DNA of 56,983 bases, taken from positions 1-56,983 of the IMG/VR virus record IMGVR_UViG_3300008261_000022; one strand, written 5' to 3'. Shown one piece after another: positions 1 through 56,983 of the stretch. Under the pieces are notes generated by a model that ran no database searches, had not been told where the DNA came from, and was given only the letters and a program-made list of their open reading frames with translations. This DNA is from a virus. Taxonomy: Duplodnaviria; Caudoviricetes. Every line of letters starts with the position of its first letter. Position 1 is the stretch's first letter. The position numbers were made by a program, and so were the translations under genes.

Positions 1-194
1 GTCCTCCAACGCTGCGAGTCGTAAAGGCTCAAGGTCTTCTGTTGTCCAGAAATCCTTTGCCAGCATAATTTTCAAGTGCTCTTTGTTGCGGGACAAGCAA
101 TCTGCCCAGTCTTCGTCTGTCATCTTCTCAGGCTGTCCTGCGTTGATGACGGCTACGCTGTCGAGGGCAGCAGAGTAGTGCTGGGCGATTTGTT
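1..194. repeat. Imperfect terminal direct repeat, copy 1
   Basis: Colinear without indels with 56790-56983; first 62 nt and last 17 nt identical, middle diverged. Confidence 0.95.
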
Positions 195-213
195 CTGCGG
201 TGATTTCATTCAT
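1..213 (-). CDS. Small tail-fibre-associated protein, allele A (runs off left end)
   Basis: Hand translation MNEITAEQIAQHYSAALDSVAVINAGQPEKMTDEDWADCLSRNKEHLKIMLAKDFWTTEDLEPLRLAALED; ATG overlaps TGA of upstream fibre gene (ATGA). Confidence 0.8.
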   Translation of the reverse strand, partial: MNEITAEQIAQHYSAALDSVAVINAGQPEKMTDEDWADCLSRNKEHLKIMLAKDFWTTEDLEPLRLAALED

Positions 214-1373
214 GCTGATGCTCCATTGATTTGGGCTTTGAGGTTGTCAACCTCTGCTTTGAGTTCTTGGATGGACTTGACAAGAATTGCAACCATGTTG
301 CTGTAACCAATTTCGCTTGGCGTGTCATTGCCTTCATCATCTTTCCAATATTCAACATACTCTGTCATACCTAAATCATGGAAATCTTCAGCAATAAAAC
401 CAGCCCGTTGTTTTTGGTTTGGCTCATCGTTATAGACAAAGTACTTTGGACGCATTTGCATCAATGCAGTCAAACCTCTGTCGTAGTCAACAATGTCGTG
501 CTTAAATCTGCGTGATGATGAGGTAACAAACAATTGACCTGCACTTGAAGACCAGTGCATATTTGCTGTGCCACCCACAGGCATTGCTGGAATGTATGCG
601 TATCCTGAGTTGTCAATATGCAGTCTAGGATTCCCATCCCCATCAGATAGCACAATTCGGTTGCTTGCTGTGCGAATGTCTAAGCCGCCTTGGTTGCCGT
701 TGTAGCTACCAATGATGGTATTTTTAGAGCCTGTAGTAATTGCATCTCCGCACCCTGCAACACCAACACGAGGAGCGCCTACAAATGTATTCTGCGTTCC
801 AGTTGTTAAAGAGTAACCAGCACCTTGTCCAAAAATGACGTTTCCTGCTCCTGTTGTAATGCTATACCCCGCCTGATAACCCACAGCAGTGTTGTTAGAT
901 GCTGTGGTGTTGGATAGGAGGGCTTGCTGACCAAGTGCAGTATTAAAGTTTCCGGTTGTCAAACCAGCAAGGGAGTTGCTGCCAATTGCGGTATTTGAGC
1001 CTCCAGCAGAAGAACCGCTGACACCAAGCATGGCGTTATAACCAAGAGCTGTGTTGTTATTGTTTGTTTGGTATTGGGCAGCGTTTGAACCAATTGCTGT
1101 GTTTTGTAAACCTGAACTTGTACTTGCCAAAGCACTAGCACCAATAGCAGTGTTGGTAGCCACAGCACCTGCGCCACGGCCTACGGTGAGTCCATCAATA
1201 GTCGCTGACCCTGTGCCAAACTGCGCTTTGTTTGACCCTCCAGCAGCAATCGCTACTGTATCTGCGGCGGGGTAGAAGATACCTGTGTTAGGGTCTGCAC
1301 CTTGTACGGCTGGCGTACCAGCAGAGCCGTCTACACCCGCTATGCCTGTTGTACCGTTAATCGTAATTGCCAT
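210..1373 (-). CDS. Tail fibre/receptor-binding protein with YadA-like repeats and C-terminal intramolecular chaperone (peptidase S74)
   Basis: NTAIG/NTALG/NTAVG repeats; SSRRFKHDI...GFIAED...LVKSIQELKAEV is typical of the S74 chaperone. Confidence 0.85.
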   Translation of the reverse strand: MAITINGTTGIAGVDGSAGTPAVQGADPNTGIFYPAADTVAIAAGGSNKAQFGTGSATIDGLTVGRGAGAVATNTAIGASALASTSSGLQNTAIGSNAAQYQTNNNNTALGYNAMLGVSGSSAGGSNTAIGSNSLAGLTTGNFNTALGQQALLSNTTASNNTAVGYQAGYSITTGAGNVIFGQGAGYSLTTGTQNTFVGAPRVGVAGCGDAITTGSKNTIIGSYNGNQGGLDIRTASNRIVLSDGDGNPRLHIDNSGYAYIPAMPVGGTANMHWSSSAGQLFVTSSSRRFKHDIVDYDRGLTALMQMRPKYFVYNDEPNQKQRAGFIAEDFHDLGMTEYVEYWKDDEGNDTPSEIGYSNMVAILVKSIQELKAEVDNLKAQINGASA

Positions 1374-1382
1374 GTTGTCTCC

Positions 1383-2804
1383 TTAAACCACAGTCCAAAC
1401 CGAGCCACTCGCAACAGTTACCGTAATACCTGAGTTAACTGTTACAGGACCAGAAGATAAACCATTAAAACCAGTATCAACGGTATAGTTTGCTGCAATA
1501 GTATTTGCATTTACAAAGATACCGTTTAGAGCTACTGGCGCAGATGCTTGAAGTTCGCCCGTACTAGGCTTGTACAACAACTTGGCATTGCCGGTATTTA
1601 AACTACTAGCCGTACCGCTAGTGCTAGTTACAAATGTTGGGTATAGGTTAGTTGTGGTGCTTGTGTCGTTTGAGATGGTAATACTTGTGCCGCTGCTTGG
1701 CGTTATCCAAGAAAGAGCGCCGGTACCATCGGTTGATAAAACTTGACCGTTTGATCCATCTGCCGCGGGAAGTGTCCAAGTGACATTTGAAGTGATGTTT
1801 GCCGCACCTTGAAAGGCCACCCAATTCGATGAGTCGCCATCAGCAAACCGGACATCGCCTTGACCATTTAAAGTAAGGTTGCCGGCAATTGTCTGATCTT
1901 GAGTAAAGGTTTGGGCAATCCCTAGTCCGGCTACCGTGGTGCTTGTCGCAGGGAAGGTCATTACCGTGGAGTCTGTGCCGGACAAAGTCAGCGATGCGTT
2001 AACCGTCAGGGTCTTAGCATCCGTTCCCGCCAAAGTCAGGGTGGAGTTCGCGGTTAAGGTCTTACCATCCGCAACGGTTAGGGTAGATCCACTTGCCGGG
2101 GCGGTAATTGTTACCTTGTTATAAGTTCCACCCGTGATGTTTCCTGTGGTATCGGCAATCGTTACCGCTGAGTTTTGGATCAACTTCCCTGTTGTTCCAT
2201 CAAATCGAACCACCGCATCATCTGTTGCTGATGCAGGGCCAACCACATCACCATTGCCATTAGATGTCCAAGAAAGACCTCCTGAGCCATCGGTGGTTAG
2301 AACTTGGCCGCTATTACCATCATCGGATGGCATCGTAAGAGTGTAACTAGATGCCAAGGTTCCGGGGGCTTGCAGGGCAACATATTCGCCTCCGGTCGTG
2401 TCTTGAAGCCTTAAATCGCCTTGTGCGGCAATCTCAACCTGAGTAAACACCCCCGTATTTGCAGTTGTAGCCCCTACGGAACCGTTTAGTGGCCCGGCAA
2501 ATCCCGTGGCGGTGATAATCCCTGCGGAAATCGTTACCCCGGAGTTATCCTGAATGAGCTTCCCGGTAGTTCCGTTGAAGGTAGGTATCGCATTAGCAGT
2601 AGCAGAGGCGGGGCCAACGACATCGCCTAAAGCTCCAGAACCGGCCGCCAAGAGTTGCACCGCCCCAAGATTGTCCTCGTAATAGAGCTTTCCATCCGTA
2701 ATGTTGATGGCCAACTCGCCAGGGACAAGGTTTCCGGATGTCGGAGCGGCGGCTGCCGTAGTACTGTAATACAACGATATAGGGGTGAATCCCGCTTGTG
2801 CCAT
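1383..2804 (-). CDS. Tail fibre / fibre hub protein with internal duplications
   Basis: GELAINITDGKLYY N-terminal fibre motif; duplicated GDVVGPASAT..GKLIQ and YTLTMP..DG..GQVL.TDG.G.LSW units; C-terminal GPVTVNSGITVTVASGSVWTVV. Confidence 0.8.
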   Translation of the reverse strand: MAQAGFTPISLYYSTTAAAAPTSGNLVPGELAINITDGKLYYEDNLGAVQLLAAGSGALGDVVGPASATANAIPTFNGTTGKLIQDNSGVTISAGIITATGFAGPLNGSVGATTANTGVFTQVEIAAQGDLRLQDTTGGEYVALQAPGTLASSYTLTMPSDDGNSGQVLTTDGSGGLSWTSNGNGDVVGPASATDDAVVRFDGTTGKLIQNSAVTIADTTGNITGGTYNKVTITAPASGSTLTVADGKTLTANSTLTLAGTDAKTLTVNASLTLSGTDSTVMTFPATSTTVAGLGIAQTFTQDQTIAGNLTLNGQGDVRFADGDSSNWVAFQGAANITSNVTWTLPAADGSNGQVLSTDGTGALSWITPSSGTSITISNDTSTTTNLYPTFVTSTSGTASSLNTGNAKLLYKPSTGELQASAPVALNGIFVNANTIAANYTVDTGFNGLSSGPVTVNSGITVTVASGSVWTVV

Positions 2805-5801
2805 TTAGAAAGTACCTCCAAAAATACCGGTCGTGGCTACCACCGTGCCTGCCGTTAAAGTGTTCGTAGAAGGATTGTAAGTAAGATCTGAATCTACCTC
2901 TACCGCCTGGTTACCTGATGTCGCATCTACGAAAGCTGGGTAGAAAGTTGCGTTTACGCTCGTAGCCGTTACTGCCACATTTGCGGCGTTTGTCGCGGTT
3001 CCAATCGATATGCTTCCTGGATCAGACCATTGTGGAGCGGTAGCTCCGGCGGTCAAAAGATACCCTGAGGAACCCAAATTCAGGGTTGTGGTCGCATTTG
3101 ATCCGGTTTGATAAACCAACGACCCTGCTGCGCCGCCGCTAACATTAGTTGCAGTTGTGGCCGATCCTACCGACAAAGTGGACTGAGCCACATACCCTGG
3201 AGCAGTCCCGTTTGAGGCTAGGACATACCCATTTGCCCCAACCGTTAGCCGATCCAAGGTGGTTGATGTATTGGCAAATATCAGGTCTCCGGTTGCGTAT
3301 CCGGTAATGCCCGTGCCCCCCAAAGTCGCTAAAACGGGGCTTGTAAGGCTAAATATAGTCCCGGTGAGGGTTAGCCCTGTGCCGGCAGAATAGACCTGAG
3401 AGGCTGAGAATTGGGTATAGGTTAGGTTTGTGGTTCCAATGATTATTGGGTTATTAGTGGTCAGGACATACGACTCTCCAGCGCCCGTTAGACCCTCTTG
3501 AACAAAAACATAATCGCCCTGAGACATTCCGGTTGGGCTATTGGGAACATACCTATCTGCATCTGTTGCACGGGTCAGAACCCAAGGTGTAGATCCATTG
3601 CCCACGGTTGTAACCGTATAAATGCCGTTATGGGCGGCGTTGGCTTGGTTGTAGACCAATACCCGATTAGTGGATGAAAGGTTCACCCCATCGATCTGAA
3701 TGGCCGCATTGGCTCCGGCATTTGTAAGGATCGCCCCAACGCCGGCATTTACGGTTCCGGTGATTGTTAAACCGGTGCCATTGGTAAAGGTGGTGATTTC
3801 AGGCCCACCAAAGGACAACGACAGGGTTACCTGATTGGCTGCCGGAGCTGAGTAAACATAGTAGGCGGTACCCGAAACGATGCCGTTTGCCGTGACTGAG
3901 AAGACAATCTGATCGTTTACTGAGATGCTTGGAGAGGTTGCGAAGGTCAGGGTTGTGCCGCCGGTAATGTCCGTGGCCGTAACGGCAGTCCCGCCTGGGG
4001 TATAGGTGGCATTTAAAGCCGTTGGTGTCTCTACCCGAACCGGGGTGTGAATCGTAATCCCTGAAGAAACCGCATCATCAACATACTGCTTTGTGGCCAA
4101 CTGTAGAGCCGATGAGGGAGGCTGCGTTACCGTGACTGAGGTCAGACCGGCAAGGGTTGTCGCCGTGCCGCCAAGGCTGATTGCCGTGGTTCCTACCGTA
4201 ATAGCACTATTTTGCAAAGCACCATTTGGGATGCTTGTAAAGTTAGTACCGGTAAGGGTAGGGGCGGTCGAATAAGAGGGGGTTGTGCCTCCGACAAGAA
4301 CCCCGGAGGCCGTGGCCAACATCGAAGTGGCACCGGAGCCTGTTTGGTAAGGAATAGATCCTGCCGCTCCCCCTGCAAGGTTTGTTGCGGTTCCTACGGC
4401 CAAAGTGGACTGAGAAGACCATTGCGGAGCGGTTCCTGAGGATGTTAAGACTTCCCCAACCGCGCCAATACCTACGAAGCTCGTGGCTCCGGCACCGGTT
4501 TGGTATGGCAAAGAACCGCCTGATCCACCCGACAAATTGGTAGATGCCGTTGCGGTTGCGGCGTTTCCGCTGATGCTGATGCCCCAAGTGCCCGTGGCAT
4601 TTGTTCCCGAAACGCTCGGCGCTCCGATTGAGTTATAACTGATCGTAATCGGGGCTGAACCGTTATAAGTTGTCCCTGAGGCTGAGCCTGAACCGGAGTT
4701 GTCCATGGTCAGGGCATTGGCCACCGACCCTGCCTGTCCCGTTGTGTTTTGATTTAGGGTAGGGACATCTGCGGCATTAATTGAGCGGAAAACAGGGGTG
4801 CCGGCAGTTCCATTGGGTGAGGCTAAAAATAGGTTTGAGTTTTGGGAAGCCCAAGCGGCGGTCAAAGTACCAGCGGCAGTAACCGGGGAGTTTGTAACCG
4901 TGAAGTCACTTGGCATCGAAAGCCCGACTGAGGTGACCGTGCCGGCTCCGGCGACTGCTGACCATACAAAGGCTGAGCCATTCCACTTTAAGAAGGTGTC
5001 AGTTACGGTCGGTACAGAGACAAATCCTGTCGTACTTGCTGCTGTTTGGTAGACGATTTGGTTGGCTACCCCGCCATCTACTTGGCCATTACCTATGTTC
5101 CTCCAAGAACCGCCTTGGTAGCCCTGTAAGCGGGTTGTGTCGGTGTTGTAGCGGATCTGTCCACCTGACCCCGCGGGGGTCTGAGCGGTCGTTCCTGAGG
5201 GTACTGTAACCGCCCCCGTGCCCGGAAGGATGGCGTTTGAAGTAATCGAAATAGTTGGATTGCCAGGACCGGCTCCATTTGCCACATCGATTTGATTGGC
5301 CGTGCCGGTAATTGATACTGAGGTGGTTGAAGACCCCCCAACAACCCCAAGAAGTCCCGTTCCGGATAGTGCATTTATTGTCCCGACCGTTCCCGATAGA
5401 GAGAAGGTTGGGTTTCCAGCGACTCCGTTGGCATCTGAGATTGCGATGCCGTTTGCTGAGGTCGCCAAAGACCGGTTTATGACCGATCCGGCACTTTTGA
5501 CTATGAACCCGTTGCCGGCAGACTCCAAAGACCCTGAGGCACCATTTAAGGTTATCTGAAGGGTACTTTGAGCTCCCCCATCAACTAAGCCTATACCTAA
5601 GCCACCCGACAAAGCCCTTGAGTTAGTTAAAAGAGGCTCTTGGTTTAGGGTAATAAAGGTTTGGGTAAGCGGGGGAGAAGTCGAAATTGCCCCCGTGGTC
5701 GTCTGTACGGTCTGCCCGTTTTGAACGATAGGAACCGCCTCAGAACCGGTTATGGGGCCTGCGGCGGGAAGCTGGGTAATAGTGACTTGGGCTGAGGGCA
5801 T
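2805..5801 (-). CDS. Long tail fibre protein
   Basis: 998 aa G/T/S/A-rich; repeated GGAAGSIPYQTG units; RVLVYNQANAAHNGIY fibre motif. Confidence 0.85.
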   Translation of the reverse strand: MPSAQVTITQLPAAGPITGSEAVPIVQNGQTVQTTTGAISTSPPLTQTFITLNQEPLLTNSRALSGGLGIGLVDGGAQSTLQITLNGASGSLESAGNGFIVKSAGSVINRSLATSANGIAISDANGVAGNPTFSLSGTVGTINALSGTGLLGVVGGSSTTSVSITGTANQIDVANGAGPGNPTISITSNAILPGTGAVTVPSGTTAQTPAGSGGQIRYNTDTTRLQGYQGGSWRNIGNGQVDGGVANQIVYQTAASTTGFVSVPTVTDTFLKWNGSAFVWSAVAGAGTVTSVGLSMPSDFTVTNSPVTAAGTLTAAWASQNSNLFLASPNGTAGTPVFRSINAADVPTLNQNTTGQAGSVANALTMDNSGSGSASGTTYNGSAPITISYNSIGAPSVSGTNATGTWGISISGNAATATASTNLSGGSGGSLPYQTGAGATSFVGIGAVGEVLTSSGTAPQWSSQSTLAVGTATNLAGGAAGSIPYQTGSGATSMLATASGVLVGGTTPSYSTAPTLTGTNFTSIPNGALQNSAITVGTTAISLGGTATTLAGLTSVTVTQPPSSALQLATKQYVDDAVSSGITIHTPVRVETPTALNATYTPGGTAVTATDITGGTTLTFATSPSISVNDQIVFSVTANGIVSGTAYYVYSAPAANQVTLSLSFGGPEITTFTNGTGLTITGTVNAGVGAILTNAGANAAIQIDGVNLSSTNRVLVYNQANAAHNGIYTVTTVGNGSTPWVLTRATDADRYVPNSPTGMSQGDYVFVQEGLTGAGESYVLTTNNPIIIGTTNLTYTQFSASQVYSAGTGLTLTGTIFSLTSPVLATLGGTGITGYATGDLIFANTSTTLDRLTVGANGYVLASNGTAPGYVAQSTLSVGSATTATNVSGGAAGSLVYQTGSNATTTLNLGSSGYLLTAGATAPQWSDPGSISIGTATNAANVAVTATSVNATFYPAFVDATSGNQAVEVDSDLTYNPSTNTLTAGTVVATTGIFGGTF

Positions 5802-6142
5802 TATTCGCTCGGGCTAATTACATCTAGGTTTCCATTGGTTTCCGGGTTGTCGTTATTGCCTTGGGTAGAGATCAAAAACTGCCCATAACCGCCTGTCTGA
5901 AGCGCAGGCTGCACATTGGCAACGCTTACATCCGGTCTCGGGAAGCGAAGATTGATCCTCTCCGTCTTCCTTGCAGGTAATCTATAAGGGTCAAACTCAT
6001 CCTTGCAACCCTCATCACAGACCCGAAGGCCTGGGAAGTTAGGATCTGGCCCCATATCCACATAGGCTCGCTTCATCTTGCATCGATCACAGATTGCAAT
6101 CGCTACCGATGAGAGTCCACGAGTGTCTAAAAATCGGGGCAT
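5801..6142 (-). CDS. Virion-associated protein with CxxC/CxxxC
   Basis: AICDRC...VCDEGC...PRPD; coupled (TAATG) to the adaptor and fibre genes. Confidence 0.65.
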   Translation of the reverse strand: MPRFLDTRGLSSVAIAICDRCKMKRAYVDMGPDPNFPGLRVCDEGCKDEFDPYRLPARKTERINLRFPRPDVSVANVQPALQTGGYGQFLISTQGNNDNPETNGNLDVISPSE

Positions 6143-7215
6143 TATCTTGTGTACACCGAAATATTAGGTGCGTAGTAAATAGGCGACTTATCCCGCTCTT
6201 CTTGCTCAGCCTCATAGATGTACTGATCGGCCATCTTTTCTAGGTACCCGATCCGGTCTGGAGCCACATTAGGCAACTCCAAAGCCATCCGGTGGGCAAG
6301 CATAAAGACTGTGGCCTCATACCACCTTTGGGGCACTTCAAGCTCATTAGTAAGAGCGCCCACATCCATGATCTGCCTGGAATACCACACCGTCATCTGA
6401 ATAAAGGGGTCAGAGGGCACCGGCCATAGGTACATGGTCGGCTGAGGAATAGTGCGGTCAAACCAATATTGGTAGGGCTGATTGGCCGTAAAGTTTTGAT
6501 TTGGGAGGTTTGTGTAGTCATCCCGGTTCAATCGAGCCATTTGGACTAGGCGAGCATTATTTCCTATATACCACTCCCGAAGGGCTAGGATCGTTCCGCT
6601 ATAGGCTCTAATGCGGTAGTACTCCACATTCTGTCCGGGATCGACATCAGTCCATATCCACTCATTGTCGGTGACCGCTACTTGCCCCAAGTCCTCAAGC
6701 GTGTTCCAGGTACTTCCGTCAACCGAATACTCAAAAATGATAGACCAAACAGAACTACCACCGCCTGCAATGTAAGGCAGAAAACCAATGGAGCCAGCAT
6801 AAATTGGGTTATCGGTTCCAAAGGAGACTGAGATGTTTCCGTTGGCCGTGGTTTGCTGACAATAAGTGTCAATATCGGAGTCTGCGACGAAGCCAACGGT
6901 ACCTCCTGCGCTAGTAGCATAGTTCCCAACAGGGCGGTTCATCGTGCGGTAAAGCACATTTAAGGCATCTACCGAACCGAGGGGTAAAGAATAAATGTAC
7001 TGATTGGCCTTTAAGCCAAATACTTTTTTGCTGATTGCCCAATAATTTATGCCCTTATTTGCAAGAGCAGACAAGGCAAAAAATAGAGACTCTCGAGCAG
7101 ACACAACTTGCTCTGAAGTTAGCTCTTCAGCGAGCTTTCCACATCTCCGTGCTCCATGGTCGATCATCGTTTGAACATTGATGACCGTGGTTCCTACGGT
7201 TCCTGAATAGGCCAT
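6142..7215 (-). CDS. Head-tail adaptor (tail tubular protein A-like) with inserted beta-sandwich domain
   Basis: N-terminal helical segment, YTNLPN..QPYQYWFDR..LWPVP C-terminal part; central EYSVDGSTW..YYRIRA discoidin-like insertion; position after head genes. Confidence 0.6.
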   Translation of the reverse strand: MAYSGTVGTTVINVQTMIDHGARRCGKLAEELTSEQVVSARESLFFALSALANKGINYWAISKKVFGLKANQYIYSLPLGSVDALNVLYRTMNRPVGNYATSAGGTVGFVADSDIDTYCQQTTANGNISVSFGTDNPIYAGSIGFLPYIAGGGSSVWSIIFEYSVDGSTWNTLEDLGQVAVTDNEWIWTDVDPGQNVEYYRIRAYSGTILALREWYIGNNARLVQMARLNRDDYTNLPNQNFTANQPYQYWFDRTIPQPTMYLWPVPSDPFIQMTVWYSRQIMDVGALTNELEVPQRWYEATVFMLAHRMALELPNVAPDRIGYLEKMADQYIYEAEQEERDKSPIYYAPNISVYTR

Positions 7216-7623
7216 TTACCACCCCGGACAGTTCCAACGCTTCATAGATGCGCGGGAACGACTTCCCCGCTCGCTTTTTTCTGCAATTGCACCCATACGG
7301 GCACAAAATGAATTTCTCCGACCGCCGCCTTGAGGTTGGGGCGCTTTGAGGTTGCTTCCGGTTTCCCGGTTGTACTTAGCCCTACCTTTTGCGGTCAATC
7401 CTGCGCCCTGAGATACAGATAACTTCTCACCCCGGCCAACAGAAAGGTTTACATCACCACCTTTTTTCATCTCACTAGGTAATTTTGAGTAAGACTTCTT
7501 GCCCACATTAGACTCAGTAAACTCCGCGGCTACAGATGGCTTTATCCCGACCTTTTTGGCAAACTTGGGGTTGTACTCAACGGCCTTCATGAGCCTGTAT
7601 TGAGCTTTTGATTTGGCTGGCAT
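7216..7623 (-). CDS. Basic protein with MKKGG motif followed by a DUF6321-like domain
   Basis: MPAKSKAQYRLM N-terminus; RRNSFCARM...KRWNC C-terminal signature. Confidence 0.6.
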   Translation of the reverse strand: MPAKSKAQYRLMKAVEYNPKFAKKVGIKPSVAAEFTESNVGKKSYSKLPSEMKKGGDVNLSVGRGEKLSVSQGAGLTAKGRAKYNRETGSNLKAPQPQGGGRRNSFCARMGAIAEKSERGSRSRASMKRWNCPGW

Positions 7624-8211
7624 TTATGATACCTGTTGAACGCTAACGATAATTGATGGAATCGCTGGATAAGCAGGAGTTACTGATGCCGGCAAATGCT
7701 CAAGAGTTAGTTGAGTTGATGATGGCAGCCAAAAGATTTGAACATAATCAGAAGAATTTAAATCTAAAAATATGTTCCATGCGGCGACCGCGTAACCAAA
7801 GATGCTTGCTGATTTTCTAGCCGGAACAGTAACTATCGTTGCAGAATTGGCAAGGTCACTACCATTGACCTTAAACCAAATAACTACTTCTTGCTGGGCG
7901 TTATCAACATTTTTAAATTGAGCACTAAACTGAAGGTCATAAACACCTGTGTTTGGCACAGTAATTTCAGAATTGTTTACAAGTGTGATGCCATCGGTTA
8001 CATCTTGAGTGTTATAGGTTATGACTGTTCCGGCAGATATGTTTCCTGTCTGATCGGTGCTATCACTCCATGCGCCGTAGGCTCGATTGTAGGCAATGAT
8101 GTCTGCAACAGTAGTTTTCCTATTGTCTCCGCTTTGAACGACCGGGACTAATTCAGCACCTGTAAGCGGCAGAGTTGCCGCGGTCATTGCTGAGATTTTG
8201 GTATCTGCCAT
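7624..8211 (-). CDS. Virion spike/fibre with C1q/TNF-like C-terminal domain
   Basis: N-terminus similar to that of 2805..5801; ITVPNTGVYDLQFSAQF..LDLNSSDYVQI C1q-like pattern. Confidence 0.6.
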   Translation of the reverse strand: MADTKISAMTAATLPLTGAELVPVVQSGDNRKTTVADIIAYNRAYGAWSDSTDQTGNISAGTVITYNTQDVTDGITLVNNSEITVPNTGVYDLQFSAQFKNVDNAQQEVVIWFKVNGSDLANSATIVTVPARKSASIFGYAVAAWNIFLDLNSSDYVQIFWLPSSTQLTLEHLPASVTPAYPAIPSIIVSVQQVS

Positions 8212-8436
8212 TTAAGACTCCAATTCAATCTTGTCGTTATTTTCTTGCAATACATATCCCGAACTTTCCATCAGGATATAGAATGGCCCCGCAGTAACAG
8301 GACCGCGGACAATTACAGATTGGCCGCCAACATCATCACCATATCCGTTGTGGGCATCAGCCACCACTCCCGATGCTAGACCGGGATAGGTATTTGCAAA
8401 ATTTGCTACCCCTTCAAAGCCGACGCCACCTGCCAT
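8212..8436 (-). CDS. Small virion structural protein
   Basis: Coupled in late operon; ends ILMESSGYVLQE. Confidence 0.6.
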   Translation of the reverse strand: MAGGVGFEGVANFANTYPGLASGVVADAHNGYGDDVGGQSVIVRGPVTAGPFYILMESSGYVLQENNDKIELES

Positions 8437-8741
8437 TACGCAATACCTGCTTGAATCAGTTTCAGGGTCACGGTTCCCGCGCCTGAGTTCATGGTGATAC
8501 GAATTGCCGTTACGGGGAAAGCGTAGTTTCCATCAGCGTTAGCAATCTGAGCGGCCACCGTGGGGTGATTGAACCAAGTTGTAAACCCAACGGCAGGGTC
8601 ATCAAAACTGTGCTGAACGGTAAAGTCTACGGTTCCGGTCTTTACCACTCCAAATCCAACATTGAAAGGAGTGGCATTTAAATTCATTACGATTGGAGTG
8701 CTTGAGCCAGCTCCTGTTTGGCTTACGGTTTGTAGTTTCAT
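8436..8741 (-). CDS. Hypothetical virion structural protein (beta-rich)
   Basis: AAGGAA RBS, late operon position. Confidence 0.65.
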   Translation of the reverse strand: MKLQTVSQTGAGSSTPIVMNLNATPFNVGFGVVKTGTVDFTVQHSFDDPAVGFTTWFNHPTVAAQIANADGNYAFPVTAIRITMNSGAGTVTLKLIQAGIA

Positions 8742-8753
8742 GTGTTGTTCCTT

Positions 8754-8775
8754 AAAAAGCAGGGGCCGAAGCCCC
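8754..8775 (-). terminator. Rho-independent terminator
   Basis: Minus strand GGGGC-TTCG-GCCCC-TGC-TTTTT: C(UUCG)G tetraloop hairpin plus U tract. Confidence 0.85.
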
Positions 8776-8783
8776 CACCTTGT

Positions 8784-9698
8784 TTAGCACTTACCGCCGC
8801 GCCGCATTGCTTTTCCGTACTTGCTGTAAATCTCTACATCTTTAGATTTAGCAGCCTTCATTGCAGGGGCGTTTTCCTTATCAAACATCTTGGTTAAACG
8901 CTTTTCTGCGGGGGTCATTACTGCACCACCCTTTTTGAAGGTTCCGGAGAGCTGGTTGATGCTTACGGGTGTAGATGGTTTTTTATGACCCTGAGGCATT
9001 GATTCTGCCTTTCCGGAGTCATTTACCGCCCCACCCTTAGCATACTTTTTTGCGGCACCACCCTTCTTGTAGCCACCGCCATTGCCAAGTTTCACACCAC
9101 CTGTTTTGGCAGGCGAGTGATCCGGGTGGGTGGTATCCATCTTGGTGTTCTTGTACTTCTCAGCGCCCTTTTCAGAGGCCGCAACACCGATGATTCCACC
9201 TTTAGCGTAGCAATCTACTTTGCCACCCTTTTTGTAGCCACCCTGACCGTTGACAACGCCACCGGTCGCATAGCCACCTTGGCCTTTAACAACACCGCCG
9301 GTTTTAAGACCTTTGTGAGCCTTGGAGGCGGGCATAGACTTATGCTCCTTTAACTCCTTAGCGGTCTTCATCTCTTTAGCGTGTTCGGCTTTGGTTTCGC
9401 CACCTTTTTTCATCACTTGAGCGGCCGAACCTACGGGAGCAGCGGGAGCTGCACCTGCGGGCATGGCTCGCATCATGCGACGACGAGCGGCTAAAGAAGG
9501 GCGCATGGGAGACTTACCAGGCATCGCGCCGCCACTAGCGGGCATCGACGCTGGCATTGCTGCCGGAGCCGGTGTCGCCGTGGGGGCAAGAGCACCACCC
9601 ATTTGCATCTTCTTCTCTACTTTGCCACCTTTTTTGAGCTTTAACTCAACGGTAGGCTCCGTAGTCATCATTTTGACCATCGGTTTGAACTGACCCAT
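8784..9698 (-). CDS. Lys-rich low-complexity protein with 12 [MLFYA]xxGG motifs (putative internal head protein)
   Basis: LKKGG, MQMGG, MKKGG, LKTGG, YATGG, YKKGG, YAKGG, AKTGG, YKKGG, YAKGG, FKKGG, MRRGG. Confidence 0.75.
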   Translation of the reverse strand: MGQFKPMVKMMTTEPTVELKLKKGGKVEKKMQMGGALAPTATPAPAAMPASMPASGGAMPGKSPMRPSLAARRRMMRAMPAGAAPAAPVGSAAQVMKKGGETKAEHAKEMKTAKELKEHKSMPASKAHKGLKTGGVVKGQGGYATGGVVNGQGGYKKGGKVDCYAKGGIIGVAASEKGAEKYKNTKMDTTHPDHSPAKTGGVKLGNGGGYKKGGAAKKYAKGGAVNDSGKAESMPQGHKKPSTPVSINQLSGTFKKGGAVMTPAEKRLTKMFDKENAPAMKAAKSKDVEIYSKYGKAMRRGGKC

Positions 9699-9700
9699 GA

Positions 9701-10390
9701 TTAACGCTCCTTCGCAACGAAGATGTAATCAACAGTCATGGTCTTGGCTACGGCTTCACCGTTCTGAATGGCAAATGTGACCGTAAGGTCTTCATCATCA
9801 GGCAGGTTGGTTGTTACAGAAGCACCACCAAGTACACCGTTTACAAAATACTGAATCTGCGACACACCATCGTAGTAGAAACCAAGGTTAATGAAAGTGT
9901 CATTAGCCATCGTTGCCACGGATGATGTTGTAGTCGCCGTGTTGTTTTTCTCAACCAACAGGCTCACCGAAGTGGAACCATCAGCTTTGATGAAAAACAC
10001 GCCATCCGTAACATCAAGCGGAGTCGTATCAGTAATTTGCAGTCCGACTACTAAATCAGATTGGGTTGCATCGCTGACCTTGAGGCGAGCCTCAAAGAAC
10101 AACTTTTTGCCCGAAGCAAAGCGATATGACTCGCCTTTCTTCTGCAACGAAACCAAATCATCGTCGGCAGCAGTATTGGTAATTAATAAAAGACCGCCAT
10201 CGCCATCTGTCAAAGCCTGAGTAGCGCCGGCATCCGTTTCAGTTACAGTCCAATCTCCGGCTGTGTAATAGTCGAAGTCTTCCATGTAAGTGTGAAACAG
10301 AGTCGGCGCTGGCATTGCCAAATCAGCGAATAGCGAATCCTCTCCCACATTGGTTACACCATTGGGGAAACGAGTTACTAGATTTGCCAT
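9701..10390 (-). CDS. Putative minor capsid/head fibre protein (beta-sandwich)
   Basis: TRFPNGVTN N-terminus, beta-rich, directly after major capsid gene, AGGAG RBS. Confidence 0.6.
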   Translation of the reverse strand: MANLVTRFPNGVTNVGEDSLFADLAMPAPTLFHTYMEDFDYYTAGDWTVTETDAGATQALTDGDGGLLLITNTAADDDLVSLQKKGESYRFASGKKLFFEARLKVSDATQSDLVVGLQITDTTPLDVTDGVFFIKADGSTSVSLLVEKNNTATTTSSVATMANDTFINLGFYYDGVSQIQYFVNGVLGGASVTTNLPDDEDLTVTFAIQNGEAVAKTMTVDYIFVAKER

Positions 10391-10401
10391 CGCATTCTCC
10401 T

Positions 10402-10425
10402 AAGAAGAGGGGGCACGAGGCCCCC
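10402..10425 (-). terminator. Hairpin/terminator after major capsid gene
   Basis: GGGGGC-CTC-GTGCCCCC-type GC stem followed by TCTTCTT on minus strand. Confidence 0.6.
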
Positions 10426-10433
10426 GTCTATTT

Positions 10434-11348
10434 TTAGACGCCGGGAGTACCGTACATTGCACGAGGATCGGTAAAGCCGACATCGTAACGCTCGGTGGCT
10501 TTGTACCGCATAGTGTCGGTCTCAAAGTCGCCTTCCATGGTCTTTTCAAGGCCACGGCGCATCATCAGCTTCATACCTTCCGGTGCGTCTGTTTGTACCC
10601 ACCATGCAGTCGGATTGGTCAAACGCGACAGAACGGCAGCACCCTCATCGAGCAGTCCGATGGACTTGACGGGGTTGATGTCGTTGTTAGCGTTGCCAGA
10701 ACGAAGCACGGACTTGAGCAGAACTTCAGCTTGGAAGACATTGCCTGGAGCCACGACCAATTGGCGTGGAACCAAACGAATCTTCTTGCCGTTATTGTCA
10801 ACCGCTTGGCGGATCTGAATAAGCATCTGCTCAAGGGAGGTCTGCGACAAGTTAGCAGGAGTCGTCAGGAGGTTGCTAAATGTTCCGTTTACGATGGGGT
10901 GTGAAGCGGAGTTCAATTGAACGCCATCACCACCAGGGTAAGAGGAGTTAAATGCACGATTCAGCACATTGGCGCTGAGCGTTTCCTTGGTCTCAATCAA
11001 AGACTGAGCAAGGTGACGCGCATACACTTGGCCGATACGGATATGGTCGCCATCCTCAACAAGAACTTTGGTCAAGGCGAAGGCTAGGCCATACACCGAG
11101 TACACATAACGCTTGAGGAAGAGTACGCCACCCTGCTGATAGGTAACCGGAGTTCCATCAGGCAGTTGGGGCGCGGCACCAAATCCATAAAGGACTGGCT
11201 CTTCGTGATAGTTACGGGGGATACCTTGTTGCTCACGGAAAACTCGTGACCACTCATCGGTACGCTGGTCATAGACTCCATCGAAGCATTCGTTAAGGAT
11301 TGGCTCAACTATGCTTCTAAAGTCGGTACTACGCATCGGGGCTGCCAT
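10434..11348 (-). CDS. Major capsid protein (HK97 fold, Mu gpT-like)
   Basis: 304 aa; GFGAAP..DG..VTY, PRQLVVAP, MEGDFETDTMRYKATERY..GFTDPRAMYG; strong AAGGAGG RBS; downstream hairpin. Confidence 0.9.
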   Translation of the reverse strand: MAAPMRSTDFRSIVEPILNECFDGVYDQRTDEWSRVFREQQGIPRNYHEEPVLYGFGAAPQLPDGTPVTYQQGGVLFLKRYVYSVYGLAFALTKVLVEDGDHIRIGQVYARHLAQSLIETKETLSANVLNRAFNSSYPGGDGVQLNSASHPIVNGTFSNLLTTPANLSQTSLEQMLIQIRQAVDNNGKKIRLVPRQLVVAPGNVFQAEVLLKSVLRSGNANNDINPVKSIGLLDEGAAVLSRLTNPTAWWVQTDAPEGMKLMMRRGLEKTMEGDFETDTMRYKATERYDVGFTDPRAMYGTPGV

Positions 11349-11362
11349 GTTCTATGCCCTCC

Positions 11363-11962
11363 TTAGATCGCGTTAACAGTACCTGCGTACTGGTGTTCGC
11401 TAATTTGAACTCGTACAATTGTGTACGCATCTCCCCACGCATTATCTGGGTAGGGGGCTAAGTCGATAACACGACATTGTTTGGCTGCACCAGAACCTGC
11501 TGCCGTTGTGCCTAAAGTGGCTTGCGACAGACCGGTAGTGGTCGAACCGGCAGTTGGGTTTGTAATGTCAAATTCATCACCAACAGCCGCTTGTGTCAGA
11601 GAGCCATCTACTTGGATCTCATAAACAATGATCGGATCTTGGTAAAAATAAGCAATTACGGAACCAACTAGGAACGACTCATTGGCAGGCCAATAGTTGC
11701 TAACACGACGGCGTCCGGTGGCATCAGTCCACTCAACACCAGCAAACGCTCCGAGGAACGCATCACCGGTGCCGGCAACTACGATATAGCCAGCGGTATC
11801 CATCTTGACGGGTTGACCTTTCAGGATCGTGGTGGCGTAACCAGCCGACACATTTCCTGTGGTCGATACAGCTTGAATTCCGTTTGCGAGAGCGAAGGCA
11901 CGATCCAAACCAGAAGGATGGAACGCGGGGCGCAATCCAAACGGAGCAGAGGTAGCACTCAT
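11363..11962 (-). CDS. Capsid decoration/auxiliary head protein
   Basis: PFGLRP N-terminus, ILKGQPVK..GAFAGVE; lies immediately upstream of major capsid gene. Confidence 0.6.
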   Translation of the reverse strand: MSATSAPFGLRPAFHPSGLDRAFALANGIQAVSTTGNVSAGYATTILKGQPVKMDTAGYIVVAGTGDAFLGAFAGVEWTDATGRRRVSNYWPANESFLVGSVIAYFYQDPIIVYEIQVDGSLTQAAVGDEFDITNPTAGSTTTGLSQATLGTTAAGSGAAKQCRVIDLAPYPDNAWGDAYTIVRVQISEHQYAGTVNAI

Positions 11963-12001
11963 TTCTTACTCCTTAATGGTTGATAAATCCTCCCTGTGCC
12001 A

Positions 12002-12538
12002 TTATTGAAATGCAGGCGCAGGTAGGGGTTTGTCAATATCGCCTAGTCCATCACCCTCAACCTGTCCGAGTCGTTTACCCGAACTGTCGCGTCCAACTTG
12101 TGACTCAGCCTGCACCTTGATTTTGTTTGCTTCCTCTAAGGGAGCATCGTGGTGGAAGTGAGCCATGATGTCTTGATATTGTTCCTCTGGAATTTTGAAC
12201 AAGAGCATCTCATTGCAAGCGACATATCCAACATATTCTCCAGCCTTTACGCGATAGTTTTCGTAACCTTTGATATCCTCAGCTTTAACCGGTACATATC
12301 CAAGACGAATTCGCTTATCGATACTGTCGTAACTGTTAGTGGTTGATAGCCAACAGACGTGCCACCCAGGTATTAGGGGGGCGTTTGGCAGCGCACTTTG
12401 TGTCCATTCATCTTTCCACATCTTGCGACGCTCTTCGGATGATACGAACGAGTCCTCTGGTGCCTTTCGGCTGTCGTCCTCGCTTGAGCGAGTTTCGCGT
12501 GAACCAGCGGATAAAGATTTTTTGAGTCGAGAATCCAT
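12002..12538 (-). CDS. Hypothetical head-module protein
   Basis: Full ORF with AGGAG RBS between scaffold and capsid genes. Confidence 0.7.
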   Translation of the reverse strand: MDSRLKKSLSAGSRETRSSEDDSRKAPEDSFVSSEERRKMWKDEWTQSALPNAPLIPGWHVCWLSTTNSYDSIDKRIRLGYVPVKAEDIKGYENYRVKAGEYVGYVACNEMLLFKIPEEQYQDIMAHFHHDAPLEEANKIKVQAESQVGRDSSGKRLGQVEGDGLGDIDKPLPAPAFQ

Positions 12539-12541
12539 TTT

Positions 12542-13501
12542 TTAGCTCCTATTCTGTCGTGCTTGTTCGGCGTATTTTTGAGCCATCCGGGCGCGTTTCT
12601 TTGGGTCATCCCAAAGTCCTGCATCTTTCATAGCTCTCACTTGTTCGGGACTTAAAGTAAAGGTGTTTCGGCTTGCGCCACCACCCGTTTCCCGCTCGCT
12701 TCCTGTCACAACGCTCCTAGGGCCTCTCTTTCTTGGAGTCTCGTCATTGGTCTCAGTATATGCACGACTTTCTTGCTCCTGCAACCGTGCATCTAATTCA
12801 TCCCAATAATCTTCTGAGGCGGGGTCCCAACCTTCCCGCACAAGTTGATTATCAATTCGCTTGGCAACCCGACTTCTTGGGTCTGTACCCTCAGGGTCAT
12901 ACCAAGCGTTCCTGTCCATCCAAGAGTTGGCCAATAATTTGATTTGGCCGGATTCTTGGTTGTTTTCGGCAGGAGGTTGCTGTTCAGCCTGAGCCTTGTA
13001 GACCCGCATCTTTTCTATGCGGTCTTTGGTCTCATACATAAGCTCTTGAGCCTTGATCATGGCTTGGCCATCGGAGTTTTCCGTGGCTTCGCGCATCTTG
13101 GCCTTGGCGTAGTTTAGGCGGGCTTCCTCATCCTGAATGGCTTTATCAAGTCGGGCAATGTCAGAGATGTGGGACTTCTTCTCAATTGCCGCCAACCTGG
13201 CCATCAGTTCTTGGTTCTGCCTAGCCAATAAAACCAACCGCTGGTCTTTCTCCTGGTTGGTCTTCTTGATGTAGTCCTTTTTGGCTCTACGGCGGGCACG
13301 GCGAGCCTCCCTTACCGCATCGGTGTCGTCTGGGTGATCCTCATCGGACTCGTCAGCCTCACCGCCTTGGGCTTTTTGCTCTTCGGCCTTTGGCTCTTCT
13401 TCGGCCTCTTCAGGCAGAAGTCCCTCAGGAACCTCAAAGGTCGCTGAGCCATCCTTTTCTTCAGATACCTTTATTTCTTGCTCTTTAATTTCTTCACTCA
13501 T
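12542..13501 (-). CDS. Capsid scaffolding protein
   Basis: Acidic N-terminus, long coiled coil, C-terminal LSPEQVRAMK...KYA; position between portal and capsid. Confidence 0.7.
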   Translation of the reverse strand: MSEEIKEQEIKVSEEKDGSATFEVPEGLLPEEAEEEPKAEEQKAQGGEADESDEDHPDDTDAVREARRARRRAKKDYIKKTNQEKDQRLVLLARQNQELMARLAAIEKKSHISDIARLDKAIQDEEARLNYAKAKMREATENSDGQAMIKAQELMYETKDRIEKMRVYKAQAEQQPPAENNQESGQIKLLANSWMDRNAWYDPEGTDPRSRVAKRIDNQLVREGWDPASEDYWDELDARLQEQESRAYTETNDETPRKRGPRSVVTGSERETGGGASRNTFTLSPEQVRAMKDAGLWDDPKKRARMAQKYAEQARQNRS

Positions 13502-13510
13502 GGTTTTCCC

Positions 13511-13948
13511 CTATATGAAGGCTTTCATGGATAGTGGGTCGCCGGTCAATTTGGCTATCACTTCGTGGTCGTTGATCACCATAAATAGTGATGGCTCTTC
13601 GTCAGGCTTGCCCGGAATAGGCACTTCCCATCGATCACCGCCCCATTTAGGTACTCGTATGTAATCGCCCACTTCGCACCAAGACCCCTCAGGCCATGGT
13701 TCCATGGTGTCGCGCTTACGGAACGCCAATGGCCCAATCTCTAAAACTTGGGCGACCATGTTGTTCCACTTTTCGGTTTCTTTAGTTTCTTCAACCAAAA
13801 TAATCCCTGCGCTTGTTGCCTTCTTTTTTGTGCGCCGCAACTGAACCAAAATGCGAGCACCAAGAGGTTTAGCACCGGGGTCTACGCTCGGAAATGCCCA
13901 AGCCAACTCAGCGTTATCACACGCTACCGGTTCATTCATCTTCATCAT
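13511..13948 (-). CDS. groES: GroES-like co-chaperonin (cpn10)
   Basis: KPLGARILV...TSAGIILVEETKE...VLEIGP...VGDYI...INDHEVIA match the cpn10 pattern. Confidence 0.85.
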   Translation of the reverse strand: MMKMNEPVACDNAELAWAFPSVDPGAKPLGARILVQLRRTKKKATSAGIILVEETKETEKWNNMVAQVLEIGPLAFRKRDTMEPWPEGSWCEVGDYIRVPKWGGDRWEVPIPGKPDEEPSLFMVINDHEVIAKLTGDPLSMKAFI

Positions 13949-14117
13949 CTTCCTTTAATAGGTTGTTAAGTATGTCCAAGGACTCCTGTAGCCCTTGATA
14001 AGTCCCAACCAAACGCTGATAAGACTCCCAAGTCGTTGCCGTACCGCCGGCAAGGGACGCGGCTATTTCAGCCTGCCTAGCCTTAATCGCGCTGATCAGA
14101 TCTGAGGTTGTGTTCAT
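13932..14117 (-). CDS. Small helical hypothetical protein
   Basis: WESYQRLVGTYQGL; coupled in head operon. Confidence 0.7.
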   Translation of the reverse strand: MNTTSDLISAIKARQAEIAASLAGGTATTWESYQRLVGTYQGLQESLDILNNLLKEDDEDE

Positions 14118-14278
14118 TTTTTCTTAGTAGCTTGGCTTAGCCCCCCTTTCGACTGAGATTTGGTTTTCGACTCGGTTTGGGTCGATTTCATGGTTTGGCC
14201 ATCAAGCGGAACGCCCATAGCCATGCGCTTGTGCTGCTGAACCAAGTCGCCTTTTTGCTCTTTGTCGTAATCAGACAT
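14114..14278 (-). CDS. Small basic protein with C-terminal SKGGL motif (not in ORF track)
   Basis: Hand translation MSDYDKEQKGDLVQQHKRMAMGVPLDGQTMKSTQTESKTKSQSKGGLSQATKKK; AAGGAG RBS; overlaps portal stop and next start. Confidence 0.7.
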   Translation of the reverse strand: MSDYDKEQKGDLVQQHKRMAMGVPLDGQTMKSTQTESKTKSQSKGGLSQATKKK

Positions 14279-16823
14279 TTACATCTCCTTTTTTGATTAA
14301 CTCCACGGCGGACTTATCCTGGTCGAACTTCAACCGGGCCGCATCACGGGTTAACCGTGCCGTTTCGATGCGTTCCTTCATCTCCAAATCGCCCATGGCA
14401 ATAGACATCTTGTACTTCTGCTCTTCCATGGCCAATTCGTAGTCTTTTTGCAACCTTGCCATCTCGCGCTCTGCATCGGCGGCCATCTCCCGATCCTTGA
14501 GTTGCATTTCGGCTTGGTCGCGCTGGGCGCGGCGCTGGGTCTCTGCCATGGAGGTATCGAGCAGAACCTTGGCATCCGCGGTGAGGGGAGGTTGGGGCTT
14601 GTACTGCTGAGCCGCTTGGATCATCTGCTGAATCGTCGGCATGATGCCCTGCAAGGTCTCTTCGCTGTCCAAGCTGATGTGTTGGCCGGCCATGGAGTAG
14701 AGCCTGTCGATGTCCTTTGGATTGACCGCCAAAGCATAATTCTCGTGCAGTTCGCCGCCCAAAGACTTGCTGACATAGCCCTTTGCCCTGCCCAAATACC
14801 ATAGAACGATGTGCTGCTTGATGTGCTCCATGGCCTTAGGCATAAACTGAGGCGCAATCAATGGGTTACCCCCGAATACAGGGTCTTTAGCGAAGTCTAG
14901 GTGGCTCTGTATATGAGCCAAGTGGTCTTGCTCAGGGTAGGCAAATGCGGCCGATCCAAGGGTCATAGCCACATTCTCATTGGCAGAGTCCATCTTCTTG
15001 GGAGCCGGCACATCGATCATCAACTCATTGACCCCAGGTACCTTGATCTGCTTTAAGAACCGGGAAATCACGGCCTTGCGGTTAAAGAGGTCAGGGTTTT
15101 GCTGCATGATGGCCATAACCGCTTGGGTTTGAGCCATCCGTTGGGTTTCAGAGAAGATATGCGGGTCTGAGACCGGGACAATGTCGGTAGTCTTGGCAAA
15201 ATCATCGCGGGTGACATTCAGATCCTGAACGACATCACCTTTTTTCATGTCATCCAGGTACCAGCGGTTAATCCGCCCCAAAATCCTAAGAACTCTGCCC
15301 TGAGACTCATGCAAACGGGCATGGATTGAGGAAAATACCGCCGCACCCTGCTCAATTAGCGCCTGAGTCGTGCCAACGGGGGTGTTTTGCCCCACATCTG
15401 CAATCTTTTCCTCAGCGGTCGTAACCACGCCCTTAGCCGCGTTGGTTAACCAGGCCAAAAGCTGGTACAAAACGGGGCTTGGCGGGTTAAACGGCATCGG
15501 CATGGCCAGTTTGCGGACATCATCCACCCCCGGAGCCGCTTCGATCTCAGAGACTTGGGTGATTTCCACTTGTTGGCTCTGACCCGACACCTTTGCGCCC
15601 TTTAACTTTAAGAGTGTGGCGGCGTTGTTGATGTGGGCAGAGTCTAGGAGGGCGCGAAGCGAGCCGGTTAACGCGGCGGCTAAGCCCCCAATGAGGTGGG
15701 GAAGACCTACGGCATAGGCACCACGCCAAGGAATGAACTTAAACTCCACAATCCATTCCAATTTGGTCATGGAGTCATCGCCCTCTTCCCAATTTCGGTA
15801 TAGGCCAAGGACTTCGTTGTCCAATTCGTCAATCATCAAGATGTAGGGAGCCATCTCCCCCTTGGAATACTTGTCCTCAGGCACCTCTAGGAAGGTGTAG
15901 ATGTGATAAACCCTGCGGACACCGTCTTCGTTCTCATCTGGCTCTTTGCCTTCGACCTTTAGGTTGGCCTTTTCTGCGGCAGACTCATCAGGGTAGGCGG
16001 TTGCCCGTACCATGGAGATGTCTCGATAGAGGTTGGCGTTAATCCGGCGCTTGAATTCGTACTGCGTTATGTCCTGAATCTCCGTAACCCGTTGGGCGGT
16101 GTAGAAGTTCCCGGCAGCAAACGGCAGCAAAACATTGTCGATAGGCAGGAACTCAGCGCACGGGCGCTTTTTGCGCTCGTCGTACCACAGTTTCATGTAC
16201 TGCGAGCCACCCAAGGGAAGCTGGGTGAGCATCTGCTCCTCTTCATCACGGAACTCTTCGATTTGCTCCGTGAGCTGCCAGTTCATCCAATCCCGTTTGC
16301 GCTCTGAAACGGCCATCTTTTCATCGTTTACCTCACCCAAAATCTTGGTTTTAGTAGGACCATCGGGCGGAAACATTTCCTTGATGGCTCTAGCGGCAAA
16401 GTCAATACAAGCCTCAGCCATGATGGGGTGAACCACCTTGGAGGCACCGCTGAAGGTCGCTCCGCCGGGGGCATCGTTGCCCATTCCTGTCCGCCGGATG
16501 CCCTCTTCGTACTGCTCATCGCGCTTTTTGCGGCTTTCCTTGTCATTTCTGATAAGGGTTTGGTACTTTAGGGCGATGCTTTTGAGGTCAAAAAGGTCGA
16601 TGTCCTCGTCTTCGGCCAAGTTTTGGTAGAAGTCTTCGTTCTCCATTGGCCCTTTGGTGGGCATCTTGACCACGGCTGAGCCATCAGGGAGTTCCTCAAT
16701 GTCGGCCTCTGTCAGTTCGGGCAACTCAACCTCAGTCTCCGCACCCTGCTCTTCCATGGTTGGGTCAGGGATGCCTTCAACGAAGCGATTAAATTCGGGA
16801 TCTATTGGGAATTCTTCAGCCAT
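14271..16823 (-). CDS. Portal protein
   Basis: 850 aa; VVHPIMAEAC..F.ARA..E.FP..GP, DWMNWQLTE, GAYAVGLPHLIGG, PVGTTQALIEQG; C-terminal coiled-coil barrel. Confidence 0.85.
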   Translation of the reverse strand: MAEEFPIDPEFNRFVEGIPDPTMEEQGAETEVELPELTEADIEELPDGSAVVKMPTKGPMENEDFYQNLAEDEDIDLFDLKSIALKYQTLIRNDKESRKKRDEQYEEGIRRTGMGNDAPGGATFSGASKVVHPIMAEACIDFAARAIKEMFPPDGPTKTKILGEVNDEKMAVSERKRDWMNWQLTEQIEEFRDEEEQMLTQLPLGGSQYMKLWYDERKKRPCAEFLPIDNVLLPFAAGNFYTAQRVTEIQDITQYEFKRRINANLYRDISMVRATAYPDESAAEKANLKVEGKEPDENEDGVRRVYHIYTFLEVPEDKYSKGEMAPYILMIDELDNEVLGLYRNWEEGDDSMTKLEWIVEFKFIPWRGAYAVGLPHLIGGLAAALTGSLRALLDSAHINNAATLLKLKGAKVSGQSQQVEITQVSEIEAAPGVDDVRKLAMPMPFNPPSPVLYQLLAWLTNAAKGVVTTAEEKIADVGQNTPVGTTQALIEQGAAVFSSIHARLHESQGRVLRILGRINRWYLDDMKKGDVVQDLNVTRDDFAKTTDIVPVSDPHIFSETQRMAQTQAVMAIMQQNPDLFNRKAVISRFLKQIKVPGVNELMIDVPAPKKMDSANENVAMTLGSAAFAYPEQDHLAHIQSHLDFAKDPVFGGNPLIAPQFMPKAMEHIKQHIVLWYLGRAKGYVSKSLGGELHENYALAVNPKDIDRLYSMAGQHISLDSEETLQGIMPTIQQMIQAAQQYKPQPPLTADAKVLLDTSMAETQRRAQRDQAEMQLKDREMAADAEREMARLQKDYELAMEEQKYKMSIAMGDLEMKERIETARLTRDAARLKFDQDKSAVELIKKGDVNV

Positions 16824-16835
16824 CTTATGGTTTCC

Positions 16836-19800
16836 TTAATTCATAGCGTGGGCAAGACCGCCCTTTTTACGCCCTGTTAGTTTTTTCTGCATCTCTCGGT
16901 ACTTCATGGCGCTATCTAACCAGCTTTGATCTAAGTCTTGGAGCGGGGCAAACAACTCCAATGACTTATGCGCTCCCTCCGGTGTTTTACCCATCAGGCG
17001 CTTAGCCTCAAAGTGGGTTGGGTACATTTGCTCAACAGGCAATTGATTCTCAAAACTTCCAAAGTAATCCCCGCCCAAATCGAGCGGGTAGGTTGAATGG
17101 CCTGATTTTTCAAAGATAGTGGCTTCAGGATCAAGGCGGGCGATGGTGTAGCCCGATGCGCCACGCTCAACATCCAAGAGCTCAGGATCGGTCACGGCCA
17201 ATCGAGTGGCCGCCACATCTGGGAACCCTCTCTTTTGGAATCCGGCCTTGGCCATAGCCTTTACAAACGCATCCCGTTGGCCACCAGGTCCTGTGATTAG
17301 TTTGTCGCGCAACTCCGGGTCTTCAAGCCCTGGGAAATTGGGAGCCTTGGGCTTGCCACCTTGACCCTTGACCGCTTTGACCGCGGCGTTAAACGCCTCA
17401 ATGTCTTTCTTGCTGAAGGCCGATATGTCCATCTGATTGAGCAACGCTTCGGTCATCATGGTGTTGAAGTCCACCGACAGGGGACTCATGGCCGTATACA
17501 CCCCGTAGATTGGCTGGCCGGACTCCCTTGCCATTTTGATCCGCTTGGCAAGCATAGATAGCACCCCTTGGCCGGAAGCCCATGCAGAGCCGGGATGGAG
17601 CCTCATAAAGTCCGGGCCACCCTCCAAGATCACATTCATGGGGGTACCTTCGATTTCCTGAATGATCCTTCCCGCTGCGGCTCTGTCTCCGGCAAACGGT
17701 ATGGCTATGCCGTTTTGTATATCTTCAGGGGTAATGATTTTCCTTGGGAGGAGTTGAACCGATGGATCATCAACGACCTTCGATTTGTATTCCCCAATCG
17801 GCTTGGCTAATCTAGTCTCTGAGATGTCATGCCAATAGCCAGCGGCTTCGGCCTCAGCCTTGCTCATCCGCTTACTAGCCTTCTCTGCGGCCTTGGCAAT
17901 CTTGGCTATCCCGCCCTTGGCCATCCGCTCTTCATGCCAAGCCTTTAACTTCTCATCTTTGACTAGGCCACCCTTTTTGTAGGACTGCCCAATCTTCACA
18001 TCTGACTTTAAGTTGGCGGGCAGATCCATAACCCATATGCCGGTCTCAGCCTTGTTAGCCTCTTTCAAGGCTTTGTCTTCAGAGTAGCCCCCGCCCAATC
18101 TCTCATTGGTGTTGGGATCTCTCACCTCATACCACATGACTTCATCGCCAAAGCCATCTACATCACCGGTTGGCTCAGAGGTCACATCGTCATAACCGTA
18201 TCGTTGAACGGCCACGCCCTTACGCTGCGGCTTGACCCCGTACTTTTTATATTGCTTTTCCAAGAACTTGGGGTAGACATCATCGTAGTACTTCTTCATC
18301 CCCTCGCCGCCGATGTCTAAGCCTTGGCCGGAGATAACGCCCTTATCCATCTCCATAACCTTCTTGCCTACGGCTTTGCCAACAACATCGGTAATTGGCT
18401 TGCCTACCGCTCGATCAAAGTGTCTTTGGGTGGAGCTTGTGACCATGCCATCATCATCTACGCCAAGCACAATAGTGCCGCCGCCCTTGGTTTGAATACT
18501 TACCGTGCGCTTGCCATCACCCTTCTCAACGCCGATAGCATCTACCTTCCGGCTTAGGGCATAGCGGTTTGCCTGTTCTTTTCCGCCGACTATGGCCACG
18601 GCATCGTAGTCATTGTCTGAGGCGTACTTTACAGCCCGCTTTAGAGCAAGCTGGTACCAATCTTCTTTGAACGGAGCATCAGGTACGCCAAGTAACTTTT
18701 GGCTACCAATCCAATCATCGTATTCTTTGGTCAGGGCATTGATGGAATCTAGATTGCTTTCATCTGTTTCTGACCATCGGTTGCTGAAGTTTTTCAGCCA
18801 TTCAATTTGGTAAGGTGTCATTTCGGTGCTATGCAGAGCAATCAACTCATCTGCATCCCGCTTGGGCATTGGCCTATTTGCGCCGTACCCCTTGTCCCGA
18901 CCGGCTTGGTGCCAATCCGACTGCACCTCCTCAATGACTAAGGTTTTCTTACCATCGATGTCCCTATCCTGCATTCGGATGTGAGCTAGAACATTTGGCT
19001 CTTCCCAATGAGGTGACTTGTAATCTACTCCCGATGCGTTTTTCAATGTTACGGGTTGGGTCGGGAGCGATGGATCGATCTTGGCATCTTTAATTGCCTC
19101 CTCAATCGTATTTCCGGTTCCGCGAATATCGGTGCGGCCATCAACTACATACCATCCTTTGTTCACATCAAATGTCGTACCACCAAAAACTTGACTTTGA
19201 GGCAAGATTTCCCAATTCTTTGGGATATTCACAGTTATCTCAGAGCCCTGTTTGATGTTGGTTGGCAAGGTCAGTAAGAGTTCCCGATAGTTCTTCCCGC
19301 CCGGAAGGTTCAAGTCTTGAGAGTCAAACTTAGGGGGTGGGTTATCTAAGTACCGCTTTTTGGTTGTCTCAAACCAATCCAAGTCTTCTTGTGGTATGTC
19401 GTAAAAGCCTTTTGAGATCAATGTCTCAAGCTCATTCATCTTGTTGATCTCGGCCTCAGTCATGTTTTGGGCTCGGACAACCTCTTGAACTTGGATCTTG
19501 TTGTTGTTGATGTAGTCCACCACCTCATCTTTGGTGACCGCAGTCTTGGACTTGAGCCACTCCGTAAGCCCGATAGCCTCTAACTCATCCTTCTTAACCC
19601 CTGGTTGCTTAGTGATGTCGTTTAGGAAAGACTGCCCTGAGCCTGACTTACGCTGCAGATTGACTGCCGCCTTCTCAGTCGCTGAGTAAAAGCCCAGCTC
19701 ATCGGCAGGCACCTTGACCTTGCCTGATATGGCTTCGGCGGCTGATGGTGCGCCGGCAGGGGGAACGGTAGATCCACCCACGGGAAGGTTCCTTAGCGAC

Positions 19801-22800
19801 TCAGGGAAGGCCGAATCAATCTTCTTGCCCGCCCGTGCTACCGCCCCGGAAACTTGTCTGCCGATACCTGGGATGTAGGTAACTGGCCCCAACTCAGGCA
19901 GGAACGGTACATCAGGGATCTTGGATGTCTCAATGGCTTTTGAGACCGGGGCAAGAGTCTCTCCGACATTTGTCAGGTACTCAATGCCGGCCTCCGATTG
20001 GGGTAGGGGAGTGCCCTCCTCAAGTTCTTTGATCTTCTGCTCGCCGCCAAAAAGCCCAACGAAGGGCTTGGCTAGCTCTTGGCCTACGATTGATTGGATG
20101 GTGCGAGCGGTCTCATACCCACCCCTCAACTTGTCAGCAAAGGGCAGTTCAGATACCCGCTTAGACTTGGCCTGCGCCTCTTCTTCTCGGGCGCGGTTCT
20201 CGTCTTCCATCATTTGGCGTGCAACCACGCCTTCGGGTCCGGGCGACATGAACACGGGAACCCCGGCGGCCATCTGTTTGCGGATCTCATCCCTTGGGTC
20301 ACCACCGGCTTGCATCTTGACCGCCCCACCGCGGGCGAACTTCTGTTCCTTGAAGTCTTTGCAGGGTCGGCTGCGCTTTAACTGCCACCCCTTGGGCTGG
20401 GTAACTAGGCCGCCCTTCTTGTAAGGCTGGCCCTTGACTGCTGAATCCTTGAGTTTGGGGGTAAGCTCAATCACATAGACCGGTTCGGTTATGTCTCCGT
20501 AACCTTTATCTACCGATACTCCGCGGCCGGTTTTAGTCTCTGCCTCATAGAACTCCCCGCCCATCTTCTTGGCGTACTTCTCAGCGAACCTCTTGAGTTT
20601 GTTGTCGTAGAACGCCTTCATCCCCTCTTCGCGGGGGGCGACCACTCCTGTATCCTCTTTTTGCATCTTCGCCCAAGTCTTCTTGGCGATCCGGTCTTTC
20701 TGATCCTCAGATAGCCCACGGGTAGTTGCATCTACGATCCGGCGCAGTTCCTCCTCAGATGAGACTTTTTCATTGCGATTCTCATTGAGCAGACCTCTTG
20801 CTCGAGCCTCGGCCTCAAGATTGATCCGGCCTGCAATACCGCCCCGTTGCTCTGTGGCAGCAACCTTCCATTCATTCCCGCCTTCCATCTTCTGCCAAGC
20901 AATCTCTTGGGTTCCCCACCGCTTGATCTGAGCGGGGGAGGCTGAGAACCCTACGCGGTCATAGCCATTCTTTGCGGCGTAGGCAAGGATGCGCTTAACG
21001 CCCAGCTCATGCCAATTGTCTTTGTACGGGGCATCCGGTAACTGCTCTTCAAATTCTAAAAGTTTTTTACGAACACCCTCAAGTTTTGCTAACTGATCTT
21101 TCCACCTTTGGTTCAATACTTTTAGTTGTGGGTCATCTTTTACTTTATCGGTGATTTCATACCAACTCAGTTCTGCGCCCGTTTCTTCCTTTATCTTCTG
21201 TTTGAGTTCTTGCTTAATTTTTTCGTTGTAATCATCGTATTCTTCTTGAAACTTTCTAAATTTTTCTGTTTCGGCTCGCTCTTCCTGAACGACCTTTTCC
21301 CTCGCCTCAACATTTGCCTTATCAAAATAGCCGGCCTCATTGCCCCGCTGATGCCAATCAGACTGCATCTCATCCACATAGAGCATCGGCTTTCCATCGG
21401 TCGTGGTTCGATCCTGAACCCGCATATGGAGGAGGACATTGGGTTCGCTCCAATGTGACCCCTGAACATCAGTAAACTCATGATCTGGATAAGAACGGGG
21501 GTTTACAATAAGTAACAACTCCCGGTAGTTTTGCCCGTTGTCTAATTGGTAGTCTGCAAAGCGGGTTTCCCCCTCGCCCATGAGTCCTTGGAGCATGGCA
21601 TCTTCTCTAGCCGCCCCCTGAGCCGACTCAAAGTCGCGATAATCCCCACGGCCTACCGGTATGTCATCAGGATCTTTAAGGTAATACCCCATGTCATCAC
21701 TACCGACGATGGTATATCCAGCAGAGTTTCTCCACTCATATTCGGGGCTTTCGTAATACTCTGACTCAGCTTGGTTGTAAGCTCTTTCCTTGATTCGCTC
21801 ATCAACCTCTTCATCAATCCGGCTTAGGATATTGGGGTCTTCAAGATCTTCCGGAGAATACTCATCCATGATTTCTTCACGGATTTTTTCCCTTGACCCT
21901 GGGAAATACTCATCAAACTCAAGGACATAGTCATCAGAACGGTCGCTGATATAACTGTCGTTTTCAATAACCCTTCCATCCCCGAAATCAAAGTCATTAT
22001 CATTGAAGTCGCCCTGCCTGTACTCAACCTCCGCAAACTTTATCTTTTTGTTGTCGATGTAGTCCCGAATCTCATCTCGGGTGACCGACTTCTTGCCTTG
22101 TAGGAAATCATTAAGATCGGCGTATTCCAGCTCATCATTGGACACCCCGGCCTTCTTTAGCTCAGAGAGGAAAGCCTCGCCAGACCCCTGCTTTCTCTGC
22201 ATATTGAGGATGGCCTTCTCCGCGGGGGAGTACAGACCTACCTGATTGGCCGGAGCCTTGACTGTCTCAGGCTTGGCCTTGACTTCCTTGGGCGTAATGA
22301 CCTGTTCAATTGATGGGCCAACGGCTTCCATCGACAGCCCGACCGGCAGCGGGGGCAGCTCCTTAACCTTATCCAAGGCACCGCTCATCATGCTTTGCAC
22401 CTGGGGCTTGACCCCGCGGACACCAGCCAATTGGGCTAACTCCGGCATGATCGGGGGGATCTTGTACTTAGTCTCAATCTCTTCTAAGAACTTGCCCACA
22501 TCCTGAACATAGGGCATCGCCTCAGCGGATATGTCGCCCGGAGCCATGAAACGCTCCACGGCCTCTTCCCCCGCCCGGATACCCTCTTGACTACCGAACT
22601 TCCCTGAGCTCAAGGTTCCGTAAAGGCCGACAAACGGGGAGACCATGCCCTTGGCTAGGCTCTTGCCGATAACGCCGGCCGCCTCAGCCCGCGGATCTGT
22701 CCTCGACTCCCGGTCACCGGAGAGCGCCTCAAGCATGGCATCGATCTCGCCCCCGGACTGCATCCGAACCTCGCCCCCGGCCTTCATGCCTTCAGGGTTC

Positions 22801-23768
22801 AGTTGAGCCTCAACCATCGCAGCGTTCATCCCTGGGTAGTACTTGACCAGCTCATCCGCTCCAATCTTGCCCTCCTTAAACGACTGTATATCGGATGATC
22901 TTTTCGCCTGGGCTTGTTGGCTCTGCGTATAGGAGGCAGCACCACCGGAAGCGGCGTACCAATCTTTGAGGTTCTTATCAATTGCGCCGCCTTTGGCATA
23001 AGGGATGCCCGTACCGCCACCCCATACCTCAGGGGCAACTTCGCCGCCCTCAGCAAATTGCTCGGGTAGGGCACGGCGCAGGTCAATGATGTCGCTTGTA
23101 ATATCCTCTGGGTTCACAAGCAGGGGGTTGCCATGCTCACGCGACAAGGCTTCCAAGTACTCCTGCCGGGAGCGGCGTGGCAAAGCCTCGCGCACAGACC
23201 CTCTTGGCAGAGTGCGAACCAAGGTTGATTCATCACCTAACTCTTCTAACGCCCTCATACGATGGCGACCTTCATGGCCTGGGATGTTTAGGTATGCGGA
23301 GCCTTTTGGTTTGCCTAGCTCAAGGAATGGCACATCCTCAAACCCCTTATCGCGGGCAATGACCCCTAACTCTCTGACATATTCATCGAGGGACTTGTTT
23401 CCCTTGCTCATGTCCGAACCCGACACATTGAGCGGGGAGGCAAAATTCTCAAAGTCTCCCGGCCGCATGATCATTAGGGTTTGGGCGTTATCCCCTCTAA
23501 GGGCGCTGAGCAAAGCCTCATCATCATATTGCCGATAGATATTTGGCACTTCATCAAAGATTCGCTCTAGCCGTTGAACCCCGTATTGACCCTCGCGCTC
23601 TCTGACCTGCGGCTCAAGAGTCTTGTACTTAGACTTCTTGGCCATGTCCCGCGCCGCGCTGACCGCCTTCTCGCTTGCCTTCGTGGCAGCCTTGGCTGTC
23701 TTCTTAGCAATACCGCCGCCTGCCATTTGGCTTTCGTACCAGGCTTTGAGTTTGAGATCAGGCTTCAT
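16836..23768 (-). CDS. Giant modular (polyvalent/polyprotein-like) protein: ParB-like module, two paralogous E-x-QSDWHQ modules and a C-terminal module, separated by xxGG motifs
   Basis: 2310-aa ORF between terL and portal; internal duplication visible; GHEGRHR motif. Confidence 0.85.
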   Translation of the reverse strand: MKPDLKLKAWYESQMAGGGIAKKTAKAATKASEKAVSAARDMAKKSKYKTLEPQVREREGQYGVQRLERIFDEVPNIYRQYDDEALLSALRGDNAQTLMIMRPGDFENFASPLNVSGSDMSKGNKSLDEYVRELGVIARDKGFEDVPFLELGKPKGSAYLNIPGHEGRHRMRALEELGDESTLVRTLPRGSVREALPRRSRQEYLEALSREHGNPLLVNPEDITSDIIDLRRALPEQFAEGGEVAPEVWGGGTGIPYAKGGAIDKNLKDWYAASGGAASYTQSQQAQAKRSSDIQSFKEGKIGADELVKYYPGMNAAMVEAQLNPEGMKAGGEVRMQSGGEIDAMLEALSGDRESRTDPRAEAAGVIGKSLAKGMVSPFVGLYGTLSSGKFGSQEGIRAGEEAVERFMAPGDISAEAMPYVQDVGKFLEEIETKYKIPPIMPELAQLAGVRGVKPQVQSMMSGALDKVKELPPLPVGLSMEAVGPSIEQVITPKEVKAKPETVKAPANQVGLYSPAEKAILNMQRKQGSGEAFLSELKKAGVSNDELEYADLNDFLQGKKSVTRDEIRDYIDNKKIKFAEVEYRQGDFNDNDFDFGDGRVIENDSYISDRSDDYVLEFDEYFPGSREKIREEIMDEYSPEDLEDPNILSRIDEEVDERIKERAYNQAESEYYESPEYEWRNSAGYTIVGSDDMGYYLKDPDDIPVGRGDYRDFESAQGAAREDAMLQGLMGEGETRFADYQLDNGQNYRELLLIVNPRSYPDHEFTDVQGSHWSEPNVLLHMRVQDRTTTDGKPMLYVDEMQSDWHQRGNEAGYFDKANVEAREKVVQEERAETEKFRKFQEEYDDYNEKIKQELKQKIKEETGAELSWYEITDKVKDDPQLKVLNQRWKDQLAKLEGVRKKLLEFEEQLPDAPYKDNWHELGVKRILAYAAKNGYDRVGFSASPAQIKRWGTQEIAWQKMEGGNEWKVAATEQRGGIAGRINLEAEARARGLLNENRNEKVSSEEELRRIVDATTRGLSEDQKDRIAKKTWAKMQKEDTGVVAPREEGMKAFYDNKLKRFAEKYAKKMGGEFYEAETKTGRGVSVDKGYGDITEPVYVIELTPKLKDSAVKGQPYKKGGLVTQPKGWQLKRSRPCKDFKEQKFARGGAVKMQAGGDPRDEIRKQMAAGVPVFMSPGPEGVVARQMMEDENRAREEEAQAKSKRVSELPFADKLRGGYETARTIQSIVGQELAKPFVGLFGGEQKIKELEEGTPLPQSEAGIEYLTNVGETLAPVSKAIETSKIPDVPFLPELGPVTYIPGIGRQVSGAVARAGKKIDSAFPESLRNLPVGGSTVPPAGAPSAAEAISGKVKVPADELGFYSATEKAAVNLQRKSGSGQSFLNDITKQPGVKKDELEAIGLTEWLKSKTAVTKDEVVDYINNNKIQVQEVVRAQNMTEAEINKMNELETLISKGFYDIPQEDLDWFETTKKRYLDNPPPKFDSQDLNLPGGKNYRELLLTLPTNIKQGSEITVNIPKNWEILPQSQVFGGTTFDVNKGWYVVDGRTDIRGTGNTIEEAIKDAKIDPSLPTQPVTLKNASGVDYKSPHWEEPNVLAHIRMQDRDIDGKKTLVIEEVQSDWHQAGRDKGYGANRPMPKRDADELIALHSTEMTPYQIEWLKNFSNRWSETDESNLDSINALTKEYDDWIGSQKLLGVPDAPFKEDWYQLALKRAVKYASDNDYDAVAIVGGKEQANRYALSRKVDAIGVEKGDGKRTVSIQTKGGGTIVLGVDDDGMVTSSTQRHFDRAVGKPITDVVGKAVGKKVMEMDKGVISGQGLDIGGEGMKKYYDDVYPKFLEKQYKKYGVKPQRKGVAVQRYGYDDVTSEPTGDVDGFGDEVMWYEVRDPNTNERLGGGYSEDKALKEANKAETGIWVMDLPANLKSDVKIGQSYKKGGLVKDEKLKAWHEERMAKGGIAKIAKAAEKASKRMSKAEAEAAGYWHDISETRLAKPIGEYKSKVVDDPSVQLLPRKIITPEDIQNGIAIPFAGDRAAAGRIIQEIEGTPMNVILEGGPDFMRLHPGSAWASGQGVLSMLAKRIKMARESGQPIYGVYTAMSPLSVDFNTMMTEALLNQMDISAFSKKDIEAFNAAVKAVKGQGGKPKAPNFPGLEDPELRDKLITGPGGQRDAFVKAMAKAGFQKRGFPDVAATRLAVTDPELLDVERGASGYTIARLDPEATIFEKSGHSTYPLDLGGDYFGSFENQLPVEQMYPTHFEAKRLMGKTPEGAHKSLELFAPLQDLDQSWLDSAMKYREMQKKLTGRKKGGLAHAMN

Positions 23769-23825
23769 TGATGCACCGATAAAGTGATAAGCGAGATTGT
23801 CCCGCCTTCATCAATTGCTTGCCAC

Positions 23826-25247
23826 TCAGGATGCATATGGATTCTCCCTCTTCTTCCATGCGCCTGAGTCGATGTAGTCTTCCTCGTCATAGTCTTCCTG
23901 AGGCGGCGGGTCGATCTCAAGCCAGCCGGCATCCCGCAGGAACCGCAGCGCCTGGGTGCAGGCATCCACAAAGTCATCATGAGTGGACTCAGGGAAGGAG
24001 CATATCTGTGAGACAAAAGGCTCAGCCCAATCCCGGACATAGCCTTCCTTGACCGTGCTCTCCGGTATCCACACCCTCCCTCGAGCAATGATGTTGGACA
24101 CGATATTGAGGCGCTGAACCTTGTCCGCATTCCCTGGGTTATATGCCCTGACCGGCAGGTGGGCCCGCTGCAAGTCCTGGATCAGGCTAATGCCAGCCGA
24201 CTTGTCCTCAACCAAGATCAGGTCAACCCGCTTCTTTTCCCTGCCCTCACCGAAGATGGTGTCGTACTCCTCAATGACCTTTGGCCGCAGGTCGGGGTAT
24301 TGCAGGCGGTCTTGCCAGCAGTCAATCACCATGACCGACATCGGGCCATCCACGGGCTTGAACACCCCCCAAGTAATGCAGGCGGTTGGGTCGTTGATGG
24401 TCTTTTCCGTATAGGCGCAGTCATAGGACTGAACGATGTACTCAAATTTGGGAAAGGCTTTCTGAGCCGGCCAGAGCTTGAACATCTCCCGCTTGACGAT
24501 CCCGGACTCCTCCGGGTCGATGATCTCAGCGTAGATCTCCTGCCTTCCCAGCTTCGTTCCCTCATATTGGAGGATCTGCTTTTGGAAGGAGGGAGCCAGA
24601 TTGGCGAGATTGTCATAGGTTGAGGCGGTAGTCAGCACCACATCATTGCCCTCCCGCCCTACTAGATCCACGATCAGGTCTTTAGGCTTTGGGGTTGTCG
24701 TACAGATAATCCGGGTCTTCTTGCCTAGTCGCACCCCGAACATGATCTGATCCCAGGCCTCATCGAGGTAGTCCCAAGCGGCCAACTCATCCAGCCATGC
24801 CCCGTGGAACTGTGGCCCCCGGAACCGCTCTGGCTCCGAAGCTGGGATGCCTTTGATCAGGGAGCCGTTAATCAATTTAAGCTCATGGAAGGCGCGGTTG
24901 TAATCTGCCACAAGTGAACTGGGTATAACTGATAAAAGCCCTGAGTCCCCTTCAAAACAAGTTGCTCTGACATCGGAGGAGGTTGGTGCGCCCACCAGCC
25001 AGCGAGTGCCTTCCTCCTGCCATGCCCACCACCCCACTTGCTCCGCAGCCGTCCTGGTCTTGCCGGCACCGCGGCCGGCGAGCATAAGCCATATCGTCCA
25101 CCAATCCCCAGCCGGGATAACCTGGTGCCTATGCGCCTTAGATACCCAGTTAGCCCTCCAAGCCCAGGCGACCTGATCCTCAGGCTTGAGTTGAGAGAAT
25201 TTGGCCTGAGTGTCCGGGTCTTTAAGGATCTCAAGAACTTCATCCAT
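23826..25247 (-). CDS. terL: Terminase large subunit
   Basis: Walker A AGRGAGKT, Walker B WLDELA, motif III TTTP, nuclease acidic residues (SYDCA, VEDKSAG, HDDFVDA). Confidence 0.95.
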   Translation of the reverse strand: MDEVLEILKDPDTQAKFSQLKPEDQVAWAWRANWVSKAHRHQVIPAGDWWTIWLMLAGRGAGKTRTAAEQVGWWAWQEEGTRWLVGAPTSSDVRATCFEGDSGLLSVIPSSLVADYNRAFHELKLINGSLIKGIPASEPERFRGPQFHGAWLDELAAWDYLDEAWDQIMFGVRLGKKTRIICTTTPKPKDLIVDLVGREGNDVVLTTASTYDNLANLAPSFQKQILQYEGTKLGRQEIYAEIIDPEESGIVKREMFKLWPAQKAFPKFEYIVQSYDCAYTEKTINDPTACITWGVFKPVDGPMSVMVIDCWQDRLQYPDLRPKVIEEYDTIFGEGREKKRVDLILVEDKSAGISLIQDLQRAHLPVRAYNPGNADKVQRLNIVSNIIARGRVWIPESTVKEGYVRDWAEPFVSQICSFPESTHDDFVDACTQALRFLRDAGWLEIDPPPQEDYDEEDYIDSGAWKKRENPYAS

Positions 25248-25419
25248 TCCTGATCACGCGGGCTATGTCGACGGGTGTCATATGGGGAATCTCTGCCACC
25301 TCAGCGCACTTCTCCCTCTGCCTCATGGCGATGAGCCTACCAACTAGGAGCTCAAACCCCCCAACCTTGATGTCGGGGTGGATCTCATGGATCGCATCCT
25401 CGATCTCTTGGTCGGTCAT
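25240..25419 (-). CDS. Small hypothetical protein (59 aa, not in ORF track)
   Basis: MTDQEIEDAIHEIHPDIKVGGFELLVGRLIAMRQREKCAEVAE...; overlaps terS stop and terL start. Confidence 0.65.
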   Translation of the reverse strand: MTDQEIEDAIHEIHPDIKVGGFELLVGRLIAMRQREKCAEVAEIPHMTPVDIARVIRNG

Positions 25420-25991
25420 TGGGCCGCCTGTTTTTTCAGCTCTAGGTTTTGCAGCAAGCTGTCAAACAATCCCTTGGCCTCTATGGAAGCCTCTACCTTC
25501 AACGGGTTGTCCTTATCCCCGGCCAGCTCCATCCGGTCGCCGTATTTCCTGGGCTTGAGCTTCGATGCAGTCCACTTCCGGGCATCTATCCTCAGGCGCA
25601 TCCAGTTGATGTAGGCAGAATCAAAAGAGGTATTGCCCTCCTTGTCTGTCTTCTCCATAGGCATCTGATCCGCTATGGCATGAATCTCATCAGCAAGGGT
25701 ATCGGCCTGATCCTCCCTTGCCTTCGTGTACATATCCGAAAACTCTGGAAATCGGGACAGCCAAAGGTAGACAGTACTCTGTACCGGCATACCCTCTTCT
25801 TGGCATATCTGTCTTAGAGCCTCTCCATTTGCTATTCGGGTGCAAAGGTCTGCGGCCAAGGCTTCATCGTATTTTGTCGGGCGACCACCCGGATGTTTCG
25901 GCTTGGCAGCACTAGGCTCCGCTTGGGTCAAAACCAAATTGGATTCCAAATTGGTTTCTTTTTGTTTAGATTTTGTTCGAGTTTCAGGCAT
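25416..25991 (-). CDS. terS: Terminase small subunit (Sf6 gp1-like)
   Basis: GGRPTKY..LCTRIANGEALRQIC...TVYLWL...Y.KARE.QAD...RIDARKW.ASKL.PRKYGD. Confidence 0.9.
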   Translation of the reverse strand: MPETRTKSKQKETNLESNLVLTQAEPSAAKPKHPGGRPTKYDEALAADLCTRIANGEALRQICQEEGMPVQSTVYLWLSRFPEFSDMYTKAREDQADTLADEIHAIADQMPMEKTDKEGNTSFDSAYINWMRLRIDARKWTASKLKPRKYGDRMELAGDKDNPLKVEASIEAKGLFDSLLQNLELKKQAAQ

Positions 25992-26064
25992 GACCCTTAG
26001 TCCAATCGAATGGAGGAGGCTAAAAGTCTACGGTGTATCCTGATTTATCGCTACTGAGTCGGGC

Positions 26065-26153
26065 GGGGGCAGATTTGGTGGTTTGACTAGACCGGATGGA
26101 AAGTAGGAAAAACTCCGGTATCCCACATCCTCTGTCGCCTACTTGACACCCCC
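26065..26153 (-). ncRNA. Candidate structured RNA/cis element upstream of terS
   Basis: Terminal GGGGG/CCCCC stem, inner ACCGGA/TCCGGT stem, 7-nt AAGTAGG/CCTACTT complementarity into its loop. Confidence 0.35.
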
Positions 26154-26292
26154 TAAGGTGGTGGGGCGGGTGTGTACAACAACCGAACCCCACATTGCCG
26201 GAATCCTTTTGTTCCCGCCCCATGCGTATGGAGGCAAGTACCCCCATGCGTATTGGTACCGGAGTCTTTAGGTGCTCCGGTTCACCCCTCTT

Positions 26293-26517
26293 TTAGACTT
26301 GCTCTACCCCCGTGGGGGTCACCTCCATGATCTTGACACTAGATGGCAACATAGCATCGATACCGGTTTGGAGGCCGTGCATCCACAGTTTGTCGCAGAA
26401 CTCTAAGAAGTGCATTTCGGCCAAACTTCCGGGTTCAAACTCAATCCCCGCCCCGGCCGCCTGATCCAAAAGCATGATCTTATGTGGCATCCGGTCGGTT
26501 TCAAATCTTATGCTCAT
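26293..26517 (-). CDS. Hypothetical protein
   Basis: GAGGAG RBS, ATGA coupling. Confidence 0.65.
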   Translation of the reverse strand: MSIRFETDRMPHKIMLLDQAAGAGIEFEPGSLAEMHFLEFCDKLWMHGLQTGIDAMLPSSVKIMEVTPTGVEQV

Positions 26518-26735
26518 CTCGCTTCTCCTCTTTTGTTTTTTTTCTTTAATCGCTCCCAAATGTCCATGGCGTTTTGGTAGCCCTCTACTGTACCCCTAAC
26601 CCAAAGAGCCGCACCGAATAATAAAAACTTGTTGAGACCCTCCGGCGTATTCGGTATTTGGACTCCATAATTCTTCGCCGTTGACAAAAGTTCTCTAATT
26701 GTAAATTTAGGTCTTGACTCAGATTTTTTGATCAC
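26514..26735 (-). CDS. Hypothetical protein
   Basis: Overlapping chain of small early genes. Confidence 0.6.
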   Translation of the reverse strand: MIKKSESRPKFTIRELLSTAKNYGVQIPNTPEGLNKFLLFGAALWVRGTVEGYQNAMDIWERLKKKNKRGEAR

Positions 26736-26937
26736 TACGCTTCTCCTCTATTGTAATCGTGTATGCCGTGCCGTGCTTATCCACGACATTGATGATTTTC
26801 CTAGTAGATCGATAAGATCCATCCCGATCAAGGTCAAACTGAACCTTGCCAACAGAGTCGATCATGGCATCCTGATCGATCCTCTTCAGGTTCTTTTGGA
26901 TGATGTGGGATATGTAGTCACAATAGGCAAGGATCAT
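26719..26937 (-). CDS. Hypothetical protein
   Basis: GAGGAG RBS, ATGA coupling. Confidence 0.7.
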   Translation of the reverse strand: MILAYCDYISHIIQKNLKRIDQDAMIDSVGKVQFDLDRDGSYRSTRKIINVVDKHGTAYTITIEEKRSDQKI

Positions 26938-27137
26938 TTGTCCCGCTCCTCAAAGATTTCAAATGCACGGATAAATAGATCAGGCCAAGTCGATTGGATC
27001 TTTTCCCGATTAACTGAGTCTGCCTTGAACCATGTGAGGGCAAGGGACTCCGCAAACCCCCCTAAATGGCCATTAGCCATCAGGTTGGATGCTTGGTGGA
27101 AATCCACGGGTTTCCTAAGTTTGATTACATTGCTCAT
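26934..27137 (-). CDS. Hypothetical protein
   Basis: GGFAESLALTWFKADSVN...WPDLF; GGAGG RBS. Confidence 0.7.
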   Translation of the reverse strand: MSNVIKLRKPVDFHQASNLMANGHLGGFAESLALTWFKADSVNREKIQSTWPDLFIRAFEIFEERDK

Positions 27138-27289
27138 CGATTCATCCTCCATCCGTACCAAGTTCCGATAGGGGCGGTTTCGTTTAACTCATCGGCCTTC
27201 TCTAAGACCTCCCCTTTCTCCCAAGAAAAGAACACCTCTTCGGAGTCCTTTTCTTTCTCAAATTTCTCAACTACCCATCCCGTGCTCAT
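27134..27289 (-). CDS. Small acidic hypothetical protein (51 aa, not in ORF track)
   Basis: MSTGWVVEKFEKEKDSEEVFFSWEKGEVLEKADELNE...; GAGGTG RBS; ATGA overlap with next gene. Confidence 0.6.
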   Translation of the reverse strand: MSTGWVVEKFEKEKDSEEVFFSWEKGEVLEKADELNETAPIGTWYGWRMNR

Positions 27290-27297
27290 ATGTCACC

Positions 27298-27744
27298 TCA
27301 CACAAAAGTATATTGATTGGGATACTTCTTATCCAAGAATTCCTTAGCCTTTGTTAAATCTAAAGTCTTTAAAGGTCTGAACGAATAGTCCGGATCGTTA
27401 AGCAAACGGAAAAGCGTATTCTGCTTGCGGTACCGACTGAGTTTCTTTTCCCACTCATATGCCGTTACCAACTCTTCCATAAACAGATCTACGGAAGCAT
27501 CTAACACAACGGGTTCGCAACCCTCCGGAAGATTCTTCATTTCAATCTTTGGAAGAGTCTTTACATATGCTTCGATATCTGCTTTGGCTTGTGCATCCGA
27601 CCAATCGATGTCCAAACAACCACCGACACCGGCCTCATGTACAAACGCAACCTTTTTGTTGTTACGGTAGAGGTTAAATTGATAACCACCACCATCATAA
27701 GTTGTCCAAGTTTTCAAACCTTTGATTGCTAATTGCTCTTTCAT
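27298..27744 (-). CDS. Hypothetical early protein
   Basis: GAGGAG RBS; 148-aa ORF. Confidence 0.75.
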   Translation of the reverse strand: MKEQLAIKGLKTWTTYDGGGYQFNLYRNNKKVAFVHEAGVGGCLDIDWSDAQAKADIEAYVKTLPKIEMKNLPEGCEPVVLDASVDLFMEELVTAYEWEKKLSRYRKQNTLFRLLNDPDYSFRPLKTLDLTKAKEFLDKKYPNQYTFV

Positions 27745-27754
27745 AATATTCTCC

Positions 27755-27943
27755 TCAGTTATTTAGATCTAACATATCGATGTCTACACGGTAGGTTGGA
27801 TTAATAACCCAACCAATTTCTGCACGGATCGTAATTCTTGGGCTATCTTCAGTCTGATCTTCCGTGGCAATAAAGGTGCATTTGTCATCACCCGGATCTT
27901 GCCACTCAGGTTTAATCTTTACGATGTCTCCTTTCTTAATCAT
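27755..27943 (-). CDS. Small SH3/KOW-like hypothetical protein
   Basis: MIKKGDIVKIKPEWQD. Confidence 0.65.
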   Translation of the reverse strand: MIKKGDIVKIKPEWQDPGDDKCTFIATEDQTEDSPRITIRAEIGWVINPTYRVDIDMLDLNN

Positions 27944-27945
27944 TG

Positions 27946-28233
27946 TTATGCTCCGATAGCGTAGTAATAACCAACCGCGAAAATCCTTACTCTTTTCTTG
28001 CCACTCTTTAATTGATATACATCGAATTGAGGCACCGAACCCGTGAAGTGAACTACCGCCTCCGTGATCAAATTAATATCCTCTTGATCTTTGTAATCAA
28101 TAGAGCATTGAATAGGTAACTTCCAATGCTCCTTATTTTTTACGCGATCAAATGCTGAATGCAATTCTTCTTGCGAATACACACGGGTAGAGCGTGGTGT
28201 GACATCTTTGATGTGAACGAATGTAATTGTCAT
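27946..28233 (-). CDS. Hypothetical early protein
   Basis: AAGGAG RBS. Confidence 0.7.
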   Translation of the reverse strand: MTITFVHIKDVTPRSTRVYSQEELHSAFDRVKNKEHWKLPIQCSIDYKDQEDINLITEAVVHFTGSVPQFDVYQLKSGKKRVRIFAVGYYYAIGA

Positions 28234-28243
28234 GACTATCTCC

Positions 28244-28537
28244 TTATCGTGCGGTTGTTTTTACAGAAAACACGGCAGATGTATTGGTGTACTTTGCAAC
28301 TACATCTGATGCAATACCAAGATCATCAATGAGTTTTTTGTAGTCGGTTGTCTTACGATCCGACTCAATAACTAATGCACGGAAGAGGTTGCCAATAAAC
28401 TCTTTGGAACCGTTGGGGAGGGTGGCAATATCTTTGAGATTATCTTTGATGCCATTTGCCTCTTTGGTAAGGCGATCAATCTCAGCGAGCAGAAGACCTA
28501 AGCGGTCGATGTTGGTGGTAACGATGTCATTGTGCAT
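28244..28537 (-). CDS. Hypothetical early protein (N-terminal coiled coil)
   Basis: First gene after the predicted promoter; AAGGAAAG RBS. Confidence 0.75.
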   Translation of the reverse strand: MHNDIVTTNIDRLGLLLAEIDRLTKEANGIKDNLKDIATLPNGSKEFIGNLFRALVIESDRKTTDYKKLIDDLGIASDVVAKYTNTSAVFSVKTTAR

Positions 28538-28583
28538 TTTGCTTTCCTTTTCTTTCCTAACCGGTCACGCTGACCGTAGTGAT

Positions 28584-28613
28584 AATGTAAGCGATACTTA
28601 AATTATCTGTAAA
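28584..28613 (-). promoter_or_regulatory. Putative sigma70 early promoter
   Basis: TTTACA-18 nt-TACATT with A-rich upstream tract; followed by CGGTCA/TGACCG hairpin (28562-28576). Confidence 0.55.
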
Positions 28614-28639
28614 CACTTTTTTATAATAACCCCTAGGTT

Positions 28640-28936
28640 TTAGTCGGGTATTACCTTTAGCCGGTCATTTTCAAATAGCCACCCCACCGTCTTGCGGTGC
28701 GCCATTTCCCAGATGTCCACCCGATCCTCCTTGCTCATCTTGGAGCCTTGGTCTAGTTGCATATGGCACCCGTAGCACAGAGCCGCTATCCGGTAGTCGT
28801 GAGCCTTGATCCCGGTGCCCTTACCATCCCTTTGCTGATTGCTATGAGCGGCCACCACGGTTCCATCCTGCGCCCCGCAAAGCTGGCAGGGGGCATCCCG
28901 CACGACCTCTAAGAGAGGTTTATTTCGGTAGTTCAT
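28640..28936 (-). CDS. YbcO/DUF1364-like Zn-binding putative nuclease
   Basis: CQLC...VVAAHSN...GTGIKAHD..IAALCYGCH. Confidence 0.75.
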   Translation of the reverse strand: MNYRNKPLLEVVRDAPCQLCGAQDGTVVAAHSNQQRDGKGTGIKAHDYRIAALCYGCHMQLDQGSKMSKEDRVDIWEMAHRKTVGWLFENDRLKVIPD

Positions 28937-30590
28937 TGACCATCCTTATCCGCTCCCCGATCCACCGCATGACCGGGACCGCCATTGAGTTGCCCAAAGC
29001 CTTGTACCTGGGGCCATCCGGGCATAGGGCAGCCTCCTTGCCCCGCCAAGGAATCAGGGTATGGTCATCCGGAAAGCCTTGGAGCCGCTCACATTCGCGG
29101 GGGGTGAGCCGCCTCACGGCCATCGATGCCTGGTAAACCGCCCCGACTTGTTGGGTAACTTCTGAAGACTGAGGGCTACGGCTCGGATTATTGGTGGCGG
29201 TTAGCGATGGGGCGGCAACATGGCACGGCCCATCAGCCCTCAGGGTAGGGGTGTGTTCTACGGACTCTCCCATGCTGCGGGTCTTCTCTGACTGGTCCCC
29301 ATTAAAGGCTATCGCCGGCGGGTTACCGCCCCCTTGGCCCCCCAGCTTCAGCGTTGGGGAGACATCAATCTGACAGTCCGGAACGCTCATATTTGAGGAA
29401 AACGCGACCATCTGATTGTGTTTAAAGGTGGTGTTCGTAAGGGTGTGGGCAAGGTCAGAGCTCGCCTTTGGTGTTTGTTCTGAGGTGAAGGCGATGGCGT
29501 GTTTATCGCCCGCGGTCAGGGTTGGGCACGGGTCGCCTGGTTTACCTACCCCCAAACCGTTGCCGGCTCCATCCCCGTTCCGGGTGTCGCCCCCGCCTTG
29601 GTGTCGGGTAGCCTTGTCATGGATTGGGATTGTCTGCACTACCGCGTGGGTGGTTCTAGTGTCGCCCTGATCGAATAGATTGATGGTATTAGCCACCTCC
29701 CCATCCACCCAAGACTCATCATCATCTACGCTTTGAGCTCGCTTAGACTTCCTGAATGGAATCGGCTGAACCACGGCCGCAAAGTTACCTTTATCTGGCA
29801 TAAATTGGTCATGACATCGAGTTGTCAGGCTTGCCGCGCTCTCAGCGCCATCCCACCAAGTTGGCAAAAGTTGGCCACTTTGGGCGTACTGATGATCTAA
29901 CTTTCCCCCTCCGCATTGCCGGTCAAGGGTTCCGGCGGTTTGTGGGATAAACCATTCATCTTCGCAGTTGAACCCGACACGACTGACGCCAGTGCCTGAT
30001 GCAGAGAGGGTGGGAGTGACTTTCCTCGCTTCTCTGCTCGGCGGAGGATTCCCCGACAGGCTTGCGAGCTCAAAAAGAACCGCTGCGGCATCTCGCCAGT
30101 TTCCAAGACATCCGACAACGAACACACGGCGGCGTCTTTGTGCCACTCCAAAGTACTGAGCGTCAAGAACTCTGTAGGCAAACCCATACCCGAGTTCTCC
30201 CAACATTCCGAGGAAGGCACCAAAATCTTTTCCTCCGTTAGATGACAAGACCCCAGGGACATTCTCCCAAACCAGCCAACGGGGAGAGAGGTGGCGAGCA
30301 ATGGCACCAAAGGTGAGCATGAGGTTGCCACGCGGGTCATCCAATCCTTTTCTGAGTCCGGCGACAGAGAAGGACTGACAGGGGGTTCCTCCGACAAGAA
30401 GGTCAATTGTTCCAAGATTCCACTCCTTAAATTTGGACATATCCCCAAGGTTAGGGACTGTTGGGTAATGGTGCTTGAGCACCGCAGATGGGAAGGCATC
30501 AATCTCTGAGAAAGCAACCGGCTCCCAACCCATGTGGTGCCACGCCGATGTGGCCGCTTCGATGCCACTACAGACCGATAAATATTTCAT
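28920..30590 (-). CDS. DNA (cytosine-5) methyltransferase
   Basis: Motif I SVCSGIE, IV GGTPCQSFS, VI WENVPG, VIII QRRRRVF, IX RRLTPRECERLQGFPD, X YKALGNS. Confidence 0.95.
   Translation of the reverse strand: MKYLSVCSGIEAATSAWHHMGWEPVAFSEIDAFPSAVLKHHYPTVPNLGDMSKFKEWNLGTIDLLVGGTPCQSFSVAGLRKGLDDPRGNLMLTFGAIARHLSPRWLVWENVPGVLSSNGGKDFGAFLGMLGELGYGFAYRVLDAQYFGVAQRRRRVFVVGCLGNWRDAAAVLFELASLSGNPPPSREARKVTPTLSASGTGVSRVGFNCEDEWFIPQTAGTLDRQCGGGKLDHQYAQSGQLLPTWWDGAESAASLTTRCHDQFMPDKGNFAAVVQPIPFRKSKRAQSVDDDESWVDGEVANTINLFDQGDTRTTHAVVQTIPIHDKATRHQGGGDTRNGDGAGNGLGVGKPGDPCPTLTAGDKHAIAFTSEQTPKASSDLAHTLTNTTFKHNQMVAFSSNMSVPDCQIDVSPTLKLGGQGGGNPPAIAFNGDQSEKTRSMGESVEHTPTLRADGPCHVAAPSLTATNNPSRSPQSSEVTQQVGAVYQASMAVRRLTPRECERLQGFPDDHTLIPWRGKEAALCPDGPRYKALGNSMAVPVMRWIGERIRMVNELPK
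29897..30340 (-). CDS. Alternative-frame ORF nested in the methyltransferase gene (putative beta subunit)
   Basis: CSLSDVLETGEMPQRFFLSSQACRGILRRAEKRGKSLP resembles a C5-MTase small-domain segment; start codon uncertain (frame open up to 30568). Confidence 0.6.
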   Translation of the reverse strand: MTRVATSCSPLVPLLATSLPVGWFGRMSLGSCHLTEEKILVPSSECWENSGMGLPTEFLTLSTLEWHKDAAVCSLSDVLETGEMPQRFFLSSQACRGILRRAEKRGKSLPPSLHQALASVVSGSTAKMNGLSHKPPEPLTGNAEGES

Positions 30591-30817
30591 TTGTTGTCCA
30601 AAAGAGTGGCATGAAGATCTCGAAGGGCGGATTGCATCTCATGGCCAAATGCAGTCATGGGTGGTTTCCACAAACTTTCATTGTTTCTTTGTTTTTGAGC
30701 CAATGACTGCCACTCAATTATTTGTTTTCTTTTTGTATCCAACAATGCCTCTAGTTCCTTAATTCGACTATTCGCTGAAGCAAGTTGCATATCCATTTCG
30801 TGGTAATCAAGATCCAT
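30587..30817 (-). CDS. Hypothetical coiled-coil protein
   Basis: GGAG RBS before MDLDYHEM; ATGA coupling to MTase. Confidence 0.6.
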   Translation of the reverse strand: MDLDYHEMDMQLASANSRIKELEALLDTKRKQIIEWQSLAQKQRNNESLWKPPMTAFGHEMQSALRDLHATLLDNK

Positions 30818-30836
30818 GATGCTTCTCCAATTGTTT

Positions 30837-31169
30837 TTATACTCCGCCCCTACTTTTGTTTCTATTCGCACAGGGCCATACTTGCTTGAGCGCATCGGTA
30901 ATTAACATATCTGCGCTTTTATGGCGTATGCCAGGGTTGGCTTCAATATAACTTCTGGCAACATCCCTCACTTGCCCATTGGTTACACCGGCTGGCGGGC
31001 AACTAAAGACGTGTTGTTGGGCATCGCTGACCCCGGCCACATAGCCCAATGCAAACATCCTTTGGACTACTTCCTCGCTATTCATTCTTGATAACAAATC
31101 GTTACCGGTTAAAAATTCGGCGCTTGCCATACTTGGTAACAACAAGATTGCAATTAATGTTTTTTTCAT
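30837..31169 (-). CDS. Secreted Rap1a/Tai4-like immunity-family protein
   Basis: Signal peptide MKKTLIAILLLPSMASA; TGNDLL...GYVAGVSD...CPP..VTNGQV...YIEANP..RH.SA..LI..AL...WPC. Confidence 0.75.
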   Translation of the reverse strand: MKKTLIAILLLPSMASAEFLTGNDLLSRMNSEEVVQRMFALGYVAGVSDAQQHVFSCPPAGVTNGQVRDVARSYIEANPGIRHKSADMLITDALKQVWPCANRNKSRGGV

Positions 31170-31179
31170 CTACATCTCC

Positions 31180-31410
31180 TTAAAAAAGTTTTGGTTGTTC
31201 CCAATACAACTCAGGCTTTTCTTCTTTCGGTGGCCTTATTTTTCTAATCTTTTCAATCATGACGTGCATTCTTTTTGGAAATGGCCACTTATCGTTAGCC
31301 GGGATATGAAGCAAGAACCGCTCTCCTTCATCGAAGACCTCTGTCACGCGACCTTTTTCGTTGGTTTCGCAGACCAAAACCCAGTCGCCCTCTTCGATCT
31401 CAGGTGTCAT
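31180..31410 (-). CDS. SH3/KOW-like hypothetical protein
   Basis: IEEGDWVLV...KGRVTEV. Confidence 0.65.
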   Translation of the reverse strand: MTPEIEEGDWVLVCETNEKGRVTEVFDEGERFLLHIPANDKWPFPKRMHVMIEKIRKIRPPKEEKPELYWEQPKLF

Positions 31411-31751
31411 AGAGTGACTCTTCCCTCAGTCCTTAGGTTGGCTTGCTCGCTTCTCCAAATCTCAACGCGGGCTTGGGCAGCGATTAGGTTCCACCGAAGT
31501 TTTTCTTCAATTTCTACGGCCTCGCGTAGCCCCTGTAGCAATTCTTTATACTCATCGTGGGCATAAGCCTCACGCTCTTGCGCCCCAAGGCTTTCCTCAA
31601 GGCTTCTCTTCATCAGGATCGACTTGAGGCTCTTGCGGTACTCCTCAATATAAATTCGTTCAGCTTTCGCCTTAGCAAACTTTTTGGCATTTGCAATGAT
31701 GTAATCGACCGCTCGATGCGGGTCTCTGTTTTGATTATCTTCTTGGCTCAT
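31407..31751 (-). CDS. Helical hypothetical protein
   Basis: AAGGAG RBS before MSQED; helical pattern. Confidence 0.7.
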   Translation of the reverse strand: MSQEDNQNRDPHRAVDYIIANAKKFAKAKAERIYIEEYRKSLKSILMKRSLEESLGAQEREAYAHDEYKELLQGLREAVEIEEKLRWNLIAAQARVEIWRSEQANLRTEGRVTL

Positions 31752-31951
31752 TCTCCATACTCCTTTACAGTTAAAGTTACCCTTGCAACGGATGCTTTTG
31801 GGTTCCAAAACTCATTGCCCGCCAACCAGCTCTCTGCTTGCTTCCTTGTGCGGAACACTATCGTTCTGTCGGCCTCCCAATACTCGCGGTTTTGGTTTTG
31901 AACGAAGCCACCGTTTTTCATTTTTATTGCCCAACCATGTAATCGCTTCAT
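31748..31951 (-). CDS. Hypothetical protein
   Basis: ATGA coupling on both sides. Confidence 0.65.
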   Translation of the reverse strand: MKRLHGWAIKMKNGGFVQNQNREYWEADRTIVFRTRKQAESWLAGNEFWNPKASVARVTLTVKEYGE

Positions 31952-32295
31952 TCAAGTTCCTCAATTTTTATTTTCAACATCCCGCCAATGTCTGATGCCC
32001 AATAAATTCTTAAATCCACAATAAGGGAATCATCGATGTATAACCCCGCATGGCCCATCGAATCTAAGACCGCCTTTAAAAGATTGTCTAAGTCCCGCCT
32101 CCGGTTATCCGGCCGCCAAGCCTCAATCGTGACCTTCAACTTACCGACCGTAGACTTTCCGCGGGTCTGCAAGAAAACCTGTTCAGCAACCGCCACTCGA
32201 TATCTGCGGCCTGGCTCGCTGATGATCATTCGATTTTTAAACATCCGCCAATAAGTATTGACTGATGGCGGCCAAGGAAGCGTGATTTCAATCAT
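31948..32295 (-). CDS. rusA: RusA Holliday junction resolvase
   Basis: LPWPPSVNTYWR...RRRDLDNLLKAVLDSM...DDSLI. Confidence 0.92.
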   Translation of the reverse strand: MIEITLPWPPSVNTYWRMFKNRMIISEPGRRYRVAVAEQVFLQTRGKSTVGKLKVTIEAWRPDNRRRDLDNLLKAVLDSMGHAGLYIDDSLIVDLRIYWASDIGGMLKIKIEELE

Positions 32296-32298
32296 GAG

Positions 32299-33249
32299 TT
32301 AAAACCTTGGTTGGTTATCGAAAGATATAGGTGCGCCATCCCATTGGTCTACGAACTGTTGGGAATCTTTATGGAACCAAAGCGAGTACCAATCCTCTGA
32401 TTCGCCGTTCCTCTGCTTCTCGCACATCAGCATGGCATCGTTGGTTTGTGGGTCTACAGAGTTCCCGGCAGACAACTGATGCTCTTTTTTCTTGTTTCTC
32501 CAAACCATGAACACATTGTCAACTTGGTCTGCAATGGCTCCGGTGCCCTTGATGTCGTGTTTATTCGGGGTTGCCTCCTCGTTGCTGAGCTTGCGGATGT
32601 GATGGATCAGGTGAATGTGGATGTTTTGATCCCGCGCAAGCGAGCAGAGCTCATCGATGAAGGACTTTTGACCGTTGTAGTCATCCTCACCCTGAACGCA
32701 CTTCATTAAGGAGTCGATAAAGAAGTGGGTTACCCCAAGTTTGATGGCGCAATATCTGGCCACCGCTACCACTTGGTCGGCTGAAACCGTGCCTTGCTGA
32801 TCGTAGAACCATAAACATTTGTTACTGAATGTCCGTAATCTAGTAACAATTTCTTCGATGTACTTGTTTTTATCCATGTATCGAGGTTTATGAATGTTCT
32901 CCCCCGAAAACTGCCGAAGCATCCTCTCCAATGACCGTTTGGGCTTCATCTCAAATGATGCAATGCACACTTTTTGGTGCTGCCTGATCAAATGCAAGGC
33001 AATTTGGCCGGTAATCAGGGACTTTCCACCTCCGTTTGACCCCGCGTACAAGGTCACCTCCCCCGGCCTGAAGGAGAAGTCTTGGTGGGTTTTCGCCCAT
33101 GGCAATTGGATGATCGGGTCTTTGTTGGGGTTCAGAACCTCATCCATCAGTTCCGTGAGGTACACCCCGGCTTCCTTAACCTTCTGCGCTGAGTCCGTGG
33201 CCTTCAGGTAGGCAGAAAAGTCAATGTCATCCGGATCAAGAAATTGCAT
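32299..33249 (-). CDS. SF4 (DnaB/T7 gp4/Twinkle-like) replicative helicase
   Basis: GEVTLYAGSNGGGKS, ASFEM, FFIDSL, HLIHHIRK, DIKGTGAIADQVDN, KQRNG. Confidence 0.9.
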   Translation of the reverse strand: MQFLDPDDIDFSAYLKATDSAQKVKEAGVYLTELMDEVLNPNKDPIIQLPWAKTHQDFSFRPGEVTLYAGSNGGGKSLITGQIALHLIRQHQKVCIASFEMKPKRSLERMLRQFSGENIHKPRYMDKNKYIEEIVTRLRTFSNKCLWFYDQQGTVSADQVVAVARYCAIKLGVTHFFIDSLMKCVQGEDDYNGQKSFIDELCSLARDQNIHIHLIHHIRKLSNEEATPNKHDIKGTGAIADQVDNVFMVWRNKKKEHQLSAGNSVDPQTNDAMLMCEKQRNGESEDWYSLWFHKDSQQFVDQWDGAPISFDNQPRF

Positions 33250-33577
33250 ATTCCTCCCCTTTATCGAAAATCAATTCGCCGTTATGCAAGGTAAAAACCT
33301 CCTTGGCACCGGCTTTCAAAGCGGCAAGATGTGCCGCAAACACCCTCTCCGTGGTGTCATCGCCATCGATGTGGACTTGCAATCCAACCAAAAAACGGAG
33401 GTCAAGGGAGTCGATTCTGTCCTTCGGCTCAATGCAGACTTCGGGGTGCGCCCACAAATCGCTATAATTGACCCACCTTGCCGCCCATGGGGATCGGTTG
33501 ATACCTACCCATACCCAGACCGCTTTCGGCCTCTTACGCGCCGTTCTCATGCGAATTAGCCCATCTTCGCCGATCAC
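33236..33577 (-). CDS. Hypothetical protein between initiator and helicase
   Basis: GTGA overlap with initiator stop; LDLRFLVGLQVHI. Confidence 0.65.
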   Translation of the reverse strand: MIGEDGLIRMRTARKRPKAVWVWVGINRSPWAARWVNYSDLWAHPEVCIEPKDRIDSLDLRFLVGLQVHIDGDDTTERVFAAHLAALKAGAKEVFTLHNGELIFDKGEEYAIS

Positions 33578-34224
33578 TTTGCCCTCCGGGTGAAAGTTTC
33601 GGTGGTTCCATCTTCCCAACGCCTTTGGTTGATGTAGGTCAACGGTGCCGGTTCAAACCCATCCCGCCATTGGTCGGAAGCCTTCAGGTTTTGGACATTG
33701 GAGATGATCTGATCGGCAAGGGAATCCAAGCCATGCTTTTTCCATTTCGCCTCACAAGCGGACTTGCCTACCTTGCGCTTGCTTGATGGCCATGTCTGCC
33801 AAAACTCATCGAAGCGGGTCGGCTTTGCCGACATAGTGTTTTTATTCTTTATTCTGATATCTGATATCTGATTTATGTCGCTTTTTGGTTCCAATTTGGT
33901 TTCCAATTTGGTTTTCTTCGGCCTACCGCCTTTCTGTGCGGACTGCTTCAAAACCTTAACTTGGTGCTGATATTTAGCAATTTCACGATCACAACGGGTA
34001 TGTCGATACCCATCTTCAGTCCTCTCAAAGAACTCATTGAGTACTGTTTCAACTATCTCAAGGTCAAGCCGCACCTTGCGGGAAACCAAATTGGTTTCAA
34101 GAGGGATTGGTTTTTCAGTCAAATAGTACATATCGATCAAACGCCGATAGGCAAGATCCTCCGCATCATCTAAATGATGGGTGTCCGTGATGTAATCAGA
34201 TAGGTAAAACTTGTACCAAATCAT
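33574..34224 (-). CDS. Replication initiator, DUF1376/YdaU family
   Basis: WYKFYLSDYITDTHHL...LAYRRLIDMYY..E.PIP; C-terminal FDEFWQTWP...YINQRRWED. Confidence 0.85.
   Translation of the reverse strand: MIWYKFYLSDYITDTHHLDDAEDLAYRRLIDMYYLTEKPIPLETNLVSRKVRLDLEIVETVLNEFFERTEDGYRHTRCDREIAKYQHQVKVLKQSAQKGGRPKKTKLETKLEPKSDINQISDIRIKNKNTMSAKPTRFDEFWQTWPSSKRKVGKSACEAKWKKHGLDSLADQIISNVQNLKASDQWRDGFEPAPLTYINQRRWEDGTTETFTRRAK
33838..33915. repeat. Putative replication origin within initiator gene
   Basis: AT-rich tract, 3x TCTGAT(A/T) and 2x TTCCAATTTGGT in the interdomain linker, as in lambdoid O-type genes. Confidence 0.55.
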
Positions 34225-34442
34225 GCGACCTCCCCGAATAAATCGGGGCGCAAATCCTTCCGGGTTACCGCCCCAACCGTGAGTCTTTCGATCTCCACGG
34301 CTAGTTCGGGGGAGCAGACCTGTCGGCCTTGGATTAATTGGCTCATCCAGGTTCGGCTGATGCCCAGCTCCTTGGATAAAGCATCTTTTGCCCCCCGTTT
34401 TTTGTCCTTAAAGTAGTCCTGCAAGGTCATTTCGCCCTCCAT
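34221..34442 (-). CDS. Cro/YdaS-like HTH regulator
   Basis: LSKELGISRTWMSQLIQG..CSPELAVEIERLT.GAVTRKDLRPD. Confidence 0.85.
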   Translation of the reverse strand: MEGEMTLQDYFKDKKRGAKDALSKELGISRTWMSQLIQGRQVCSPELAVEIERLTVGAVTRKDLRPDLFGEVA

Positions 34443-34455
34443 GTAATTTAATTGG

Positions 34456-34517
34456 ATAATACATTAACCAAAAAAAAATACAAACTTGTTGTATGTTGGA
34501 CTTAAATTTGGTAAATT
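34456..34517. promoter_or_regulatory. Back-to-back divergent sigma70 promoters
   Basis: Plus: TTGTAT(34489)-17-TAAATT with TGn; minus: TTGTAT(34478-83)-16-TATTAT; AT-rich gap where gene orientation diverges. Confidence 0.6.
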
Positions 34518-34552
34518 TGGGATGTAGTACAACTTCGGAAAGGTAGGTTTAT

Positions 34553-34714
34553 ATGGATATGGAATGGGTTCAACAGTTGATGGTAGAGCGTATGCAGCGG
34601 TGCGAGGAAGCCCTGGCGAGAGCCAAGGATGGCCAAGCAACCGATGAAGATTGGGAAATTATCAGGTACGAATGTGGACTAAAAAAGGAGAAAAATTATG
34701 GGACTAGTGGCTAA
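34553..34714 (+). CDS. Small hypothetical protein (53 aa, not in ORF track)
   Basis: MDMEWVQQLMVERMQRCEEALARAKDG...; AGGTAGG RBS. Confidence 0.6.
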   Translation: MDMEWVQQLMVERMQRCEEALARAKDGQATDEDWEIIRYECGLKKEKNYGTSG

Positions 34715-35339
34715 AGATTCCGGTGATTTTGTTGCCGTGCCGGCGGGAATGCACCTTGCGAGGTGCTATCGGATTATCGACCAAGGGACTCAGAAGTCAG
34801 AGTACATGGGCAAGGAGAAGTACCTACCCAAGGTCATGATTCAGTTTGAGATCCATAGCGAGGATGACAAGGGTACCCCCCTCCTGACTCAGGATGGCCG
34901 CCCGTTGTCGATTGCCAAGAGTTTTACCCTCACCTTGGCAGAGAAATCTACGCTCCGTAAGGATCTTCAGATGTGGCGTGGGCGTGACTTTACCGCTGAG
35001 GAGTTGCGGGGCTTTGAACTCAAAAATGTCTTGGGTGCGTGGGCGATGCTGAATGTCACCCATACGGAGTCCAACGGTAAGACCTATACCAACATTGCGG
35101 GGGTCAATCCGGTTCCCGCCAACATGAAAAAGGCGGGTCTTCCCAACGGGGTTAACGAACTCAAAATCTTTGACATTGAGAATCCTGACATGGAACTTTT
35201 TGATTCCTTTTCAGAAAACCTCAAAAAGAAGATTGAGTCCTCTCCGGAGTGGCAAGAGTCTCGCGGGTCTGCTTCCCAAAGGTCTTCGGCACCAAAGTCA
35301 GAGGGAATCGAAGGTCTTGATGATGACATTCCTTTTTGA
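34698..35339 (+). CDS. Single-stranded DNA-binding-like protein
   Basis: PAGMHLARCYRIIDQGTQ OB-fold-like N-terminus; acidic DDDIPF tail. Confidence 0.75.
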   Translation: MGLVAKDSGDFVAVPAGMHLARCYRIIDQGTQKSEYMGKEKYLPKVMIQFEIHSEDDKGTPLLTQDGRPLSIAKSFTLTLAEKSTLRKDLQMWRGRDFTAEELRGFELKNVLGAWAMLNVTHTESNGKTYTNIAGVNPVPANMKKAGLPNGVNELKIFDIENPDMELFDSFSENLKKKIESSPEWQESRGSASQRSSAPKSEGIEGLDDDIPF

Positions 35340-35347
35340 GGTCAATC

Positions 35348-35548
35348 ATGAGCCAATCGCAAGACATCCTTGAGCACATGAAGAGTTCACCAATCACCCC
35401 AATTGAGGCACTAAATAAGTTTGGGTGCCTTCGATTGGCGGCAAGAATTAAAGATCTAAAAGATTTGGGACATCAAATTGTGACTCTCACCGCAGAAAAG
35501 AATGGCAAGAAATTTGCCCGATATGTTTTGATAAAGGAAAGAAAATGA
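35348..35548 (+). CDS. Winged helix-turn-helix protein
   Basis: ILEHMK..PITPIEAL..FGCLRLAARIKDLKDLGHQI. Confidence 0.8.
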   Translation: MSQSQDILEHMKSSPITPIEALNKFGCLRLAARIKDLKDLGHQIVTLTAEKNGKKFARYVLIKERK

Positions 35549-35844
35549 ATCAATTTAATTATGGAAAGACGAGGAGACCTATGTTGATTGCGTTAGCCGT
35601 TTGTATGGCCGGATGGATTCAGGGTTGTTCGACAACGGACAAGAAAGCTCTTGAAAACACTAGCGGTAACCAAATGTTGGTTCTTGACCAAACGGTTCAG
35701 CCGATGGATCGGGTAGAGGTTATCAACGCAATCAAGGACTGTCAGGTTACCGGCCTTCGGGCGGTCATGATCTATAGCAAGAAAAAAATCAACAATCAAT
35801 CCACGCCAATCGTGGTCGATGTTACTTGTGCTCCCCTATATTAA
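35545..35844 (+). CDS. Putative lipoprotein
   Basis: Basic n-region, hydrophobic stretch, IQGC lipobox-like. Confidence 0.6.
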   Translation: MNQFNYGKTRRPMLIALAVCMAGWIQGCSTTDKKALENTSGNQMLVLDQTVQPMDRVEVINAIKDCQVTGLRAVMIYSKKKINNQSTPIVVDVTCAPLY

Positions 35845-35853
35845 GGAAACGAT

Positions 35854-36111
35854 ATGACTGAAGAAACCAAAAACACATCAATACCCGTTGGCGACATTCG
35901 GGTTCAGATGGGCGAAGAGGCAATTGTGTTCAATCCAACAGATGACATAACCGGAAAGGAAGTTTCATTAATCTTGCAAATGTTCCTAAACGGCCTTGGT
36001 TATCGCGGGGATGGCTTGATTGACTTTGGATCTTTTATCGTAAAACACAACCTACAACGACATTTTGCGAGGATTGAAAATGAACGAAAAAAAGAGCAAG
36101 AGGGTTCGTAA
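35854..36111 (+). CDS. Hypothetical protein
   Basis: AAGGA RBS. Confidence 0.65.
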   Translation: MTEETKNTSIPVGDIRVQMGEEAIVFNPTDDITGKEVSLILQMFLNGLGYRGDGLIDFGSFIVKHNLQRHFARIENERKKEQEGS

Positions 36112-36247
36112 GGCGGTGGGGTTCCATCCCACTCAGCCACGCGAATATCAGCCAATGGCCAAGAACAATAAAACCGTGGTGTCTAGGGGTCTGCGCCGCG
36201 CCTACCGGTTGGCCAAGCGAGCGGTTCATCAGGCGGGGTTGGCATGA
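36080..36247 (+). CDS. Small basic hypothetical protein
   Basis: GAGG RBS; ATGA coupling to exonuclease. Confidence 0.55.
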   Translation: MNEKKSKRVRKAVGFHPTQPREYQPMAKNNKTVVSRGLRRAYRLAKRAVHQAGLA

Positions 36248-37017
36248 AGATATCCTCATATACCGCTGAGTCAGGCCATTGGTACACCCGCACGGGTAAC
36301 CCTCTTTACACCGTTATTGGCAAGAACAAAAAGGAACGCAAGACCACCCTTAGGGATGCACGGGAGTTAGATCTTGTCCCATCGGTGACCTCCATCATGA
36401 ATGTCATGGCCAAACCAGGCCTTGAGCGGTGGAAGATGCAACAGGTCTTGTTTGCCTCGCTGACCTTGCCAAGGCGGGATGATGAGGCTGAGGATGACTA
36501 CCTTGAACGGATCATGGAAGACTCAAAGGAGCAAGGAAGGTCTGCCGCCGATGAGGGTACCAAGATCCATGCGGCCATCCAACAACACTACGAAAACAAG
36601 CCGGTAAAGTCTTACTCCGAATATGTTTCCGGGTGCCATGCGGAGATCCACAAAACCTTTGGCGACCAAAAGTGGGTGTGTGAGGACTCTTTTGCCCATG
36701 AGCTTGGGTACGGGGGCAAGTGCGATATGTATGCCCGAAGCACGGATGACCCATCGGTCGGGCTTGTTTTAGATATTAAGACCAAGGAGTTTGATGACCC
36801 AAGCAAGGTGGAGGGCTACGATGAGCACGTCATGCAGTTGGCCGCCTACCGGATTGGGCTTCATATGCCCGCCGCTCGATGTGCTAATGTTTTTATATCC
36901 CGCAGCGTTCCCGGACTTGTAGTAATTAAGGAATGGGAACCCTTGGAAATAACAAGGGGTTGGCAGATGTTTTCTAAACTCCTTGAGTTTTGGCAATTAA
37001 AGAATGGGCACCGATGA
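36244..37017 (+). CDS. PD-(D/E)xK exonuclease (Cas4/RecB/lambda-exo-like)
   Basis: PSVTSI, GTKIH, YGGKCD, LDIKT, QLAAY motifs. Confidence 0.85.
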   Translation: MKISSYTAESGHWYTRTGNPLYTVIGKNKKERKTTLRDARELDLVPSVTSIMNVMAKPGLERWKMQQVLFASLTLPRRDDEAEDDYLERIMEDSKEQGRSAADEGTKIHAAIQQHYENKPVKSYSEYVSGCHAEIHKTFGDQKWVCEDSFAHELGYGGKCDMYARSTDDPSVGLVLDIKTKEFDDPSKVEGYDEHVMQLAAYRIGLHMPAARCANVFISRSVPGLVVIKEWEPLEITRGWQMFSKLLEFWQLKNGHR

Positions 37018-37223
37018 AAACAATACAAGCATTTCAGACTACCGATGGCAAAGTTTTTACCTCTGAGGAGGAGGCAAAAAAGCATGAGATATTTTTAAGT
37101 CAGCATGATGTCATCGATAACTTTCTTAAAAGCCACTTAAACAACTATATTGCATTGCCACAAAAGTCTATCGCCCGACAGGCAATCATTAATTGGGAGA
37201 CATGGAAGAAAGAAAATGCTTAG
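37014..37223 (+). CDS. Hypothetical protein
   Basis: FQTTDGKVF.SEEEA..HE; ATGA coupling. Confidence 0.7.
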   Translation: MKTIQAFQTTDGKVFTSEEEAKKHEIFLSQHDVIDNFLKSHLNNYIALPQKSIARQAIINWETWKKENA

Positions 37224-37476
37224 ACCCGAAGACATCAAACAGGTATTTTTTCATTGCAACCATACCGACAAGGATGGGTATTACGCCGATGAGGTCGATG
37301 TGCTTGAGTTTGGCCAAAAGATTGCCGCTTTTGCCTTGTCTCAAAAAACTCCAATGACTGAGGATGAGGCAATCGACTTCATGATTAATATAAATCTCAC
37401 CGAAAACGGGGATGCGTTGCTTGACCGGCTAAAAACCTTGATCCGTAAGGTTGAGGAGTTTCACGGTATTAAATAA
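37216..37476 (+). CDS. Hypothetical protein
   Basis: Ends IRKVEEFHGIK; overlaps previous gene. Confidence 0.65.
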   Translation: MLRPEDIKQVFFHCNHTDKDGYYADEVDVLEFGQKIAAFALSQKTPMTEDEAIDFMININLTENGDALLDRLKTLIRKVEEFHGIK

Positions 37477-37510
37477 AAAAAGCCCCCTCCCGAGGAGTGG
37501 AGAGGGGGCT
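37474..37510. terminator. Terminator between convergent operons
   Basis: AGCCCCCTC...GAGGGGGCT stem with adjacent A tract (U tract on minus strand). Confidence 0.75.
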
Positions 37511-37542
37511 GAAGCTTCCACGAGGGAAGAAGCAAGACACTT

Positions 37543-38883
37543 TTACGGAGCAATCGTTTCGCTAGTCTGACCTAGCGGAGCCTTGCTCTGATTTTCTCTC
37601 ATGTACTGAATTAGTGGCGCGGTGATGGCCAACGGAATCCCTACGGGAGCGGTTGGGGGGAAGGCTGACATAACCGCACCGGTTGCCCCAAGACCGGACA
37701 GACCCATCTTCATGTAGTCTGGCTTTTCTTTTCCGGCCTCGCTTGCCATTGAACCCAACTCACTTCCAGCTTGGGCAAACGCCAAGGGTGGCGCACCGTA
37801 CTTCATAACCGTGCCGCCTATGGTTCTCATCCTTGAGCCTGGTTCAATCATATCCCTGAATAATTTTGTAACCTCATCAAGGCCACTACGGGGAGGTGGG
37901 GGAACGGGCTTGGTCGCGGGAGCACTTCTTGGGTATAGCACCCCAGATGGGGTTGCAGTCATCCCAGGTGATTGAGCAAATACTTGGGATGCACTCTGAG
38001 GAACCACTCCTGACCTTTGTAAGGCTCCGATGTTTTGAGCGGCTTCTTTGGCTCGCGCAGCCTGTTGGGCGGTCTCAACATTAAATCCCGCCATGCGAGC
38101 TCTTCCGGTCGCCCCAGAATCAACATCGGTTGTGCCCTGAAGGATTCGATTGGCTTGGGTAGCCTCTGAAGCTAGGTTTGGTGCCATCGACCCACCAAGA
38201 GGAGGACTTGCGGATAAACGGCCTTCCTCAGCCGCTTGGCCTAAGAGCCTCGCCGCTCTACCGGCTACCGCTGGAGCAGCACGAAGAGCAGTTAAGGCAG
38301 TACCCGCACCGGCTCCGGCAAGCTCACCCCGACCGCGGGCAGACTTCTCCCGAACCGCATCAATTTGCTTTTGAAATTCAACAGAATCTTGGCTTTGAGT
38401 AGGCTCAAATTCTGAGCTCACAGGTTTTTCAGGCTGTGCGGGCGCAGCGGTTGCTGTCGGGAATGCCCCGTAGCCCTTCAAATCTTTTAAATAATTGACT
38501 GTTATGTCAGGGAGGGTTGTTCCTTTGGATGTAAAAAACGGGTGGTTGATCCCTGCGTTATATCCAGCGGCGGCCAATCGAGCATCGCCCTCGCTCATAT
38601 CCAAGGACTTCTTCAGATACTTTATCCCTGCCTCAATGTTCTTTTCGGGGTCACGGATGTCTTCCGCTGAGAACCCAACCTCTTTGGCGGTATCGGGCTT
38701 GATCTGCATGATCCCAATCTCGCCAGCTCCGCCTGCCTGAACCTTAGGGTTGAGACCGCTTTCCTTGAAGGCCACGGACACGGCAAGTTCTGGAGACACC
38801 CCCATCTGCTTAGCCTTAGCGGCAATCCGTTGGGCGTAGGATTTTTGAGATTCGTTGAGGTTTTCGTAAAAGCTCAGATTCAT
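37543..38883 (-). CDS. Virion ejection protein with N-terminal lytic transglycosylase (SLT) domain
   Basis: KESGLNP, GIMQI, AGIKYL, YNAG motifs; last gene of late operon. Confidence 0.88.
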   Translation of the reverse strand: MNLSFYENLNESQKSYAQRIAAKAKQMGVSPELAVSVAFKESGLNPKVQAGGAGEIGIMQIKPDTAKEVGFSAEDIRDPEKNIEAGIKYLKKSLDMSEGDARLAAAGYNAGINHPFFTSKGTTLPDITVNYLKDLKGYGAFPTATAAPAQPEKPVSSEFEPTQSQDSVEFQKQIDAVREKSARGRGELAGAGAGTALTALRAAPAVAGRAARLLGQAAEEGRLSASPPLGGSMAPNLASEATQANRILQGTTDVDSGATGRARMAGFNVETAQQAARAKEAAQNIGALQRSGVVPQSASQVFAQSPGMTATPSGVLYPRSAPATKPVPPPPRSGLDEVTKLFRDMIEPGSRMRTIGGTVMKYGAPPLAFAQAGSELGSMASEAGKEKPDYMKMGLSGLGATGAVMSAFPPTAPVGIPLAITAPLIQYMRENQSKAPLGQTSETIAP

Positions 38884-38892
38884 AATCTACCC

Positions 38893-40443
38893 CTAAATTG
38901 GCAGGCGGCCGGCGGCACCCTTGTTATCACGACCCTTTGGTGCTGATGGCCGTTCAGGAGGGGTTCCACCCAATCGATTTTGGATAATTCCGCCCAATTT
39001 TTCTTCGTACCTCTGAACCATGTTGGCGTAATCATCGCCTGACTTGAAGTCATCGATGCTGCCCTTGTAAGTCCGGACAGCCTTAGCCACCTCGCGGTCA
39101 AACTCAGCGCGGGCACGAAGGAGGTCAAGTTTTGCCCGGATGGTATCCGGATTGTCGGTTCGGGCAATTGCCGCAGATGCAAATAATGACCGCTCAAAGT
39201 CAGATACCGCGCCTTGACCCTGTTGTAGCCGGCTCATCTGCAACTGAACCTGAGCCATCAAGGACAGGCCATACTGCGCTTGGTTAATCATGTTTTGATC
39301 CAAGCCGGCATTAGTCAGAACATCGCGGATTGCAGGCAAGGTAATTGAGAATCCGGGCGTTCCAACGCCACCCTCAATCAATTTCATAAAATTCTCAAAT
39401 ACGCCTGGGCGCTCAAAGACACCGAAGATTAATGCCGCATTTGGACTAGCGGCAATCTGATCAAGCTGGCGATAGACTCCAAGGCGTGATGGAGCATCTG
39501 ACCCAGCCTTGATTGTTTCTGCCCTATCGGCTTCCTGAGCCTTGGTTCTTTGCTGAGCTCTTTCTGTTGCTCCGGCCTTTTCAGCTTCGGTTTCAGCAAC
39601 ACTTGAAATCTTTCCTGGAGCTTTGCTTTCAGGCGCTGTCTCTCCCGGTTTCGGAGGAGCCTTTGGCCCTTCCACGGCTCTCTTCGCAACTTCGTAATAT
39701 CTTGAATCGCCGTTGGCCGCATACATATCAAGAAGGGCGGCAGTCCTAGCATCGACCTTATAAACACCATCGTAGCCAAAGATTTGGCGCTCAACCAATT
39801 CGCCTTTCGGGAACGGATAAAACATACCAGAGGACAGGTCTTGAACCCCGCCCTCTTTAACTTGGTACCGATCCTGCTCTAGTTTGGTGGCATCCTTAAT
39901 TGCGGTCGTTGGCGCAATACTTGGATCAAGACGAGCCATACCAAGGTATTGGCGTCCGGTCATAAAGTTGGGGTTAGGCGGAGCTACAGGGATTCCTTGG
40001 ACTCCCTCAAAACCCTTCGGAGCAACAGAGAGTGGCCCCGCGGGTTGTTGCCTACTCAATGGCCCAGTTGCCGGAGCGCCGGAGGTTTCTGGCCCCATCA
40101 ACTTTGCAAACTCTCGATCCCGCTGCCTTAAACGCTCAATTTCAATACCTCGACCGGCAAGACCAAGCCTTGCCTCAGCAATATCCCGCTCTTCTTTTTC
40201 CTCTGCAACTTGAGCCTCGCGGATATTTTTAGCGGCAAACCCCAAGGACTCTCCAAACCCGCCGGTTTGAGTGGGAGCCAAAAAGCCTTGAGCCAAGGCC
40301 AACATGGAAGGATCAAAAAACCTGTTTTGGCGTGCGTTTAGAGCCTGCTCCATCCGATTAAGAGCCGCCTGATACTCTTGATTTGCCATAAAGGCTTCCG
40401 GGTCGTTCCCCGGTAAAAATCCAACTGTAGGTGCTTTTGCCAT
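38893..40443 (-). CDS. Putative ejection/internal virion protein
   Basis: Helical 516 aa; GQGAVSDFERSLF; position between nozzle and SLT genes. Confidence 0.6.
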   Translation of the reverse strand: MAKAPTVGFLPGNDPEAFMANQEYQAALNRMEQALNARQNRFFDPSMLALAQGFLAPTQTGGFGESLGFAAKNIREAQVAEEKEERDIAEARLGLAGRGIEIERLRQRDREFAKLMGPETSGAPATGPLSRQQPAGPLSVAPKGFEGVQGIPVAPPNPNFMTGRQYLGMARLDPSIAPTTAIKDATKLEQDRYQVKEGGVQDLSSGMFYPFPKGELVERQIFGYDGVYKVDARTAALLDMYAANGDSRYYEVAKRAVEGPKAPPKPGETAPESKAPGKISSVAETEAEKAGATERAQQRTKAQEADRAETIKAGSDAPSRLGVYRQLDQIAASPNAALIFGVFERPGVFENFMKLIEGGVGTPGFSITLPAIRDVLTNAGLDQNMINQAQYGLSLMAQVQLQMSRLQQGQGAVSDFERSLFASAAIARTDNPDTIRAKLDLLRARAEFDREVAKAVRTYKGSIDDFKSGDDYANMVQRYEEKLGGIIQNRLGGTPPERPSAPKGRDNKGAAGRLPI

Positions 40444-40445
40444 GA

Positions 40446-41543
40446 TTAGCCCTTACTTACATGGAATAATCCACCGCGTTTACCAGGCGGCTCTTCCTGA
40501 GAAGTTGGGACGCTGGTCGTTGATGGCCCGTAATATGGCCCAATATCCTCATCTGGGTCACCCGACTTGCCGTAAGAATCAGAACCCGTGCCAAAAAGCT
40601 TTTTATAAAAATCTGTTGATCCAATTGCGTCGGCACCTTTTGAAAATAAATCCGAAACGCCCTTGAGGAGGCTATCGCTTGCTATTGGCTTGCCTTGGGC
40701 ATCGTAAGTCACGCCACCTGGCCGGATAGCCCCAAGGGTTGATAGAACTCCAAGGATGTTTGCCAAGTCTGAGGTTTTATACAGGCCAGCCTTTGGCCCC
40801 ACAAAAGTCTCAGTTTGGGTGGTTGGCATTTGATAGCCACGCATTAGACCAGCGGCGGTTGTAGCGGTTTTCAGGGGGTAATCGAGCAGGCTCTGCTCAT
40901 AGGCTTGCTTCTCAGCCCCGGCCTTAGTCAACGCTCCAGCTCCGGTCAGACCTAATTCCTGTTCTTTTCCAGCAATTTGAGCCTGTGTTTGAGCGGCTTG
41001 GTTTTGTAGTTGAAGCTCTTCCATGGCCGCCTTCATGGCGTTTTGGTAGCCAGATGAGAGCGCCCCGTACTGTTGGCCCATCAAATTGCGTTGCATATCG
41101 CCCAAGGTTTGGCCTGTCGCAGCGGCATATCGCTGGCTGCCAAGGTTTCCAGACCCCACAAAGGCTCCCTTTAGGGAAGGTAGAACCGACCTTTGTATGT
41201 TCTGTTGCTGGAGCCTTGCCATCTCATCGACCACCTGCCTTTGGTAGGGGTCCATGAGGGCTTGTATCCGGTTGGGGTCAAACCCCGCGGCAGCGGTTGC
41301 TGCGGTTTGTCCGGCGGCGGTCAGCCCTGGCTGATAAGAGGTTGCCGCTCCTGGAACCATCCCGTAGCCCTGAGTCTGAAGGGCATCCATCGGGGCGACA
41401 CCTTGGCCAACAGGTCTTGCCATGGCGGTCTGACCCGCTTGGGAGAGGTCTTGGAGGTATTGGGTGTAGTAATCCGGGGCGACCTCCGCACGGGTGGTCG
41501 TTTGGGTAACATTTGGTAACGGATCGCCTTGGGTGATTGCCAT
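40446..41543 (-). CDS. Putative ejection (DNA pilot-like) protein
   Basis: Q/A/G-rich, MDPYQRQVVD, GNLGSQRY; C-terminal KRGGLF. Confidence 0.65.
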   Translation of the reverse strand: MAITQGDPLPNVTQTTTRAEVAPDYYTQYLQDLSQAGQTAMARPVGQGVAPMDALQTQGYGMVPGAATSYQPGLTAAGQTAATAAAGFDPNRIQALMDPYQRQVVDEMARLQQQNIQRSVLPSLKGAFVGSGNLGSQRYAAATGQTLGDMQRNLMGQQYGALSSGYQNAMKAAMEELQLQNQAAQTQAQIAGKEQELGLTGAGALTKAGAEKQAYEQSLLDYPLKTATTAAGLMRGYQMPTTQTETFVGPKAGLYKTSDLANILGVLSTLGAIRPGGVTYDAQGKPIASDSLLKGVSDLFSKGADAIGSTDFYKKLFGTGSDSYGKSGDPDEDIGPYYGPSTTSVPTSQEEPPGKRGGLFHVSKG

Positions 41544-41545
41544 TT

Positions 41546-44500
41546 CTATCTCCTAGCCTTCTGAGCAGACTTTTTGCCCTTCAAATAATCTAGCGGGTTT
41601 GCCTTAGCCTCCGGGGGTAAGTCCTTTGGCTTTGCCGACCGGTGGTATGCCCTGATCGAATGCATCATGTCGTACAACTTATCGGAGCCAGCTTTGGTTG
41701 AGCCGTTACCTAAAGCGGCCACCACATCGGCGGGGATCACAAACTCCCCATCAGCCAACATCGCTGGAATGTCATCAGATTGGCCATCCCCAGGGCCGGT
41801 CACCGCATCACCCTGCCGAAAGTCTACCCTCGCCTTACCGGAGTGCGCCACCATAGGCAAGCCCCCGCCGGCATATCTGCCGTAACGGGTTTGGCCGCCA
41901 CCGGCCATCAGAGGTGTGGCCAACCCACCTCTTTTTGCGATCATCGGCTCCAAGCCGTAGAACGATGTGCCCGCCGTTCCGAATGGGCTAAACAACTGAT
42001 CTATGTCAGTAGATTGCCCATAGGTAAAGTAATTCGGCATGAAAGGATCTCCTTGTTGGGTATTTTCCCGTATTTCGGGGGTTGTCTGCGACTGAGTCTG
42101 CGTAAACGGTTGGTCACCATAGTCTGAGGACTGAACCTCGGCCATGAACTCTTGTAGTGGCCCCTTGAACTCCTCTTGCTTAGTGGTGCTTGTGATAAAG
42201 GGCTTTTTAAACTTTGCGGAGTCATCGGCAGGGGTGACTTGAGGGGCTTGGCCGATCAAAGGAAGCATGGCGGCTTGTTGGGCGGCCTGTCTCTCACCCT
42301 GAGTCTTTTGTAGGGCGATGCTTTGTTGTAAGGCGTTATATCGAGCCTTATCTATGTTTTTAGCAACATCTTCTAAAGTTGCTTCTTCCGGTCTTTGGCC
42401 AACAAACTCAGCCACATCTTCGGGCGTTGGTTGGTCTAGACCTAAAGTTCTGTACTTTGCAACAACCTCTTCTGTGGTCGTTAGAAGTGGATCGACATAG
42501 GATTCAAGTTGTGACTTGACCTGTTGCTGTTGGATGTCTTTGCCTTGGCGAACATATTCAGCAATTTCTTGAGAGTTCGGGACATAACCAAACTCCTTAT
42601 AAAACGCCTCAACTTCCGCTTGGGTTACTTGCCGTGGATCAACATACTCCCCGATTGAGGTCTTGACCTCTGCCTCAGGTTTGGACAGAACAAATTGCGC
42701 CAATTCGTTTGGCTGGGGCGTATACCCATAGGTATTAAAGAACTCTTGCGCCTCTGATTGGAGGGTAGCCAATGGATCAATCTGCGCCCGATAGGCGGCG
42801 GTTGCTTCTGCCTCATTAGCTTGGCGAGCCAACGCCAACGCCTGCTGATCGGTAAGGGTGTAACCCTCTGCCGCCGCCGCGGCCTTAATCTCTGCCACAT
42901 CAAATACATTTGGATCGGCAATTGATATGGCCTGTTCTTTAGCCTGGGTTTCAATGATTTGGCCAACAATCTTTTGAACATCAGCATCTGTCGGGGCGGT
43001 ATATCCTTGCTCAGCCAAGAACGCACGGGCTTCTGACTCTAGTGTTGCAAGCGGGTCTGAGTAAGTTTGGAAGGACTCTAAAGTAGGTTGTTCGTCTTTT
43101 GCACCCGTAAATCTTGCGTAGTCCTCAGGCTTGAGGGTATACCCCTCTGTGGCAGCCTGTTGCTCAAGTTCTTGTCTTGTAGTGTAGGCGGCATCATATT
43201 TCTGTAGATTTGAGGCAACATCTGCGGCACCTCCGATAGGGCCACCCGCTACCCCCTCTAAAGTACCGGATGCAACAACACCGCGCCATGTCGGGACTGC
43301 AAAACCTTCACGCTGAAGAGCGATGTTTTCCGCTAACTTTTCTTGGCCGCCCTGAGCTGCCTCAGGAATGCCTTCTTTCAATCCGCCTACAACAAACTGC
43401 CCCGCAACATTCTTGGCGGCAACACCCTCAGCAATATTTGATGCTATTTCTTTTGTAAGGATTTTTTCCGCTGGTCCCATAGCGGCCGCGGTTCCCAATA
43501 TTGCGCCGGCAATGATGGAATCAAGATTTTTGCCGTTATAAGCCTGAGCCTGCTGAGCCTTAATTTCTGCCGTACCGGGATCAACGCCCGAGGCAATTAA
43601 CGCTTTCTTGGTTTCATCGTAAATAGTGCCCTTGATAATTCCCGCTCCAGACACCGCTCCTGTCCCGTACTGAGCGATGCGAGCTACGACCATAGGAGCG
43701 CCTAAAACCGATGTAGCCATGGCTGCGGCCACATTTGGAACGATAGTTCCCGCCGCCTCTACGATTACACCTGGATAGGCAACTAACGCTTCAACACCGG
43801 CAATTACTTGATCCAAAACACCTTTGTCTTTTGCATCATTAAGAATTTTGGCTTGTAAGGCTTTGTCATTTAACGCCTCAGCACTATAGAGCGATTGGAT
43901 GTAACCACGGGCGGTTCCCAAAGCCTTTGATACTGAGTTGTCTGCACCGAAGGCATCGGTAATGCCTTTGATACCATTGACAATTCCTGACATTAAATCA
44001 AGGGTGGTGCTATTTGGCCTTGCGGATGCAGTAAACCTTGCAAGAGCCTCTTTTTCTGCCGGAGTCAGTTTATTTTGGAAGTTATCGTAGGCTTCCTTGA
44101 TGTAGTTATAGACCGTGTCTCCCAAGTCAATTTTCTTCTTGTCATCAGAGGCAAAGTCTTGGTACATCTCAAACCAACCCATAGGGTCTTGGTCGCGCAT
44201 CTCATCAAGCGTGTTTCCAACCCCACGGGTGTCACCTACACCCTCAATCGTAATCCGGAGTTTTTTGTCTCCGGTCACAGGGTCCCAAAAGTATCCATCG
44301 GTTTTTTGATCTGCGGAGGCGTTGGATAGCCATGCATATGCCCCGTTAGAAGTTGGCATTAGAACGGCTTGGTTGCCAAAAATCTCTTCTGAGGTGGCTA
44401 ACTTATATCCTTCTGGCGGCGTGTAAGTCGTTGAGGATGGCCGGTTGTCGGCGTTGTAGGTATCTTTGACCAAATCCTCATTGACTGTTGAGGATGAGGA

Positions 44501-46177
44501 GGTCTGCAAAATATCATCAACATCGAAGTCAGCAATGGTGGCGTTCTTTAACGCATTGAAATCGCTACCAAACTGGTTTTCAATGGTTTCGTAAAAGCGT
44601 TCCCGATCTTCTTTTGTGAGGTTTGTAAGTTTTAAGTCTCGAGCCTCTAATGCCTCAGACAATAAGCGGGCTTGTTGCTCCACTACGGAAGATTCTGCCG
44701 CCTTGTAATTTGTTGGAAGTTTTTCGTACTGACCAGTTGAAAGCCAATGATTGTAGGGATCAACACTTGCATCCAATCCATTAATCTTGCGGTATTCATC
44801 AGGATTGAAGTTTGTATCCATAACCCCAACAAACGACTTTTTAACGCCGTTTTCTAAGACTTCAACTTCTTTGCCTAGTTCTAATGCTAATTCTTTTATG
44901 CTTGCCTGTTCTTTTTGAAAGTCAGCAACTAATTGATCATGAGGTATTTTTAAAGCGTTAAGTTCAGATTCGTACTTATCCAAGTCAGGTTTAAATACAT
45001 TTTCATAGTCGCTATTAAGTGAAGTGACATAAGAGTTGTATTCTTCAATTGACCGATTAGCTGTTGCTATCCAACTTTCAACAACATCTTTTTGAAGATT
45101 TCCAGAGTTATATTCTTTGACATAAAAATTTGCTGTTTCGCTATTGCTCTCCATTACCTTTTTTAATTCATTTTGTTTTTCTAGTCTTACGCTTAATTGA
45201 TCCCTGACTATGTTGTACTGATTAATTACTTCATTTTGTTTGGATTCATTTTCTGAAACCTGCGTTGCAACCGAAGCCATCCGTTCAGATGTTTGTTGGG
45301 TCTTGGTTGTTAATTCTTTAACTTTAGCCGTTGCCGCATCGCCAAGAGCTTTGGAACCTGCGTTGAATAGTTCTTTTTGAATGGCCGCATTAACATTTCC
45401 GCCTGTAAATGCCGCCACGGAAGCTGCGGTCACAACATCGGCAAGAATAGCTTGTTGACTCTTTGAAAGAGTTCCATTTGGATCTAGTTTCTTAATTGTG
45501 TCCGTTGCGAGTTGGGAACTTACGATTGCTGAACGAATAACCGCCGCCCCAACATCACCCCCGGCAAGTTGAGTTTTAACTGCGGTTTCAATAATCTTTT
45601 GGGTGGTTGGAGATAAGTCCCGGAATCCATCAACCTGTCCCAATACGGCAGGAACGGCGGCATTCACCCCACCTGTGATCATTGCCTTAACAGGGTCTTG
45701 TCCGGTAACAATTGCGGATGCGGCAGAACCGGCCGCTGAACCAGCGATATTTCCCGCAATCTGTGAGGCGGTCTGCATACCGGCTTCTTGGGCGGCAAGC
45801 ATAGCGGCCTGTTGTGATCCTGCATTTACGCCATAATTCATCGCCGTGGCAGCATTTGTTGTATTGGCTGCAACCGCTTGGCCAACCCGTGCCCCGGCTT
45901 CTTGGGCAACAACTGCAATTACGACCGCCTTAGCCACATCTTCAATATCACCACCTTTAGCGGCGACATCCGCTCCTTCAATATAAGGAAGTAGCCAATA
46001 CTGTTGGGTTGCTATGGCCGCAATCTGGGCGATTGTTTTTATCGGGTTATCGAGAGCCGCATCAATCATGTCCCCGGCAAAGTCAACCACCGGATCGACA
46101 ATTTCATCTCCGACCCATTCAACGGCATCTTCTACTGCATCACCGAGGTCTTCAACTTTATCTTCAACCCAACCCAT
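41546..46177 (-). CDS. Large internal virion/ejection protein with tandem repeats and C-terminal xGG..GPGDG.SD.IPA.L.DGEFV domain
   Basis: 1543 aa; coiled coil, hydrophobic G/A segments, six ~47-aa repeats. Confidence 0.7.
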   Translation of the reverse strand: MGWVEDKVEDLGDAVEDAVEWVGDEIVDPVVDFAGDMIDAALDNPIKTIAQIAAIATQQYWLLPYIEGADVAAKGGDIEDVAKAVVIAVVAQEAGARVGQAVAANTTNAATAMNYGVNAGSQQAAMLAAQEAGMQTASQIAGNIAGSAAGSAASAIVTGQDPVKAMITGGVNAAVPAVLGQVDGFRDLSPTTQKIIETAVKTQLAGGDVGAAVIRSAIVSSQLATDTIKKLDPNGTLSKSQQAILADVVTAASVAAFTGGNVNAAIQKELFNAGSKALGDAATAKVKELTTKTQQTSERMASVATQVSENESKQNEVINQYNIVRDQLSVRLEKQNELKKVMESNSETANFYVKEYNSGNLQKDVVESWIATANRSIEEYNSYVTSLNSDYENVFKPDLDKYESELNALKIPHDQLVADFQKEQASIKELALELGKEVEVLENGVKKSFVGVMDTNFNPDEYRKINGLDASVDPYNHWLSTGQYEKLPTNYKAAESSVVEQQARLLSEALEARDLKLTNLTKEDRERFYETIENQFGSDFNALKNATIADFDVDDILQTSSSSTVNEDLVKDTYNADNRPSSTTYTPPEGYKLATSEEIFGNQAVLMPTSNGAYAWLSNASADQKTDGYFWDPVTGDKKLRITIEGVGDTRGVGNTLDEMRDQDPMGWFEMYQDFASDDKKKIDLGDTVYNYIKEAYDNFQNKLTPAEKEALARFTASARPNSTTLDLMSGIVNGIKGITDAFGADNSVSKALGTARGYIQSLYSAEALNDKALQAKILNDAKDKGVLDQVIAGVEALVAYPGVIVEAAGTIVPNVAAAMATSVLGAPMVVARIAQYGTGAVSGAGIIKGTIYDETKKALIASGVDPGTAEIKAQQAQAYNGKNLDSIIAGAILGTAAAMGPAEKILTKEIASNIAEGVAAKNVAGQFVVGGLKEGIPEAAQGGQEKLAENIALQREGFAVPTWRGVVASGTLEGVAGGPIGGAADVASNLQKYDAAYTTRQELEQQAATEGYTLKPEDYARFTGAKDEQPTLESFQTYSDPLATLESEARAFLAEQGYTAPTDADVQKIVGQIIETQAKEQAISIADPNVFDVAEIKAAAAAEGYTLTDQQALALARQANEAEATAAYRAQIDPLATLQSEAQEFFNTYGYTPQPNELAQFVLSKPEAEVKTSIGEYVDPRQVTQAEVEAFYKEFGYVPNSQEIAEYVRQGKDIQQQQVKSQLESYVDPLLTTTEEVVAKYRTLGLDQPTPEDVAEFVGQRPEEATLEDVAKNIDKARYNALQQSIALQKTQGERQAAQQAAMLPLIGQAPQVTPADDSAKFKKPFITSTTKQEEFKGPLQEFMAEVQSSDYGDQPFTQTQSQTTPEIRENTQQGDPFMPNYFTYGQSTDIDQLFSPFGTAGTSFYGLEPMIAKRGGLATPLMAGGGQTRYGRYAGGGLPMVAHSGKARVDFRQGDAVTGPGDGQSDDIPAMLADGEFVIPADVVAALGNGSTKAGSDKLYDMMHSIRAYHRSAKPKDLPPEAKANPLDYLKGKKSAQKARR

Positions 46178-46655
46178 TTGGTTCCTTTCCCCGATTTTCC
46201 ATTTCTCTGACTAAAGAACCAATTTCAATAATAAGTTTATATTTTCCTTTTGATGGGTCATCATCGTTTGGCTCTAACATCATGTATGAGCCATACCCTT
46301 TTTTAATGACATCGTAAATAGTCTTATCGTTTAAATAAGTGTACGCAATCTCCACACCTCTTGTTTTATTGGCAGAAATTAAAAACTTTGAAACAATAGA
46401 AAAAAACTCTTCTAATCCATTTGCCGTGATTGTGTGAAATTTAATTACTTGAAAGTCATCTTCAGGGACAAAAAGAATAAGCGTGTTTCCCATTCTAAAG
46501 ACTAACGATCCAGTATCTATCTGAACCTTAAAAGATGCCCTAGCAACCTCTAGAGGTATGCCTTTGTCTTTATAGTTCTTTTCCCAATCGGTGCGTAGAA
46601 TGTCATCTACGCTCATCGATCCAAACGCTTTACGATATGACTTCTCTTCCGTCAT
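46164..46655 (-). CDS. Hypothetical protein, possibly GNAT-like (T7 gp13/P22 gp14 position)
   Basis: Alternating beta/alpha pattern; lies between nozzle and ejection genes. Confidence 0.5.
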   Translation of the reverse strand: MTEEKSYRKAFGSMSVDDILRTDWEKNYKDKGIPLEVARASFKVQIDTGSLVFRMGNTLILFVPEDDFQVIKFHTITANGLEEFFSIVSKFLISANKTRGVEIAYTYLNDKTIYDVIKKGYGSYMMLEPNDDDPSKGKYKLIIEIGSLVREMENRGKEPNGLG

Positions 46656-47344
46656 GCCGCCACCCATTTAGAGTCATCGTGATTATTGGGATGAAAATTC
46701 TTTTGAAAGATTTCTGTGTAAGGAATCCAAGACTTGAAAATCAACTCCAAGCCAAGACCCACAAACGACTTTATTGTTGACAGTTTCCACAAAACGCCAT
46801 CTTCTTTGCATTTTGTAATCGTGTACTTGAGAACCGAATTTAGAACATAGAACATATTCAAGGCGGCTACTTTTTTGAGGGTATAGCGGGAATTGCCAAA
46901 ATGAATCCACAGATCCATGGCTAGACTTTTATGCTCCAACTCTTCCCTACAATGCCACTTGTACAGATTTAATTCTTTACTTGCTTGGTTCTCATACCGC
47001 TTTAAAAAGGTTCTAGCACCGCAGGCGGCCATATGCTCAATCGACACCATAGTGGCCAACCACATTTGATGGTTTGGCCGGCGAAAGACCAACCGAGCCT
47101 TTCTCAACTCCCGTGCCTCCATGTTGCCTAGGTCATGAGCCTTGTTATGTGCCTGATGGGCGTTGGCATGGGCTAACTCTTGTTTACAGAACTGGTCGAT
47201 CCGGACTTTTAAGTCCTCATCGCTAACTTTTTCTTTATAGTGCGAGGCAACATAAACAAATGCTTTTTCCCAAGCCGGGAACAGGATGCTCCATCCATCA
47301 TAGAAGTGCGTTCTTACAGGATTGTTTTCGCACCAATACTTCAT
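46652..47344 (-). CDS. Predicted metal-dependent hydrolase (PF10118-like, ferritin-like diiron fold)
   Basis: LFPAWE..FV, F..QELAH...H, IEH, WH..EELEHKSLA.D, FHP..HD. Confidence 0.78.
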   Translation of the reverse strand: MKYWCENNPVRTHFYDGWSILFPAWEKAFVYVASHYKEKVSDEDLKVRIDQFCKQELAHANAHQAHNKAHDLGNMEARELRKARLVFRRPNHQMWLATMVSIEHMAACGARTFLKRYENQASKELNLYKWHCREELEHKSLAMDLWIHFGNSRYTLKKVAALNMFYVLNSVLKYTITKCKEDGVLWKLSTIKSFVGLGLELIFKSWIPYTEIFQKNFHPNNHDDSKWVAA

Positions 47345-47610
47345 GAGACCGATCCTGGGTTCACCGAAGCCAACAAAGCCGCCGCCCAATCAAACCAATT
47401 GTCATAGTTGTCGGTCGATGGAATTGCTTCATTAGTAAAGATATCGATAGCCTTTAGGCCGTTGCCCCACAACTTCCAATCGGTGAGCTGGGTGGGTATT
47501 TCCAATTGTTGAGCCGTATATTGCTCGCACATCAAGGCCGCCCAAGATTCAAAGGTATGGAACCGTGGGTCATAGATTAGGGGTTGCCCCGCTTGGGCAG
47601 AGATCGTCAT
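47341..47610 (-). CDS. Small Trp-rich virion-module protein
   Basis: ATGA coupled to nozzle gene. Confidence 0.65.
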   Translation of the reverse strand: MTISAQAGQPLIYDPRFHTFESWAALMCEQYTAQQLEIPTQLTDWKLWGNGLKAIDIFTNEAIPSTDNYDNWFDWAAALLASVNPGSVS

Positions 47611-49841
47611 GAGTAGCCTCGGACATCACCAATATCTGCATTCAGGATTACTCGACCAAGTTGATAGTTACCTCCGACCACATTGGAGGTGAACTTGAGC
47701 CTGAGCTCCCGGCGCTGCTCTTTCATATCGATCTTGCCGGTGGTTGGGTCAAAAAAGAACGGCGAGGAGTCTTGGTCAGCAATTTGGGCGTATGGCCTTC
47801 CGGTCACTATTAGGCTCATTTGGCCGTTTTGAACGAAGTCCGGCTCTACCCGCTCAAGCCTGATCCAACGGTTTGCCCCTTCCATGGTTGGTTGCGATGG
47901 GCCACCGGCCACCCAACCCAAGTCTGAGGTCTCAAAGTAAGACTCAATGGCAACCACATTTTGGCCGTTGATGGCATCCACCCCGACTTCGTGCTGGTAA
48001 ATATCAATCCGGTTTTCCGGAGTCTTAAAAGTAATATCCCCGGTTGCCGTGGCTACCGGAGGGTTAGACAAGGTAATGACAATCACCCAAAGGTTAGTCA
48101 CCGGAACCGCAAATCCCGATCCGCTACCCCCAAGGTTTGTATTGCTTGCAGAAAGAGAGTCTCCGACCTCATAACCCGCACCCGGATCAAATATCGTAAC
48201 GGCGGTAACCGCACCCCCGGAGACTGTTATATTGGCCGTAGCGCCCGCTCCTGAGCCTCCTGTGAGGGGGACATTAGTGTAGACGGCATCGACATACCCA
48301 GACCCCGGCGTAATCGCTCCTATGGTCTCTATACCGCTTGATTGGATAGCCGTAATCGTTGTGTTATTGGGTATATCCAACCCCTCAACCACATCGTTGA
48401 CCCGTAGCGATCCGTAATAGGTATCGGTGGTCAACTTATCCAAACCGTTTGTGTAAGAAAACGAAGCGGTCAGGCGGGTTTCTTGGGGCAGAACATCCCA
48501 ATCGGCCTGAATTGGAAAGGCGAAGACCTGAGAGAAGTACCCCGCCGACCTTCTTGCTCCTATAGCCTCGCCAGCGTCATACCAAGTGTTTTCCCTAATG
48601 TTGTAAATAATCGCATCGTTACACTCAGTTGAGTTACCGCGGGGGTAGAACCACCACACCTCGCCAAATCGAGGAACCTTGGTTACCCATACCTTTTGCC
48701 TTTGGGAATAGTTCAGATTGTCAAAGAACCAGTTTTGGTTCATCTGATTGGGTATCTCTTTCACCACCCCGTTATAGAGCAAAAACCGATCCGTTCCGCA
48801 CCAATAGTAGACCCCATCGTATTCAATAGCGGATTGGGAAGACAGAATTGATGACTGAGACGAGATGATGTCGTACCGCCAAAATGTGGGCGGAGCAAAG
48901 TTTCCGGTGCCAGCTACACCCAAGGATTGGGGGTTGTAGGACACCCTGACTAGCGAGTCTAGCGACCAAAAAAGCCCTGATGGGGCGTTTGAACCACCCC
49001 GAACAGGTAGTCCTTGGATGATCTTTCCGGTGGCCACATTGGTCTCGTTGGCATCGGCAGACACCCAATCTTGGGCATTACCCGCTGAGCAGTTCCTGAT
49101 CAGGCCATTGTTACCATATACAAATACATAAGGGTGAAGGGATACCACCCCGCCAGATACGGTCACATTGTTATTAAAGGTTGCGGTCACCGTTGCCGAT
49201 GCGGATGCATTGTTTGAAATTACAACCGCCGTTCCAGAGACCGAAACCACGGTGGTTGAAGCCGGAATTCCAGCCCCTGTGATCGTTTGGCCGGCACCAA
49301 TTAGAGTGTTGGCCGCAGCCAAGGTCAGGTTTGGGGTGCCAGTTGAGGTTGTAACTGAGTCAGTAAAAACACCTATTTGACTCATTGTTGTGCCGTTAAT
49401 GTCTCCAATCAAAACCGGGCTATTAGTTGTGTTGTCGATTGCCCCAAGGTTTTGGCCTGGGTGGGCAAGCAGAGAATTTACCCCCGCTCCGGCAACATCG
49501 TAGAAGCCATCGAACTGCCAAAGGTTGGTTGATGTGGCCGTAAAGTTAGAAAGGGTGAAGTTGTTTACCCCGGCACCCACCCCGTTGTCATCGATGATGA
49601 GCTCTTGAAGGCCGCTTGAATAACCGGAAAAGACAAAGTTAAAGCCGTTTTGGGGGTTGACCCAAACGCCCCTAGATGGCCCCAAAAGTTCATTGGCGAT
49701 AACCCGATAGCCCCCGACTTTACGAGGTCGGCCACGCTGAAACCTTACCCAACGGCCATCGTTGTAGTACTGCTTATCGAATACCGTACCATCCCGCTGG
49801 ATACCGGCAAGAGTATCGAGGGCGAATACCTTTTGCGTCAT
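47607..49841 (-). CDS. Tail nozzle/tubular protein B-like (beta-propeller) with inserted fibre-like domains
   Basis: WVRFQRGRPRKVGG N-terminus, FGEVWWFYP..IYNIRENTW, inserted GSGY/GGSGSG repeats. Confidence 0.65.
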   Translation of the reverse strand: MTQKVFALDTLAGIQRDGTVFDKQYYNDGRWVRFQRGRPRKVGGYRVIANELLGPSRGVWVNPQNGFNFVFSGYSSGLQELIIDDNGVGAGVNNFTLSNFTATSTNLWQFDGFYDVAGAGVNSLLAHPGQNLGAIDNTTNSPVLIGDINGTTMSQIGVFTDSVTTSTGTPNLTLAAANTLIGAGQTITGAGIPASTTVVSVSGTAVVISNNASASATVTATFNNNVTVSGGVVSLHPYVFVYGNNGLIRNCSAGNAQDWVSADANETNVATGKIIQGLPVRGGSNAPSGLFWSLDSLVRVSYNPQSLGVAGTGNFAPPTFWRYDIISSQSSILSSQSAIEYDGVYYWCGTDRFLLYNGVVKEIPNQMNQNWFFDNLNYSQRQKVWVTKVPRFGEVWWFYPRGNSTECNDAIIYNIRENTWYDAGEAIGARRSAGYFSQVFAFPIQADWDVLPQETRLTASFSYTNGLDKLTTDTYYGSLRVNDVVEGLDIPNNTTITAIQSSGIETIGAITPGSGYVDAVYTNVPLTGGSGAGATANITVSGGAVTAVTIFDPGAGYEVGDSLSASNTNLGGSGSGFAVPVTNLWVIVITLSNPPVATATGDITFKTPENRIDIYQHEVGVDAINGQNVVAIESYFETSDLGWVAGGPSQPTMEGANRWIRLERVEPDFVQNGQMSLIVTGRPYAQIADQDSSPFFFDPTTGKIDMKEQRRELRLKFTSNVVGGNYQLGRVILNADIGDVRGYS

Positions 49842-51082
49842 TAGAATGTTCCGCCAAGCACACCGCCGCTAAATGTCCCGGTTCCCGTGACAACGATCCC
49901 TGAGGAGGTTGCCCTAAACCTTTGGGTTCCCTGAACCGTAATTCCAAACTGCCCTGTAGCGGGTCTATAAATGCCCGTAGTAGGCTCTGAGGAAAAGGAT
50001 AGGGATGGAGATCCAACCGTTCCATCCGTGATCGACAGGGTCACCGTACCGGCCAAAATGGTCGAAGCGTTTAGAAGATTGACTGAGTCGCAAAGAAGAA
50101 TAACCTGTTGGCCAGCGGGAACGACCGCCGCCCCGGCTCCTGGCAATCCGGTGGTTATGGTGATATCAAAATTTGATGCCGTGCCATCGGTTTGGTTGGT
50201 TACATAATAAACCTGAATGGTCTGAGGCACCTCAATGGTGACATTGCCGGTCAATGTGCCCGTGTACTTTTGGATCACATTGGAGGCTTCCGAAGGGGTC
50301 AAGGTGTAGGTTCCGGTCGTTACCGCCTTGGTCAGCTGGGTAAAGTTAAATTCCGCTCCTCTACCAATACCCACCGTAAAGAACCCAGACCCTGAACAAA
50401 TCAAAAAGCAAGAATCCGAAGGTTGTAGGTTTAAAGAGGCGTTACCATCAACCAATTCGCCGCCGGGAGGGGTCAGGGATAGGGTTCCTGTACCGCCATT
50501 TCGGATTACCGTGAACCAATTGTCCCCAAGAGTAAGGGAAGAGGTCAGGGTAAAAGTCCCCGTGCCCCCTGTCCAAACCAAGGTTTGAGCTCGATCTGTG
50601 TCTACTACCGTGTAATTACTATTAATTGAAATAACCGGATGAGACTGATTTAGGGTGTTGCCGCTTGCCAAAAGGCCGTATCCGGCAAGGGTGGAGGCAT
50701 CCACATTGGATGTGCCGACACCGAAAGCAATGACCCCCCAGGTTCCCGCCGTGTTGGGGTTGGTCTCAATATAGATGTATTTAGCCTGTCCGGCGGCTAT
50801 GGCAACAATGGTGTTCCCATCAAAGTCAGCCACCGTGAAGGTATTTGCCCCTACATTTCGGATCAGGGCATCGTTACCCACCGAAGCCTGATTGGCAGGC
50901 GGCATATCCAAGCGCAGGCCGGCCGCCGTAGCCGTGACTTCCATAATCCTAGCGGCATAGTCATCGGTCGCATTGCCGTTGATTGGCCACTCAAGCTGAA
51001 GGTTGGCAGACAGGGTTATCGCCCGATAGGCGACATCGGTCGGCTGAACCACATTACCGGTAAAAGGCGAGTTATAGCTCAT
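49841..51082 (-). CDS. Tail structural protein / fibre base
   Basis: Beta-rich; C-terminal PSLSFSSEPTTGIYRP and GGTF end. Confidence 0.65.
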   Translation of the reverse strand: MSYNSPFTGNVVQPTDVAYRAITLSANLQLEWPINGNATDDYAARIMEVTATAAGLRLDMPPANQASVGNDALIRNVGANTFTVADFDGNTIVAIAAGQAKYIYIETNPNTAGTWGVIAFGVGTSNVDASTLAGYGLLASGNTLNQSHPVISINSNYTVVDTDRAQTLVWTGGTGTFTLTSSLTLGDNWFTVIRNGGTGTLSLTPPGGELVDGNASLNLQPSDSCFLICSGSGFFTVGIGRGAEFNFTQLTKAVTTGTYTLTPSEASNVIQKYTGTLTGNVTIEVPQTIQVYYVTNQTDGTASNFDITITTGLPGAGAAVVPAGQQVILLCDSVNLLNASTILAGTVTLSITDGTVGSPSLSFSSEPTTGIYRPATGQFGITVQGTQRFRATSSGIVVTGTGTFSGGVLGGTF

Positions 51083-51717
51083 TATGAATCCAATACGGTG
51101 GCTTGACGATCCGCAATCCGTATGAGGTCTTCAGTCTTCAAGACATTGACAATCTTGTCGTACTGACCCTGCCACATCGGAATGCGCTCATCGTTTTTAA
51201 GGAAAGGCATGGCCTGCAAAAGGCTCCCGTAAAGCATGGCTTGGGGAGCATAAATCGTGAACCAATTGGTCTGATTTGAGGAATCTAGGGGTTGGAGCCG
51301 CTCGTAGTACAGAACCTCAAAGTTGTACGCCGAAGCCGGAGTTGGGGCTACCAACCAATGGGTATAGTCATAGTCACAGTAGAACTTGGGGACATCCGTA
51401 TCCGTAGGATCAGGCCAATATTCCCTCAAGTACTCATATTTACGAAGTAATACGGGGCGGCGCTCTCCGGCCACAACCACATTCATAGACACGGTTTTGT
51501 GCCATCTAGCGGGCTTATCGATGACCGCTTGGGAAGCCACCATAGTGCTTTGCTGAACCGTAAGGTTGCCCAAGAACTTGATCTCTGCGGCCAAGACCTG
51601 CTCAGCGAGCATGATAAAGGTGGGGATCTTATCTAGGGTGGCCTGATCGGTTCGCTCTAAATAGGTGGAAATATCATCCACCAAGGAGTCGTAGGTCATT
51701 ACGGCCGCAACGGTCAT
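51082..51717 (-). CDS. Second adaptor/tail tubular-like protein
   Basis: MTYDSL...YLERTD...IPTFI.LAE, VAPTP..AY..E..YY, TNWF...AP..LYG.L. Confidence 0.65.
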   Translation of the reverse strand: MTVAAVMTYDSLVDDISTYLERTDQATLDKIPTFIMLAEQVLAAEIKFLGNLTVQQSTMVASQAVIDKPARWHKTVSMNVVVAGERRPVLLRKYEYLREYWPDPTDTDVPKFYCDYDYTHWLVAPTPASAYNFEVLYYERLQPLDSSNQTNWFTIYAPQAMLYGSLLQAMPFLKNDERIPMWQGQYDKIVNVLKTEDLIRIADRQATVLDS

Positions 51718-51884
51718 TACCACTTCCCTTTCTTAGCCTTGGCTCCAGCCATATTGGCCACCAAGGAGGGATACTTTGTGCCGGTTTTTTTAGCAAAAGC
51801 CTTGGCCGCCCGCTTTTGGTTGGGGCTAAGTTTCGATGGCTTTCCTAGCCCTTTGGGGCGCTCTTTTTCCCAAACTTCACTCAT
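51717..51884 (-). CDS. Small basic protein (55 aa, not in ORF track)
   Basis: MSEVWEKERPKGLGKPSKLSPNQKRAAKAFAKKTGTKYPSLVANMAGAKAKKGKW; ATGA and TAATG coupling. Confidence 0.75.
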   Translation of the reverse strand: MSEVWEKERPKGLGKPSKLSPNQKRAAKAFAKKTGTKYPSLVANMAGAKAKKGKW

Positions 51885-52330
51885 GAGAAGCTCCTTGTTC
51901 CGCTTTTGTCAATTATCAGGGCTTGTCCGCGAGGCTGCATCTCAGGTGCGTTTGGCACCGAAATATGAGTCCAAGAGTCAAACTCTAGAATAATCTGATC
52001 AAAGGCTACTTTGGAGGCCATGCAGGCTTCTACCACCTCCCGTGGTGTCATCCCCGGAACTCTGAGGTCAGCCGCACAGCCAAGCCGGTGCTGCGACGAA
52101 TCTTTTGAACCGACCGCATCATTTACTGCTTTTGAGCGGTAGGCGCTATTGATCATCACGGCTTTGCCGCCTATCGCTTTTTTGACCTCTTGGAGGAGGC
52201 CGGCAAGGCGTTTGAGGTTTTCGATTTCAGCGCCATTAGGCGTGTTTTCAACGCCAAGGCGAACTGCCGTATCCGAGCGAGTAAGTTCTTCATAAGTAAA
52301 GTTCTCCGATAATTTATCAGTTGGGTTCAT
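51881..52330 (-). CDS. Endolysin, peptidase M15A family
   Basis: LSENFT..E, INSAYRS..VN.AVG....SQH..G.AAD, WTHIS Zn-peptidase motifs. Confidence 0.9.
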   Translation of the reverse strand: MNPTDKLSENFTYEELTRSDTAVRLGVENTPNGAEIENLKRLAGLLQEVKKAIGGKAVMINSAYRSKAVNDAVGSKDSSQHRLGCAADLRVPGMTPREVVEACMASKVAFDQIILEFDSWTHISVPNAPEMQPRGQALIIDKSGTRSFS

Positions 52331-52782
52331 TTCTTTTCCAAAATCTCATCTAGTTGCTTGCTCTTTTCTTTGGAACCAGCCGACGAACCAAAGTAATAGG
52401 AGAGGATTTGGGTTACTGCCGCCGACAAAACTCCTAAGATGTAGATCAGGATGTCCTTGGCGGCCGGCTTGACCTCAATAAAGATCAAGATTGCAAAAAG
52501 GACAAACGACAGGGTAATGACCCCTAGGCTTAGGATTGAGTTGATGTTTTTGGTGATTGGGTGGACATCGGCTTTTGCCATCTCAGCCTCACGACCGCGA
52601 GCTGAGTCCCGGTCTTTGGCCTCAATCTCCATCCTTTTGACATCGGCCTCTAGGTGGGCTAACTCACCCTTTTGGGCTAATTCTAAGAGTTTGGTTTGGG
52701 CTTCAGCTTTTGCCGCAGGGTCAGGCAGTACGCGGTCTAAGACCTTCTCGCCAATCTTCAGGATGGTATCTAAACCAATCAT
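52327..52782 (-). CDS. Putative holin
   Basis: DRVLPDP..KAEA N-terminus, two TM helices, YYFGSS motif; adjacent to endolysin. Confidence 0.7.
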   Translation of the reverse strand: MIGLDTILKIGEKVLDRVLPDPAAKAEAQTKLLELAQKGELAHLEADVKRMEIEAKDRDSARGREAEMAKADVHPITKNINSILSLGVITLSFVLFAILIFIEVKPAAKDILIYILGVLSAAVTQILSYYFGSSAGSKEKSKQLDEILEKK

Positions 52783-53396
52783 TTCTTACTCCTTGAAAGC
52801 ATGGTTGCGGCAATATTAAGCATCGCCTTGGTTTGGTCTAAATCAGCGGGAGGGGTAGCCCAACCCACGGTGATCTGTCCTACAAACCTACTTGGCTCAG
52901 GCGGGACACTAATCCTGCACCCAAACCGCATACCCTTCTCGATGTACCACAAACCAATCTCTGACTGCGCCGCCTTGTATTCCCCGCAAGGAATCGTTCC
53001 TGCCATCAGCGCCACTACATCCTGGTTGTTGCCCTGGTTGGCGGTAAAGAGTCCGACATCCAGCCCATCATTCGTTTTGTCCCTACCCTCCTTGGTATAC
53101 GCCCGATACTGCACCCGCGTTCCAAGTAGGGGGTTAACCTTAAACACCGCCACGGTAGTCGCACCCGTGGTCTTAAATAAGTGGGCTACGGCATCCTCAA
53201 CCCGGTCTTCAACAATGTCCGGCAACTTCTGGTGTTCTTTATAGGTGCCTACGATTAGGTCTTTGTTGTCGTAAACCACCCAACCACCAAAGGCCAAGAC
53301 CGCCATTAGGATCAAGGCAAACAACTTAAAGGGCGAGTCCACATACGCCAACACCTTAGAGAGCGTGTCATTAGCGTTTAGCTTCTCAGTCACCAT
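52779..53396 (-). CDS. Membrane-anchored hypothetical protein
   Basis: N-terminal TM helix followed by soluble alpha/beta domain. Confidence 0.7.
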   Translation of the reverse strand: MVTEKLNANDTLSKVLAYVDSPFKLFALILMAVLAFGGWVVYDNKDLIVGTYKEHQKLPDIVEDRVEDAVAHLFKTTGATTVAVFKVNPLLGTRVQYRAYTKEGRDKTNDGLDVGLFTANQGNNQDVVALMAGTIPCGEYKAAQSEIGLWYIEKGMRFGCRISVPPEPSRFVGQITVGWATPPADLDQTKAMLNIAATMLSRSKK

Positions 53397-53854
53397 GCCC
53401 CCGTTGCTTTAAGAATCCCGTAAAACACCGCCGCAACCGTAAAGATGATTATCCAAATCAGACGCTCTTCATGCCTTGCCCGTTGGAACTCATAGTCAAG
53501 CATCTTTCTTTCCTTACGCATTTGGCTAACTAAAGCCTTAACCTCCGTTACCGCTGGCTTGCCAAACTCCCGCTCCATGTCATCGTACATACCCTCTTCG
53601 GCGGCACGGATCTTTCTGACTTCACGGTACTCCTTGGCGGCATCAACGAAAACTAAATCACCGCGCCTTTGTAACTGTAACTGCTTCTTTTTCCACGCAA
53701 TCCTAGCCTTGGCTTCCTCATCGAGAAAGTTACTAACCTCCTTGCCGGTCTCCTTGATCTCCCGACCAACTTTGATGGCTTCTTTGATACCCCCAAGGGC
53801 GGCTCTTGCGGATGCCGCCGGATCGGTAGGGTCCGGTAAGTTCGACATGAGCAA
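53390..53854 (-). CDS. Coiled-coil protein with C-terminal TM helix
   Basis: LIWIIIFTVAAVFYGIL. Confidence 0.65.
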   Translation of the reverse strand: MLMSNLPDPTDPAASARAALGGIKEAIKVGREIKETGKEVSNFLDEEAKARIAWKKKQLQLQRRGDLVFVDAAKEYREVRKIRAAEEGMYDDMEREFGKPAVTEVKALVSQMRKERKMLDYEFQRARHEERLIWIIIFTVAAVFYGILKATGAW

Positions 53855-53869
53855 GCTCCGTAGACATTT

Positions 53870-54067
53870 TTACAGACCAAATAACTTCTTAATAAACTCA
53901 GCGGCAACGCCAGGGCCAAATAACACCGCAAAAATCGTTGCGTAAAGAAGATATTCAATCTTGCTCATACGCTTGTCCCCATCCTTTAATTGATGGGAAA
54001 TATGCTCATACCTCTGAGCGCAAACCGCTTCGTGAACGGCCAATCGAGTTTCCACAGACTCCTCCAT
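53870..54067 (-). CDS. Small coiled-coil plus TM protein (holin/XhlA-like)
   Basis: HEAVCAQRY...RMSKIE + TM helix. Confidence 0.65.
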   Translation of the reverse strand: MEESVETRLAVHEAVCAQRYEHISHQLKDGDKRMSKIEYLLYATIFAVLFGPGVAAEFIKKLFGL

Positions 54068-54069
54068 GA

Positions 54070-54276
54070 TTAGGGCAGCGTTCCAATAAAGGCTTTAGCC
54101 GCTTGGGCAGTCATCACATTGCCAGAAGCGTCTTGCAGTTCTGCGCCAGCCGTGACTGCCTTCTTAAACTCTGCGTAGTCTGTGTTGGCGGGGTCAAATG
54201 GGATGTTGGAATTGCCATTTAAGTTTACAATTACGCAAAACATATTTGAATATTGGTCTTTAATTTGTTTATACAT
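54070..54276 (-). CDS. Small tail-fibre-associated protein
   Basis: IPFDPANTDY motif; follows a fibre gene. Confidence 0.7.
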   Translation of the reverse strand: MYKQIKDQYSNMFCVIVNLNGNSNIPFDPANTDYAEFKKAVTAGAELQDASGNVMTAQAAKAFIGTLP

Positions 54277-54277
54277 T

Positions 54278-55393
54278 TTATAACTCGCTTGCGGCTTCCC
54301 AAGTAAATCGGGTGTAAGTATTTGCTGTTCCTGAAGTTACTGCAATAAAACTAACCTGTTTTGCTCCAATGTTTGTTGCTGTTGCGCTGCGGTCTGTTCC
54401 GCCACTACTTACTTGCCCTGCCGTTGTAGACCCTTGCGCTCTTAAAGTAACTGTTGGCGCAGCCCTCATTGGAATTTGAAAAGGAAATCCGCTGCAATTT
54501 CCATCTCCCCAAGAAAGCAAATGAATAGCGTCAGAAAGTGATGTTGAAACTCCGGGTTGATTTCCAACATTAAAAGAGTTTTGATAATACCGTAAACAAA
54601 GTTGTAACTCACGCCCATAATCTATGCGCTCAAACGGTGTAGCAACAGAGCCTACTTCGAGTTGAACGCCTGTGATGTACCAAGTGGCATTGAGAGTGCC
54701 GATAACATTTGTTGCTCCAGTTGCGCCAAGATAAGTAGCGCCAGCCCATGAACCAGCAGTTCCACGATAAGTTGAACCCACTCCTAAATCAAAGTGCAGT
54801 CGAATACCAATACCTGTTGTGGTTAGCCATGTTCCACTAGTGTCACCAGCAATGGTTACTGTTTTGTATTCGTAAGTATTTGCTGCTGAAATTGTATAAG
54901 TAAACGGATAAGAACGATTTTGTGCGCTATTAGAAATAACCCCACCAAATGTTCCTGTAAGGCTTGACCGAACCCAAAACGACAAAGTAACTGTTTTGGC
55001 AGATGCCGTTCCCCACGCTAAATCAGCAACATTTGTACCTTCAATATATTGGTTAAAAAGATAAAACTGAGTAGCACCTATGCTTGCATCTGCTGTTGTT
55101 ACAGTAGCGATGACGGAGTTTACAAATCCACTTGGAGCAGTAGATGATTGTTGTAAAGTAAACACGCCATCAGTTGCTTGCCCAGAACCAAAAAACCTAT
55201 CTACAGGAAAAAATGTGCCAGTTGAATTTACAGTAATCGCCGCACCAGCGTTCCTCTGGTCAATCCTCATGTCACCATTGATGATGCGGTTGCGGAAGCC
55301 CTGCAAACTATCCGCAGTAGGGGTCATGCTATTTATAGTAGCGGTATTGCCACCACTAGCGTCTAAGATTGCGTTTGCTCGTACTGTACTCAT
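54278..55393 (-). CDS. Tail fibre/spike with carbohydrate-binding-like domain
   Basis: FRNRIINGDMRIDQR...TLSFWVRS...ITGVQLEVGSVATPFE...CLRYY...MRAAPT. Confidence 0.8.
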   Translation of the reverse strand: MSTVRANAILDASGGNTATINSMTPTADSLQGFRNRIINGDMRIDQRNAGAAITVNSTGTFFPVDRFFGSGQATDGVFTLQQSSTAPSGFVNSVIATVTTADASIGATQFYLFNQYIEGTNVADLAWGTASAKTVTLSFWVRSSLTGTFGGVISNSAQNRSYPFTYTISAANTYEYKTVTIAGDTSGTWLTTTGIGIRLHFDLGVGSTYRGTAGSWAGATYLGATGATNVIGTLNATWYITGVQLEVGSVATPFERIDYGRELQLCLRYYQNSFNVGNQPGVSTSLSDAIHLLSWGDGNCSGFPFQIPMRAAPTVTLRAQGSTTAGQVSSGGTDRSATATNIGAKQVSFIAVTSGTANTYTRFTWEAASEL

Positions 55394-56784
55394 TATTTAG
55401 CCTCCAATGCGGCTACTTTGGTTTCTAGGGTCTCGATGCGGGTTGCCTGTGCATCGTTGATTGCTTTGAGTTCTTGGATTGCTGCAGTCAGAGTTGCCAC
55501 CAAGAATGAAGTATCAACCCCCTGATACACGGGAACCTCACGCTCCTCATGAACTGCTTCTACCGCAGGGGTGAGTTCGTTGCCTTCGTCATCATAGGTT
55601 GCTGGTACTGCGGGAGAGACTTCTACCTGACGAATCTCTGTTGCGTCTTTCTCACCAGTCACACACTCAGGAACTACATCTTGCAACTCGTGAGCAATAA
55701 AACCTTGACCATTTGAGCCGTCAACATTCCATTTATAAGTGCAAGGTTTAAGCAATGCTACCTTTGCCAGTGCGCCTGTCATGGGTGCAATGGTGTTCTT
55801 TAGGCGGTAGTCGGAGGAGGTGTTGTAAATGGTGGTAGTCAATGTTGTGCTAATTGATCCTACCGTAGTACTGTTGCGGGCAAACACAATAGTAAATTCA
55901 GTACCAGCAGAAGAATTTTGGTTGTGAAAAACGGAATAGGCAACCGTTCCATTAACCGTTGTGACGTTAAATTTATCATTGAACAGGCGACTCGTCGTCC
56001 CCACCAGCAAGTTACCGTTGGGGTCGATACGCATCGTTTCACCAACGGTTGTATTGGAAAACATTAAATTGTTAAAAGCGCCCGAAAACGGGTTTGAGTT
56101 TGCGAGTGTGATTCCGCTAGTTCCGTGACTGATTTGCAGTGTCGTGTTGTTTGTGCCATCATTTGAAGCGAAACTTCCGGAGACACCGTTAGAGCCTCGT
56201 GATACCGTTAGCGAGCCACCTACAACAGACAATCTATTGGCTCCCGGCGAATTTGTACCAATCCCCACATTACCGCTGGAGTCGATGGTTAACTTAGTGC
56301 CAGCAGATGCCCCGCCATAAATCGAAAGGTCAGAATTTGCACCATTGTCTTGTGCAATAAACGACCACACTTGACCTGTAATAGTGTTAGAACTAAGATT
56401 TATGCCGCCATACCCAGATGGGTTGCGTGTGAGCACTCCATAGTTAGTTGTGTCACCAACAACCGTCAATTTTCTTGTAGGCGATGTAGTCCCAATACCC
56501 AAGTTACCGCTGGAGTCTATCCGCATACTTTCCGCACCACCCTCCGTAAAGGCAATGGTATCTGCGGCAGGGGAGAAGATTCCTGTGTTTGTGTCACCTG
56601 TGAAGGTAATAGATGGTGTTGAAGCAGAGCCAGCAACAAACTCAATGGTCTGTGATCCGCCTGATGTTAATATCGTGCCGGAAGTTTGTGGAAGCGTCAG
56701 CGTGTAGCTTGTATTTGAATTAGGCGCAGCAATGGTAAATGTACCTGTACCGCTTGCGTTACCCTCGAGTGTTATTTTAGACAT
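55393..56784 (-). CDS. Tail fibre with C-terminal intramolecular chaperone (peptidase S74)
   Basis: RIDSSGNLGIGT repeats; SDYRLK...GFIAHELQ...LTAAIQEL. Confidence 0.88.
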   Translation of the reverse strand: MSKITLEGNASGTGTFTIAAPNSNTSYTLTLPQTSGTILTSGGSQTIEFVAGSASTPSITFTGDTNTGIFSPAADTIAFTEGGAESMRIDSSGNLGIGTTSPTRKLTVVGDTTNYGVLTRNPSGYGGINLSSNTITGQVWSFIAQDNGANSDLSIYGGASAGTKLTIDSSGNVGIGTNSPGANRLSVVGGSLTVSRGSNGVSGSFASNDGTNNTTLQISHGTSGITLANSNPFSGAFNNLMFSNTTVGETMRIDPNGNLLVGTTSRLFNDKFNVTTVNGTVAYSVFHNQNSSAGTEFTIVFARNSTTVGSISTTLTTTIYNTSSDYRLKNTIAPMTGALAKVALLKPCTYKWNVDGSNGQGFIAHELQDVVPECVTGEKDATEIRQVEVSPAVPATYDDEGNELTPAVEAVHEEREVPVYQGVDTSFLVATLTAAIQELKAINDAQATRIETLETKVAALEAK

Positions 56785-56983
56785 TATTTGTCCTCCAACG
56801 CTGCGAGTCGTAAAGGCTCAAGGTCTTCTGTTGTCCAGAAATCCTTTGCCAACATGATTTTCAGATGGTCACGATTCCTCTGCAAGAAATCTGCCCAGTC
56901 TTCGTCTGTCATGCCTTCGGGTTGTCCTGCGTTGATGAGGTTGACGGAATCCATTGCGGCACTGAGGTGCTGGGCGATTTGTT
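56784..56983 (-). CDS. Small tail-fibre-associated protein, allele B (5' end off right edge)
   Basis: ...QIAQHLSAAMDSVNLINAGQPEGMTDEDWADFLQRNRDHLKIMLAKDFWTTEDLEPLRLAALEDK*; TAATG coupling to next fibre gene. Confidence 0.8.
   Translation of the reverse strand, partial: QIAQHLSAAMDSVNLINAGQPEGMTDEDWADFLQRNRDHLKIMLAKDFWTTEDLEPLRLAALEDK
56790..56983. repeat. Imperfect terminal direct repeat, copy 2
   Basis: Colinear with 1-194. Confidence 0.95.

Follow-up and report, generated by a model that had tools for sequence, protein, structure and literature searches.

A short Gly-Gly linear motif in putative head-cargo and ejection proteins of a podovirus-type phage

Described targeting and processing signals

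Phage T4 has a capsid targeting signal that occurs once, at the N-terminus, and is cut off by the prohead protease. As presented in PMC3012670, it is a short peptide common to unrelated, diverse, injected anti-host proteins. Family 1 encapsulins use targeting peptides such as GSLxIGSLK, GGDLGIRK and LTVGSLRR, which are short, contain glycine, stand at the C-terminus of the cargo, end in K or R and have their binding site on the inner P-domain of the HK97-fold shell (PMC10960027). The adenovirus protease cleaves at (M/I/L)XGG-X sites and has a cofactor peptide, pVIc (PMC4246237). Polyvalent proteins (Iyer et al. 2017, PMC5512222) are giant multi-module proteins encoded beside packaging genes; their modules are shuffled, and embedded zincin peptidases are predicted to process them. 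The main text of that paper, supplementary files aside, makes no mention of a linker motif or of glycine. One polyvalent protein, phi24B gp47, was found in the podophage virion by mass spectrometry (preprint 10.64898/2026.04.10.717836). Tape measure proteins, namely T5 pb2 and lambda gpH, are cut near their C-terminal domain (PMC10038345, PMC11445458), and involvement of the host is cited in the first of these accounts.

We analysed a viral DNA stretch of 56,983 nt (IMGVR_UViG_3300008261_000022, here called the window), in which several proteins carry a motif of the form hydrophobic-[K/A/Q]-x-G-G-x-[V/I/A]. The literature searched, which left subscription journals and supplementary files to one side, holds no description of this motif. 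It resembles the encapsulin peptides in that short Gly-containing C-terminal peptides, basic at the end and holding two to three hydrophobic residues, are found on unrelated putative cargo in a system with an HK97-fold shell. Unlike them, it is also internal and multi-copy and is accompanied by a dedicated protein (the hub, below), and the tails GGLSALRK, GGLTQLKAR and GGLAHAMN have nothing in common with the encapsulin peptides beyond Gly, Leu residues at intervals and a basic terminus. The likeness to T4 lies in a short peptide common to unrelated proteins, and the Alt-like ADP-ribosyltransferase cargo of T4 recalls the ART-PolyVal domains of related large proteins. The motif differs in its position, internal or C-terminal, and in its several copies, and a scan of 54 of the 71 ORFs revealed no prohead protease. 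An N-terminal signal of the T4 type, a parallel drawn in the initial annotation, does not fit: of 27 large proteins, 5 have GG in the first 30 residues, where 7.1 would be expected. The adenovirus sites are alike in placing a hydrophobic residue before GG, in basic core or internal proteins and sometimes as two adjacent sites, and in both a site is followed by a C-terminal peptide (pVIc in adenovirus) in which a Cys is conserved. That analogy, also suggested at the outset, is off by one register, the hydrophobic residue standing at P5 in the phage (with two residues before GG) and at P4 in adenovirus.

A short linear motif and its distribution

The strict pattern [MLFY][KAQR]xGG was counted in the 71 ORFs of the window and matches 29 times; the initial annotation had claimed about 29 copies, near-consensus variants included, in six ORFs. 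All six are confirmed, on the minus strand. The 12 copies assigned to a 304-aa protein (8784..9698) resolve into 11 strict matches and a near-consensus AKTGG, the approximately 11 copies in a 2310-aa protein (16836..23768) into 10 strict matches and RKKGG at residue 2300, and the single copy in a 135-aa protein (7216..7623) is a strict MKKGG at residues 52-56. Three copies had been given to a 1543-aa protein (41546..46177): MAGGG at 1424 and YAGGG at 1435 are strict, and AKRGG at 1414-1418 comes in addition to the strict count. SKGGL in a 54-aa protein (14114..14278; GG at residues 45-46) and KRGGL in a 365-aa protein (40446..41543; residues 355-359) do exist, but both fall outside the strict pattern. 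The statement that the capsid protein is free of the motif proved wrong, since it has a strict YQQGG at residues 70-74, which is invariant and lies within the fold. Further single strict matches occur in 5801..6142, 28920..30590, 31748..31951 and 52779..53396.

Chance levels were obtained from 2000 within-protein shuffles. For the 304-aa protein the shuffles gave a mean of 0.34 and a maximum of 3 against 11 observed, and for the 2310-aa protein a mean of 0.88 and a maximum of 6 against 10 observed; none of the 2000 reached the observed number in either case. Over the whole proteome, 29 matches compare with a shuffle mean of 5.8 and a maximum of 19; the motif recurs far above chance. The single match of the 135-aa protein and the two of the 1543-aa protein are non-significant alone (160 and 143 of the 2000 shuffles, respectively, reach these numbers), and single matches gain weight only because they are conserved in orthologues. 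The motif is neither genome-wide, as had been claimed, nor general to late genes: late genes outside the six ORFs hold 3 matches in 10276 aa (0.29 per 1000), against 2 in 3664 aa (0.55 per 1000) in early genes.

These residues form a genuine short linear motif. An unbiased logo built from all GG sites of the hub family, to which the 304-aa protein belongs, has Y/M/L/F at 66% three positions before the first Gly and K at 45%, while controls are flat. The hydrophobic residue said to follow GG is present too: two residues after GG, the hub family has V in 28% and A in 20%, and large pre-portal proteins related to the 2310-aa protein have V in 22%, with control families again flat. Across 80 IMG/VR loci, motif density is 28.2 per 1000 aa in the hub family (70 of 70 members), 6.8 in the DUF6321 family and 3.35 in the large pre-portal proteins; the remaining families have 0-0.8, save the capsid protein, whose 3.3 reflects its single invariant in-fold match. 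Caulobacter phage RLK, with a capsid protein 77% identical, is without hub, large protein and DUF6321 protein and is almost motif-free; judged by this phage, the motif system is accessory. In the phi24B polyvalent protein the motif occurs once against 1.2 expected, and by this comparison it is not general to polyvalent proteins.

The carrier proteins

The hub protein (304 aa, 8784..9698, minus strand, 11 strict copies) is rich in lysine and glycine (16% each), has MGQFKPMVKM...KLKKGG as its conserved N-terminus and closes with GG-K-Cys. Its family numbers at least 5180 homologues, none of which has a name or a Pfam assignment. In 120 homologues there are 9-13 copies per protein, and 115 of the 120 end in Cys, the end having the form GG-x(1-3)-Cys; Cys21 of the capsid protein tracks this terminal Cys only partly. 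Copy number changes by gain or loss of whole units, length varies, and the motif makes up most of the conserved positions. The protein is predicted to be disordered (AF2 mean pLDDT 46.2, pTM 0.14; ESM model pLDDT 0.41). Sister-clade proteins of hub-like composition carry DUF6496 or DUF6321.

The 2310-aa protein (16836..23768, minus strand, 10 strict copies and the RKKGG tail) is a putative polyvalent-type protein, giant and multi-module, whose gene has that of the large terminase (23826..25247) on one side and that of the portal (14271..16823) on the other. It has no Pfam family at E<=0.01 and contains two homologous modules of ~775 aa (28% identical, E 8e-55). It has homology blocks in common with large proteins from IMG/VR, one of them at 39.6% identity over 227 aa, and the domains ART-PolyVal, LPD23 and ParB_N were found in three of the seven related large proteins scanned. 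An N-terminal MAGGG (residues 15-19; 23712..23726, minus strand) is followed by a basic helix-like stretch. Linker 1 (residues 238-340; 22749..23057, minus strand) has four strict copies, including the double unit MKAGGEVRMQSGG, and a homology block spanning 46-261 ends within it. Linker 2 (residues 1116-1156; 20301..20423, minus strand), with YKKGG, FARGG and MQAGG, separates the two repeated modules. YKKGG and MAKGG stand in linker 3 (residues 1930-1953; 17910..17981, minus strand), the boundary between module 2 and the C-terminal domain, where homology blocks end at 1936-1949 and the next begins at 1969. The protein closes with the tail RKKGGLAHAMN (16839..16871, minus strand).

This placement bears out the earlier view that the motif sits in linkers and termini. 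Its median distance to a homology-block boundary is 7 aa against 30 aa for random positions, 59% of motifs lie within 10 aa of a block end against 25% at random (n=120), and the same C-terminal domain is found at differing places in different large proteins. A conserved peptide at the C-terminus of the putative cargo, as in encapsulin systems, is also seen: GG falls in the last 30 residues of 30 of 38 related large proteins (10.2 expected), and in the hub family (65 of 69) and the 54-aa family (28 of 35) it falls in the last 15. A GSLxIGSLK-like consensus is absent from these tails, which in the large proteins are 6-25 aa long, with L adjoining GG in 13 of 30. In other head-gene families 0-6 members have GG in the last 15 residues; portals have it in 13 of 52 and tail fibres in 29 of 38, where it belongs to a distinct motif, IFGGTF.

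The 135-aa protein (7216..7623, minus strand; PHROG and Pfam matches) consists of a DUF3008-like N-terminal module, MKKGG (7456..7470) and DUF6321 (PF19846), which occupies residues 73-130 with 54.5 bits against a cutoff of 28.5; its protein atlas clusters are 99-100% DUF6321. No paper on DUF6321, DUF3008 or DUF6496 was found in the literature search. Positions of the motif are kept in relatives, GG being present in 30 of 30 aligned orthologues and the strict motif in 80% of the 65 members of the family. Of 88 proteins that contain the DUF6321 core, 17 have the motif no more than 32 aa upstream of it, and all 17 are fused or N-extended; where DUF6321 stands alone, the start Met of the protein falls on the motif's hydrophobic position in the alignment. 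HTVC023P gp43 has FKRGGDV before DUF6321, although its capsid protein is only ~40% identical, and the motif also precedes LYANIHAKR and STTPAW modules. The 54-aa protein (14114..14278, minus strand), encoded downstream of the portal gene, ends in KGGLSQATKKK (motif 14138..14152).

Two carriers are ejection-type proteins. The 365-aa DNA-ejection-like protein (40446..41543, minus strand; phrog_4287) has the C-terminal tail GKRGGLFHVSKG (motif 40467..40481), and its KRGGL is present at 4 of 14 related loci, in close relatives only. In the 1543-aa ejection protein the AKRGG/MAGGG/YAGGG cluster (residues 1415-1439; 41861..41935, minus strand) lies at the N-terminal edge of a tape-measure-like C-terminal domain (41549..41860, minus strand), and ejection proteins have one or two motifs 102-123 aa from the C-terminus at 14 of 14 related loci. 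A tblastn search with the domain finds similar sequences in 27 phage records (E 1e-8 to 6e-4, query coverage 23-66%), many of which bear a tape measure annotation, and there is a weak PDB match to the JBD30 tape measure protein 8rk3_A (E 0.099). The tape-measure-like protein of RLK has the motif before a GPGxGxSD domain, as does, weakly, JBD30 8rk3. The cluster stands where tape measure proteins, T5 pb2 and lambda gpH being the comparators, have their cut or "hook" boundary; the differences are that the genome is podovirus-type, with no tail tube gene recognised, that T5 is cut after Arg, and that the JBD30 match is weak. Homology and gene position suggest that the motif-bearing proteins are probably head-internal cargo or ejection proteins. 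The initial claim of head cargo is upheld to this extent, by the ART-PolyVal, LPD23 and ParB_N relatives of the 2310-aa protein, the tape-measure-like end of the 1543-aa protein and the ejection PHROG of the 365-aa protein.

Candidate functions and significance

The reading we favour, with a probability of roughly one in three, is that the motif is a putative multivalent docking or retention peptide, a "sticker", for head cargo. Its partner in the procapsid interior would be the HK97-fold capsid protein, on the inner face, or else the scaffold, at its acidic N-terminal part. Cargo would thereby be recruited and retained before DNA packaging, in a manner recalling the T4 capsid-targeting sequence and the C-terminal peptides of encapsulin cargo. 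The hub may act as a multivalent bridge, the basic linkers may later lie among the packaged DNA, and the two glycines may serve as a hinge, allowing the string of modules to thread out through the portal. Several points weigh against docking. A single copy would suffice as the address of a protein, and the model does not call for one at each junction. The tails are akin to encapsulin peptides in flavour and not in consensus, and the capsid's Cys21 follows the terminal Cys of the hub only partly. Capsid, scaffold and portal are conserved in the motif-poor phage RLK, and therefore no receptor co-varies with the motif. Finally, the motif abuts modules that also exist stand-alone, as expected of a cleavage site or an integral N-cap. 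It is tempting to go further and speculate that the motif is a portable code, in which a hub with 9-13 stickers and cargo with 1-10 co-assemble with the procapsid interior, protease-free, so that arbitrary modules could be packed and injected; valency would be scaled to cargo size, and the system would be the phage counterpart of encapsulin targeting peptides. We regard this extension as unlikely.

Alternatively, the motif could be a maturation cleavage site, cut after GG by an embedded, unrecognised phage protease or by a host protease, which would release polyvalent or ejection modules, trim the C-terminal tails and chop the hub into short basic peptides. The motif lies exactly at module boundaries, and directly before modules that also exist alone, as in the 17 fused or N-extended DUF6321 proteins; the short tails after GG are pro-peptide-like, the hub's GG-x(1-3)-Cys end (115 of 120) recalls the conserved Cys of the adenovirus pVI C-terminal peptide after its cut site, and the processing described for polyvalent and tape measure proteins offers precedents. 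Yet a Pfam and/or PHROG scan of 54 of the 71 ORFs, the other 17 all being <=76 aa, revealed no endoprotease, CE-clan or other cysteine type included; the only peptidase families matched were Peptidase_S74 (two fibre proteins, chaperones) and Peptidase_M15 (endolysin). The peptidase-like HExxH occurs in only 4 of 37 related large proteins and is absent from the 2310-aa protein, which is without the zincin predicted for polyvalent proteins (PMC5512222), and a gene for a PF10118 "metal-dependent hydrolase" was found at only one of 15 related loci. Adenovirus and ubiquitin-like sites have the hydrophobic residue at P4, not P5 as here, the T5 site follows Arg and not GG, and complete cutting of the hub would leave pieces 5-40 residues long for which no use suggests itself. 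Cleavage is somewhat unlikely in our view, while being a reading to reckon with.

A further serious rival, if a doubtful one, is that the motif is only a passive, flexible Gly-Gly hinge whose short cap is part of the adjacent module, as the N-cap in DUF6321 or as the edge of the "hook" in the tape-measure domain; it would spread with shuffled modules and have no partner of its own. This would account for the same neighbouring modules over large distances, as in HTVC023P gp43, for the motif before the GPGxGxSD domain in RLK and JBD30, and for the alignment of the DUF6321 start Met with the hydrophobic position, but it leaves unexplained a dedicated, nearly all-motif protein with thousands of homologues, the excess of C-terminal tails that no module follows, and the presence of one motif beside many unrelated modules.

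RGG boxes and aromatic-Gly stickers are nucleic-acid-binding, phase-separating low-complexity motifs. The phage motif might be a lysine version of these, binding packaged DNA and neutralising its charge while hub and cargo co-condense; the K- and G-rich, predicted disordered hub with its Y/F/M stickers, its variable copy number and the DUF6496 or DUF6321 sister proteins are consistent with this. Such a role overlaps with docking and does not exclude it, and since the procapsid has to take up its proteins ahead of the DNA, binding to DNA cannot by itself bring cargo in; we consider it quite improbable.

Selection on the motif acts at the protein level: its codons vary between copies, a search for a tandem DNA repeat at the motif found none, and GGA makes up 0-5% of codons at the first Gly against 14-21% of all Gly codons. 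That the peptide is a by-product of a nucleotide signal, be it a DNA repeat or a Shine-Dalgarno-like GGNGG within the gene that serves in-frame starts, is extremely unlikely and already largely refuted, for although K-G-G codons may resemble a ribosome-binding site and the second hydrophobic residue of double units is Met in 11 of 12, GGA is avoided, GAG after GG is at 64% against 60% overall, Met lies within +2..+6 in 20% against 15% at random, Y and F cannot serve as start codons, and no internal ribosome-site signature was found at the motif.

Should the motif be a loading or processing code, it would provide a sequence rule for spotting head-internal, injected proteins in uncultured phage genomes, with a reach of at least 5180 unnamed homologues in the hub family alone. 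It would also explain how polyvalent modules are swapped at fixed joints, and would offer a short tag to try for packing foreign proteins into phage heads. Even as a mere hinge, the motif defines module boundaries in Pfam-blank proteins.

A motif confined to particular proteins

The strict pattern [MLFY][KAQR]xGG has 29 matches across the 71 ORFs of the window, 11 of them in the 304-aa Lys- and Gly-rich hub protein (8784..9698, minus strand) and 10 in the 2310-aa protein (16836..23768, minus strand). When each protein was shuffled internally, the mean counts were 0.34 and 0.88, respectively, and the observed counts were reached in 0 of 2000 shuffles. These shuffles, together with the flat control logos of the portal, fibre, adaptor and scaffold, rule out an artefact of composition and bear out the proposal that the motif is more frequent than composition predicts. 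All near-consensus copies listed in the initial annotation were found. By contrast, its description of the motif as genome-wide has to be given up: only five strict matches lie outside the six proteins it named, and late genes outside these six carry 0.29 matches per 1000 aa, compared to 0.55 in early genes. A late-gene-wide feature is thus ruled out, and the motif is a property of individual proteins rather than of the genome or the late genes.

The window, a virus record of 56,983 bases, is rated 100% complete in CheckV, and its minus strand carries almost all of the genes. Annotation via PHROGs and Pfam identified a small terminase (25416..25991), a large terminase (23826..25247), a portal (14271..16823), a GroES-like protein (13511..13948), an HK97-type capsid protein (10434..11348), an SLT transglycosylase (37543..38883), a DNA-ejection-like protein (40446..41543), an SU10-type adaptor (51082..51723) and an M15 endolysin (51881..52330); a probable scaffold (12542..13501) was recognized from its acidic N-terminus. 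The capsid protein shares 89.5% identity with its MW202545.1 counterpart, 77% with the counterparts in Caulobacter phages RW, RLK, KcrB and GB2A, and about 40% with the ones in Pelagibacter phage HTVC023P and Roseobacter phage CRP-901. At least 595 relatives are present in IMG/VR. Given the complete-genome rating, two genes for fibre-like proteins, each with a C-terminal Peptidase_S74 intramolecular chaperone domain, stand at opposite ends of the record (210..1373 and 55393..56784). The early region encodes a 110-aa protein (30837..31169) matching the Rap1a immunity protein family (PF18602, E 1.3e-19). Rap1a confers immunity against a type VI peptidoglycan effector, and such a gene is unusual for a phage early region. 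The GroES-like co-chaperonin gene of the head module is conserved in all relatives examined (RLK, MW202545, HTVC023P and CRP-901), and it has a mobile-loop stretch, SAGIILV, loosely similar to what follows GG in the motif. A possible likeness between K-x-G-G-I/V-V/I and the mobile loop of GroES was considered; GroES also occurs in motif-free relatives.

Over 80 IMG/VR loci, the hub family carries 28.2 strict motifs per 1000 aa (carriers 70/70), the DUF3008-DUF6321 family 6.8 (carriers 80%) and the large pre-portal proteins, relatives of the 2310-aa protein, 3.35 (carriers 93%), with 0-0.8 in all other families except the capsid protein. The latter, in which the initial annotation had seen no copy, reaches 3.29 (carriers 100%) with one strict match that is invariant and lies inside the capsid fold. 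Among the smaller carriers, the 135-aa protein (7216..7623) keeps the junction GG before DUF6321 in 30/30 aligned orthologues, and this GG recurs in HTVC023P gp43. In the 1543-aa ejection protein (41546..46177), the AKRGG/MAGGG/YAGGG cluster borders a tape-measure-like C-terminal domain; 1-2 motifs lie 102-123 aa from the C-terminus in 14/14 related loci, even where the neighbouring gene is only 30% identical. The weaker cases are the 54-aa protein (14114..14278), whose C-terminal GG-L tail is kept in 28/35 orthologues, and the 365-aa DNA-ejection-like protein, with its KRGGL tail kept in only 4/14 loci. The window's portal C-terminus (14271..14315) reads ...ELIKKGDVNV, the motif minus one Gly; of 45 distinct C-terminal sequences listed for related portals, 3 have MAKGGL near the C-terminus, and 13/52 portals have GG within their last 15 aa. 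In MW202545.1, the Manatee Spring relative, the ejection-protein orthologues (18832..20070 and 20074..21993) have long CCSCCC-type Cys runs and many further Cys near their C-termini, immediately preceding GG tails. Such C-terminal runs are absent from the window's ejection proteins.

A logo built from every GG dipeptide, and so independent of the pattern, gave for the hub family Y/M/L/F (66%) three positions before GG, K (45%) or A (23%) two positions before it, and V (28%) or A (20%) two positions after it. The large proteins gave a weaker form of the same logo. A double unit of period 8, hydrophobic-x-x-GG-x-V-x-M-x-x-GG, is recurrent, and its second hydrophobic residue is Met in 11/12 cases.

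The hub protein and the capsid

At least 5180 homologues of the hub protein exist, all unnamed and none with a Pfam match. Common to them are an invariant N-terminus, 9-13 copies of the motif and several further conserved blocks without it; whole units gained or lost account for the differences in length. The AF2 model, from a 33-sequence alignment, had a mean pLDDT of 46.2 and a pTM of 0.14, with 209/304 residues below 50; the ESM Atlas model scored 0.41. A tblastn search with the hub protein against phage records came back empty, with low-complexity filtering as the probable cause.

The hub protein is accessory, since Caulobacter phage RLK and 20/25 RLK-like IMG/VR loci do without it. RLK is also without the large protein and the DUF6321 protein, and the motif is almost absent from it; the 20 loci lack the hub and the DUF6321 protein alike, and the other 5/25 encode a hub-like protein of another family, some bearing DUF6496 or DUF6321, in counts that ignore kinship among phylogenetically non-independent loci. 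In a sister clade, one hub-like protein (locus L141, 7106..7768) has a perfect run, MKHGGMKHGGMKHGGMKHGGM, and a C-terminal DUF6496 domain. The slot directly downstream of the RLK capsid gene holds a 516-aa Cys-rich, motif-free ORF of unknown function (34156..35706), followed by a decoration-like gene, with no counterpart of the window-clade hub gene.

In 115/120 hub homologues the C-terminus reads GG-x(1-3)-Cys, and the protein usually has no other Cys. The hub C-terminus lies at 8784..8792 and capsid Cys21 at 11286..11288. Cys21 is invariant in 25/25 close relatives and absent in RLK, HTVC023P and CRP-901. Position 21 of the capsid protein is not a Cys in any of 80 RLK-like IMG/VR loci; a hub-like protein is still encoded in 9 of these 80, and in 4 of the 9 it has a Cys at or near its C-terminus. 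A putative disulfide between capsid Cys21 and the hub terminal Cys is therefore only partly supported, as Cys-ended hub-like proteins occur in loci lacking the capsid Cys.

Joints of shuffled modules

Judged by their domains, the large pre-portal proteins appear to be of the polyvalent type: ART-PolyVal, LPD23 and ParB_N turned up in 3/7 of those scanned, and the window's 2310-aa protein, itself without a Pfam match, has long blocks in common with these relatives. It consists in part of two homologous modules of about 775 aa (28% identity, E 8e-55), with the motif flanking both. The median distance from motif to the end of a homology block is 7 aa, compared to 30 aa when positions are random (n=120), and where the window's C-terminal domain (residues 1969-2308) recurs in other large proteins, its place along the chain is very different. 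The motif thus marks the joints of shuffled modules. It is also frequent at the end of the chain, with GG within the last 30 residues in 30/38 large proteins (10.2 expected), followed by tails of 6-25 residues, often GG-L-x-x-L/M-x-K/R. A general feature of polyvalent proteins is ruled out by the 2807-aa protein of phi24B, which has 1 motif (1.16 expected) and which is virion-proven according to part of the source (10.64898/2026.04.10.717836).

A scan of 1.84 billion representative proteins returned 862 relatives of the 135-aa protein. Long DUF6321 proteins (n=31) contain the motif 39 times (8.4 expected), here too immediately ahead of DUF6321, and also ahead of two further small modules. Where DUF6321 stands alone, the start Met of the protein falls on the hydrophobic motif position in the alignment. 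Among PDB sequences, 0 matched the DUF6321 profile.

Docking, cleavage and other readings

We tentatively favour a docking or retention motif, to which we give a probability of about one in three. The C-terminal excess of the motif and its multivalency within the fold-less hub protein would both speak for docking, as would the confinement of carriers to proteins that may be head-internal, their location in the virion being deduced from homology and gene order.

Cleavage at the motif is a rather doubtful alternative. In its favour, the placement of the motif is exactly junctional, stand-alone homologues of the modules exist, and the tails after GG are short; processing has precedents in tape-measure proteins with host involvement (in an excerpt of PMC10038345) and, as a prediction, in polyvalent proteins (in a section of PMC5512222). 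However, no endoprotease was found among the 54/71 ORFs scanned (the remaining ORFs are all ≤76 aa), where the only peptidase families matched were the S74 fibre chaperones and the M15 endolysin, and HExxH occurs in only 4/37 large proteins. The ejection genes include a PF10118 "predicted metal-dependent hydrolase" (46652..47389, E 1e-43). It is unlikely to be the missing protease, being found in only 1/15 related loci and not conserved along with the motif. The analogy to the adenovirus site drawn in the initial annotation fails on register: per the GG logo, the phage hydrophobic residue is separated from GG by one residue more than in the site as partly described in PMC4246237.

A passive hinge or module cap is unlikely. 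A DNA-binding or condensing low-complexity motif, which would overlap with docking, is quite improbable. A nucleotide-level artefact is scarcely credible: the motif codons vary, recent DNA duplication is ruled out by a hub gene without tandem DNA repeat at score 30, and internal ribosome-binding sites or start codons by codon and downstream-Met statistics (GGA avoided at the first Gly, 0-5% vs 14-21% overall; no enrichment of GAG after GG; in-frame Met downstream of GG barely higher than random, 20% vs 15%).

For docking or retention, the closest working analogue would be the encapsulin targeting peptide, described in part of PMC10960027 as a short C-terminal peptide containing Gly and Leu, with a basic end, that binds the inner P-domain of the HK97-fold shell.

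Follow-up and report, generated by a model that had tools for sequence, protein, structure and literature searches.

The gene that separates terL from the portal gene in this phage specifies a 2310-aa protein which, judging from its homologies, appears to belong to the polyvalent proteins (Iyer et al. 2017) while lacking MuF. The protein is a chain of cassettes that are shuffled among related phages, and all three homology-defined borders between these modules carry a conserved Gly-Gly motif. We favour, with a probability of roughly 0.6, the view that it is a cargo protein assembled from such cassettes in the terL-portal slot, in which the motif would act as a GG hinge and docking peptide. The window, that is the whole stretch of DNA analysed, is a complete 57-kb podovirus record of 56,983 bp. 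Its translation confirmed that the ORF is real and uninterrupted, as an earlier note on this DNA had it, and the two neighbours named there were identified by PHROG matches and, for terL, terminase Pfam matches. The gene starts 57 nt past the terL stop codon and its own stop lies 12 nt ahead of the portal ATG, in what PHROG annotation places in the head gene block. A 121-aa ORF at 23765-24130, overlapping terL in another frame and lacking a family match, was treated as spurious. Ejection-type genes lie in a separate block (37543-46177) that includes an SLT lysozyme, a DNA-ejection-protein match and a 1543-aa protein (PHROGs, Pfam). The phage also encodes, adjacent to the portal, a Cpn10-like protein (Pfam E 1.3e-5) whose loop, KKATSAGIILVE, presumably resembles GroES mobile loops.

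Table 1. Features of the 2310-aa protein gene, its neighbours and the second motif carrier (positions in the window).
Feature	Positions	Strand	Remarks
terL	23826-25247		PHROG matches and terminase Pfam matches
Whole gene	16836..23768	(-)	2310 aa + stop
N-terminal leader, aa 1-19	23712..23768	(-)	MKPDLKLKAWYESQMAGGG; also opens relatives P0002 and P0004-P0008
Module A cassette, aa 20-243	23040..23711	(-)	Lys/Ala-rich helix, then GHEGRHR..A + PRR domain; last residues LPEQFAEGG
Junction region L1, aa 244-345	22734..23039	(-)	YAKGG, KNLKDWYAASGG, GGEVRMQSGG (aa 331-340 = 22749-22778)
Module B, aa 346-1118	20415..22733	(-)	N-terminal extension + core ~aa 505-1118; last residues KGQPYKK
Junction L2, aa 1119-1160	20289..20414	(-)	GGLVTQPKGW...FARGGAVKMQAGGDPRD; GGAVKMQAGG = 20301-20330
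Module C, aa 1161-1932	17973..20288	(-)	first ~190 aa of low confidence; core aa ~1350-1932 = 17973-19721
C/D junction, aa 1933-1966	17871..17972	(-)	GGLVKDEKLKAWHEERMAKGGIAKIAKAAEKASK; internal leader copy
Module D, aa 1967-2299	16872..17870	(-)	predicted PUA-like barrel + helical insert
C-terminal tail, aa 2300-2310	16839..16871	(-)	RKKGGLAHAMN; low model confidence
Portal	14271-16823		PHROG matches
P0416, second motif carrier, 304 aa	8784..9698	(-)	basic head-module protein; repeated [YF]KKGGx[VA], end RRGGKC

Searches of Pfam, NCBIfam and PDB sequences with the whole protein and with each module gave no usable match, nor did profiles A1-A3 against PDB sequences. GenBank phages yielded 10 weak partial matches and no full-length relative. 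An 'endolysin' label attached to phrog_7348 was dropped as a function: this 2564-position profile describes fused giants and matches only aa 1580-1744. Among 7995 scored candidates, 175 proteins of 1270-4043 aa matched at E<=1e-3, and the closest of them differ in make-up. P0002 is 94% identical and lacks module A; P0004-P0006 (89-91% identical) have ART-PolyVal in its place; module D sits at the N-terminus of P0017 and P0022-P0024 and is missing from P0011. At 74 places where both flanking genes were found, the terL-portal gap measured 1430-7661 nt and held one or two large ORFs. Of the 77 unique slot ORFs, 33 contain A, ART, C or D in varying order, and a separate C-type gene adjoins the portal in 5 loci. 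Whereas the portal is kept at 59-100% identity and the capsid protein at E 1e-188 to 1e-205 (35 capsid-protein homologues are nearly identical), the content of the slot is hypervariable. Modules are gained, lost, moved and split exactly at the GG junctions, and homologues that stand alone, which the earlier note had suggested looking for, exist for A, B/C and D. The objection that the architecture might be invariant fails, since the relatives differ, and in the models of modules C and D no domain predicted with confidence runs across a junction.

Several unrelated domains, of at least three types (A, a GNAT-like B/C and a PUA-like D by the remote assignments below), are joined in this single phage polypeptide, which is homologous to recognised polyvalent proteins and varies in architecture among its relatives. 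The kinship with that class, proposed earlier, is seen in distant relatives that carry ART-PolyVal, LPD38, LPD1/3/5, RadC, ddrB-ParB, InPase and MuF_C (Pfam domains found in relatives: PF18760, PF18857, PF18796/98/99, PF18763, PF18823, PF04002); none of the Pfam polyvalent domains was detected in the 2310-aa protein itself. Like the polyvalent proteins (PMC5512222), of which P1 DdrB/DarB, N4 vRNAP and phi24B gp47 are examples, it is a giant multidomain protein with shuffled domains, encoded in a late or structural gene block; unlike them, it has neither MuF nor a metallopeptidase, and its gene lies in the terL-portal gap, not after the portal. The absence of MuF had been noted on sight, and PF04233 was indeed found neither in the protein (E<=1) nor in the six-frame translation of the 56,983-bp genome, while control genomes did match. 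MuF-fused minor head proteins of the SPP1 gp7 / Mu gpF type, which are portal-adjacent too, are thought to bring cargo into the head.

The GG motifs quoted in the earlier note are all present: MAGGG at aa 15-19; FAEGG, YAKGG, AASGG, MKAGG and MQSGG at 239-340; YKKGG, FARGG and MQAGG at 1116-1156; YKKGG and MAKGG at 1930-1953; and RKKGG at 2300-2304. Homology breakpoints determined independently against 32 relatives (q228-263, q1118-1156, q1931-1967) coincide with these clusters. The leader was said to recur before module D and, in part, elsewhere; aa 6-32 are indeed repeated at ~aa 1940-1965, with 20 of 27 positions alike when counted by hand on the strings, and the copy at aa 265-276 is only partial. 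The claim that xxGG is the signal stood for the placing of the clusters and fell for the plain form: the protein has 29 GG at 9.3% Gly, and GG is barely more frequent in the 77 related slot ORFs (10.3 per 1000 aa) than in 414 other ORFs (9.2), so that plain enrichment was rejected. In the same two sets the pattern GGx[VI]x[MF]xxGG occurs 58 times in slot ORFs versus 7 times elsewhere (0.68 versus 0.039 per 1000 aa), an 18-fold enrichment of GGxVxMxxGG. By these alignments and counts, the conserved element is PhixxGGxV, often extended to GGxVxMxxGG.

PhixxGG closes 111 of 113 module-A domains, stand-alone proteins included, and LP[DE][IV][YF]AxGGxV is kept in 111 of the 113, the source clusters being less than 50% identical to one another. 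In five of the 111, the GG is trailed by no more than 15 residues; P0332 finishes at the motif itself, ...FKKGGKV. Among the 52 unique C-termini of portal-adjacent ORFs, 43 show xGGx[VIAL] within the last 45 aa, no matter which domains the ORF carries, as against 26 of 332 other ORFs and 159 of 1673 internal windows; a conserved tail, for example ISNNLDAMRLELLRKKHA, often follows, the residues after the GG being conserved as well. At the other end, many slot ORFs have LRERLGLKDGGxVxMxxGG inside their first 30 aa. The motif is not universal, since stand-alone B/C proteins end in KGQPLFAAAPIGAG... without KKGG. Recent DNA duplication does not explain the junctions: direct repeats within the gene reach no more than 87% identity, over 35 nt at most, which places the conservation of the motif at the protein level. 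The second carrier, P0416 (K 16%, G 15%), is a low-complexity and probably disordered protein, with the motif repeated there and in its 35 homologues from related loci. Taken together, the element that joins and ends these modules may be a signal for packaging or processing that has not been described before.

Module A belongs to a family of 400 clusters, with stand-alone homologues among them, in which GHEGRHR..A and PRR are invariant. Its GHEGRHRxRAL resembles what we take to be a ParB box, and a Protein Atlas feature score of 0.82 to Sulfiredoxin/ParB_N points the same way; all Atlas leads for the module fell below 0.9, and ParB/sulfiredoxin identity is a lead only. No Pfam ParB match was found in 18 module-A members, and hhalign, run with the module against ddrB-ParB segments from 6 relatives, returned a probability of 0.09.

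The division into modules A to D and its borders held up, but the earlier reading overlooked that B and C are paralogues (209 of 753 positions identical, 28%, E 8e-55). By this paralogy, two of the clusters at the borders are duplicates of each other. The N-terminal extension of module B is homologous to the low-confidence N-terminal part of module C, which is likely flexible by its model (pLDDT 68.6 overall, core mostly >80). VIA-align placed 18 chains at Z>=8 against module C (best Z 10.8, rmsd 2.9 over 136 residues), and nearly all named rows among the 50 matches listed (Z 10.8 to 7.5) belong to the GNAT superfamily; Foldseek gave nothing from the PDB at E<=1e-3, and its top weak rows are GNATs too. 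These models suggest, as a remote assignment, that the B/C core is a GNAT-like fold with large inserts. The core fold would be shared with GNAT acyltransferases such as the toxins AtaT/TacT and the anti-CRISPR AcrVA5, from which B/C differ by their ~580 aa, the large inserts, a non-canonical cofactor loop and the lack of a Pfam GNAT match to either module. Of the loop consensus Q/RxxGxG/A only half is matched (RDKGYG after the strand in C, NEAGYF in B); conservation in this region is limited to R, G and Y across 83 sequences, and an insert of ~80 aa separates the loop from the next helix. A half-matched and split loop leaves transferase activity uncertain. Residues H1587, N1592, H1596, R1598, D1601, R1602, E1614, Q1616, S1617, D1618, W1619, H1620 and Q1621 of module C are invariant. 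Two RimI-like GNAT families are reported in polyvalent proteins (Iyer et al. 2017, PMC5512222), and B/C are not detectably either of them. The core has 725 relatives of 424-1351 aa, stand-alone homologues included, and is also found mid-protein in giants bearing LPD38.

For module D the model is confident (pLDDT 88.9). YTH domains made up 9 of the 10 best VIA-align rows, the top Z of 8.3 over 142 of 157 residues being near a level that, according to the tool, unrelated models often reach; ASCH, EVE, McrB-N and 5hmC-reader domains followed. Foldseek against the PDB gave no match at E<=1e-3 and the Protein Atlas no usable match. The model is consistent with a remote assignment of module D to the PUA-like barrels of the YTH/ASCH/EVE reader type. 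It would share its fold with such modified-base readers (YTH, ASCH, EVE, McrB-N), to which it is unrelated in sequence and to which it adds a helical insert (module aa 163-260). Stand-alone homologues exist, and the phage that carries module D also has a C-5 cytosine methylase gene.

The comparisons above establish the modular make-up, the shuffling and the motif's conservation. In the reading that we prefer, the slot would be the hypervariable cargo site of a podovirus group with SU10-type adaptor proteins, filled here by a chain of mobile cassettes A, B, C and D, each closed by PhixxGGxV, often GGxVxMxxGG. The protein would probably be loaded into the procapsid and exit with the DNA. We infer virion packaging from the position of the gene in the head block and from the precedent of phi24B gp47 (2811 aa; LPD5, LPD1, LPD38, MuF-C), which MS revealed in virions (10.64898/2026.04.10.717836). 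Soon after entry into the host cell, the modules would then work as modifying enzymes or as enzymes that bind nucleic acids. The motif would be a flexible hinge with a short docking peptide, by which every cargo is anchored to one and the same component of the virion (portal, capsid interior or scaffold), the role that MuF has elsewhere; clipping at the motif might or might not follow. Modelling of the portal (alignment A4) together with the final 49 residues of module D gave no prediction (score 0.00, mark 0.32), which counts neither for nor against binding.

Somewhat unlikely, in our estimation, is a true polyprotein, which the earlier note had inferred. A Gly-Gly-specific protease would then cut after each junction GG, free module-sized effectors and also cut P0416 into small peptides. 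Phi-x-x-G-G, with a small or hydrophobic residue next, does stand exactly at the module borders, the 19-aa leader ending in GGG recurs internally, and the common start of many slot ORFs looks like a removable propeptide. ASFV (pp220/pp62) and adenovirus (core precursors) likewise have large virion precursors whose modules border on Gly-Gly, and a basic GG-rich companion; there a dedicated cysteine protease encoded by the virus cuts at GG-X. No protease could be recognised, however, in the 2310-aa protein, in 47 other ORFs (Pfam) or in 33 ORFs (PHROGs); the sole peptidase families found were M15, of the endolysin type, and S74, as chaperone domains of tail fibres. A host protease or the product of an unannotated ORF might do the cutting, and autoproteolytic processing has been argued for some polyvalent proteins, such as P1 DdrB (PMC5512222). 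Against cleavage, stand-alone proteins carry the motif 2-15 residues before their stop, where cutting would free nothing, and the residues beyond the GG are themselves conserved.

It is rather doubtful that the GG stretches are passive linkers, hinges travelling with the cassettes and marking tolerated recombination points, neither bound by a partner nor cleaved. Multidomain proteins often have Gly-rich linkers, the surroundings of the junctions are of low confidence in both models (C and D), and the shuffling breakpoints fall within the junction regions. A hinge needs no fixed sequence, yet the module-A closing sequence is almost invariant, the extended motif is strongly enriched and is retained at the extreme ends of proteins, and the DNA copies within the gene are too weak to account for a conservation that lies at the protein level. 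The only Cys of the 2310-aa protein sits in junction L2.

Improbable, too, is a mainly structural or ejection-machinery protein, such as a piece of a conduit across the envelope or of an internal body, in place of an effector bundle. The gene is large and lies in the head block, a structural/ejection role is proposed for gp47 by the phi24B authors (10.64898/2026.04.10.717836), and the core of module C resembles part of gp34 of Pelagibacter phage HTVC028P (E 7e-13), whose gene is among those for internal virion proteins. But ejection-type genes already occupy their own block, relatives carry enzyme domains (ART, GNAT, RadC), and a hypervariable slot beside a conserved portal and capsid protein fits accessory cargo better than essential machinery. 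That K-x-GG-[ILV]-[VI] motifs mimic the GroES mobile loop and draw in the host chaperonin, which would refold the giant protein after ejection, seems very improbable: the phage has its own Cpn10-like protein, with a presumably similar loop, beside the portal, yet the likeness is a short, low-information pattern.

For the hinge and docking peptide that we favour, a close parallel is the capsid-targeting sequence of T4 internal proteins and Alt, likewise a short terminal peptide on unrelated cargo, ADP-ribosyltransferase included. In T4 the signal lies at the N-terminus, and the prohead protease gp21 cleaves it after Glu; the present one is GG-based and mostly C-terminal or inter-domain, and no prohead protease was found (PHROGs, Pfam). 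The main text of PMC5512222 makes no mention of a GG junction or terminal motif ('linker' and 'glycine' each 0 times). Tentatively, and going beyond the reading above, PhixxGGxV (with or without MxxGG) and the C-terminal tail could form a portable cargo code, whose carriers, single or chained, would enter the head via one constant partner and perhaps be clipped at GG. On this view, counter-defence enzymes destined for injection could be plugged into the slot, and P0416 might be a multivalent user of the code.

Polyvalent proteins, thought to be toolkits injected by phages, raise the question of how varied cargo enters the head without a MuF anchor. The analysis marks three abundant unannotated domain families (A, the B/C core and D), with fold leads for two of them, GNAT-like and a PUA-like reader. 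If the proposal is true, a tag common to unrelated cargo would provide a testable rule for loading or processing and a handle for packaging foreign proteins, and the cargo code would amount to MuF-independent, encapsulin-like cargo loading in tailed phages.

The viral record is complete (56,983 bp; CheckV completeness 100), and its giant gene starts 57 nt past the terL stop codon and stops 12 nt ahead of the portal ATG. The earlier note had read the product as a polyprotein of injected effectors in which xxGG tags replace a MuF domain. The motifs on which this reading was built were all found in the protein at the positions it gave, and the leader (aa 6-32) does come up again at aa 1940-1965, a manual count giving 20 identities over 27 positions. 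An ORF that runs, in a different frame, over the 3' portion of terL and ends within the giant-gene start had no match in a family search and is probably not a gene.

Features of the viral record, with coordinates and main attributes
Feature	Position	Strand	Attributes
SU10-adaptor-like protein	6142-7215	minus	PF24175, E 6e-4, below family cut-off
Basic GG-repeat protein	8784-9698	minus	304 aa; two genes downstream of capsid gene
Cpn10/GroES-like protein	13511-13948	minus	145 aa; directly after portal
Giant gene	16836..23768	minus	2310 codons open
N-terminal extension, module C	19719-20288		aa 1161-1350; low-confidence
N-terminal extension, module B	22254-22733		aa 346-505; low-confidence
ORF overlapping terL	23765-24130	minus	121 aa
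C-5 cytosine DNA methylase	28920-30590	minus	556 aa; Pfam E 6e-54, in two stretches
Rap1a-like ORF	30837-31169	minus	110 aa; E 1.3e-19
Second giant protein	41546-46177	minus	1543 aa
Predicted metal-dependent hydrolase	46652-47389	minus	PF10118, E 1e-43
SU10-adaptor-like protein	51082-51723	minus	PF24175, E 1e-25

Eighty viral loci were gathered by portal homology (59-100% identity). At the 74 places with both terL and portal, the interval measures 1430-7661 nt and holds one or two large ORFs. Module A, C or D or an ART domain was present, in many different orders, in 33 of the 77 unique ORFs of this slot; Pfam analysis of 31 further ones gave PcfJ (9), ART-PolyVal (4), RadC (1), a canonical GNAT (1) and no match (16). 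Five loci (L016, L017, L018, L071 and L083) carry a separate C-type gene adjoining portal, behind another large ORF. Between loci L004-L083 the slot genes are unrelated and the portal is 59-100% identical, and the capsid protein hardly changes (31 full-length homologues, E 1e-188 to 1e-205). Thus, variable slot content combined with a conserved capsid protein makes the terL-portal interval a hypervariable cargo slot in a conserved head module.

Searches of Pfam, NCBIfam and PDB sequences returned no match for the whole giant protein or its pieces. Of 7995 candidates scored, 175 match the giant protein at E<=1e-3, with lengths of 1270-4043 aa. Close homologues (54-94% identity) have comparable lengths, and PF18760 (ART-PolyVal) is present in many; remote ones carry LPD38, LPD1/3/5, RadC, ddrB-ParB, InPase, MuF_C and PBECR domains. 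This set is the vocabulary of polyvalent proteins, as far as the main text of Iyer et al. 2017 (PMC5512222) lays it out, and homology searches place the giant protein firmly in that known class. Module B (aa 346-1118) and module C (aa 1161-1932) proved to be paralogues (209 identities in 753 positions, E 8e-55), a relationship overlooked in the earlier note; hence their two KGQxYKKGGLV ends, and their two GGxVxMQxGG starts, are copies of each other. The B/C core (profile positions ~190-715) lies mid-protein in LPD38-bearing giants, separate from their Pfam domains, and occurs twice in two of them.

The proposed modular build was borne out, as close relatives differ by whole cassettes and show no invariant full-length architecture. 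P0002 (94% identical) has the leader MAKGG fused straight to AVAPEV... and lacks module A; P0004-P0006 (89-91%) contain an ART-PolyVal cassette following IPYAKGG and ending ITKAEGG; P0012 consists of ART, A, one B-type module and D. Module D comes first in P0017 and P0022-P0024 and is missing from P0011. Stand-alone homologues were found for C (725 proteins of 424-1351 aa, many ~700 aa), for D (26 proteins) and for A, whose 400 clusters include proteins of 134-2437 aa with the module at any position in the chain.

The giant protein has 29 GG dipeptides (Gly 9.3%), and plain GG is not enriched in the unique slot ORFs (10.3 per 1000 aa versus 9.2 in 414 other ORFs). Two independent tests, homology breakpoints and specific-motif counts, mark the GG clusters as genuine features. 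In BLAST alignments to 32 relatives, breakpoints concentrate at residues 228-263, 1118-1156 and 1931-1967, which are the three internal GG clusters, placing these at module borders as had been claimed; the remaining breakpoints fall in variable loops within B and C. Slot ORFs contain 58 copies of the pattern GGx[VI]x[MF]xxGG and other ORFs 7 (0.68 versus 0.039 per 1000 aa), four of these 7 in homologues of the basic GG-repeat protein.

The conserved element is Phi-x-x-G-G-x-V, often extended by (K/R/H)-M-x-x-G-G. Among 113 module-A domains drawn from clusters <50% identical to each other, 111 terminate in it, typically as LPDIYAxGGxV; in five of these <=15 residues follow the GG, and P0332 ends directly after the motif (...FKKGGKV). 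Other cassettes end in ITKA[EK]GG (ART), KGQP[YF]K[KE]GG[LA]V (fused B/C) and RKKGGLA (D), and stand-alone B/C proteins end KGQPLFAAAPIGAG... instead. Whatever their domains, ORFs of the slot that adjoin portal carry xGGx[VIAL] in the final 45 residues at 43 of 52 unique C-termini; for comparison, the pattern is found in 26 of 332 other ORFs and in 159 of 1673 windows taken from the interior of these slot ORFs. A conserved tail, e.g. YKKGGKVRISNNLDAMRLELLRKKHA, often trails this C-terminal copy, and many slot ORFs begin with LRERLGLKDGGxVxMxxGG. DNA-level repeats within the giant gene are weak, indicating that the motif is conserved at the protein level.

The motif is also carried by the basic GG-repeat protein, of which the related loci contain 35 homologues and which had no match in a family search. 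The protein is of low complexity, probably disordered and rich in Gly, Lys, Ala, Pro and Met (16% Lys, 15% Gly), with nine GGx[VIAL] sites, a repeated GGYKKGG and copies reading LKLKKGGKV, GGYKKGGKV, YAKGGII, GGYKKGGAA, YAKGGAV and FKKGGAV. Its N-terminus MGQFKPMVKMMTTEPSVELKLKKGG is strongly conserved and its C-terminus, RRGGKC, has a terminal Cys. In the Cpn10/GroES-like protein the presumed mobile loop, KKATSAGIILVE, is similar to the K-x-GG-[ILV]-[VI] motifs found in the giant protein. The Rap1a match, to a type VI secretion immunity family, is unusual for a phage. The second giant protein, without a match in the family search, has as neighbours in its gene block an SLT lysozyme protein, the predicted hydrolase and a match to a DNA-ejection protein; this block is probably the true ejection machinery. 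The two SU10-adaptor-like matches suggest that the phage is a podovirus whose tail is of SU10 type.

Modelling of module C with 82 relatives gave pLDDT 68.6 and pTM 0.61 overall, with most of the core >80 and low confidence over the initial ~190 residues. Foldseek against the PDB gave no match at E<=1e-3. In an exhaustive VIA-align search 18 chains reached Z>=8 (best Z 10.8, rmsd 2.9, 136 residues), and the GNAT superfamily accounts for nearly all named matches, which include the AtaT and TacT toxins and, at Z 7.5, the anti-CRISPR AcrVA5. A cluster of polar residues (H, N, H, R, D, R, then E-x-QSDWHQ) is invariant throughout the B/C family. With the canonical cofactor loop matched only in part, module C is likely an enzyme, of uncertain chemistry. 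The N-terminal extensions of B and C have in common PFVGL[FY]G and G.FLEE[IL]ET.YKIPP, also found in stand-alone relatives such as P0168, which may constitute a further linear motif. The module D model (pLDDT 88.9) resembles the PUA-like clan of modified-base readers: YTH domains occupy nine of the ten highest VIA rows (Z up to 8.3, over 142 of 157 residues), with ASCH, EVE, McrB-N and 5hmC-reader domains lower down. Given the phage's own C-5 cytosine methylase, a DNA-reading role is plausible, and phage DNA methylated by this enzyme could be the ligand. In the module A family GHEGRHR..A and PRR are invariant; 18 members had no Pfam match, and kinship to ParB/sulfiredoxin (Atlas score 0.82; hhalign probability against ddrB-ParB 0.09) is only a lead.

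The polyvalent class is known; what appears new is the common GG motif, the three domain families that lack annotation and the placing of a MuF-less member between terL and portal. The words "linker" and "glycine" are absent from the main text of PMC5512222, whose supplement holds the full domain lists and may bear on novelty. Literature on large polyvalent proteins with Gly-Gly, and on LPD38, yielded nothing on such a motif.

With polyvalent class, cassette build, hypervariable slot and motif conservation settled, we favour, at a probability of about 0.35-0.4, a motif that serves as hinge and docking peptide for a constant virion partner. GG-specific cleavage seems less likely: the motif persists at protein termini, where a cut would free nothing, and no protease was recognised among the phage's other ORFs (47 by Pfam, 33 by PHROGs). 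Docking is further favoured because the residues following GG are conserved, and because the tail is constant and the cargo variable; a passive hinge is slightly less probable than cleavage. Targeting followed by clipping, as in T4, would unite docking with cleavage. The giant protein is probably loaded into the head and would exit with the DNA; a member of its class, phi24B gp47, was detected in virions by mass spectrometry (10.64898/2026.04.10.717836). Once inside the host, its modules would be active early.
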